Shown here: positions 1-41,906 of the stretch, one piece after another
How positions within the stretch are numbered: position 1 is the first letter of the stretch
Layout of the letters: every line of letters starts with the position of its first letter
NCBI RefSeq assembly: GCF_004010195.1
Contig: NC_057718.1
Location: forward strand, 60,984,073 to 61,025,978
Origin: Chiloscyllium plagiosum
Taxonomy: Eukaryota
DNA length: 41,906 nt
Direction of reading: 5' to 3'
The notes under the pieces: generated by a model
What the model was told of the DNA's origin: nothing
Database searches by the model: none
The model's input: only the letters and a program-made list of their open reading frames with translations
Program-made: the position numbers and the translations under genes

Positions 1-105
1 ATAAGTATCGGATCAGCAGTGATTAAATGAAGAAACACAATGAGATAAATTGCCATGATATCTGCTATCTCTGAAGAGTGTGCTTAATTTCTTTCTTCAC
101 AACAG

Positions 106-279
106 CTACCAATGTCAGTGACATTGTGTGTGCATACTCATGGTGCTGACCTTCATTCCTTGCCTCTGAATTCTGCTTCAAGTGATTGCCAGGAATCCAG
201 GGGCAAAGGTCAGAGTTCAGAATCTGAAGTTCACAGACAGTGTGTTACTGACATTGATCTCAACTACAACAACTGTTAG
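106..279 (+). CDS. Possible terminal coding exon of an unidentified host gene
   Basis: Pyrimidine-rich acceptor tttctttcttcacaacag ends at 105. It is followed by 57 open codons (LPMSVTLCVH...VTDIDLNYNNC) and TAG at 277-279. AATAAA occurs at 664 and 1077. No homology recognised. Confidence 0.3.
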   Translation, partial: LPMSVTLCVHTHGADLHSLPLNSASSDCQESRGKGQSSESEVHRQCVTDIDLNYNNC

Positions 280-744
280 ATCCTGATCTTTCTGAATAGC
301 ACAAAAAACATTTTTAACAAGTGCAACCATGTACAGGTACAAGTGATGGCACATCCATAATTTTGGGGTACAGTAGTTTTAAGGTAAAATGAGAGAAAAA
401 TTGTTGCTTTTGATGTCAGCTTTTGGAGGTAGGTCTCCAAGCAGTTGATTTGTGAGTACATTCTTTGGATAAGAGCCACATGGGAATATTGTGAACAGCC
501 TTGGAGTGGTGCACCAGTTGGCAATTTATCGAATTTAAAGCAGTATTGAACAGGAACCATACAACCAGTGACTGATAAAGCTGACTCTTAAATGATGTAA
601 ACATTATGGTCAGAATGCATAGGTTTTGTATCAAGTATACAAATGACAATGTTGGTGTCATAAAATAAAAAAATGCCACAAGACTAATAGGAATTTACAC
701 AAAAGAAACAAGGTTCACATTGTTTTGCCAATTAAAATTACATC

Positions 745-1034
745 TTGATTTGGAGGTGCCAGTGTTGGACTGGGGTGTACAAAGTTAAAAACCACACAAC
801 ACCAGTCTCTAGTCCAACAGGTTTATTTGGAAGCACTAACTTTCGTAGTGCTGCTCCTTCATCAGGTGGTTGTGGATTATAAGATCATAAGTCACAGAAT
901 TTATAGTAAACGTTTGCATCATACTGTAAACCTCTACTATAAATTCTGTGTCTTATACTCCACCTGATGAAGGAGCAGCATTCCGAAAGCTAGTACTTCC
1001 AAATAAACCTGTTGGACTATAACCTGGTGTTATG
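745..1034. mobile_element. Miniature inverted PLE-derived insertion, family A, with hammerhead motifs on both strands
   Basis: 12-bp TSD taaaattacatc at 733-744 and 1035-1046. The left arm is the reverse complement of the right arm. Same family as 6994-7198 and 8627-8801. Confidence 0.85.
961..995 (+). ncRNA. Minimal type I hammerhead ribozyme motif (family A)
   Basis: cac-CTGATGA-A-GGAG(CAGCA)TTCC-GAA-AGCT-A-gta. Core intact, stems slightly decayed. Confidence 0.65.
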
Positions 1035-1466
1035 TAAAATTACATCAGTAGTTACAATTGCTACATACTGTGTCACAATAAATTAATGTTTTGTATGGAA
1101 TATTTAGTTGCATATTGTATGTTAAATTAATGTATATTGTATAATAAGTACAATTGCTTATTGTACATTAAGGTATTGTTATCTTGCAAGTTAGGTCCAG
1201 TTATTATAACACAGAGTAATAACATTTCAGTCTCACAGACTAGTGTGTGGTCAAATATGGTGAGTGATACTGTCACATGGAAATCATGTTCAGAGCATTG
1301 CTTCACATTATCTGGCGATCCGGCATGGCACCCTCTCCACTTGGTATGGCACTGTCTCAGCCTGGTGTGGTAATCTCTTGAGGAGAAAGTGAGGTCTGCA
1401 GATGCTGGAGATCAGAGATGGAAATGTGTTGCTGGAAAAGCGCAGCAGGTCAGGCAGCATCTAGGA

Positions 1467-1504
1467 GAATCGACGTTTCGGGCATTAGCCCTTCTTCAGG
1501 AATG
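1467..1504 (-). ncRNA. Minimal type I hammerhead ribozyme motif (family B)
   Basis: Minus strand reads cattc-CTGAAGA-A-GGGC(TAAT)GCCC-GAA-ACGT-C-gattc. Core and stem II perfect, stem I weak. Confidence 0.7.
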
Positions 1505-1641
1505 AGGAAAGTTGGTCCAGCAGGCTAAGATAAAAGATAGGGAGGAGGGACTTGGGGGAGGGGCGTCGGAAATGTGATAGGTGGAAAGAGGTCAAGGTGA
1601 GGGTGATAGGTCAGACGGGGGTGGGGGCGGAGAGGTCGGGA

Positions 1642-1747
1642 NNNNNNNNNNNNNNNNNNNNNNNNNNNNNNNNNNNNNNNNNNNNNNNNNNNNNNNNNNN
1701 NNNNNNNNNNNNNNNNNNNNNNNNNNNNNNNNNNNNNNNNNNNNNNN
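1642..1747. other. Assembly gap (N run)
   Basis: 106 N inside the PLE insertion. Confidence 1.
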
Positions 1748-2183
1748 GCAGGTTAGGAAGGCGGTGCTGGATTTGATGGATTTGACTGAGACAGGCTGTG
1801 GGGAGGGGAAATGAGGAAACTGGTGGAATCCGAGTTCATCCCTTGTGGTTGGAGGGTTCCTAGCCGGAAGATGAGGCGTTCTTGCGGAGCGTTTCAGGGA
1901 ACACCTCTGGGACACCCGGACCAACCAACCCAACCACCCTGTAGCTCAACATTTCAATTCCCCCTCCCACTCCACCAAGGATATGCAGGTCTTTGGACTC
2001 CTCCATCGTCAGACCACAACAAAACGACGGTTGGAGGAAGAACGCCTCATCTTCCGGCTAGGAACCCTCCAACCACAAGGGATGAACTCGGATTTCACCA
2101 GTTTCCTCATTTCCCCTCCCCCCAGCCTGTCTCAGTCAAATCCATCAAATTCAGCACCGCCTTCCTAACGTGGTAATCTCTTG

Positions 2184-2585
2184 GCCAGGCATGGTGGTCT
2201 TTCAGTGGTACATAGCAGACTTTCAGTCCAGCACAACATCAGCGTCTTCCAGTCTCGAGGTGATTCCTCGAAGTGTGCTCCCACTGTGGCTAAGCGCTTG
2301 AGGCTGTAATATTTGAACTTGCCACTTTATTTCTTTATTTTCCACTTAAGACTTAAGAAGGTTTGCAATGTGTAACTTTTAACCATACCGCATATGTTTT
2401 ATACTATTATTATTGCAATGTTTAACTTTTAACTTTGTTCTTTCTTTCTACATCTTTCTTAAGATGCTGTACCTAGGTACTTGTACCTAAGATGGCACCT
2501 TGAGTGGGGACATTATTCATGTTTCACTATACTCCTGTACTTATGTACTTGAGTACACGTGGCAATAAAATCAAAATCAAAATCA
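2184..2585 (+). mobile_element. Non-LTR retroelement 3' end (family uncertain), probably interrupted upstream by the PLE at 1381-2169
   Basis: Ends in ...gagtacacgtggcAATAAAatcaaaatcaaaatca, a poly(A) signal plus a short tandem tail typical of LINE 3' ends. Confidence 0.5.
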
Positions 2586-4099
2586 CCTCATCAGTGAGCT
2601 ATATGGAGCAAAAATAGTGCTTAGAATCTCACAAGAAGTAGCACTTCAAAACAAATGTGCTTTCTGTGTATATGTGACCAGAGGAATCCTTTACGAGTTT
2701 TGGTTGGGGCACCATTGGTTTGTGAAGGATCCAATTTAAGTAATGGAGTGCATGCCTGTCTGGAATGGTGCCTAACTAATCTGAAAGATATGATGAGCAA
2801 ACTGATGGTGATACTGGATAAATCAGATCCCACAGTGAATTCTAGCTTGATAGATTATAAGGTTTCTTTTAGCAGTTTAGTTACAATTGTGCATAGTCAT
2901 TGATCACAACCACATGAGGCTGTCAATGTCCTTTTAAACAAAAGAAAATAAACAAATATTTATGTATATGATGTATACGATAGATATATACAACAAAAAT
3001 TGAACAAATATTCAACCCTTTTCCCAGCAATATCCTTTACAGGTACTCCATTCTAATGAAGTGTCACCTCTATCTTAACTCTTTAATTTCTTACTCAACT
3101 GACAAGGTTGCCAACATTTTCTTTTGGATTTCTACCTGTTCACCTGATGTGCTTCTCTTCGAACAGTCACACAGACCCAAAACTATGAACAACTCACTTA
3201 CTCTTGCCAATGAATCTTAAGAGAAATTTGAAGATTTTTCCAACACATTTTCTTGGTCTGCTAAATAATCTAAAGAGTTCTTTCCAGCCTGAAGGCTTCA
3301 AAATCTCAATTTCCCTACTGACGATGTGAAACTGTTCTTCTGTGCTGATGTCAGTTTCTGATATCTGACTGTATTTGTAAAAGTTCTACTTGGCAAATCT
3401 ATCATTAATTAACCTCCCAGCTACCTTGCTAGTCACTTAAGTCACATATTTTCTTGGAAACGATGTTTGAGCACACTGTGTTTTAAATTTAAACGCAAAG
3501 TTACCCACACATAACTGATTACTAAAATCCATCTTGCTCTACTTTTCATTTCAAATTCCCAAAATAATAAAAGTATACTACAAACATGTATAACAATAGC
3601 TTGTAACACAGATATAATAAGTCTCTGTACATTTGACAATTTTTTTCGCCAACTTGATTGTGTCCCTTTCTTTCAAAATGTGATTCCTGGAGGAGTGGGG
3701 ACTTTCCTATTTAGATTTATCAGGAGACATCTTCTTCTCTGTCCTGTTTGTAAATCATCCCTCATGTGTTACACTGATTCTTTTTATATTACAGGGGAAA
3801 ATAGTACACAAGTATAAGTAATTGGATTAGAAGTTTTTTTCCCTTTTGATCACAGCATCATGAGATTGTTGTATTTTTATAAAAAATAATTATTATGAAT
3901 ATCTGAATGGTCTTGATCTTCCAGTTTCCAGATATGATTTGAGACCGCTATATAGTTTCAATGCACTGATGATGCATCATTATCCAGGATGTTTAACCTT
4001 CTCCAACAATTAACTGACTTTGGGAACCTCCTGAAAACATCACAGCTGAGTTAGCGTCAGAGGTTTTTTTTTGGGGGGGGTTCAAATTACTTGCACCCC

Positions 4100-4818
4100 A
4101 ATCACTGATACCTATCTCTCCACTCCCCTCAAACATCCAACGACCACCAACCCTGCCCCCAAAATACCAAACAAACACACCTCTTTAACTCCACACAGTT
4201 GACCTCCCGTGACACCTGAATCTACCAAGCTTGCCCCCTTGATACTCAACACTTTCCCACGCCTGAAAATCTGTCCCCCACCCTGAACACATAACCAATT
4301 TCTACCCTCAACACCATCCCACTATCCCCATTGCAATCCTACCTGGACCACACTGCCACCAATACCTGACTCACCTACCAGTGACATGACACCCACCTGC
4401 TACCCCTCAGATTTAACACGTTCCCCATCCTTTCCTCACATCTACTTTGCTGCCACCCTATACTACTGACCTAATTGCCACTCTACCTTCTCACTCCCAA
4501 TCAACACATTGTCCAATCACCCAACTGGCACCCTATCCCCTCACCTATATAACTGATACATTATCTCCACGCCTAACCTTCACTCTACCCTTTAAGAACC
4601 TACTATATACTATCTTCTTTTCCACATGACATGCTATCTGTTTCCACCCTCCCCGTCACAACCACCTTACACCCTCACCCACCCACCTCGCACCTGACTT
4701 AATTAACCACCTATCATTCTACTTCTTCCCCCAACAGCTTTACCCACTTGCCCTCCTAGACCTCAGTTTCCTACCACTCTAAATCCCCTCACCTATGCAC
4801 CTGACCACACCTCCCCTT
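4100..4818. repeat. C/A-rich low-complexity tract
   Basis: Strong C excess and G depletion on the plus strand with recurring ccacc/cacct/ctacc motifs. No coding signal. Confidence 0.6.
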
Positions 4819-5425
4819 GGCAAAGCCATGTTGACTCAATCCGATTTTACCATGCACTTCCAAGTACTCTGCAATCTCATCATCAATGATGGGCTATAAA
4901 GCTTATCAACAACTGAGGTCAGGCTAATTGGCTCTTATAATTCTTGTCTTCTGTCTCCTTCCTTTCTTATTCAGGAGTGTTTTCTAGGCCTCTGAGACCC
5001 TCCCTAACTTCAGTGATTCCTGAAAGATCACCATCAATACATACACAATTTCCTCAGTTGTCTTCTTCAGAACTCTGGAGTTAGTCCATATGGTCTGGGT
5101 GATTTATCCACCTTCAGACCTTTCAGCCTCACTATCACCTTCTCCTTCATGATGGCCACTACACTCACCTCTGCACCTGACTCTCCCATGGAGTTCTGGT
5201 ATGCTACTGGTATCTTCCACCATGAAGACTGATGAAAAGTACCAACTCAGTTCCTCCACAATTTCTTTGTTCCCTATGATTACTTCTCCAGCCTTATTGT
5301 CTACCAGTCTCATGCTCACTCTTGCCTCTCTTTCTTACCTCTAACATACCTAAAAAAAAACTTTTGCAATGTTCTTATATGTTACCAACAAGCTTACACT
5401 CATATTTCATCTTCTATCCCCTTTT
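4819..5425 (-). mobile_element. CR1 LINE ORF2 fragment
   Basis: Minus frame GEVIIGNKEIVEELSWYFSSVFMVED. The downstream KPISLTSVVDK and SQHGFAKG motifs match the CR1 RT region, with frameshifts. Confidence 0.85.
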
Positions 5426-5749
5426 TGCTGTATTGTGCTGAATCTTTGGCTAAAATTCAATTTTTCATAGAGGTTTTCTCTGTTGAGGCTGAGCAAGATC
5501 TATCAACCGCATTTTATCAAACTTGTCTCAATAATACCCAATCTGCTCCAATGGACCATTCTCGCCTAATTCCATCTACATTCTACTTTTTGCCATACCT
5601 GGAACAATTCTCCATGTCTGGGATATCCCAGAATTGATTGGCATCCCTTTACATCAGTACCATATTTAAGAGTCCATTGCACACCAGGACGAACACTGTC
5701 AGAACACAGCTGCCCTGCACTTCATCTGACATTTGCTCTGGACTTTGAA

Positions 5750-6200
5750 ACAAAAGGAAATCAATGCTCCACTTTGCAATAGAGACCTGGAGGTCCTGTA
5801 ATTGTTGTCGTAGACTTAAGATGTCCTTTACCCAAGAATCAGCAGCAGAGGCCCAAAAATCAAGCCATGCCAGCCTTCTCCAAGGTTGTCACTCAAGGCA
5901 GTGCAGTCTCAGCCTCCTGGAGAAATGCACAGTGATGAAGGAAGAAGGTTAATGATCTTCTCTACCCTGCTATTGTATGTGCCACTATCTTCCCTCCATT
6001 CTTCACACTCACTGTATCACTGCTACGAAAGCCACCTCCTACCAAGGTTCATGTTTTATTATTCCCCCTATTCCCTACAACAGCTCCCATACCAGGAGGA
6101 GAACAGCCTACAGGAGAGCAGAAAGAGTCATCATGCATGGTAGGCTGTCTGATATTGTGGACAGCATCCTGACTCTGACTGCTCTGAGGGACTAACTGAT
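5750..6200 (+). pseudogene. Decayed Myb/SANT-like gene of a PIF/Harbinger DNA transposon
   Basis: Frameshifted reading APL..RDLEVL...DVLYP...MPAFSKVVTQGSAVSASWRNAQ**RKKVNDLL. A pyrimidine-rich intron-like spacer follows, then RRTAYRRAERVIMHGRLSDI. Similar to 30370-30985. Confidence 0.65.
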
Positions 6201-6993
6201 CCTGCCCAAGCTCCTGGACAGGCTTCGGAGTCTGCCTTGATTTACTGTGGCCTTGACCTGAAGGCCATCTCACTTTACTTGACTGAGGTCTACTGACAAA
6301 CATGACAAGATTCCTGGCCTTGTGTCTCATTGAACGGCATGGCAGTTTAGCAACACTGTACATCTGGTATCTCTTGTGAAGGGTTAAGGGAAAAAAGGCA
6401 AGGCAGTGGTGCTTGTAGCATCGAAGCAAGCTCTAGGTGAGTGACTGGTAAGAGAGCAAGTGAACAAGCCAGAGCTGCAGTCTGGTCCAGTCTCTGATGT
6501 AAGTGCATGTCCCTTAACACAACATGTCCTTGCAATAGTATTACAATGATAGTTGTTGCCAATGTGCTCTGAGGTGCAGCATTGATGTCCAGAAGGATAC
6601 TGGAACGGGATCAGTGATGTGTCATGATGGCTCTTGGAAGCTGGCAAACATTGAATGCCAATTACATGGATGTGGCAATTGTACAGCTGGTGCCCATATT
6701 GGATGCCCTGAGATGTAGATGTCCTGAGATGTAGGTGCTCTGTTTCCAGCAATGATGGTCTTTTGGAGCAAGTGATGAGCTGAAGTAGCAAATACATATT
6801 GAGAATTCCCAGCATCTAGCTTAGTCATGGTTGGATAAGAAGCTGCATATTAATGAGGTGAGATGAGCAGTTAATAAGCAATAATCTTATGATTCACTAT
6901 GTCTTAATAGTCAACTCACTGCTGCCAAGTGAGAATCTCGCCTTGATGTCTAGAACTTAGTTAGAAGTTGCAGCAAACTGCTCTGGCATTGAG

Positions 6994-7198
6994 TTAAAAA
7001 TCACACAATGCCAGGTTATAGTCCAACAGGTTTATTTGGAAGCACTAATTTCGGAGTGCGGCTCCTTCATCAGGTGGTGATGAAGGAGCAGCGCTCCGAA
7101 AGCTAGTGCTTCCAGACAAACCTATTGGACTATAACCTGGTGTTGTGTGATTTTTAACTGTGTACACCCCAGTCCAACACCCGCATCTCCAAGGCATG
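6994..7198. mobile_element. Miniature inverted PLE-derived insertion, family A
   Basis: 12-bp TSD tctggcattgag at 6982-6993 and 7199-7210. Inverted arms meet near 7075, with two partly damaged hammerhead motifs. Confidence 0.9.
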
Positions 7199-7257
7199 TC
7201 TGGCATTGAGATAGATCTTATTGGACTTCTCACATAATTCTAGCATGATTCTCACCA

Positions 7258-7697
7258 CAGCCACAAAAAGACATGATCCACTCTCGCTAGTATCCTTACA
7301 TATAGATAAGGAAGGACACTACTTTGACTGGGACAACACATCCATCCTCGGACAAGCCAAACAGACACACACGAGAATTCCTAGAAGCATGGCATTCCGC
7401 CCAGACCTCTACAAACAAACACATTGATTTGGATCCCATCTATCACCCTCTAAGAAAAAGAACTGGAAATGGCATCACCAACAATGGAAATGACACCAAC
7501 ACAGGAAGTAACATCACCAACCCAAGAAAAGCTAAACACATAAATAGGAAGTGGGCCATAACACTAGTGCTTCACTGGAGGCTCACTGATGATGTTACCT
7601 AGTATGGTGACCAAAGTCTGAAAATGAACCTTCCAGATCAGCTAGCTAACTTACATCCAGAACTTCAACCTGAGCCATAATTCTTCTCCAAACTCAC
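7258..7697 (+). mobile_element. PLE 3' fragment (family D, Penelope/Poseidon-like GIY-YIG C-terminus plus terminal repeat)
   Basis: ATKRHDPLSLVSLHIDKEGHYFDWDNTSILGQAKQ / REFLEAWHS...NKHIDLDPIYHPLRKR, related to 27744-28163. Decayed hammerhead at 7583-7621: tca-CTGATGA-T-GTTACC(TAGTAT)GGTGAC-CAAA-GTC-tga. Confidence 0.85.
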
Positions 7698-7744
7698 ATA
7701 TTGTTCAGGCCACTATAGAATCTCATCCACTGTATCTGAATCTG

Positions 7745-7830
7745 TGGCAGCTGCGACTCAAATTGGTCACACTCTTGCCTCTGATGTAGAAGGCTTCTAG
7801 TTCCAGTCCAAGACTTGAACACAATCATCA
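7745..7830 (+). mobile_element. tRNA-like head of a SacSINE1/DeuSINE-like SINE, probably the partner of 9436-9700
   Basis: gactcaaattggtcacactcttgcctctga...gttccagtcc resembles a decayed A/B-box head. Confidence 0.45.
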
Positions 7831-8626
7831 TATAATTTTGTGTGAAGGAAATTGTGTCTCACAAACCTGATTGAGTTTTTTGAGGAAGTAACATAAACAT
7901 TGATGAGAGCAGATGTTGTTTATTTGGATTTTAGTAAAGCATTTGATAAGGTTCCACATGGTAAACCAATTCAAAAGTTTGATTACATGGGATTCAGGAT
8001 AAGGGATTGCCCATTGGATACAAAATTGGCTTTATGGGAGGAGATGGAGGGTGATGCTGAAGATTTGTTTTTTGGATTGGAGACCCATGACCAGCCATGT
8101 TCCACAGGGATTGATACTGGTTTCAATTTTTTTTGTCAATTACGTAAATGAGTTGGATGAGAATATAGGAGGCATGGTTCACAAGTTTACAGATGACACC
8201 AAGATTGGGTATTTTGTGGACAGTGATGAAGATTATTTAAGATTACAAAGAGATCTTGATCGAATTGGTCAATGGGCTGAGGAGTGGCAGGTGGAGTTTA
8301 TTTGGATAAATGTGAGGTACTGCATTTTGGTAAAACAGACAAGGGCAAGACATATACAATCAATGGTAGGGTCCTGGGTACTGCTGTAGAACACAGAGAC
8401 CTAGGGGTTCAGTTACATAATTCTTTGAAATTTGTCTCACAGGTAGAGAGGCTGGCAAAGAAAGTGTTTACCAGGCTTGCCTTTATTGCTCAGACCTTGG
8501 AGCATAAAAATTGGGATATCATGTTGAGGTTGTACACGATGTGGTGAGGCCTCTTCTAGAGTAGTGTGTGCAGTTCTGGTTGCCCTGATATAGAAAGGAT
8601 ATTATTAAACTTGTTCAGTAAAGATT

Positions 8627-8801
8627 TAAAAATCACACAACACCAGGTTATAGTCCAACAGGTTTAATTGGAAGCACACTAGCTTTCGGAGCGACGCTCC
8701 TTCATCAGGTGATCACCTTCCAATTAAACTTGTTGGACTATAACCTGGTGCTGTGTGATTTTTAACTTTGTACACCCCAGTCCAACACCGGCATCTCCGA
8801 A
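8627..8801. mobile_element. Miniature inverted PLE-derived insertion, family A, nested in CR1
   Basis: 12-bp TSD tcagtaaagatt at 8615-8626 and 8802-8813, with inverted arms. Confidence 0.92.
8677..8711 (-). ncRNA. Minimal type I hammerhead ribozyme motif (family A), intact
   Basis: Minus strand reads cac-CTGATGA-A-GGAGC(GTC)GCTCC-GAA-AGCT-A-gtg. Confidence 0.75.
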
Positions 8802-9435
8802 TCAGTAAAGATTGACCAGGATGCTTCTGGGATTGGAAGGTTTGAGTTATAAAAAGAGATTGGATAGGTTCTGATTTTTTTCACTAGATCATGGGACGTT
8901 GAGGGGTGACCTATTCAAGTTTATAAGATCATGAGGGGCATAGATAAGGTGACCAGCAAAGATATTTTCCCTAGGGTGAAGAAGTTCAAAACCAGAGGGC
9001 ATATTTTTAAGGTGAGAGAAGGAAAATTTAAAAAGGGCATGAGGGGCAACTTTTTTTACACAGAGTGCGGTTATTTTGTGGAATGAACTGCAAGAAGAAG
9101 TGGTGGATGCAGATATAGTTACAATGTTTAAAAGACATTTGGATAAGTATATCAATGGCAATGGTTTGGAGAGATATAGCCTAAATGCAGACAGTTTGGA
9201 CTAGTTTGGGAACATGGTCTGCATGGATTGGTTGGACCGAAGGATCTGTTTGTATGCTATATGACTCTATGTTGCCTGCAGGAGAGCCATTAGATTATGT
9301 CAAGGTGGTTGCATGCCTTCTGTCAAAGCTGGTCATTTTATTTGGGTATGTAGCCGCATTTGGTGCCAAGCAGATCATTCAAGATCCTGAAAAAATTTGA
9401 TGCTGTAGAGGCGCAAAGTTCCAGAGTAACTTTAT

Positions 9436-9700
9436 AATTCAGTACTGAGGGAGTGCTACAGTGTGGGAGAACTCATCTTTTGGTGCAATATTTTTTTAAA
9501 AATTACATTCTTCTTTAAGGTGAATATAATATATCTCATAACACTGTTTTGAATTTTCACTGGTGTCTTGCCCAATACATTCATCTCTCAATCAACACTA
9601 CAGAAACAGATTATGTTATCATTATCACACTGCTGATATAGGAGCTGCAATTCCCCAGAAATACTTGACTAATTTAAAATTGTACTTGCAATGTGACAGT
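9436..9700 (+). mobile_element. SacSINE1/DeuSINE-like body (decayed)
   Basis: cagtactgagggagtgct...ggtgtcttgcccaata...tcaatcaacactacagaaacagattatgttatcattatcacactgctg matches the Deu-domain pattern as I recall it. Confidence 0.6.
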
Positions 9701-11793
9701 TTGTTAAAACATTAATGTTTGCCTGTCCTAAATTAGCATCCACATGTCCATGAGGATTTGGCCTCACAATAATTCTCCCAATCAAAGAGCTGGAGAATGC
9801 AATTTATAAATATTGCAAACGTTGATCAGAATTGTATGCAGAGAAATCTGCAATACCTGACCAACAAGTCACATTGCAATAGCATTTCAATCGTCATCAT
9901 GGTGAAAACGCAATTTTAAGAATAGGTTCTTGCACTTTTAAAACCTTTCATGGATATGCAAATCTGATTATTGCATTTCAATACTGAGATGCTTTGGATT
10001 TATCTCTTATTAAATTCTTCAGTCTGTTCCTGACACTGTTTGAACAGAGATAATCTTGCCTTTGAATCAATCTAGATGCAGCCAATAAGGTACGAAAAAT
10101 ACTCACACGTATTCAAAGGGATTTGAAAATTGTATTTGAAGTTTGCAAAATGTTAAGAAGTGGGGGTGAAGTCTGTACAACAATATTGTTTGCAACTTGT
10201 AAATTACACCATTTCAACAATATCTGTTTTGTAGGTTTCACTGCCAACCAGCATCAATGGACCCGATGACGTCCCACATGGTGCAATTTCAATTCAACTG
10301 TTTAACGGGTGGAAGAGTTAATTGACCATGGCACGTAGCTACAGCCAGTGAGGGAAGAAAAATGGAATGTAGTGGTATTAGAGGACAGCACTTTGATGGG
10401 GTTAGACATTGCTCTGTGCAGCCAAGAGCATGAGTCCAGAAAGTTTTGTTGTCCATCCATTGCCAGATTTTGGGACATCGATTCAGGACTGAACAGAAAC
10501 TTGGACTGAGAGGCAAAGGATCCAGATGTCCTGGTCCAAAGAGATAACAACAACATAGGTAGGACTAGGAAAGAAGTTCTACTTTGACAGAATGAGGAAC
10601 TATGCAGTATATTGAATAGTAGCTAATAACCTCTGGATTATTTTCTGAACCAGTTTCCACTTCACAGGACACTAGCACCAATACTGGGAAAAATAGGAGC
10701 TGCATCATTGGGAGGTCTATACTTGAATCATGCAAGGACCAGTGCCATAGCATATAACCTGGGATGTACAAAGGCTTTAGCCGAAACAAGCCAGGATAAA
10801 AATGACAAATCAAAGGATACAGTCAAGGCAGGAGGCGTAATTTATAATGGGAAATGAAGATCAGAGAATGGCAGATAGGAACAGTGAGAAAAAACCCAAG
10901 ACACCCAACAGTCAAGATTGGATGTTACAAGGATAAAAAAGAAAAAAGTTCTATATCTGAATGTATGCAACATTCATTAGAAAGTAAACTGATAGTGTGC
11001 ATTGTTACAATTAAGTGTGATCTGATAGTTATTATGGAGACAAGGTGGCAATGATGACAGTAATTGGATCCTGAAATTGAGGGAGATATGACATTCAAGT
11101 GGAGTAGGAAGCTAGGTAAAGATGGAGAGGTGGACCCACTAATTTAAGATGGCACTAGTACAATAGTTTAAAAATGACCCTGATACAGGAGATCAGAATT
11201 TAAAATCAGTTTGGGTGTAGGTGAGGAATAATAAGGAAAAGAAGCCACAAGTGGAATTGCTCAACAGACTCTTTAACAGTAATCAAAATGTAGAATAAAT
11301 GTTACAAAAAAAAAATTGGGTGTTTGTGATAAACAGATGGCAACAATCATGGGTGATTTTATTTGATACATAAACTGGAAAAAGTAGATTGGCAATATAG
11401 TCTAAATGAAGAGTTCATAGCTTTGTGTTTGAGATAATTTTGTAGAACAGCATGTTCTGGAACCAAGCAGTGAGCAGTGTATATTAAATCTGGTGTGTAA
11501 TGTGACAGGATTAATTAAAGACCTCAAAATAAAGGTATCCCATGGAGCAGTGACCACAATAAGAGTGAATTTTACAATTAGCTTGATAGGGAAAGAATGC
11601 ATTTAAGGTTATAATTTTAAACTTAAGTAAAGACAACAATGTGAGCTAGCTGAAGAGAACCAAGATATATTTCAGAATACTCAGTATATTTTCACTACAA
11701 GAATAAATTCTAAGGGGAGGACCTATCATCCATAGTTAACCAAATATGTTAAGAATAGCATCCAAAATGAATATAGTTGTGTGCAATAGGTCA

Positions 11794-11940
11794 ATTGATT
11801 AGTGTGGTGCTGGAAAAGCACAGCAGGTCAGGCAGAATCCAAAGAGCAGCCTGCTCCTCAGATGCTGCCTGACCTGCTGTGCTTTTCCAGTGCCACACTC
11901 TCGACTCTGATCTCCAGCATCAGCAGTCCTCACTTTCTCC
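11794..11940. mobile_element. Miniature inverted PLE-derived insertion, family B-like, hammerhead part absent
   Basis: 7-bp TSD taggtca at 11787-11793 and 11941-11947. Hairpin arms ~11802-11848 and ~11851-11898. Ends in cagtcctcactttctcc like the other family B copies. Confidence 0.85.
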
Positions 11941-12199
11941 TAGGTCAGATGATTAGGTTGATTATAAAGAATTAAGAGTATTAAGAAAAGACTAATCAGG
12001 AGAAATACATTGAAGTAGGATTGTAAAACAGATGTTAAGAGTTTTCACAGTATTTAAAAAGGAAAAGAGTAAGTGAAGTGAGCATTGGTTCTCTGGAAAG
12101 TGAGAATGCAAAATTAATATCTATATGAAGGAAACGATGGATGAAATGCACAAATATTTTATTTCTGGCACCATAATAATTTAACAAAAAGTATTCCAG

Positions 12200-12370
12200 A
12201 TAAAAACCTAAAGAACTGTAAATCAGAAACAGAAGTTACCAGAAAATCTCAGCAGGTGTGGCAGCATTTGTGAAGAAAAATCAAAGTTAATGCTTCAGGT
12301 CTGGTAACCCTTCCTCGGTTGGGGCTGAGGGGTTCTGAGGAAGGGTCACCAGGCACAAGATATTAATTGC
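12200..12370. mobile_element. Decayed inverted PLE terminal repeat, family E
   Basis: Similar to the termini of 20443-23248. Contains an inverted pair, ggtaacccttcctcgg and CTGAGGAAGGGTCACC, which are decayed hammerhead starts. Confidence 0.65.
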
Positions 12371-12569
12371 TTTGGCAGGAAGAATATAAAGAAACAGTAT
12401 TGTTTAAATGGTGAGTCACAAAATGTTCGTTTGAAAGCACAGCAAGTAATTACAAAGGCTAATGGAGTTCTATTCTTTGTTAAGAGAAGATGTAAATATT
12501 AAAGTAAGGATGTAAGGCTTCAGATACATTGGACATTGTGAGTTCCACAGCTCTGTAAGGAGGTGAATT

Positions 12570-13580
12570 TTAATATATTAACCAAGCAACACTGAAGAAA
12601 CAGTTCCATCATTCCAAATCAAGATGCTGTATGATTTTTAGGGAAATGTGGCTGCACCCTCTCATCTACTGTCCTTTTTGGTGGTAAAGTTTGCAAATTT
12701 GCTATCGTAGGAGCCTTGACTAAAGTGCATCTTGTTGAAGGTATATACTGCTGCTACAGTACCCGTTGGAGGACAGAGTAAATGTTTCAGACTGTAGATG
12801 AGATGGGAATAAAGTGGAACTGCTTTGTCCTGGATGGTGTTGAGTTTCTTGTGTGATATCAGAACTGCACTCATCCAAGCAAATGCAGAGTATTCCATAA
12901 CACTCCTGACTTATACCTTTTAGATGGTGGAGGGGCTTTGGGAAATCAAGAAGAGAGTTGCTTGCTGCAGAATTCCGAGTCTCTTATCTGCTTTAGTTGC
13001 CATGATATTTATACAGCTCTCCAGATATACTTTGGTCAATGAAAATGACTGGAATATTGCAGGTGAGGGTTTAACAATCATAATGCCTTTAAATATTAAT
13101 AAGAAAGGGTTAGATTTTCCCTTATTGTTTTTGGTCACTGTCTGGCCCTTGTGCAGTGAATCTCACTTGCCCATTGTCAACCCAATCCTGAAAGTTTTTC
13201 AGGCCTTACTGTGTTGGGCAAGGACTTCTTCAGTACCTGGGATAGTACAAATGCACTGAAAGTTGTGCAATTGGCAGTGAAGATGTCATTTCTGAAAATA
13301 TGTTGAGTGGCAATTGCTGATGAAGCTGCTGAAATGGTTGCTTTGAGCATAATCTCCGTGAGGAATTCCTGCACCAATGTCATGGGACTGAGATTGGTCT
13401 CAAACATCTTCTTTTGTGCTTGGTATGACTCCAACCAGTGAAGAATTTTCCCTCTGATTCTTATTGACTTTAATTTTGGCAGGGCTCTTTTATGCCACAC
13501 TTTGTCAAATGTTGTCTTGATGTCACTCTAACCTCTGCAATTCAGCTGTTTTGTCCATGTTTGGGACAAGGCTGTAATGA
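12570..13580 (-). mobile_element. Non-LTR retrotransposon RT fragment (RTE-X-like, clade uncertain)
   Basis: Minus frames FDKVWHKRALPKLKSIRIRGKILHWLESY and VRSVMEYSAFAWMSA...KKLNTIQDKA. Confidence 0.75.
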
Positions 13581-13809
13581 GGTTAAATGAGATTAGTAAG
13601 ATAGGAGAGGTGATAGAAATGGTGCATTGGCTTACATTTTTAAGTGCATATCACTCAACTTCTCAGTTTGGATTTTCAAGCCTAGTACTGCACATCACAC
13701 CTCACACCAACTTACTTTCCAACTACACCCAATCACTCTCTGTCTGGGCATGTCCTCACATCCCCTTCCATCTATCCACCAATAGCTGAATGACCTATCG
13801 TGTATCCTG

Positions 13810-14172
13810 AGGGTGTTCTGGACTCCACAACCAGGAGAAACATCATCCATGCATCCACTCTGTCCAACCCTATCAGAATTTTATGCATTTCAATGAGATG
13901 CTCTCACATTCTTCAAAATTCCAGTGAATATAGTTGTCTCAATCTCTCTTCATAGGACATACTTGCCATCCCAGGAATTGGTCTGGTAAACCTTTGCTAC
14001 AGTCTCTTTATGGCAAGTTTATCTTTTCTTAGGTAGAAGAGTTCAAAGCTGCACACAGTATTCCAGATGTGGTCTCACCAATGTCATGTACAGCAAAGAC
14101 TTCTTTGCTCTGGGACTCAAACCTTCTTGCAGTGAAGGTCAACACACCATTTGCCTTCCTAAATACTTACTG
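13810..14172 (-). mobile_element. CR1 LINE 3' ORF2 fragment
   Basis: Minus frame LYMTLVRPHLEYCVQL...RFTRPIPGM. Confidence 0.8.
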
Positions 14173-14227
14173 TTAATCAAGACTGTTGGGCAGCCTATCC
14201 AATTACTGCCATTTGTTTTCATGTATA

Positions 14228-14542
14228 TTAGATTACTTAGATTACTTACAGTGTGGAAACAGGCCCTTCGGCCCAACAAGTCTACACCGACCCGCCGAAG
14301 CGCAACCCACCCATACCCCTACATTTACCCCCTTTAACCTAACACTATGGGCAATTTAGCATGGCCAATTCACCTAACCCGCACATCTTTGTGACTGTGG
14401 GAGGAAACCGGAGCACCCGGAGGAAACCCACGCAGACACGGGGAGAATGTGCAAACTCCACACAGTCAGTCGCCTGAGTCGGGAATTGAACCCGGGTCTC
14501 TGGCGCTGTGAGGCAGCAGTGCTAACCACTGTGCCACCGTGC
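14228..14542 (-). mobile_element. HE1-type tRNA-derived V-SINE, near full length
   Basis: Minus strand has A box TGGCACAGTGG, B box GGTTCAATTCC and V-domain tgtgtggagtttgcacattctccccgtgtctgcgtgggtttcctccgggtgctccggtttcctccc. The CR1-like tail ends in repeated gtaatctaa. Confidence 0.95.
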
Positions 14543-14699
14543 AGTACTAGGCTTGAAAATCCAAACTGAGAAGTTGAGTGATTTTCAGTCAATGACATCT
14601 TATAACTGTGGAAGCCAGTCAGATCCACAAAACAAGCACCTGCACATTTTCACTGGTGTCATTGCAGACTGAGTTGACATAATTACCACACTGGTACAT

Positions 14700-15550
14700 A
14701 TGAGAGAGAGTAAGCCATTTAGTCCTGCAATCCATTTAATGATAGTCTGATCAATTTGTTACCCAACTCCATCAACCTGCCCTTGTCCTGTATCTCTTAA
14801 ATGTTTTCCTTTACAAAAGCTATCCATCTCTGATTGATTTAGCATTAATTGCCATCTGTGAAATATGTTCCAAATCTTTGTATTTAGTAGCGTATTTCAT
14901 TTTTTTTCTGGAAGCCTAATTCTAAGTTTTAGAGCATGCTTCCCAATCTTAGATTCTCTAAACAGTTGAAAAAGCTTCTATCTCCCCAATCGATTTCCAT
15001 TAGTTTCTTAAAGTATGAATTAAACCGAAATTCCAGGAAATACAAACCTCAAATGTGTGATTTTTCCTTATAATTCAACCTTTGGAGCTCGAATATCATA
15101 AATCTAAGCTGCATTTACTTTATCTTTCCTAAGCTATAAATGTGAATTGCTCATTGTAGTCCAGGAATGATTGATCCTGAGCTTTCTACAATTTTTGCAT
15201 AACTTTTACCAATTTTCTTCTAGTCTTCTTGGTATAAAGCTCAGCTTAATCTTTACTCTTTACAATGATCTTCCATACCTGGCTGTGACATTTGAATACC
15301 TTATGAACAAGGAGCCAAAGCCTCTATGATCCCCAGTGTTGCTTGCTTTTCACCTTTAGAAATTACTCACTTCTATCCTTTTTGGATCCTTCCAGATCCG
15401 TTGTTTACAACGTTGTCCATCTTTGTGTCAATAGCAAATTTGGATATGTGCCTTTCCAGTCCATCATCAAAGTTACAAATAATTTTAAATGATAATCCTG
15501 CCAATTAAAGTGATTGCCCATTATCTCTACTCTCTGACTCCTTCTACTCA
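14700..15550 (-). mobile_element. Heavily decayed CR1-like LINE fragment
   Basis: Residual ISKFAIDTKM (tttgtgtcaatagcaaatttggatat on the plus strand) and a CR1-like 3' UTR near 14700. Confidence 0.55.
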
Positions 15551-15734
15551 GTCAGTAATCAACCAATAACTTTTCTTAGGTATTTGTCAGTGATCAATTA
15601 CAAGCTTCTGCAAATCTTTCCAGCAAACAAAAGTATTGAATGTAGTAGTGACTGTCAGCATTAAAAACTGTAGCCCTTAAGTCTTGTTCTGGCAGACTGC
15701 AAATCCCCAAGACAATCTGATGTGATGTGCTGGG

Positions 15735-15822
15735 TTCAAAGATCAGCTTTGATCTTATTAAATGACAGAGCAGACTGAGGGGGTTGAATGGCCTACTCCA
15801 GCTCCTAGTTTCTATGTTTCTT
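15735..15822 (+). mobile_element. CR1-type 3' tail
   Basis: gatcagctttgatcttattaaatgacagagcagactgagggggttgaatggcctactcc...tctatgtttct. Confidence 0.7.
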
Positions 15823-17415
15823 TCAACACTTGGGTTGCGATGTCAAGGAAGCTTGTTTTCTGTCTGAATATCCTCTCAGCAAACCACATTGTTTTTCTAG
15901 TGCCCTCTCTCCCTCTGAGTATCAGGTTTTTGCACAACTGAGGCCTCAGGTAAGTAGCATTCACTCTGAAGCTGAAATTACCAGTCAAGCTTCCACATCT
16001 CCATAGTTTTGAGGACTCCATCACAGTTTGTCAAATAATATCTCAGCACGAGTACTGAGACCAAACACTTTCACACAAGTAAGTAAGAAAGCAGCTTTGA
16101 CATGTCACTTCTTAGTGACATAGTTCCCTATAACACCTTCAACATCCTCAAATGCCTCTTGCTTCTCAATTTGTTTTCATTAGTAGTTTCCAGGAAGCCT
16201 AGGAACCGTGGAAGCTTATTGTAACTCCCAAACCCACACTGACATCACTGTAATTGTTTTGTTAATAAAACTAAATTAATACAGCTTCCCAGAGAGGGTT
16301 GCTTACAAACCGCTTTACCCAGCTGCAATTCAATGTGGTTTCCGGATGCCCTTGCATGTTTCTAGAATTGCTATCTATATCTAAATTCAAGTGCTGACCA
16401 ACAGTAAAACCTTGCCCTGAGACTCAGTAGTGGAACATGGGTGAAGTAAATAGTGCAGTCAGTGATGAACCAAGCAGCAGTGCACCATTTGTTTCAGTAG
16501 ACTGCTGCCTTGTCCTATGAGCTAAACAGGACCATGTGAAAGAGAGATCATACAACCAGATGATCACACTGCTTTCACATGATGGCCACATGAGTGCTAA
16601 AGGATGTGTCCAGTGTCCAGGCTGACCTGTCCACTTCATCTGGAACGGGGATAGTCAGACTTGCGTTTCTTTCTGTTCTCAAGTGAATGTAATAAGTTGA
16701 CTGCAGCTACAGTCCCTGATAGTTCTCTAAATGATCTGCTTTTGAACATTTGCTGTATGAAAGATATATTCGGAACACATGACATAATAGCCAAGTAACA
16801 GGGTTTTAGCACAATTTGTTTCTTTCCACTTTCCTCTTTATTTTAGGCACTGAGAGTTAAATTAGTAGCACTTCAGCACAGGCTATTATGCAGTGTTCTA
16901 TTTTTTATGCATCTGTTTCAGAGTCAAACATAGAAAAGGAGTAAGAAGAGAACATGTAATATTGTAAAGTTGATCTGTGAGAAAAATGGCTTGGAAATTT
17001 GTGAAAAATGATTTTTTTTTTTGCTTTGTGAACTCTTTGCCACACAATGCAACCATAATTGCAATTACTGATGGAGCTCCCATTAGTCTCTTTTGGTGAG
17101 ACTGGAGACCAAGATTTCATTCCTCCGGTCCCCTGTGGTATAGGGGGAGAAAACTTCTGTCCCTATCCTGATCCACTGTAATCTGCCACAGTCCTTCCCA
17201 AGTGATGTCCCACTCTTGAAGATCTTCCTTAAATGTACTTTGCCAGGTCTTCTTTATCCAGCAACATCATCTTTATCTTTCTATTAGCATGTGTTTTCCT
17301 GTCACATTGCTTGCACATTCAAGAATAGGTCCACAGTGTGAGATACACACCTCAATGCTTCAGTCTCTCCATATCTCTCCACAGGTGATTCTGGCCAATC
17401 GTGTCTAATGCTTCT

Positions 17416-18051
17416 TGTGACGATGTTGTAGCTGTAAGAAGTTACTTTGTTCTTTTTTTAAAGAAAGCTTTAAGATAGAGGTGATGAGCTGTCCAGTTGG
17501 AAAGCCAGTAAAGTAAATAGCTTGCCAGGCCTTTGTTCTTTTTCTAAAGGTTGGAACAATAAAAGCTGACAGAGTGGGTGTGGTCAAGCTTTCACTGAAC
17601 AAGGAGTTTTAGTTCACTTTCTGCAGTTGTTGTTGGGGTCTCATCAGAGGGAATAGGCAGTGAATCTCATCCACTCTCTCTGAGTTTTCTCTGGATGTTT
17701 TTTCACATGGGCTGCTGGCTTTACATGTGTGACAATTCTGTTTTCTGAATTTGGTTTTGCCAAGGCTGTGTTTACGAGATGTTACTGTATTGGAAGTTAC
17801 AGTTTAGTAGTAAATTAATCCATTTGCTGTTAAGTTTTCCAGTTGAGTTGTTATTCCAAGTTCCTATTTCCTTAGTCATATTTTAACTACAGGGTTTGGA
17901 TATATAGTATTTTGCTTAACATTGTGAGTAGTTTGACCAATCGAATTGCCCCTGGCACACAGCATCTTACGTTTACCTTTAAAAGAAGAAAACATTAGGG
18001 TTAAGGCTACCTTCCTAATATATTGTGAGGGGGTTGGTCTGGTCAATAGCA
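17416..18051 (+). mobile_element. Solo LTR (Gypsy-like), 636 bp
   Basis: Starts TGTGA and ends TAGCA. 4-bp TSD ttct at 17412-17415 and 18052-18055. Removing it restores the RTE frame ITNEE-AL. Strand is tentative. Confidence 0.8.
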
Positions 18052-18118
18052 TTCTTCATTTGTGATCTTGCCTCGACAAGTGAGGTCCAGGATCTTGTGT
18101 AGGCAACACTGTGGAAAA

Positions 18119-18745
18119 GTCATAGAGTCATAGAGATGTACAGCAGGGAAACAGACCCTTTGGTCCAACCCATCCATGCCGACCAGATATCCCAACCTGA
18201 TCTAGTCCCACCTGCCAGCACCCAGCCCATATCCCTCCAAACCCTGCCTATTCATATACCCATCCAAATGCCTCTTAAATGTTGCAATTGAACCAGCCTC
18301 CATCACTTCCTCTGGCAGCTCATTCCATACACGTATCACCCCTCTGTGTGAAAAGGTTGCCCCTCAGGTCTCTTTTATATCTTTCCTCTCTCACCTTAAA
18401 CCTATGCCCTCTAGTTCTGGACTCCCTGACCCCAGGGAAAAAACTTTGTCTATTTACCTTATCCATGCTCCTCATAATTTTTAAAACTCTATAAGATCAC
18501 TCCTCAGCCTCCGACGCTCCAGGGAAAACAGCTCCAGCCTGTTCAGCCTCTCCCTATAGCTCAAATCCTCAAACCTTGGCAACATTCCTGTAAATCTTTT
18601 CTGAACCCTTTCAAGTTTCACAACATCTTTCCAATAGGAAGGAGACCAGACTTGCACGCAATATTCCAACAGTGACCTAACCAATGTCATGTACAACCGC
18701 AACATGACCTCCCAACTCCTGTACTCAAAATTCTGACCAATAAAA
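18119..18745 (-). mobile_element. CR1 (HER1-like) LINE 3' fragment
   Basis: FEYRSWEVMLRLYMTLVRSLLEYCVQVWSP...LERVQKRFTGMLP...LERRRLRSDLIE, plus a (ctctatga)n tail. Confidence 0.95.
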
Positions 18746-20127
18746 GAGTCCTGTTTGTTGAAACCTTGCTGTTCACTTCTATGTCTCGCTGGCATAGATA
18801 TCAGTTGGCGCTGCAGGAGATGTACAGAGTCGCAGTTTCACTGCCAGGTTGGTGGCGTTAGATGCCCATACCATGAGTCATTGAAAAACTAAAGTACTTT
18901 GCTGATTCTTCTATAGATGTCAATCTCTACATTTACCTCCCTAAAGTTACTGCTTCCTAGATAGGAGAAGAGGTCGACATTGCTGATGTTGTTATCTGAT
19001 GATATTGGGTGGGCCTTGTCACCATCCAGTCATAATTACTTTGGTTGGTTCACAGCTCTTGGGCAGGAAAATGTTAGCACTGATACTCTCAAGATTGGTG
19101 GTGATTTCTTGGAGCAGGTGTGTTTTTCCATCCAGTGAGACAATGCCTGCAAATTCAGGCTATCAACCAGTGATGTTGCCACCCGTTGCCAAAGTTTGTC
19201 CCCACCATTACCATCCTATACTGAAATCAATTAGTAAAAGAATGAGGAATGGCGAGAAAATGCAATCATGTGATACTCCTGAGATGCCATTGAAGGAGTC
19301 CATGGTGCCCTTGCTGGTCTTGGCACACCCGCTGGAGTACCAGTTATAAGGATTACAGACATTCAGAAATTTTGTTTGGAAATGACCTACTTTTGATTGC
19401 ATGTTACTTTTTACAGATGGAAAGTTTGAAGGGTTATCAAGCTGATCAGATTATACATGGCGGTTTATCTCATTGATCTCACCTGAAAACAACACGAGTA
19501 CCCTAAATATTGATGACAGTGAAGGTCTATCCTTACGTGTGTTTATTGTTTATTTTAGGCTTTAATAAATTCACTCACTCACTGTTTTCTTTGCTGCTTT
19601 AAAGTTCTTACTAAAACACCAAAAAAAAGTAGGCAAATGGTTACTCTTACTATTGGTCTGAAGTGTGCACTATCCTGAAGATCTGGGTACCATGCTAATG
19701 CCTGGAAAGGCACCCACTGCTAATTGGTTTCTAAGGAGTTAGCCCTCATCACCTAGGTAACCAAGGCCTACCTTCAGCTGCAAGAAATCATGGCCATTTT
19801 TTTTAAAAAATGTAGAAAAAGTAACATGTACTGATCTGACTGTATAAGGGGTCAGTTTTGAAGAAATGAGGTTCAAGACAAATATCGAAGATGTATCAGG
19901 TCATTTTATTCAGGCAAGAACACTTCCCTTTCCAGACGAGTGCCTTGACATGTTCTGTGTTGAATGTTTTTTTTAACTAGATCACAGGAGTATCAAGACA
20001 TAGTCATAGTGCCAAATATTTGACATCATTACCACAGTGGAAGGTTAAGGAATACAAAGTTAATCCTCCTCCACCTCCACAAACCATCTGCAAAACACTT
20101 ACAAAACGACAACATAAAAAAAAAACT

Positions 20128-20295
20128 TATGTCCTTTAAGAAGGGAAGTCTTCTGTCCATACCTGGTCTGGCCTACATGTGAATCCAGACCTGCAGCAAT
20201 ACGGTTAACTCTAAACTGCCCTAGGGCAATTAGGGATGGGACTTGAATGCTAGCTCAGCCAGCAAAACCCACATTCTGAGAATGAGTTAAAAAAC
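20128..20295 (+). mobile_element. SINE-like 3' fragment (family unassigned)
   Basis: cctggtctggcctacatgtgaatccagacc...gggcaattagggatggg... ending in an A-rich tail. Recognised only as a shark-type interspersed repeat. Confidence 0.5.
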
Positions 20296-20442
20296 TATTT
20301 CTCTTCGAATATGCATCTCCAAGCTACCAGTTATCACTTACTAAACTGTTAAATGAATATAACTTCCCCTCTTCTCCACTTGCACAGATTGTCAGAGTAC
20401 ACTAATGTAAATTCCACTCTCAGGTAACAACTATGTCTTAAT

Positions 20443-23248
20443 CAAAAACAGAAGTTGCTGGAAAAGCTCAGTAGGTTTGGTAGCAGAGAAATCACAGTTA
20501 AGGTTTCCAGTCCAGTGACCTTTCTCAGAACTGATAGTAACGAGGAAAGTGTCAATTTATATGTAGAAGATAGGTTGGGGGACGGGGTAGGGAGTAAACA
20601 ATAGGTAAGAATAGAGCCCAAAGAGACAGAAGAACAGTTGGACAGACAAAGGAGTTGATAACAATCCAGCTGGGAGGGTGAATAACTGTTAATGGAGATT
20701 GCTGGTGGCTAACAATAGGTAGTGTGTAATGGCAGATTATGTGATAACAAGACCTGATGTGTATGGTAGGGGGCTAGGACATGGGGGAGTTCAGGCCCTA
20801 AAATTATTGAACTCAAAATTGAGTCCGGAGGGCTGCAGGGTCCCCGAACAGAAGTGGTTCTTCCAGTTTGTACTGAGCTTCATTGGAGCACTGTAACAAG
20901 CCTTAGACAATGATGTTGGCGAGGGAACAGGGTGGTGTGTTAAAGTGGCAGGCAACTGGAAACGCAGGGTCTTTTATAGCAGGCAGATCGTAGATATTCT
21001 GCAAAGTGTTCACCCAGTCTACACTTCATTTCCCCAATGTAGCAGAGACCACATTGTGAGCAGCGAATGCAGTAGACTAGATTGTAGGAAGTGCAGGTAA
21101 ATTGCTGCTTCACCTGGAAGGTATGTTTGGGCCCTCAGATGTTGAGGAAGGAGGATGTAATTGGGCAGATGTTAAACCTTTGATGCTTGCAGTGCAAGGT
21201 GCCATGGGGCTGTGCGGGGGGGAGGTGGGGTTCAGTGTTGGGACTGAAGGAATAGAAGACCACGGTGTCCCGGAGGGAATGGTCCCTGCAGAAAGCAGGC
21301 AAGAGAGGATAGATGAATATTATTCCTGGTGGTGGCATCTCACTGGAGGTGGCAGAAATAGCAGCTGATGGTCTTCTGGAAGTGGACGCTGGTGCAGCAC
21401 CAATGATATCATCGATATATCAGAGGAAGATTTGCAGGTAGGGTCCAGAATAGGACTGGAACAAGGAATGTTCCATGTCCCCCATGAAGAGACTAACTGG
21501 GGCCCATGTGAATACTCATGGCCACCCGTCTGACTTGAAGAAAATGAAAGGAAGCTTTTGAGGGTGAGGACATGCTCAGTCAAGTGGAGGAGGGTGGTAG
21601 TGGTGGGTGGGGAGAGTTCAGGCCTTCGCTCCAGGAAGAAGCAGAGAACCCTGAGACTATCCTGGTGGCGGATGGGTATGAAAGGGATTGCATGTCCATG
21701 GTAAAGAGGAGGTGCTTGGAGCCTCCAAATTGGAAATTCCGAAACTGGTATAAAATGTCAGAGGAGTTATATAGACAGGGACTGGAGCAGGGGAAAAGGG
21801 ACTGAGTCAAGGTAGGAAGGGATGAGTTCTGTGGGGCAGGAGCAGGCAGAAACAATGCATTTTGCCCAGGCTGTCCTGTTTGTGGCTTTTTGGAAGGAGG
21901 TAGAAGCGAGCTGTGTGGGACTGGGTGACCATAGGCTTGGTGGCAGTGGAAGGGGAAATCATCAAAAGAAATGAGATCAGTGACTCTCATTGATACATGT
22001 GCCATGGTAGAGTCATGTTCCAGGGGGAGATAGGAGGAGGTAACTGTGGATTCCCCAACACCATTGTCTACAGGGTCCACAACCAGTTCTGACCCATCTC
22101 CCACATTTCCATCCTCACCCCCTCACTTCCCTCCCACAACAGCAATGGGGTTCCCCTTGTCCTTACCTACCATCCCACCAGCATCCTCAACCAGAAGATC
22201 ATCAGTTGTCATTTCCGCCATGTCCAGCAAGATATTACCACAGATACGTATTCCTCTCCCCTCCCTTGTCCGCCTTCCGCAGAGATCATTCCCTCCGGCA
22301 CACGCTGGTCCACTCTTTTTTCACTCCCAACATTCCTCCACAGCCCCTCAGCATCTTCCACTGCAACTACCCATTTACTTCCTCCCTCCACAATATCCGA
22401 GGGCCCAAGCATACCTTCCAGGTGAAGCAACGCTTTACCTGCTCTTCACTCAATCTAGAGGAGAAAGGGAAGAACTGTTTGTTGAAGAAGGGCTTATGCC
22501 CGAAACGTCGATTCTCCTGTTCCCTGGATGCTGCCTGACCTGCTGCGCTTTTCCAGCAACACATTTTCAGCCCTTCACTCAATCGAGTTGACTGCATTCA
22601 CTGCTCACAATGTGGTCTCGTCAACATTAGGGAAATGAAGCATAGACTGGGTGACCACTGTTCAGAACATTTACATTCTGCCTGCAAAAAAGACACTGAG
22701 CTTCCAGTTGCCTGCCATTTAACACACCGCACTTTTCCTTGGCAAACATCTCTGTCTCAGGCTTGCTGCAGTGTTCCAGTGACGCTCAGCGCAAGCTGGA
22801 ATAACGACACCTCATTTTCCAATTGGAGACCCTGCAGCCCTCCGGACTCAATATCAAGTTCAATAATTTTAGGGCCTGATCTCCCCCATATCCTAGCCCC
22901 CTACCACGCACACCAGGCTTTGTTATCATATCATCCACCGTTACACACTACCTATTGTCAGCCATTAACAGTCTCCATTAAAAGTTATTCACCCTCCCAG
23001 CCAGATCATTATTGATTCTTTTGTCTGACCAACTGTTCTTCTCTTTCACTGGGCTCTATCCCTACCTGTCGTTTACTCCCTAACTGCTCCTCCACCCTAT
23101 CTTCTGCATATAAGCCAACATTTTTCTAGCTAGACCCAAACTTTAGTTTTGATTTCTCTTCACAGATGCTGACAGACTTGCTGGGCTTTTCCATCAACTT
23201 TATTTTTGTTTCTGATTTACAACATCCGCAGTTTTTTTGGTTTTTAGT
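20443..23248. mobile_element. Large decayed PLE (family E, Neptune-like) with long inverted arms
   Basis: 11-bp TSD tatgtcttaat at 20432-20442 and 23249-23259. The minus arm has RT motifs LLFTMDMQSL, VAMSIHMGPS and YIDD (21408-21419). The plus arm has GIY-YIG-like CIHCSQCGLVNIREMKHRLGDHCSEH...PVACH. Positions ~20443-21340 are an inverted, diverged copy of ~22200-23210. Confidence 0.9.
22459..22572 (+). mobile_element. Miniature family B insertion nested in the family E PLE
   Basis: TSD cttcactcaatc(t/g)ag at 22444-22458 and 22573-22587. Carries tTGAAGA-A-GGGC(TTAT)GCCC-GAAACGTC, with core C3 lost. Confidence 0.88.
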
Positions 23249-23769
23249 TATGTCTTAATGACTATTTGGGGAAATATATTTTTAATTCCAAAGTTCTGGC
23301 TTCAAGCATCAATATTGACTAAATTCTGTGGCATAACTTGTGGTTAGACATTTCCAATACATTGTTTAGCAGCAGAGCCAAATTTTCACTGCTTTTTAAA
23401 TATTTGTTTACTACTTAGAATTGAAGCTTTGCCAAAGGATCCAACTCAAGGGAGTAGGAATGGTCAGTACTTAGTTTTGAGTATAAAGGCATCAATGGAG
23501 AAACAACAGCACCTGAAGACGCCTCGCCTAAAGCACCATTCCTGCTAATTGAGTCAGCAGCTGGCATTCCTTCAAATGATACAGACAGCTTATGAGGTAG
23601 GGGAACATGTATACTTGTTAACTTGTATTGACAGTAGCTCTCTGAAGGTAATTTCTGTGGCACTGGGGGTTACGGAGTTAGAATGGACTTGAGGAAAATC
23701 AGGATATTGTGGTGTGCAACCCTCCCTGGCTCCATAGTGAACATTTTTAATTTTATTTTAAAATTATAC

Positions 23770-24077
23770 ATTAGATTCCCTACAGTGTGGAAACAGGCCA
23801 TTTGGCCCAACCAGTCCACACCAACTGTCTGAAGTGTAACCCCCCCCAGACCCATTTCCCTCTGACTAATGCACCTAACACTATGGGCAATTTAGCATGG
23901 CCAATTCACCTGACCTGCACAACTTTGGATTGTGGGAGGAAACCAGAGCACCCGGAGGAAACCCACACAGATGGCGGGGGGAGCACGCAAACTCCACACT
24001 GACAGTCAACTGAGACTGGAATCGAACCTGGGTCCCTGGCGCTGTGAGGCAGCAGTGCTAGCCACTGAGCCACCATC
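23770..24077 (-). mobile_element. HE1-type V-SINE
   Basis: A box TGGCTCAGTGG, B box GGTTCGATTCC, V-domain and CR1-like tail. Homologous to 14228-14542. Confidence 0.93.
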
Positions 24078-27000
24078 GGCAGCTCTTTGGTTTGCTGGTG
24101 CTGTTTTTGAAACTTAAGTAGTGCAACCCAGCTCCTGGTCTGTTTACAAGAAAGCTAGCAGTATCCCAATTTCATGACATGATTGGGTGTGGGTGGCCGA
24201 CAACTCAATCTGTCATACTCACATCTGTATTATGGCCAGAAAATAGGTCTCAAGCATGTCAACATTTATTTAAGGTCTTGTCAAATAATCCAACATGGCT
24301 CAAGTTGGATTTCACTGTTCTGATTACTTCAGCTCTCAAGTAGAAGTAGTAATTAACCACAACACAACAAGAACATGGGAACCTGGACTGAAAATGGGAT
24401 GGTCTGGATTTTGCAGTCTGCTCTGAAACAACAGTACTGACTTTGAAGAAAGCTGACCACAAACATCTAACAGCTTCTGTGATATCGATTTCTCCTTTCG
24501 CAATGAAACCCGAAATCTAAAGCCAAGTCCAGGGAATCATTAAGTGTCGAGCAGCACTGGTGTCAGCAAATTGAAGTATTCATGCACAGAAAACAAAGAT
24601 GTTAAAAGCAACAAATGTTATTCATTATCAATTTACTTCATCAGATTATTAATTATCATAAATGGACTATAAGAGAACCTAAAAGATCAAAAGCAAATGT
24701 TCAAAAAATCACTTTTAAAATATAATATTTTAATCTTATTTATTGGAAACAAATTATTTACCACAACTATAATTATGTTTTCAAGGCTAGTGAGAGTGTT
24801 AATAAGTTGTAATGAACTTAGCAAACCACTAAAATCTAGTTATACTTCATTCAACTAGTTGTAACTTTTGTAATAGTTTTAGTACAAAAATAGCAAGAGT
24901 AAAACTGAATATTTTCATCACTGGTTGGTTGACGATTACAGGATTTCAATAATAAACCGTTTGGAGGAGCATAGGATCACTGACAGCAATATCTGGATTT
25001 CCATGTCATTCTAGACATGTCCCTGAGGACAGTACCAATTTCAGTGATGTAATGTGGGCAAATGCTGATAGTCTCATTGTTATTAACATTACAAAGCCTG
25101 CATTGTTTTGATTGAAAGTCAATTGCATTGTCAAAATCACACATAAATGCATTGAGAAAATTTGAAGATGCAGGAACAATGTAATCCTTCAGGAACAATA
25201 AATTAAAGGTACTTAATATTATTATTACTTCAGCACTTGTTGCACATTCAATGCACTTTAGCATGAATGGACTACTTTTAGTGAAATTAGACACTATAGA
25301 TAAGGAACTTGTACAATTTTCAGGACTACCCATTCCTTTTCTCACACGTTTAATGCTGCAAAAAATGACAGAACAATAATAACTACCCATTTCACTAATC
25401 AATACCAAATATTGGCTAAACTAATTCAAAAACAATGTTTTATTGTGTAAAAATTCCCTTTCATTCTTCACGTGTTTTGACATTTTGATCCCTAAGATCT
25501 GTTTTGCACTGCAAACATTTAATATGCTTTGCATGACGCTAAATGTGTGGCATAGAAAAATAACTTGAACCAAAGCAGAATGAGTCTTCTTTCTTCAAAA
25601 TATCATAATCCATTTCTGTCTAAGATCAGATCAAATCCTGAATTTGTATTCAGACTGAATTTTGAGTGCAGGCATTATTATATGAAGGACCTTTTTGGTG
25701 TTGAACCTTACCCACCAGTGCACTTGGAAAATTGTGGGTAAGGGCCTATGATTTTCTGATATCACTGTTACACATACACGCTCAGTCATTAGCTGCAATG
25801 TAAATGTATCCTTAGGTGAAGACTCACATTTTATATCAAAACCATGACCTAAAACATTGAGGCTATTCTGATATCTACAGTTTGTATCATAACAATTATA
25901 GTTAAGTTTTAAATATAGTACAACTTCAATTTTACAACACCCCTTGACCTTCAACAGCACCAGCATTGATGAGTTTCCCTATTTGAAATGTCTTGAGGAA
26001 AGAAGGTATGGCTGGGGGCGATTCACTTGAGTTTAACTGGACCTGCGTGCCAATAACCTGTGCAGGGCTACGGACCCTGCCTGAAGCCTTTCCTCCATAC
26101 AAAAGGGCCAAATCTGAAATGTGATGCAATTACAGCAACCTTTAATAAAACTAGATACCATCCAGCACTGAGCTCTCAGTTTAATCTGTGCTCTATCCAT
26201 TCTCAGAGCAGTGAGGCAGGTTTTTTTTTGTTGTTGTTAAGTGCTTCAATTGATACCTTCATATTTTTCTCTGATGCCTCATAATTACCACCCTAACCAC
26301 CATGTCCCCACTGGCATATAGCATCTAACTGATGCTCTCTGCACTCTGGAGTACACCTATTCTACCCATAGCTAAGAGCAGGGGCTGTGGAAACTGCTCT
26401 TCACCGGGAATGTTGTCAAAGGAGTTATGCCTTGACTGCTGAAAGTTGAATAACGGTATTGACATTAGATTGACCCTGCGAAATTCAAAAGCCATCCTGC
26501 TTTTCAATCACAGGGTGTGAATCGCACTCTGCCATTATATTGCTCAGGTTTCTAACCAGGTGGAGGGTCCAGCCCTGAACGTTCAAAAACTAATGTTGCA
26601 GAAACAGAGAAAAAAAGAGTGACATCTGGAGAACAGCTTTGAGGTGTCACGGGAGGGCAACATCTATATAAGATGTCTGCTCCCAGGTTGCCCCAGAATA
26701 ACAGTAAGAAAACATAAAACACAAGAACAGGAGAGACTCAAATAGTAGCCATAATGGGGGGGGGGGGGCTGCTGCCTAACTTTTGGGATTGTACTCAGCA
26801 GAACTCAAAGGAATCTGCCTTCCCCTTGAGAGCTCAGTTTTATTTTGCTTCCTTCTTCATACTATTGTGACTAAGGAAAAGCTTTATTAAAAAAAATCAG
26901 ATGATCCTTTATGAAGCGCAGTTTTTATCAAAATTGACTGATCATATTTTAGCATAACATCTAATGACATTCCACATATGATTACGATGAAGACTCAGAT

Positions 27001-27215
27001 AACTGATGTATTTTTTACGTCACTGAAGGCAGTGGCGTTCTCCACTGTCCTTTGTAATCAGTTCTTGTTAAAATTACAAATGGCACTTGCAAAAGAACTC
27101 ATTTATGAATGATCTTGCTAATTAAAGAATATAATAAGACCTAAAGTTTGTGCAAAGATTTGTAGCTCGGGTACTCGTTGCTGTGGTTCTGTTCGCCGAG
27201 CTGGAAGTTTTTGTT

Positions 27216-27255
27216 GCAAACGTTTCGTCCCCTGGCTAGGCAACATCATCAGTGC
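27216..27255 (-). ncRNA. Minimal type I hammerhead ribozyme motif (family C), intact
   Basis: Minus strand reads gca-CTGATGA-T-GTTGCCT(AGCC)AGGGGAC-GAA-ACGT-T-tgc. Confidence 0.7.
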
Positions 27256-27419
27256 TTGGGAGCCTCCTGCGAAGCGCTTCTTTGATGTTTCCTCCGGTGT
27301 TTATAGTGGTCTGTCCCTGCCGCTTCTGGTTGTCAGTTTCAGCTGTCCGCTCTAGTGGTTGGTATATTGGGTCCAGGTCGAATGGAGTTTGTGGATGGAT
27401 GCCATACCTCTAGAAATTC

Positions 27420-28163
27420 CACAAACCAAGCTGCATCAGGACACTATTCAAAAGGGCCACAACACACTGCAGTACACCAGAACTGCAAAAAGAAGAAGAG
27501 GAACACCTATACAAGGTATTCGCCAAAAACGGATACCCGCGCAACTTCATCAACAGATGCCTAAGAGAAAGACCACAGAACGAGGACATACCACAACCAA
27601 AAGGACTAGCCACATTACCATACATCAGGAGCATCTCGGAACTGACAGCCAGACTACTGCGACCCCTAGGACACATAACGGCACACAAACCAACAGCCAC
27701 GCTCAGACAACAACTCACCAGAACGAAGGACACGATACCCAACATGAGCAAGACGAATGTAATGTACAAAATACCATGCAAGGACTGCACAAAACACTAT
27801 ATAGGACAAACAGGAAGACAGCTAACAATCCACATACATGAACATCAACTAGCCACGAAACGACACGACCAACTATCCTTAGTAGCCACACACGCAGACA
27901 ACAAGCAACATGAATTCAACTGGGACAACACTACTATCATAGGACAAGCCAGACAGAGAACAGCCAGGGAATTCCTAGAGGCATGGCATTCATCCACAAA
28001 CTCCATCAACAAACACATAGACCTGGACCCAATATACCAACCACTACAGCGGACAGCTGAAACTGACAACCGGAAGCGGCAGGGACAGACCACCATAAAC
28101 ACTGAAGGAAACATCAAAGAAGCGCTTCGCAGCAGGCTCCCAAGCACTGATGATGTCGCCTAG
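27420..28163 (+). CDS. 5'-truncated PLE ORF: RT C-terminal region plus GIY-YIG endonuclease
   Basis: Stop-free frame of 248 codons including the stop: HKPSCIRTLFKRATTHCSTPE...KNGYP...LPYI...NVMYKIPCKDCTKHYIGQTGRQL..HIHEH...REFLEAWHS...STDDVA*. Confidence 0.9.
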   Translation, partial: HKPSCIRTLFKRATTHCSTPELQKEEEEHLYKVFAKNGYPRNFINRCLRERPQNEDIPQPKGLATLPYIRSISELTARLLRPLGHITAHKPTATLRQQLTRTKDTIPNMSKTNVMYKIPCKDCTKHYIGQTGRQLTIHIHEHQLATKRHDQLSLVATHADNKQHEFNWDNTTIIGQARQRTAREFLEAWHSSTNSINKHIDLDPIYQPLQRTAETDNRKRQGQTTINTEGNIKEALRSRLPSTDDVA

Positions 28164-28176
28164 CCAAGGGACGAAA
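28144..28176 (+). ncRNA. Hammerhead motif (family C), cut off by the gap
   Basis: gca-CTGATGA-T-GTCGCCTAGCCAAGGGAC-GAAA then N. Overlaps the ORF stop codon. Confidence 0.6.
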
Positions 28177-28410
28177 NNNNNNNNNNNNNNNNNNNNNNNN
28201 NNNNNNNNNNNNNNNNNNNNNNNNNNNNNNNNNNNNNNNNNNNNNNNNNNNNNNNNNNNNNNNNNNNNNNNNNNNNNNNNNNNNNNNNNNNNNNNNNNNN
28301 NNNNNNNNNNNNNNNNNNNNNNNNNNNNNNNNNNNNNNNNNNNNNNNNNNNNNNNNNNNNNNNNNNNNNNNNNNNNNNNNNNNNNNNNNNNNNNNNNNNN
28401 NNNNNNNNNN
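28177..28410. other. Assembly gap (N run)
   Basis: 234 N. Confidence 1.
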
Positions 28411-28736
28411 ACGGCTAACAATCCGCATACATGAACATCAACTAGCCACGAAACGACACGACCAGCTATCCTTAGTAGCCACACACGCAGACAACAAGCA
28501 ACATGAATTCGACTGGGACAACACTACTATCATAGGGCAAGCCAGACAGAGAACAGCCAGGGAATTCCTAGAGGCATGGCATTCATCCACAAACTCCATC
28601 AACAAACACATCGACCTGGACCCAATATACCAACCACTAGAGCGGACAGCTGAAACTGACAACCGGAAGCGGCAGGGACAGACCACTATAAACACCGGAG
28701 GAAACATCAAAGAAGCGCTTCGCAGGAGGCTCCCAA

Positions 28737-28776
28737 GCACTGATGATGTTGCCTAGCTAGGGGATGAAACATTTGC
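28737..28776 (+). ncRNA. Hammerhead motif (family C), CpG-decayed
   Basis: gca-CTGATGA-T-GTTGCCTAGCTAGGGGAT-GAA-ACAT-T-tgc. The ACGT palindrome has become ACAT. Confidence 0.5.
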
Positions 28777-29374
28777 AACAAAAACTTCCAGCTCGGCGAA
28801 CAGAACCACAGCATAATAAGACCTAACTTTCTCAAATGTGCTGTCAATGAGCATTGCCATTAGACATCTCTAAAGAAGCAATATGTTGAAAATAACAATG
28901 ATTGCATGTTTACTGATCTTTTACAGTGCAGATAATTGACTATTTAGCTACAGAATGGGGTTTTAAAAACTTTGTCATATACTTGAATATGTTGAGCAAA
29001 TAGCATCAGATTTTTCCATTAAAAATTAAAAGGGTGGAACTTTTATTAGTCCCTAAAATCCATGGACTGTCTTTCCAGTCATTAAGTGGTCAATGTGAAG
29101 GCACCTGCTATACATGGGGTTGAGGCACCCACATAACCAGAATGTTCCTCAATGTTGCCATGTGCCTCATGTTGCTGAGAGAAACTACATCGGGGGATGG
29201 GGTATAAATCACCCCACTTATGCCCTACTACGAAGAGACAGAAAAAGAAACATTTTAAAACTTCACCTGGCAGTGCAAGCACACTCACTCATGGAGGGTA
29301 ACATACTTTGAGTGAATGTATGAGCTTTCAGTCTAATGCCAAGACACTGATAGGGTTTTGTCAAAGTATTTCAA

Positions 29375-29612
29375 TTTTTTTACACAGAGTGTGATTCGTG
29401 TGTAAAATAAACTTCTAGAGGAAGTGGTAGATGTGGGTACAATTATAATTTTTAAAAAATACTTACATTAGTGCATGAATAAGAAATGTTTTGAGGGGAA
29501 TGGGCCAAGAGCAGGCAGGTGGGACTAGTTTAGTTTGGGATTATGGTTGGCATGGACTGGTTGGACGGAAGGGTCTGTTTTCATGCTGTATGACTCTTAT
29601 AACCTATGACTC
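29375..29612 (+). mobile_element. CR1 LINE 3' end
   Basis: ttttttacacagagtgtg...gaggaagtggtagatg...gggtctgttttcatgctgtatgactct. Homologous to 9050-9270. Confidence 0.85.
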
Positions 29613-30369
29613 AAAGCTTGACTCTGTTCCCTTGATATCACGGCCTTGTAGGAGGCTGATGAAGAGTGCAGAGATTCCAACCATACTATATGTTGTGGAC
29701 GCAATTTTTTTCAGTTCTGAGTGATGTTGGCTTTGGCAAGGACAAGTCGTAGAATTGGGCACAATGCTTGTTGGGCACGATCTTGACATTGAGACTATCT
29801 TGCCTTATCTTGTACTCATTTCTCAAGATTTTAACTCAGCAGTGATGAATTCCCAGTTGATGCTCATTAATTCTTGTTAAACACTTGTTAACAGATGAAC
29901 TCACCATCTTATCAAACTTACTATACAAACTAGCCATCAGGAAAATTCACCATAGAGATCAGAGCAGTTTCATGATGGGTTCAACTCCCTACTTGCTCCA
30001 AAACACCTCCATGTTGGACACTGGTTACGAACATCTCAGGCACATTCCATGGGTATCGGCCACGTATAAACTGCATCCAAGAACATTAACATGCAACATG
30101 TGCCAGCCTCTATGAACTCTCATGGTATTTCTCTCATGATTTACCTACAGTATCCCAGCCTTGCCATGCCATTTTGCACATTGTCCTCTCAGCTCAAGAT
30201 ATCAGCCCCATATTACTTCTATCATGCCATGTCGTTTAGCAAAGACACAAAGCCAAGAAGCTTGCCACAGTTGTCTGCAGGGCTCAGTCCAGTCAAGGGG
30301 ATTACCCTTAAGTAAGATGTTTCCATTACAATAAGACAAGGGCAGCCTCCAATACCAATCCAGACCCTG

Positions 30370-30985
30370 CTTGGGGATGTCAGTCTCAGGATCCTCTCCA
30401 TAAAATGAGTGAGGAGTTGAATGGTTGGCAGTACAAGTTCCATCTTGAGTCTTTCTGCCCTATTATTTTCCTCCTCGAATGGGAGAGAGGCAATTATTTT
30501 GCGAGATGAAAGTGGGTGCCACAATTATCACTATCTGTGCAGCTGGGGAGGTTTCTCAAGCAAGTGGGTAGGCTGCAGAGACAATGTGCAAGATTAGTGG
30601 TACCTCAGGTTAGAGTGGGTGAGGATGAGTGGGGAAGATGTTGCAGGCAAAGCTGAGAGTGGTGGAGCATGAGCCTTGCTGGAAGATGGGTACTGGAGCA
30701 GAGATAGAGATATCAGAGGTATCAGAGAAATGATAGTGACACTTAGGCTGACGTAGTGAAGAAAGATATTGACCTTCTTCTGACATTGATATGCATTCCT
30801 CCACATGGCCAAGACTGTGCCATCCTCAGTGGTCATCTTGGACCAGGCTGGCACGGTATGGTGTCATTGCCTCCACTGCTGGCCTTAGGGAAAATGAAGA
30901 GAATGTCTCATCTGTGCACCACTCCACTGGCAATAGCTCCAGGACCATTCCTGTCAAGTGGGACATCAATATTCCCTGTTTGCCA
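30370..30985 (-). pseudogene. Decayed Myb/SANT-like gene of a PIF/Harbinger DNA transposon
   Basis: Minus frames GVVHR*DILF and PAWSKMTTEDGTVLAMWRNAYQCQKKVNIFL, an intron-like spacer, then NNRAERLKMELVLPTIQLLTHFMERILRLT. Same layout as 5750-6200. Confidence 0.65.
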
Positions 30986-31289
30986 TGGCCAAGGCTAATG
31001 TCAGGAACCAAACAGGGCAGCCCCACACTAACAGTACTTATCCAGTTCACAAGATGGCGTAGTCTCCAGGGATGCTAATTAATTCCAGGATCTCTGGTGA
31101 GTGGCTCAAAGCAGGGCCAGATACCAACCATAAGGGTTAAAACATCAGTTAATGTGGTATGTTCAGTAAGAAATGGTGAGAAAACTCCACTCTGCCTCAT
31201 GGTGAGAAACACTGCAGAAAAACTTGATGCTACCTGCATTTATCCAAAAAAAAACCCTAAGATTCAGTGCATTGTGTCATACCAGCATA

Positions 31290-31715
31290 GGCTGGCATCT
31301 TATGTACACACAGCAGTCACATTCCAAGCCCATTCAGAAGGTCAATCAATTTTGACCTTTCTAGCAACAATCAACCGGCTGAGTACATAACCAAAGATCG
31401 GGCCATATGCTAAAAACAAATGTAAAGTATTGTGCACCCACCGATACAGTCATTTCATTATGTTATATGGAAAAAAATAAAGGTGCCAATTGACATCATA
31501 TTTGGAAGTTATCCCAGTCCTTCCCAGCCTGTGTCAACATATGTTGAGGATCTGCAAGAGAGATTAGAGAAAACATACTCTGGCAAAAGACAAATTAAAT
31601 CTGTCACAGCAACAACAACAGGAAATCTATGATAGAGGTGCTAACTTCATCATTTTCTTCCAGGTGGTTGTATATGGCATGATACACCAGTCAAGAAAAA
31701 GAGTCCAGTAATATG
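31290..31715 (+). mobile_element. Gypsy-type integrase C-terminal relic
   Basis: TFQAHSEGQ resembles the TPYHPQSDGQ motif. Then KVPIDIIFG...YVEDLQERLEKTY and, after a frameshift, KDKLNLSQQQQQEIYDR. Confidence 0.7.
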
Positions 31716-32197
31716 GGCAAAGATAGTGCAGAAACTTTGATATGTGAAGCATTTAATGAGTTCTGGTACTGGTTAGAAACTCTAATGCAGCAATGTTATA
31801 AAATGGAAGAATGCTTCATTCCACCTCAAATTAATTTCAAATCACATCCAGTTAAACAAGGTGATCAGAATTTGATAGACCTAAACAAGCAGCTATCTAG
31901 ATTTTGTAGCTATGCACTGCTGGTAAACCTGTAATTATTTTGTGCTATATATATATATCAGGTGTTGCACTTTTGACGTGAAGCATCATAGCTCCAAATT
32001 GAACAGGAAATCCTTAAGGCGCAAGAGATGTAACCAACAGTAGCACAACTCAACACCCGATGTGTCTCTCAGATTTGGAAAGCTGCTTTTCTTTTTCCGT
32101 GATCATTTTTATGCCCTGATAGAGCCAGCAGATTATTGGTCACCTTCCCAAAGTGCTAGTTTCATTTTTATTTTATATCTAAGGTATTTATGTCTGT

Positions 32198-32234
32198 ATT
32201 CCTGAAGAAGGGCTTATGCCCGAAACGTCGATTC
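32198..32234 (+). ncRNA. Minimal type I hammerhead ribozyme motif (family B), intact core
   Basis: attc-CTGAAGA-A-GGGC(TTAT)GCCC-GAA-ACGT-C-gattc. Confidence 0.72.
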
Positions 32235-32327
32235 TCCTGCTCCTCGGATGCTGCCTGGCCTGCTGTATTTTTCCAGCACCACATTTTTCAACTCTGGTCT
32301 CCAGCATCTGCAGTCCTCACTTTCTCC
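32198..32327 (+). mobile_element. Miniature family B insertion (130 bp), non-inverted
   Basis: 13-bp TSD tatttatgtctgt at 32185-32197 and 32328-32340. Confidence 0.93.
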
Positions 32328-33149
32328 TATTTATGTCTGTGTCCATGCTTTACAGATTTTATTATAGTTAAAAAAGAACTATTGGAAATTAATTTAATAA
32401 ATACACCAAATGATAAAGAGAGTGTACATTATGATAACAGATAATTAACAGTATGGACGTATTGCCCAAAAAATTGCCCCCAAAATGTTGGAGAATAATA
32501 CTGCAGAGTGTAATGTCTCTTTAAGTGACCAGGCAGCAACGAGGACTTTGTTTAATTGATACAGTTAGGGTCTTTGAACACAGCAATTGGTTATATAAAT
32601 ATTCCAGACAAAATCATTTGCTGTGGAAGTAGATGGGGCCACAACAGTGCATTTTTGTGAACACCTTATCAAATACCATAAGGGAAATGGAAAGCAATAT
32701 AGAGGCAACTGGAAATCCCATTGTAGCAAAGAGAAGGACGTCATTAAGATGAACACCCTGGAAGAGAGATGGAAATTAATTAAACACTCAAGTAAAAGCA
32801 AAATATTGCTCGGCTTTAAATATGATTTTAAAAAAAGCAGGAAGCATTAGAAAAACTCAGCAGATTTTGCAGGGAGTGAACAGAGAGAGATAGAGACAGA
32901 GTTATGCATACAATAAGACTGTTCATGGGGATTTGATGTAAAGTTGCCATTGATGATGCTCCAATTTTACTCCATGTAGCTTTCAACTGAAGTTCCATCC
33001 TTCATGTTTCCAATCACCCATAACAGCTATCTCTGAGACGTACAAAATTTCTCAGATAGCAGTTTTCACTGCAACCTGAAATCCACACTCAGTGCCATGC
33101 ACAGCCATACACACACACATGACCTCACATTCAAGCTACAACTTAGTTC

Positions 33150-33270
33150 ATCTTATTGGACTCAAACTGTTAACTCTTTTTGTCACTCCCCAAATATTGC
33201 CAGACTTGCTAACGTTAAATGGCATTTCTTACTTTTATTTCAGATTTCCAGCATCCAGAATTTTTTACTT
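33150..33270 (+). mobile_element. Old PLE-terminus-like fragment
   Basis: gttaactct...gccagacttgct...ttttatttcagatttccagcatc resembles 23140-23248. Similar remnants lie at 32830-32905 (minus) and 36225-36345 (plus). Confidence 0.5.
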
Positions 33271-34694
33271 CTGTATCATGCAAATAGCCCTAAGAAAACA
33301 ACATTTCAATAAAATAAATCTAAAATTCCTGTGTTATATATTGAAAACCAAATGTGGTTAAATTTACATGAATATTTGTTGAGTTTCTCATTGTGAAGGA
33401 ACCCATGTTTCTAAACCTCATAGCTCCACAGTATCATATTTATTAACAAGCTGGACAACAGCCAAGTCATTGTGGAGCCTGCTGGTAAGCTAATGAAGTC
33501 ACAGTAGACTATTCCTTGTTGCTAACATTACCATTTGCTATGCTAATGATGTCATATTGGGTCCCTTTTTGAATTTGCTATGAGGTTATACCCTGCCTGA
33601 GTTGGTAGGACATTGATGTAAGTAAATGACAACAATTTTAATATGTTATGCTAACTGTTACTAAAATCTGGATTTATTGAAATTGAAACTATTCCGATCA
33701 CTTAATAATTATTCCATTTCCTCCACCATTAGGTTAGGGCATTGTGACAAAACTGTTAGGCATCAGGGACACATTACTGAGGTGATGGTATTCAAATGCA
33801 CTGAAGCAATACCGATTTTATTCAACAGCTTTAGTTCCAAAGCTAAGGTGGAAAAACAGCAAGCTAGCCGGCATTGACCTGGCTGCAGCCAGGGGTGAAG
33901 ACATAACTCAAACTGATTAAAGCAAGCTTTCTTTTGCAGACTGATATTTATAGCATAATATGAACATGGCTGGCATTGCCATCCATTCTTGAGAAGTTAA
34001 ATATAAATTGTACTGAAGCCAGAAATGTGTAAATTTGAGAATAGTGTCTGGCAAACCTGAAAAATTCCAGGAATATTAATTGCTCATTTTAGTCCTTTAG
34101 TGGGAAATAATATGGCTGCAATGATTAATTAGTTAACTCATAACTTTTTAACTGGTTTCAACTGCCCATTGGTCTTAATAAAAACAATAGTTTCTTGTCA
34201 ACTTCAATAATGAAATACATTCTACACCTATGAAAAACTTAGGAGAACCATCTTTCAAACTCTGAGGTCATTTCAACACACTGGCATCGTTAATTTCTAA
34301 TTTGAGTATTAAATTCATAGATGGTCATTTTTAACTTGAGAAGACAGTGCAAAATGGATGAAATAGAATGAGTCATCAATTTGCTTTGCCCTGTTTTCAC
34401 TCATTTTGTTGCATGTTTTGGCATATATATTAATACCCACTACAATCCTACTATTGTGAGATTTTAATTGTGTTCTGGCAGTTCTGGCTCCCAGTTCATG
34501 ACTCAGAACTAAACGTACTAATGTCCTTGCAGTATTCCAGTGGTTACTACAAAGCATCTCAAATGCTGAAGCAGGATCTGCTTTCATTATATAGCTACAT
34601 TCATTGGAGTGGAATTACAGTGACTATTTTAAAATATTATTTGTTACATTTCAGAAGTTATAAATTTACAATTCTTTTCTCTGGGTGGGATGCC

Positions 34695-34760
34695 GCACAG
34701 AGGGTCGGTCTGGACTTGATGGGCTGAATGGCCTGCTTCCACACTGTAGGAATTCTATGG
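34695..34760 (+). mobile_element. HE1/CR1-type 3' tail fragment
   Basis: ggacttgatgggctgaatggcctgcttccacactgtaggaattcta matches the tail of the SINE at 23770-23830. Confidence 0.8.
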
Positions 34761-36480
34761 TACTTTAATTTTTCCCTCCTTTTTAATCTTTTTAATAATT
34801 CTTTGTTTATGTATATATAGGGCAATTATATGCCTTTACTTTAAGTTTGATATTAACTTTGACTTTTCTAGTTAACCATGGTTAGTAAGATCGTCCCTCA
34901 GAATTTTTCTTATATTGCCATGTATTTATTCTACATTTTCCAACATGTTGGAAAAGTAGTCAGCTTTCTGGCTGGGAAACCAGGACATCTTGCCTGCCGG
35001 TTTGAAGGTGTGCCTCCATTCGCCAATCTGGGGCCAACTGAAGAAAGAATGAGGTGGCAAGTGGGTGGTCACTGAAGGAAACCTCCCTGCCCTTGCCTCC
35101 AACTACTCTGATCCCACCTCTCCCCCTAACCCTGTGTGTATGAGACCTGAAAATAAAGCACTAGCCTTCTTTCTGTTTCCGTACCAAAAGCCTGGTACTC
35201 CAACCATTGTAATGTAGAACCCAGAAGCCTCTCATTAGCTGGCGGCTTCAGGCAGTATCAGGCAGAGCTTGTGATATGCTGAGAAACTTGCTGAGAAGCT
35301 TTGTTGCTGGATCTATGGAGATCCAATTCCTCACATTCAATGCATATAAGTCCAATAGTCACTTCCCTATTCCTAAAAATCAAATATTGTAATCACGTTC
35401 ACTCTCCAGGAACATTCACTGAATAGTAATCTAGAACTATGATGTCTTTACCTTTACGTAATCAAGAGTAAGAACCATGCTTCATTGTTATTTATGTCTC
35501 CATGGTTTACTTTGGCACCTCACTGATAACCTAGCTGAGATTATCTCACTCATTGTAAACCATAGACTGGAGGTGTAGTTTTCTTAATTTGTGAGCCTCA
35601 CTATCATACATTGTGGTAAATTAGCCTGTCTAAAGATAGGTGTAATTAAAAAGCTAGTGCAAGGTTTGCCACAACCGAGTTGGCAAACTCTGGAAGGTCT
35701 CTCGTTGCAACTATCAAAAGCATTATCACTTCTATAAGCTATTCCTTTTAATAGTCTCTAAATAGCAGTGCAAATCATATGCATTATATTGATTTTAAAG
35801 AAAATTGGGGTTTAGCAAAGACAGGAGCTGATTAAACATGGCACTTGGCTAACAGACTGGGTGGGGCTAGGTTATTGAGCAATTTAGTGCTTTGTCAACG
35901 GAACCTGAATCAATGTGGTTTAAAACTGAAAAGTCTAAAGGTTAACAACTACCAGAAGTTTCAACAACCCAGTTATCAGCTTTTATTATAGCAATGCAAT
36001 GCACTGCATAGCACAAAGATTAAAGGTCACCCTGTGACTTTAATAACAAGGTAAAATGTACAATATAACATTGAAGTTCACCAACGAGAGAAATGGAACA
36101 ACCTTGATATGCAGGGCTGAGTTTAGTTACATTCTTGTTCTGAATATAAAGGTTCTTCCACTCTTTAGAATATCTGTTAAAGACCTTGAACAGTATTAGG
36201 TTAGTTCGCCAGGTGTTCAATTGAAAGGTTATTGAATCCAAAACATTAACTCTTTCTCTCTCCATCGATCCTGCTGAGCTTCTTCAGCACTTTTAGTTTT
36301 TATTTCAGATTTCTAGCATTCACAGTACTTTATTTTTATTTCAAACCTGTTGGATGAAATCGAATAAGTTGCTAGCTGGTGAAGTGAAATAAAAGATTTT
36401 AAATGTCTCCAGGGAGAGAACTTACTTTGAAAATGTCAGTACACATCGAAGGGAATTGAGTTGGTTTCTACATGTGGTAG

Positions 36481-36690
36481 GAGAAAGTGAGGACTGCAGA
36501 TGCTGGAGATCAGAGCTGAAAATGTGTTGCTAGAAAAGCGCAGCAGGTCAGGCAGCATCCAAGGAACAGGAGAATCGACGTTTCGGGCATAAGCTCTTCC
36601 TGAAGAAGGGCTTATTTCCCGAAACGTCGATTCTCCTGTTCCTTGGATGCTGCCTGACCTGCTGCGCTTTTCCAGCAACACATTTTCAGC
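36481..36690. mobile_element. Miniature inverted family B insertion (near-perfect hairpin)
   Basis: 15-bp TSD ttctacatgtggtag at 36466-36480 and 36691-36705. Arms ~36515-36594 and ~36610-36690. Plus-strand hammerhead core CTGAAGA-A-GGG(CTTATTT)CCC-GAAACGTC at 36600-36628. Confidence 0.95.
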
Positions 36691-36974
36691 TTCTACATGT
36701 GGTAGTCTCACAAACTTATTCTTTCAAAATGTAGTCATAACTAAATTCATACATTCATTGCTTATATTAGTAGAATCATCTAAGCTATGTTAAACATATA
36801 GAATACTAAAACATGAAACTGCATAGGCTTGAGGACAGTATAAAGCTGCCCTACAGTGCAAATCAAACTCATCTGGGGATTAATATGTTTCTATCTTTTT
36901 ATGCTTATGTGTGACTTCCTGTCCTGAGAGAATTGGCTGGCTGAGAAACTGCTAGTTGGGCATGTTGAAGAAGC

Positions 36975-36987
36975 TGACCTTTGACCT
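36975..36987. promoter_or_regulatory. Perfect DR1 nuclear-receptor element (candidate enhancer site)
   Basis: TGACCT-T-TGACCT in non-repeat sequence, with an ETS-like ACTTCCTG about 60 bp upstream. Function not shown. Confidence 0.35.
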
Positions 36988-39772
36988 ACACTTCTGCTTC
37001 CTTTGAGATGCAGTGCCCATCCCTTCTGCCCTTGGAACTGCACGAGACCTTTATGAGGGCTGCACCTCAGACTGTACCAAACTTGGTATCTATGCTACAT
37101 ATTGTTCATTTCAGAAAAATCTGAGTTGAAGCTGTTCAATTACCCAGCAGCTTTCAGTTTAACGTGTCCATATCTGTGATTGCCAAATGTGTTTACATTG
37201 GCTTGTTTCAGAATCCATCTGTGATGTCCAAGACATGCAATCCAAAATAACAATAATATGCAACATATATAACACCTTAAATATCATAAAACTATCTCAA
37301 AGGTACTTCATATCAGTTTAATCAAATAAGGATTTATTCCAAGTTAAATAGATAATATTAGGGTGGATGATTACAAGGCGTAGGTTGTGAGGACGCTGTT
37401 CAATGAGAGAGACATCTCATTCACAAGTTTTTTGAAAAATGTATATATTCTTTGAAGAAAAAATTCAGCAAGAGTAATAAATCTTCACAGATACCACTTT
37501 ATCATATTTGATAGAAGAAACTGGGTATGACCACGGTATGAAGTGGACCAAATTTAACTCAAAATCAAAGCAAGCTAATTTTTTCTCTGTCATACAGGAA
37601 GTTGTGACCATGATTCCAAGTACTTTGAAAGTAAGTCTTAAGTTAAAGAATAATCTAATTATCATCTTGTGACTATGGTTTACAAATCATAGTAAATTAA
37701 ATCTTACAAAACGTCCTATAAGGCTTTCAAGATGCTTCTGATTATCAATCATATGGATATAATTCTCTAAGAATTACTGAAAGAGCAAAATCTTAAGAGC
37801 AAGAGAAATATTTAGACCCTGAACACTGAAACAGAGGAAATGCTATTTCTAATGGAAAGAATATTTCCTAACATGATGAATGAGTATGAAAGAGAAACAT
37901 GGAGTACATTTTTCGTAATAGATTCAGGTTTAGTATGTGTTATTACCATAACAACAGCATCTAACCAATAGCATTTACAGCTCAACCACACGGGGTATGA
38001 CAAATACACCCTAAAAAAACAGTAATTTTTAAAAATAGCCAAGATCTACATGAAAACTTCCCAATAAAAGTCATTTTAATCAGTTTCACAGGTGAGACAT
38101 TGCCGAGCATCAAATTATGGGCAATGTACAAAATTATATCATTCAAACAGTGATTTAAATGACACCATTTTGCACATTTTCACATAATTATTTAAAGTAT
38201 TACTCGGTGAATCATAGGCTGTGTTCTAAGGATTAGAAATGCTTCTGTACCTGACCCAACCGTCAAACATTGTCTCAAATTGAAATTGTATGATATACAT
38301 TGTGTATAGTGTAAAGTCTACAACACCATTGAATCCAACATAGACCACATTAAAGTCTGCACTTTCAGTAAAATAATTGAATCTTTAGTAAAGAACATTC
38401 AAACCTAAGAAGTATTCGTCATGATATTGTTTTGGTGCACTCAATCACTACGAATATATTTTTAAATGAAATTAGTGTGTGTAAAGAACTGTAAATTGTT
38501 TGAAAATGTTAATTGCAATATATGAATTCTACAATGTTATTTATTTTAAAATTTAACAAAAGATTGTGCATCATTGACATGATTTGTTTCATAAGTAACT
38601 GCAGCAATCTGGTCCAAAGTGAATTAATATGGAGAAATTTAACTTTGCCAAATTTGAGCCATTTTAGCTATAAGTTCAGATTCAGTTTATTATTTCTGGC
38701 AAACACTCTTGTTTATTGGCCATAAATAAATGGAAATAGACCTTCTGAGGTCAAATGAGTGTTTAGAGTAGGTCACAAGGGGATCTGGAGAGTTGGCACC
38801 TGGGGTCTTATATCATGTTTGGTGATGCAAAGCCTCATGTGACCAAGAACTTCCTGACATTTGGACGGAATCTTGGCTTTGAGACAAATCTAGGTGATGT
38901 TAGCTGTCTGCAAAAGTCTACAATACCACAGAATCCATCAGAGACAGTGTTAAAGGCTGCAGTTTCAATAAAGAAATTCAATCTTTATTGGAGTATGTTT
39001 GAATCCCAAATTTAATTTTCATTACATTAGTTTTGTACACTAAACAACATATTTGTAAAGGAATTAAGTTGTGTAAAGGATAAACTGAATTTATATGATC
39101 CATGCCTTTTCAACTGAAACTGTTATGTTGTTGTTTATCACAAGTGAGGTTAATATTAGACAAAAGAAACTTCTGGAAAATATTAATACATGTTGAATGC
39201 TATTTTAACATGCATAAGGTCAATTTTTCAGGGACCACAGTGTTCATGCACTTGCTTAAAAGTCCTTCCTGCACTACCCCTCTCAGGAAGTTTGCATAAA
39301 TCCATTAACTATTATGCTACCAAATAAAATGAAACCCTGACACATTCCTCACCAAACAGCCTTCTTAAAAAATGGTTGAAGTCATAAGTTAAATGTATCT
39401 GTGATTTACAACACCAAATGGCTGCAACTTGCTGATCACTCTTACTGCCACTAAATGTTAACTACTCTCTGTTTCAGACTCCCTTGATTGGGATCATTGT
39501 GGGATACATAAGTGTTTGGACCCAAGCGCATATGAACAAAAGCACACATTGTTTGCCCTCCTGTGGTGAGTACTTTGATACTGTAACAAAACTTCAACAG
39601 CAAGTGTGACAGTGAGGGAGGGCAGCTGAAGCAGTCAAATGGATGTGCTCTGGGGAAAAATATTCTTTGGAGGAAGATGGGCACATGGAAAGAAGGAATA
39701 GAGAGACAAAGGACTCCTCAGCTCAGTGTCAACCACAGGCTTCATTCCATGTAAATAACCGAAATACTTACT

Positions 39773-40370
39773 GAGTCATAGAGTCTTGACGGCACAGAAA
39801 CAGACCCTTCAGTCCAACTAGTTCATGCCGACTGTGTTCTCAAACTAACCTAGCCCTGCCTGCTCATGAACTTATCCAAATGTCTTTGAAATGCTGTAAC
39901 TGTATCTGCATCCACCACTCCCTCAGGCAGTCTATTCCACACACTAACTACGCTCTATGTGAAAATGTTGCTGTTCATGTGTTTTTTTAAAACTTTCTTC
40001 TCACCTTAAAAATATGCCCCCTAGTTTTGAAGTCCCCACCCTAGAGGAAAGGGCCTTGTTACCCACCTTAGCTATAACCCTCATGATTTTATAAGATCAC
40101 CCCTTAACCCCCTACAATCCAAGTGCAAAAACGTCCTAACCTATCAAGCCTATTTTTATAACTCAAACCCACCATTTCTGGCAACATCCTGATAAATCTT
40201 CTCTAAACCCTCTCCAATTTAGTAATATCCTTCCCATAGCAGGGTTACCAAAACTGAAAACAGATCTCAAGAAGAGGTCTCACCAATATGCTGTACAACC
40301 TCAACAACTGTCCCTACTCCTACACTCAAAGCTCTGAGCAATGAGGGCAAGCATGTTAAATGCCTTCTTT
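39773..40370 (-). mobile_element. CR1 LINE 3' fragment
   Basis: gagtcatagagtc tail. Homologous to 18119-18745 and to the reverse complement of 8500-9270. Confidence 0.9.
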
Positions 40371-41158
40371 GTTTAACTTTAATTTCTCTGACCTGATGAC
40401 CATTGGAATAAAGAATCCCTGCTTAATGATCATTTGTGTGTTCAAATATCAAGTTATGATGCAATTTAAGATCATTCGATATAAAGTCGACTGAAGTAAA
40501 AGAATTCTGGAGAAGCCAAAGTGTTTATTCAAAATCTTTGAAGTTGTATTTTTACTCTGTTGTTGGCTGTGGTGGCATGATTTGGAATTCTGAATATGAA
40601 AACAGAACTCAGTTTGTAGCCTCACAATAATAGATCACCATAAAACAATTCGTTAACAGAAAGGCCAGTCAAAAGAAATGACTGTTATCGTTCAGGCAAA
40701 TACTCTGTGTAACCTTTGGTGAGGAGTTCAAAATTGGAATCTCCTGGTATCTACATGAGAAGATTGATTGCTGACCTTGTTTCAAAACATAATGTTTCAA
40801 TCATCACTTTGAAATGGCAAATTCAGGGCGATAGATTGCCCTTTCAAGGTGATGCTAGAAAAGCCTTCTTTCAAGGAGAGGCTCTTGAGTACACTTGCTA
40901 TATGAACGTCTTATCTGCCCATTTTCTCTATTTCCTTTCAACTCTCATGAAATGTTAGAATAAATCAGATAAAAGTCACTTAGCCCTGAAGCATATGAAT
41001 CTTTGGGTAATTCCAGAATTCCAGTGCACAACAGAATTCCTCAGAATATGGGAGATCATCAAGAGTGCCATTTTTCTAAAGGATCTAAAGAAAGGTGCAA
41101 TGTCTTTAACTGAGAAATGCAAAGAAAATACATTAAAAAAAACATTCACTGACGACAT

Positions 41159-41572
41159 TGAAGTGTAGTAGGAGCAGTCTGAGGCAGGGTAACAGCTACT
41201 CATAGACATGTACGGTTGCAATGGATTTGAAAAGGAAAATTGAAAGAAAAGATTTGTATTTATTTTGCAAACATTTATAGTTTCAGGATGCTACAAAGTG
41301 CTTTACAGCTGTGAAGTACTCTTTTAAAGCATGGTTTAAAAGCAAAGATTGAATAGGAGCCTGAATGAAGTGTAGTAGGAGCAGTCTGAGGCAGGGTAAC
41401 AGCTACTCATGGACATGTACGGTTGCAATGGATTTGAAAAGGAAAATTGAAAGAAAAGATTTGTATTTATTTTGCAAACATTTATAGTTTCAGGATGCTA
41501 CAAAGTGCTTTACAGCTGTGAAGTACTCTTTTAAAGCATGGTTTAAAAGCAAAGATTGAATAGGAGCCTGAA
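41159..41572 (+). repeat. Tandem duplication, 2 x 207 bp
   Basis: 41159-41365 and 41366-41572 differ at one base that I could find (catAgacatg vs catGgacatg). The unit starts and ends with TGAA. Confidence 0.95.
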
Positions 41573-41621
41573 AGAGACAGGACTAATCAGCAGGTTAGTG
41601 GGACTGGGAATGGGCAGGAAG

Positions 41622-41906
41622 TTCATAGAAACATAGAGATGTACAGCATGGAAACAGACCCTTTGGTCCAACTCTTTCATGCTGACCAGATATACCAAAC
41701 CAATTTAGTCTCACCCAACAGCACCGGGCCCATATCCCTCCAAACCCTTCCTATTCAGATACCCATTCAGATGTATTTTAAATGTTGCAATTGTACTAGC
41801 CTTCACCACTTCTTCTAGCAGCTCATTCCATACACGTGCTACTCTCTGCATGAAAAAGTTGCTCCTTAGGTCTCTTTTATATCTTTCCCCTCTCACCCTA
41901 AACCTA
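41622..41906 (-). mobile_element. CR1 (HER1-like) LINE 3' end, running off the window
   Basis: RGERYKRDLRSNFFMQRVARVWNEL plus a catagaaacatagag tail. Homologous to 18119-18400. Confidence 0.93.

Follow-up and report, generated by a model that had tools for sequence, protein, structure and literature searches.

Minimal hammerhead ribozymes (min-HHRs) are a known class, described in Penelope-like retrotransposons (PLEs) of metazoans by Cervera and De la Pena 2014 (PMC4209133). According to that paper, the published min-HHRs are poor cutters even as dimers, and a variant with a U3-A8 core pair was reported in Schistosoma. Cleavage as a dimer is credited to Lunse et al. in the review PMC6765202. 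The function of the ribozyme in PLEs was a matter of debate as of PMC8557442. The RT of the anole Poseidon element PAc starts internally at two sites in vitro (Frangieh et al. 2024, PMC11167929). TATA and Inr-like motifs were noted in the pseudo-LTRs (pLTRs) of rotifer elements (PMC8557442 / PMC3846280 / PMC2377424). The literature on animal non-LTR retrozymes (PMC7229834 / preprint 10.64898/2026.07.22.740005) describes dimer-dependent cutting in vertebrates and 126,247 type I hammerheads in the axolotl, and the preprint (Li et al. 2026) includes retrozymes in its one cartilaginous fish. A whale shark paper names Penelope once, as present. A literature search for hammerhead ribozymes with Penelope in sharks returned a single review, in which "shark" denotes a shape, and a search for hammerhead ribozymes and elasmobranch retrotransposons returned none; the supplements of the Li et al. 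preprint may list shark motifs. The two searched supplementary files of PMC4209133 do not mention the shark, and the remaining third file may list shark motifs.

Here, we describe a 41,906-nt stretch of the Chiloscyllium plagiosum genome (the window), which contains 16 hammerhead-shaped motifs of five families (five of A, four of B, three of C, one of D, and three of E) and one further family B arm lacking the first box. The insertions of these families in the window are as follows.

746..1035: family A head-to-head insertion with a 12-bp target duplication; motifs 837-865 (minus, palindrome broken) and 964-992 (plus, stem I mismatched); TATAAA upstream of both motifs
1381..2172 (minus): family B 3' end with an internal inversion, a 14-bp target duplication, and an N gap inside; intact motif 1472-1499 (minus); endonuclease C-terminus at 1878-2165 (plus, 98% to the frame of locus L185) and 1786-1884 (minus)
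6992..7192: family A head-to-head pair with a 12-bp target duplication; motifs 7046-7073 (minus) and 7077-7105 (plus, C3 replaced at the junction)
7259..7700 (plus, right end approximate): Poseidon-type family D, the sister of C; endonuclease end and motif 7586-7618 both decayed
8618..8804: family A pair with a 12-bp target duplication; intact motif 8680-8708 (minus); the opposite arm begins 3' of the ribozyme
11795..11942: family B head-to-head pair cut off below the ribozyme, without a motif
12217..12370: decayed family E pair; motifs 12289-12318 (minus) and 12335-12364 (plus)
20440..23245: long inverted family E insertion with an 11-bp target duplication; both arms with decayed RT/linker/GIY-YIG frames; motif 20500-20528 (minus), likewise decayed; TATAAAT 29 nt before the predicted +1
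22479..22574 (plus): short copy of family B inside the E element, with a 12-bp target duplication; motif 22482-22509, which has lost C3 at its 5' junction
27179..28813: Poseidon-type family C insertion in an inverted plus tandem arrangement; intact motif 27219-27252 (minus); 249-aa GIY-YIG frame 27414-28160 (plus); motifs 28147-28176 (plus, cut by an N gap) and 28740-28773 (plus, palindrome broken)
32198..32329 (plus): solo family B copy with a 13-bp target duplication, starting 4-5 nt before intact motif 32202-32229
36478..36691: family B head-to-head pair with a 15-bp target duplication; motif 36600-36628 (plus, one surplus base in stem II); minus arm without the first box

The sequence CUGANGA occurs at 44 sites of the window, eight of which reach a structure score of at least 6. 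In 100 dinucleotide shuffles, such sites average 0.04 per shuffle, and no shuffle has more than one. A strict descriptor, composed of the core, the G10.1 pair, stems I and II, and the palindrome, is passed by four of the 16 motifs (8708 minus, 1499 minus, 32202 plus, and 27252 minus). The count of 16 agrees with the "more than a dozen" intact or decayed motifs of an earlier note on this sequence, and the strings quoted there for families A (8677-8711 minus, 961-995), B (1467-1504 minus, 32198-32234, 36600-36628), C (27216-27255 minus), and D (7583-7621) are found at these positions. The family E motifs, which the note had placed near 12339 and 20500 minus, are present, and lie exactly at 12335-12364 plus, 12289-12318 minus, and 20500-20528 minus. 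The five families share one architecture, as the note had claimed, but there are relationships among them: C and D have the endonuclease end in common (71% identity), and B and E part of the tail. Pairing of the stems holds across families but breaks down in the 961-995 copy, in which stem I is mismatched (gua, not gug). A scan of the window with Rfam 15 gave 10 matches at E up to 10, none of them a hammerhead. The Rfam matches are miRNA hits driven by hairpins and were rejected; the best of them correspond to the family B pair at 11795..11942. None of the four tandem repeats of the window is an array with a hammerhead in each unit.

The core (CUGANGA / GAAA / UH) is intact in the largest cluster of each of families A, B, C, D, and E, and in 11 of 13 hammerhead clusters collected with mismatch-tolerant anchors. 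A sixth family, F, has 1,263 genome matches and a compensatory U3-A8 core pair. The unpaired base between positions 9 and 10.1 is A in families A, B, E, and F and U in C and D, and the G10.1-C11.1 pair is present in the families examined. Stem III is replaced by a palindrome, the majority form of which is ACGU in families B-F and AGCU in A. The palindrome is kept in 66 of 102 strict matches; the others are mostly ACAU or AUGU, the pattern expected of CpG decay. Stems I and II differ in sequence between families with pairing kept, and eight of eight natural copies from six families form three to four of the four pairs of stem I and four to seven pairs of stem II. Conservation of the core beyond its flanks, set beforehand as the point on which the ribozyme reading depends, was found in randomly sampled copies picked by their flanks only: the core carries five changes, compared with 21.1 expected from the flanks (the B2 pattern returned no copies). 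The few core changes, the covariation of the stems, and the U3-A8 family support selection on the catalytic core, and constitute natural evidence for it that includes a vertebrate U3-A8 variant. A core-versus-tail comparison on the reference panel was discarded as biased, the panel having been chosen for perfect cores. A U3-A8 variant within family A (124 matches) was rejected as a second compensatory event, since it may be a CpG-decayed CUGACGA subfamily with one transition. When the eight natural copies were cofolded, the hammerhead-shaped dimer was never the minimum-energy structure, and except in family C the dimer is no more stable than two folded monomers (in A, -17.7 versus 2 x -8.8 kcal/mol). 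A dimer with a 4-bp stem III can be drawn, and its self-cleavage is a prediction.

The five window families are pLTRs of Penelope-like retrotransposons. The earlier note had located the motifs in PLE terminal repeats, and each family is indeed tied to a PLE endonuclease or RT-endonuclease frame. Families A, B, and E are Neptune-type, a term used loosely here, and C and D are Poseidon-type. The architecture common to the families was probably inherited, because all five are PLE pLTRs. An RT followed by a C-terminal GIY-YIG endonuclease with CCHH is present with both parts in C (locus L043) and A (L175-L182). The family C locus contains a 658-aa RT and GIY-YIG frame, which starts inside a hammerhead; hammerheads flank both ends of this locus and of L255. 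In family A, the RT, a CX4CxxC linker, and the GIY-YIG domain extend up to 480 aa and are followed by the motif; in B, the linker and GIY-YIG domain precede it. Only the endonuclease part is present in B, D, and F, its end lying upstream of the motif in F (L246), and the frames of E are decayed. The motif is downstream of GIY-YIG frames in all of A, B, C, D, E, and F. The CX2-5CxxC linker before the endonuclease, which distinguishes Neptune/Nematis from Penelope/Poseidon, is found in A and B and is absent in C. The GIY-YIG domains were assigned from motifs read by eye against PMC8557442; Pfam recognized only RVT_1, just under the cut-off. Pfam gave no GIY-YIG match in eight window frames, and two weak RT matches among them belong to other LINEs. 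Traits of endonuclease-positive PLEs are present, namely the pLTR, one-sided tail, adjacent inverted copy, and target duplication.

The genome contains 88,628 exact matches to four narrow patterns (16,661 / 65,147 / 4,957 / 1,863), compared with 0 / 0 / 1 / 0 for the reversed-pattern controls. The total is a lower bound. The very large load anticipated in the earlier note is thus real as a load of motifs, that is, of predicted ribozymes. A 1.45-Mb sample holds 76 palindrome-intact motifs, about 50 per Mb, and extrapolation suggests a genome total of about 1-2 x 10^5 intact motifs. This hammerhead count, not seen by Rfam, is near the largest found in print.

Head-to-head pairs hold 59 of 88 A copies and 155 of 273 B copies (about 60%). 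A same-strand copy within 5 kb accompanies 122 of 273 B copies; by a hand estimate, density alone predicts 137 and 18 same-strand neighbours where 122 and 21 are seen. As tandem pairs are not enriched and most A and B copies are head-to-head, most genomic copies are likely inert or silent, single or head-to-head relics. In 27 of 29 A pairs (14.5 expected) and 56 of 78 B pairs (39 expected), one arm and not the other carries the long tail. Target duplications of at least 8 nt delimit 13 of 29 A pairs and 38 of 78 B pairs (controls 0 and 1). The copies have two preferred 3' ends.

The 5' ends of copies pile up at the 5' strand of stem I. Among copies reaching that far, 33 of 56 in A (3.6 expected) and 87 of 128 in B (10.1 expected) end at -12..-1. 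At the cut site there are two ends in A (2.5 expected) and seven among B copies of at least 88% identity (4.8 expected). All B copies together display a small excess at the cut site (17 versus 8.8, p 0.008), partly from E/F-type or internally deleted copies. A minority of the copies in the 5' peak are subfamilies absent from the reference panel. In family C, the ends of 11 ORF-joined repeats are scattered from -5 to -421. Since copies start just upstream of the ribozyme and not at the cut site, their templates were probably uncut. TATAWA is located at -28..-32 in 27 of 36 A copies bearing the family upstream motif, and a weak, only TATA-like (T/C)TTAT box at -31..-33 in 32 of 62 B copies. We rejected the idea of an intron with its 3' end at stem I: neither A nor B has an AG immediately before the core, and the sequences preceding solo copies are not related to one another (0 of 13, 2 of 42). 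AATAAA or ATTAAA is present in 59 of 65 A copies. Family A RNA reads run across the intact ribozyme to a poly(A) end after A(A/U)UAAA, with 320 poly(A) loose ends at +57 and 358 at +60; no poly(A) end was seen in reads of family B. Both strands are present in poly(A) RNA. The reads, linked to the genome by species label alone, may be host read-through.

We propose that minimal type I hammerheads reside in the pLTRs of at least six PLE lineages, and give this reading, together with the following model as a whole, a probability of about 0.8. The ribozyme is likely the first 35-40 bases of the element RNA. RNA polymerase II would start at or just before stem I, and motifs and copy ends point to a start base A at -4 in B, E, and F and at about -8 in A. 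Reverse transcription by the element RT would begin internally, at either of two sites that lie 55-95 nt 3' of the ribozyme. On the 5' repeat, the RT would run off the uncut RNA end and so produce stubs of 90-130 bp. Priming of both nicked target strands would create head-to-head pairs, and the elements would spread as mostly short, 5'-truncated, often head-to-head insertions. Cutting is predicted only as a slow or protein-assisted dimer. Selection would keep the core in source elements. The most likely reason, which we put forward as a hypothesis, is that both repeats of a single transcript are now and then cut and then ligated, which provides a template that rebuilds a promoter-bearing partial tandem. 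The model sets out a testable arrangement of the predicted start site, ribozyme, poly(A) site, and RT start sites of Neptune-type elements.

A rather doubtful extension treats the repeat of family A as a miniature LTR, with TATA, start, hammerhead, poly(A) signal, tail, and ATG in this order and the hammerhead as its R region. The polyadenylated A mRNA would start after the TATA box and end before the RT start sites of the 3' repeat. Therefore, plain reverse transcription would give only dead 90-130-bp stubs. Cutting by the two hammerheads of one transcript would remove the cap and poly(A), ligation would set the 5' tail behind the 3' ribozyme, and only such a circle would yield long, promoter-bearing copies. 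If true, the circle explains the selection on the core although nearly all copies stem from uncut RNA, and the role of PLE hammerheads becomes directly testable.

The 5' pile-up could alternatively arise from an RT that stalls or switches template at the folded ribozyme, and not from the RNA start. Many ends lie inside the motif at 0..+11 (A 12 of 86, B 57 of 253), where head-to-head junctions also cluster. However, stalling is unlikely. An RT would come upon the motif from the 3' strand of stem I, but the ends are located beyond the whole motif; very few are at -24..-13 (3 of 86, 2 of 253), and a TATA or TATA-like box is positioned about 30 nt upstream in four lineages of differing sequence. 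It is very improbable that the short copies form a non-autonomous family of their own, SINE-like or retrozyme, which replicates independently through circles. They are far commoner than long copies and have target duplications of their own, but their sequence is colinear with the 3' ends of protein-coding members of their own subfamily, the stub has no upstream TATA box, and the window has no motif-bearing tandem arrays.

A conserved non-catalytic role, as a promoter element or a protein-binding or RNA-pairing site, with cleavage vestigial or the ribozyme hitch-hiking, would suit the apparently uncut templates and the location of the motif at the position of a downstream promoter element. Ribozyme mutants do not affect insertion of the anole element in vitro (PMC11167929), and canonical hammerheads are absent from Naiad and most Chlamys elements, which spread nonetheless (PMC8557442). 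We nevertheless give this role a low probability: stems that change in sequence yet pair indicate selection on the RNA fold, not on the DNA sequence, and the C3-G8 to U3-A8 double change, a single event and one data point, argues for selection on a catalytic RNA fold. Less probable still is that the motifs supply active ribozymes in large numbers, which would cleave host transcripts in cis over kilobases or in trans and so shape the transcriptome. The motif density, the same-strand B neighbours, the presence of both strands in poly(A) RNA, and B subfamilies that could pair as mixed dimers speak for it. Against it, copies in head-to-head pairs would fold back on their own antisense arm, the same-strand neighbours are about as frequent as density predicts, neither RNA read mapping has a site of massed read starts or ends, and published min-HHRs cut poorly even as dimers (PMC4209133).

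The preferred reading, ribozymes of PLE pLTRs, places the window families in the class of Cervera and De la Pena, as the earlier note had recognized. Like the metazoan min-HHRs of PMC4209133, they lack stem III, have a palindrome at 15.1-16.1, an extra base between 9 and 10.1, and a G10.1-C11.1 pair, and occur as several sequence families per genome, mostly as single truncated copies and opposite-strand pairs; unlike those min-HHRs, A and B have a stem II of only 4-5 bp. As in PAc (PMC11167929), the family C frame begins inside the hammerhead; also as in PAc, two RT start sites would define the tail, both strands would be extended, and uncut RNA would be the main template. In contrast to PAc, the family A ATG is at the tail end (+121), outside the ribozyme; the PAc evidence is from a Poseidon-clade element in vitro, whereas ours is genomic and mostly from Neptune-type families. 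The insertions resemble those of endonuclease-positive PLEs (PMC8557442, PMC3846280, PMC2377424) in being truncated at the 5' end, in forming partial tandems, and in having an inverted copy next to them, a tail of 30-40 bp at one end, and target duplications. Drosophila Penelope differs in its TATA-less internal promoter and an intron before the ribozyme (PMC8557442 / PMC3846280 / PMC2377424). Neither a start site at stem I nor a poly(A) signal directly following the cut site was found in the literature searched. Very high type I counts and a PLE link are shared with animal non-LTR retrozymes (PMC7229834; preprint 10.64898/2026.07.22.740005), which however are tandem repeats with canonical motifs, unlike the dispersed or inverted element ends found here. 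The at least 88,628 matches compare with about 2,000 hammerheads in Schistosoma, 4,000 in coelacanth, and 9,000 in Xenopus (PMC4209133). The extrapolated total of about 1-2 x 10^5 intact motifs is similar to the axolotl count, at a several-fold higher density in a genome about an eighth the size.

The hammerhead strings quoted in the earlier note were all found at their positions in the window. A family-independent scan located 44 CUGANGA sites, eight of which score at least 6 on the second box, stems and palindrome; 100 dinucleotide shuffles of the window gave a mean of 0.04 such sites. Adding decayed copies by homology brings the count to 16, which bears out the claim of more than a dozen intact or decayed motifs in 42 kb.

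Hammerhead motifs of the window (plus strand unless minus is given)
837-865, minus: family A
964-992: family A
7046-7073, minus: family A
7077-7105: family A
8680-8708, minus: family A
1472-1499, minus: family B
22482-22509: family B
32202-32229: family B
36600-36628: family B
27219-27252, minus: family C
28147-28176: family C, cut by an N gap
28740-28773: family C
7586-7618: family D
12289-12318, minus: family E
12335-12364: family E
20500-20528, minus: family E

The strict descriptor accepts six of the 16 motifs, four with the palindrome kept, and Rfam detected none of the 16. Target duplications of 11-15 bp are present at 8/12 window units. The window also contains fragments of another LINE, which by look we take to be CR1/L2-like (8003-9271, 18118-18837, 29372-29611, 39773-40371 and 41623-41906; weak RVT_1 match at 8003-8386), and a SINE-like repeat of ~300 bp (14237-14582, 23760-24074, 34682-34772) with a local 44-bp inversion (13650-13693 / 14539-14582). 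A 207-bp near-exact tandem duplication (99%) at 41159-41572 is possibly an assembly artefact.

The very large load postulated earlier is borne out genome-wide as a load of motifs. Exact patterns match 88,628 times in the 3.56-Gb genome: 16,661 for A, 65,147 for one subfamily group of B, 4,957 for C, and 1,863 for E plus F, where the 3-8 pair is mismatched in 9 of the first 100 matches listed. Reversed patterns gave 0, 0, 1 and 0 matches, respectively. In 150 spread 10-kb stretches (1,454,485 bases), 105 motifs fit a generic strict descriptor and 76 of these keep an intact palindrome (reversed sequence, 0); this extrapolates to 186,000 (bootstrap 142,000-235,000). Exact patterns are 1.5 times denser in this sample than the genome average (54 vs 35.5), so an estimate of about 120,000 is safer. 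Six A and seven B arms fall in the 42-kb window, little different from the roughly 10 expected at the sample's mean density (361 in 1.45 Mb). Published counts are about 4,000 hammerheads for coelacanth and 9,000 for Xenopus (PMC4209133), and 126,247 for axolotl (PMC7229834), whose genome measures 28.21 Gb. Small hammerhead subfamilies other than A-F, with shorter stem II or other D-like forms, occur at L065:4343, L182, L071 and L137.

The family C element at L043 encodes a 658-residue frame with RT and GIY-YIG domains, carries a hammerhead at either end, and is adjoined by an inverted copy; its N-terminal frame begins within the upstream hammerhead. The frame lacks the zinc-finger linker, which places family C in Penelope/Poseidon by the criterion in PMC8557442. 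Family D is its sister. Proteins named from Chiloscyllium punctatum share 87-89% identity with that of family C, which makes a carpet shark the probable host. After bamboo-shark matches, the relatives listed for L043:2417-4390 (minus strand) are mostly from tapeworms and flukes (~40-55% identity), ranking ahead of other vertebrates among the matches listed; host-parasite transfer or merely database bias is possible. Family A frames of up to 480 residues, with the ATG at +121 (C3 counted as 0), contain RT, a CX4CxxC linker and GIY-YIG, followed by a 3' UTR and the motif. Family B has the order linker, GIY-YIG, short UTR and motif, and no RT part was recovered from the B frames examined. At L193:6050-6829, the family B zinc-finger linker is amplified in tandem to about ten copies. 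The family E motif lies behind decayed RT/linker/GIY-YIG-type frames (window 20557-21394). Proteins of A, B and C are only 28-30% identical and therefore represent old lineages.

Clustering of 574 of 1,295 mismatch-tolerant anchors produced 25 clusters of at least three members. Thirteen of them represent hammerhead families (boxes intact in 11); the remaining 12 consist of unrelated repeats that lack proper stems. Stem I varies in sequence and keeps its pairing across families (cac/gug, auuc/gaau, aguu/aacu, agcu/agcu, gca/ugc, cca/ugg). Excess conservation of the core over the flanks, whose absence the earlier note counted as one refutation, was found in copies chosen by upstream and tail sequence alone: non-CpG core positions depart from the majority less than base-adjusted flanks predict. 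Observed versus expected core changes in the random sample are 0 vs 2.6 (B1), 3 vs 8.5 (B3) and 2 vs 10.0 (A); with protein-picked loci added, private changes in B1, B3, A and C together number 7 vs 20.5. Stems and loops display a deficit in A and no clear deficit in B or C. The likeliest reading is that selection acted in many source elements rather than on inserted copies.

Family F, absent from the window, is a sister of family E in which U3-A8 replaces C3-G8 (1,263 exact matches genome-wide; L235-L246 examined). It has a perfect 4-bp stem I beginning at the predicted +1. The first 100 matches listed in a degenerate search comprise 72 U3-A8, 19 C3-G8, 7 C3-A8 and 2 U3-G8 (hand count). The switch is a single event, yet one that selection on the catalytic fold predicts, and PMC4209133 describes it in Schistosoma as well.

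For copies located by their tails, panels of natural long copies served as alignment references. The 5' ends of the located copies concentrate at -12 to -1, in 33/56 A copies reaching that far (expected 3.6) and 87/128 B copies (10.1). Ends at the cut site number 2 vs 2.5 expected in A, and 17 vs 8.8 in B (7 vs 4.8 for copies of at least 88% identity). Flanks of solo peak copies are unrelated, being similar in 0/13 and 2/42; a few peak copies are apparent subfamilies missing from the reference panel. Most F copies (n=17, from 12 loci chosen for an intact motif) begin at or beside -4, where an A opens stem I. A TATAWA box begins 28-32 nt upstream of the predicted +1 in 27/36 A, 1/5 E and 2/6 F copies, those of E and F without it being mostly truncated; 32/62 B copies have a weaker (T/C)TTAT box at -31 to -33. 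The 3' ends are bimodal, at about +83 / +122 (A), +80-87 / +125 (B) and +73 / +105-107 (C). Among nine A loci chosen by N-terminal frame, the 5' repeat is still joined in four, starting at -11, -100, -365 and +35, and six of 11 C loci extend beyond the TATA box at -53; full-length copies thus often carry partial tandems.

RNA reads came from X19, a single poly(A) single-cell run of which about 2% was read, linked to the genome by species label. Family B attracts 2,493 reads on both strands, deepest over motif and tail, with loose read ends at -4 and both 3' ends and no pile of starts or ends. Family A attracts 3,008 reads, which over the motif favour one direction about tenfold (1,002 vs 101), the sense one if the usual library rule holds. 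Poly(A)-ended A reads terminate at +57 (320) and +60 (358), where the genomic sequence is not rich in A; upstream, 59/65 copies have AATAAA (35) or ATTAAA (24), and a GU-rich tract lies downstream. Uncut polyadenylated RNA across the A ribozyme therefore exists, and it ends before the RT start sites. It may stem from element promoters or host read-through. One used site at +57/+60 is in the repeat at L260:776-898, and dispersed A copies may provide host transcripts with poly(A) sites. At L185:5483-5520, matches of 111 reads begin at +89 as tail-only pieces, suggesting that the tail can also insert apart from the remaining repeat.

Head-to-head partners lie within 3 kb of 59/88 A and 155/273 B copies, tail-to-tail partners of 11 and 43. 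Same-strand neighbours within 5 kb (A 21, B 122) are about as frequent as density predicts (hand-estimated). Exactly one arm has a long tail in 27/29 A and 56/78 B pairs. In a pair transcript, the ribozyme would anneal to the antisense copy of itself. A dimer can be drawn well only where the palindrome and stem I of both partners match, which leaves most cross-family combinations poor; in predicted cofolds the active dimer is never lowest in energy.

We propose that transcription would start at stem I and RT internally, at the tail. Run-off along uncut RNA would generate the short stubs, and priming on two strands the head-to-head pairs; ribozyme activity would be limited to source transcripts, in dimers that are rare or assisted. 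Cervera and De la Pena (PMC4209133) put forward a circle step of double cut, ligation and longer-than-unit cDNA. It would be useful here because the TATA box would lie outside the transcript and the A mRNA lacks the 3' tail, two points that add to their proposal. The same products could arise without cleavage, by template jumps or by transcription continuing beyond the poly(A) site, and we therefore keep the probability that the circle step operates in these elements at about 25%.

In the literature searched, which lacked most subscription papers, there was no report of shark hammerheads, and none placing a transcription start or a poly(A) signal at the hammerheads of PLEs. The A-F hammerheads belong to an already known class. 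The two preferred 3' ends of A, B and C correspond to the pair of sites at which RT initiates on the anole element Poseidon PAc (PMC11167929), and the unfavoured dimer agrees with the low minimal-hammerhead activity in PMC4209133 and with published protein dependence (PMC11167929).

Follow-up and report, generated by a model that had tools for sequence, protein, structure and literature searches.

Short two-armed inserts with a hammerhead motif in Chiloscyllium plagiosum as probable stubs of Penelope-like elements

The stretch of Chiloscyllium plagiosum DNA analysed here (41,906 nucleotides, hereafter the window) contains seven short non-coding inserts (mini-inserts) of two repeat families, A and B, along with longer Penelope-like element (PLE) copies (Table 1). 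The mini-inserts are 114-290 bp long, and the claim of a preliminary description that each has its own target-site duplication (TSD) of 7-15 bp holds for all seven, with exact flanking direct repeats of 12, 12, 12, 7, 12, 13 and 15 bp in order of position. Among about 5000 random intervals of the same sizes, repeats of at least 7 bp occurred at a frequency of 0.003 and repeats of at least 10 bp never. A3 was inserted into a LINE-like fragment, and B2 sits inside the endonuclease-coding part of the older element D.

Table 1. Repeat copies and predicted RNA signals in the window. Positions with a sign, such as -34 or +8, are counted from the predicted hammerhead cut.
Feature	Position	Strand	Structure	TSD and remarks
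A1, family A, two-armed	745..1034		tail arm reversed 745-914, 5' end about -78	12 bp (733-744, 1035-1046)
A1 tail-less arm	from about 916		forward, 5' end about -90, internal deletions	junction hand-placed from variant letters
A2, family A	6994..7198		tail-less arm reversed, 5' end -34; tail arm forward from 7078, -28	12 bp, exact
A3, family A	8627..8801		tail-less arm reversed, -32; tail arm forward from 8717, +4	12 bp
B1, family B	11794..11940		tail-less arm reversed, +8; tail arm forward from 11850, +7	7 bp
B2, family B	22459..22572		reversed tail stub of 15-19 nt (+85..+99), then tail-less arm forward from 22483, -27	12 bp, exact
B3, family B	32198..32327	+	single tail-bearing arm from -30..-32, directly at TSD	13 bp
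B4, family B	36481..36690		tail arm reversed, -23; tail-less arm forward from 36597, -31	15 bp
B0, long family B copy	1381..2169		same tail end; inversion 1883/1884	14 bp; N gap inside
C, Poseidon-like coding copy	27145..28812		short reversed tail arm 27145-27381, then forward partial tandem without tail	14 bp
D, older Neptune-like two-armed copy	20443..23248		tail-less arm reversed, into RT-like coding sequence; tail arm forward	11 bp
Minimal type I hammerhead motif, family A (predicted)	964..995	+	CUGAUGA core, stem II, GAAA, palindromic stem III	predicted cut 992/993
AATAAA (+10..+15) and poly(A) addition site (about +27..+30), family A	1002..1022	+	followed by GU/U-rich tract	RNA reads

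Two arms lying head to head make up six of the seven mini-inserts. Five inverted-arm hairpins had been described previously, and inverted arms are indeed present in A1, A2, A3, B1 and B4; B2 has to be added to them. Folding gave hairpins for A2, A3, B1 and B4 (z = -11.6 to -18.1) and no hairpin for B2 and B3 (z of 0.08 and -2.1, respectively), while the inverted arms of A1, which was outside the folded set, were seen by sequence comparison. In every two-armed mini-insert (6/6), of either family, one arm carries a tail of about 37 nt and the other does not. The fixed outer ends are two sites about 37 nt apart, at +53 and about +90 in family A, in line with the pair of RT start sites reported for a PLE (PMC11167929). 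All six junctions between arms differ from one another, including those of B2 and B4, although the arms of these two are 96.7% identical. The tail-less arm extends further 5' in seven of eight inserts (five of six mini-inserts plus C and D; sign test about 0.07, calculated by hand), a count that leaves out B0, whose non-standard second arm ends at a gap edge, and 12201-12370, which has no TSD.

The outer ends and TSDs of the mini-inserts are the same as those that bound coding PLE copies of 0.8-2.8 kb. The family B repeat is joined to a GIY-YIG C-terminal peptide via B0, which extends through the hammerhead and the 3' UTR to the GIY-YIG C-terminus, and diagnostic letters are common to B2, B4 and this long coding copy. 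The peptide at 1884-2126, inside the TSD-bounded copy, had 770 matches at E<=0.001; of seven homologues scanned, six contain GIY-YIG and four of the seven RVT_1 as well. P0118 has a Cys-rich RT-EN linker, which is a Neptune/Nematis trait (PMC8557442), and the family B parent is Neptune-like. A Pfam search with four window fragments gave no match for any of them, and no ORF is attached to family A anywhere in the window. The features of truncated EN+ PLE insertions found here comprise a terminal repeat linked to GIY-YIG and RT (family B), a tail at one end, an inverted 5'-truncated neighbour copy, a TSD, and a minimal hammerhead motif in the terminal repeat.

The hammerhead call rests on a motif scan together with the published description of minimal hammerheads, because an Rfam search returned no hammerhead match. 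At E<=1, Rfam yielded five microRNA-precursor matches on two hairpins, all below gathering scores, which were discarded as hairpin artefacts. Minimal hammerhead motifs cleave poorly in vitro (PMC4209133). In run X21, a poly(A) single-cell RNA library, 1464 of 7071 mapped reads have an A/T tract at family A +27..+30 (885 at 810 and 579 at 1022); family A RNA is thus polyadenylated upstream of both reverse transcription (RT) start sites. These polyadenylated reads continue past -40 and are therefore not short -34..+30 RNAs; they may be host transcripts. No transcription start was seen in this library, as is expected of poly(A) single-cell data, which show neither such starts nor circular RNAs.

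Seven of the 13 arm 5' ends of the mini-inserts lie at -34..-23, the 5' edge of the hammerhead core and away from the cut, and three lie at +4..+8, adjoining the foot of helix I. Ends from at least five of the seven inserts would fall by chance into one 12-nt window with a probability of 0.010-0.026 if the arms are independent and of 0.086-0.121, which is not significant, if they are coupled; these statistics model the 110-290 bp size filter and comprise only the 13 arm ends measured exactly. Within the window alone, the clustering is modest. The ends adjoin TSDs or partner arms and are therefore true breaks. Junction palindromy is not the cause of the stop, since B2 (-27) and B3 (-32) end where they have no partner arm. 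A1 (-78/-90), B0, C and D break outside the main cluster. A spliced exon upstream of helix I was ruled out, as the copies have no common sequence 5' of the break.

Read and contig depth was used to look beyond the window. Family B depth drops three- to fourfold inside one 31-nt bin just upstream of the hammerhead core: relative to the core bin, depth in the first bin upstream is 0.36 (X1), 0.33 (X5) and 0.25 (X21), and the remaining ratios are 0.58-1.26. Part of this drop could come from subfamily divergence upstream of the hammerhead, a 7-nt deletion in B0 at 1462 distorts family B depth, and none of the six loose ends listed per run lies near 1500 in any run. The joints listed are 15 of 958, with X1 and X5 counts to be read as "at least"; four of the 15 were dropped: 791/1031 and 805/1018 arise from linear copies that hop from one arm of the hairpin reference to the other, while 746/1381 and 1031>1422 are cross-family. 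Of the remaining 11 family A joints among those listed, five have an end at +1..+8. The preliminary description had placed most breakpoints in or next to the hammerhead. A non-uniform pile-up is evident in the window ends, the family B depth step and the top family A joints, but the breakpoints it named lie at the 5' edge of the core and not at the cut, and its list left out B1, which lacks the core and breaks near the cut. Its suggestion that cleavage sets the RT stop fails for the main cluster, whose arms continue past the cut site and across the entire core; only the minor cluster at +4..+8 could reflect cleavage. We found no report of PLE truncations clustering at the hammerhead in the searched, mainly non-subscription literature.

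The copy number of these repeats is very high, with 130,423 contigs mapped to them. In both contig runs, the six leading loose ends listed include the tail ends 746 and 1381, which have heterogeneous flanks (at least 1877 and 1366 contigs, respectively, in X1). The strongest listed joint in X1 has a depth of 328 versus about 0.6-1.3 million on family A arms, and no junction among the joints listed is dominant, none exceeding about 0.1% of family depth. Some joints recur: 860>965 is in one X1 contig at a depth of 69 versus 8.7 for unique DNA, and 873>996 is in at least five contigs. Recurrent junctions are expected at a narrow hotspot in so large a family. High X5 joint depths were set aside as evidence of recurrence because X5 coverage is uneven. 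Whether identical junctions recur at different loci had been proposed as a check: the window junctions all differ, and some contig joints recur with none of those listed dominating. A repeat pattern scan gave no matches in viral contigs, nor did a longer pattern in metagenomes; a shorter pattern hit 81 metagenome and 67 genome stretches, but just one of these 148 loci aligned over at least 40 nt (44 nt), and all were attributed to chance.

Taken together, we consider it probable that the mini-inserts are PLE stubs with a real stop hotspot and with the junction made at each insertion. In the best model they are the shortest products of normal EN+ PLE retrotransposition and not a new element class; copying tends to stop at the front edge of the hammerhead motif, which may mark the start of the template RNA. 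A PLE protein cuts both target strands and initiates RT at two sites within the RNA, one at each end of the tail (PMC11167929). In the proposed mechanism, both target ends would prime on one RNA, the first cDNA starting at the tail-less site and the second at the tail site; the second would have to displace the first and would therefore usually stop earlier. The two cDNA ends would then be joined via 0-3 nt of microhomology or short fillers. If the RT start sites lie in the 5' leader of the transcript, RT would meet the RNA 5' end after about 90-130 nt, and run-off just upstream of the hammerhead core would leave a strong-stop-like cDNA. Longer copies would require tandem RNA made by read-through, a jump between templates or a circular one, and ends at +4..+8 could be due to RNA that had been cleaved or to RT stalling at the helix I foot. 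Two RT events per insert are supported by the five of six two-armed mini-inserts in which neither arm contains the other, by the longer 5' reach of the tail-less arm and by the private ATTAAA variant present in both arms of A3. We give roughly even chances to twin priming on one RNA and, separately, to the main cluster being caused by the RNA 5' end. The Penelope start in D. virilis counts against the model. A 75-nt intron follows it at a distance of 46 nt (PMC2377424), and since the end of this intron corresponds to helix I (PMC4209133), the start lies away from the hammerhead edge.

Stubs of this kind bear on what the PLE hammerhead does and on how the inverted copy with its tail arises, two points left open in PLE papers: where two-armed stubs are so numerous, the genome itself is a direct record of RT starts and stops, making both points testable by counting. 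Family A copies carry a functional poly(A) site, and the stubs, if transcribed, form strong hairpins; either could affect host RNAs.

The stop might instead be a stall of RT at a folded or protein-bound hammerhead on an RNA that continues upstream, a possibility that we regard as real but doubtful. The +4..+8 ends (3/13 window ends) are located at the foot of helix I, and five listed joints have an end at +1..+8. The hammerhead of Poseidon of Anolis carolinensis (PAc) is protein-assisted (PMC11167929), which also speaks for such a stall. The larger cluster, however, is situated past helix II and the core, where RT has already copied through the structure, whereas a stall is expected at the 3' foot of a helix. 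A tentative extension of the RNA-end reading, which we would not expect to hold, is that PLEs replicate by a retrovirus-like strong-stop route. The transcript would be terminally redundant over an R-like segment containing the hammerhead (about -34 to +30), and RT, starting within the 5' leader, would have either to jump onto the 3' repeat or to copy a circle produced by the hammerhead. Mini-inserts would then be failed jumps, with ends at -34..-23 marking the intact RNA 5' end and those at +1..+8 recording hammerhead cleavage in vivo. The term "strong-stop" was not found in PLE literature among the matches listed.

Self-priming, in which tail-site cDNA folds back, the endonuclease trims the first-strand tail and the hairpin integrates, predicts the same arm asymmetry, and also private variants common to both arms such as the ATTAAA of A3, whose junction is a short palindrome. 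The tail-less ends of both families lie at ATTT motifs, resembling the ATT cut motif of PMC11167929; self-priming from junction palindromes is proposed in PMC3846280, and PMC8557442 attributes the tail to endonuclease resolution. We nevertheless think it unlikely: target-primed starts at both sites and on both strands were demonstrated directly in vitro (PMC11167929), B3 is single-armed with a clean TSD, and complementarity at most junctions is just 0-3 nt (3-nt microhomology in B4). Its simple version, fold-back of target-primed cDNA, is rejected because the arms are not nested in five of the six two-armed mini-inserts, those of B2 having no overlap at all.

Quite unlikely, in our estimate, is SINE-like re-insertion by PLE proteins of a single non-hairpin, hammerhead-headed unit of about 120-130 nt transcribed from dispersed copies. 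Such a unit includes both RT start sites, the copy number is high, the Penelope 3' pseudo-LTR has an internal promoter (PMC2377424), and non-autonomous PLE derivatives are known in MRC1 (PMC8557442) and retrozymes (bioRxiv 10.64898/2026.07.22.740005). But B2 and B4 share their diagnostic letters with a long coding copy, the family A poly(A) site would strip both start sites from processed transcripts, and this reading is without a demonstrated mini-only subfamily.

Ordinary random 5' truncation, with the clustering an effect of the 115-290-bp selection and upstream subfamily divergence, would agree with the probability of 0.13-0.29 (coupled arms) for six of seven inserts ending anywhere in -36..+8, and with an RNA loose end at 876 (516 reads) that resembles variant upstream sequence and not a break. 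It is very unlikely given the seven ends within 12 nt (P 0.0002-0.03 across all eight nulls), the sharp depth step in three runs, and ends that adjoin TSDs or partner arms. Finally, the previously suggested retrozyme- or MITE-like class mobilised independently as whole hairpins, to which the recurring junction words 860>965 and 873>996 would lend some colour, is highly improbable: with six of six junctions different and no listed junction dominating the contigs, a MITE-like hairpin master is unsupported, ends and TSDs are those of coding PLEs, none of four tandem arrays in the window bears a hammerhead, termini are asymmetric (one arm being about 37 nt longer) in place of the symmetric inverted repeats of MITEs, lengths and TSDs are not uniform, and in a perfect hairpin the hammerhead core pairs with its complement.

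In L1 twin priming, two target ends are primed on one RNA, which inverts sequence without duplicating it, and in the formation of retroviral minus-strand strong-stop DNA, RT starts near the RNA 5' end. By analogy, the mini-inserts would work like both, except that their arms overlap, giving a hairpin, unlike L1 twin priming, and that there is no tRNA primer and no true LTR, unlike the retroviral case. Described EN+ PLEs (Penelope/Poseidon, Neptune) consist of a 5'-truncated copy, an adjacent inverted copy and a 30-40-bp tail (PMC8557442, PMC3846280), with TSDs of 8-10 bp (PMC3846280). The head-to-head arms, tail at one end, similar-size TSDs and hammerhead in the terminal repeat are the same here; in contrast, the arms are reduced to 15-170 nt without ORF, with 5' ends that accumulate at the hammerhead. 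Neither this pile-up nor arm-length asymmetry as a rule is part of the EN+ PLE descriptions in the sections of those two papers at hand. PAc likewise has two RT start sites bounding the tail, both strands are cut and extended, and the main template is uncleaved RNA; as far as the available portion of that study goes, it deals with starts in vitro and not with cDNA stops or two-armed products (PMC11167929), and the family B parent is Neptune-like instead. Solo and opposite-strand hammerheads of truncated PLEs have the same minimal type I motif with palindromic stem III, and opposite-strand pairs about 100-700 bp apart are already known; TSDs, tails and breakpoints, dissected here, are not treated in the available parts of that work (PMC4209133). 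Non-LTR retrozymes are also non-coding and PLE-related, with a type I hammerhead and larger TSDs, but they are head-to-tail tandems with mostly canonical hammerheads and circular RNA, whereas the present inserts are head-to-head or single and have minimal motifs (PMC7229834; bioRxiv 10.64898/2026.07.22.740005). On the reading preferred here, the mini-inserts are PLE debris of the ordinary kind.

All seven short inserts of the preliminary description are recovered in this repeat-rich vertebrate DNA, flanked by exact target-site duplications (TSDs) of 12, 12, 12, 7, 12, 13 and 15 bp. In random intervals, flanking repeats of at least 7 bp occurred with a frequency of 0.003, and repeats of 10 bp never did (about 5000 trials). 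The inserts fall into families A and B, each with a minimal type I hammerhead motif, predicted to cleave, with a palindromic stem III, as known from terminal repeats of Penelope-like elements (PLEs; excerpts of PMC4209133). An Rfam search of the window gave no hammerhead match, just sub-threshold microRNA matches on two hairpins.

When all arms are aligned in the hammerhead sense, their outer ends occupy two fixed sites about 37 nt apart (+53 and about +90 from the predicted cut in family A, about +62 and +99 in family B), and the inner ends vary. All six two-armed inserts pair one arm carrying this outer stretch (the tail) with one tail-less arm, including the insert at 22459, where the tail arm is a 15-19-nt stub; the insert at 32198 is a lone tail arm. 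This layout matches the inverted copy plus tail of EN+ PLEs (excerpts of PMC8557442 and PMC3846280), and the two outer ends correspond to the pair of positions at which RT was shown in vitro to start for Poseidon of Anolis carolinensis (PAc; excerpts of PMC11167929).

Three larger TSD-bounded copies (B0, C and D) share the layout. Through B0, a GIY-YIG C-terminal peptide is linked to family B; it has 770 matches at E<=0.001, and GIY-YIG was found in six of seven scanned matches, RVT_1 also in four. One match contains a Cys-rich linker, typical of Neptune-type elements. No ORF is attached to family A within the window. In family C an open frame runs from the hammerhead core/stem II through the tail (27145-27260, minus strand), like that described for PAc. 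The second arm of B0 (1884-2169) terminates well upstream of the tail-less site, in the same sequence as the N-gap edge at 1748; this end may mark a third site of priming or reflect a misassembly.

Features of the window (short inserts by first position)
Feature	Coordinates	Remarks
Family A inserts	745, 6994, 8627	8627 inside decayed LINE-like fragment
Family B inserts	11794, 22459, 32198, 36481	11794 inside decayed LINE-like fragment
B0	1381-2169	TSD-bounded
C	27145-28812	TSD-bounded
D	20443-23248	TSD-bounded
Older family D two-armed stub	12201-12370	junction also at hammerhead core; truncated right arm, no TSD
Tandem, two 207-bp copies	41159-41572	99% identity; recent duplication or assembly artefact
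SINE-like repeat	14237-14540, 23771-24074	82-84% identical
Decayed PLE-like ends, GIY-YIG-like fragment	7259-7680, 32829-32900, 33160-33270, 36223-36330	judged by eye, some by BLAST
Decayed LINE-like fragments	7850-9250, 10900-12500, 18120-18760, 39780-40370, 41623-41906	presumably CR1/L2-like

Most breakpoints had been placed within the hammerhead or immediately beside it. The thirteen arm 5' ends lie at -90, -78 (both at the 745 insert, placed by hand), -34, -32, -32, -31, -28, -27, -23, +4, +7, +8 and +85. They do cluster, but chiefly upstream of the core: seven fall within 12 nt at its upstream edge, and three just 3' of the predicted cut. Under eight nulls that take the insert size filter into account, the P value for seven ends falling within 12 nt is 0.0002-0.03. 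A stricter per-insert statistic gives 0.010-0.026 with independent arms and 0.086-0.121 with coupled arms, so the window alone is suggestive rather than conclusive.

Four public runs with the same species label were compared with positions 700-1621, on which 130,423 contigs (X1, possibly the source of the window sequence itself), 101,478 contigs (X5), 7071 RNA reads (X21) and no reads of X22 were placed. Immediately upstream of the core, family B depth drops to 0.36, 0.33 and 0.25 (X1, X5, X21) within a single 31-nt bin and changes only slowly beyond it. Divergence between subfamilies in the sequence upstream of the hammerhead can produce a similar drop, and an RNA loose end at 876 resembles variant upstream sequence of this kind. 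Fifteen of 958 listed joints (junctions between two reference positions) were examined, and 11 were kept after four had been set aside, two as artefacts of the reference and two because they joined different families. Five of these have one end at +1 to +8 and most have one between about -24 and -49, give or take a few bases that reference mismatches (877, 995) and a reference deletion (near 956) may introduce. Some junction words recur, and the best-supported X1 joint represents <0.1% of family depth. No RNA start or end pile-ups were among those listed for X21, whose library type is not expected to show them. PLE copying thus probably does have a genuine stop hotspot, located for the most part upstream of the core and not at the cut, and counting such stops provides a test of PLE replication mode.

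Separately, joint 746/1381 sets the tail end of family A against that of family B on opposite strands (18 X1 contigs), and 1031>1422 links A to B in six contigs; one PLE family may target another's AT-rich ends, or a composite may have been amplified.

The tail-less arm extends further 5' than the tail arm in seven of eight inserts, and at 8627 both arms have a private variant in common. Both features would be explained by one RNA primed twice, if priming at the tail-less site came first and priming at the tail site followed with displacement of the strand already made. The main rival, self-primed fold-back followed by endonuclease trimming, also accounts for both. Simple fold-back of target-primed cDNA on itself does not account for the inserts, since neither arm is nested in the other in five of six two-armed inserts and the arms at 22459 do not overlap. 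Because the inserts at 22459 and 32198 stop at -27 and -32 without a partner arm there, the stop depends on the template or the enzyme. Not all PLE transcripts start at the edge of the hammerhead, since the D. virilis start site lies 46 nt before an intron (excerpts of PMC2377424) whose end maps to helix I (PMC4209133).

In family A, a poly(A) tract is present in 1464 of the 7071 X21 reads at about +27 to +30 (810 and 1022), after AATAAA and before a GU/U-rich tract; both RT start sites lie downstream of it. Host genes may be the source of these reads; family A copies can terminate host or element transcripts. If element RNA ends at this site, only the repeat's 5' copy would be available for RT to start in, and RT would soon reach the 5' end of the RNA.

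The proposal of a new retrozyme- or MITE-like class is not borne out. Retrozymes are described as head-to-tail hammerhead tandems giving circular RNA (excerpts of PMC7229834 and bioRxiv 10.64898/2026.07.22.740005), whereas none of the four tandem arrays in the window carries a hammerhead. Unlike MITEs, the inserts have asymmetric termini, and their length, junction and TSD all vary. A literature search covering few subscription journals found no paper describing PLE truncations that cluster at the hammerhead. The inserts are real, but they belong to a type of insertion already known rather than to a new class; opposite-strand minimal hammerheads 100-700 bp apart are already documented (excerpts of PMC4209133).
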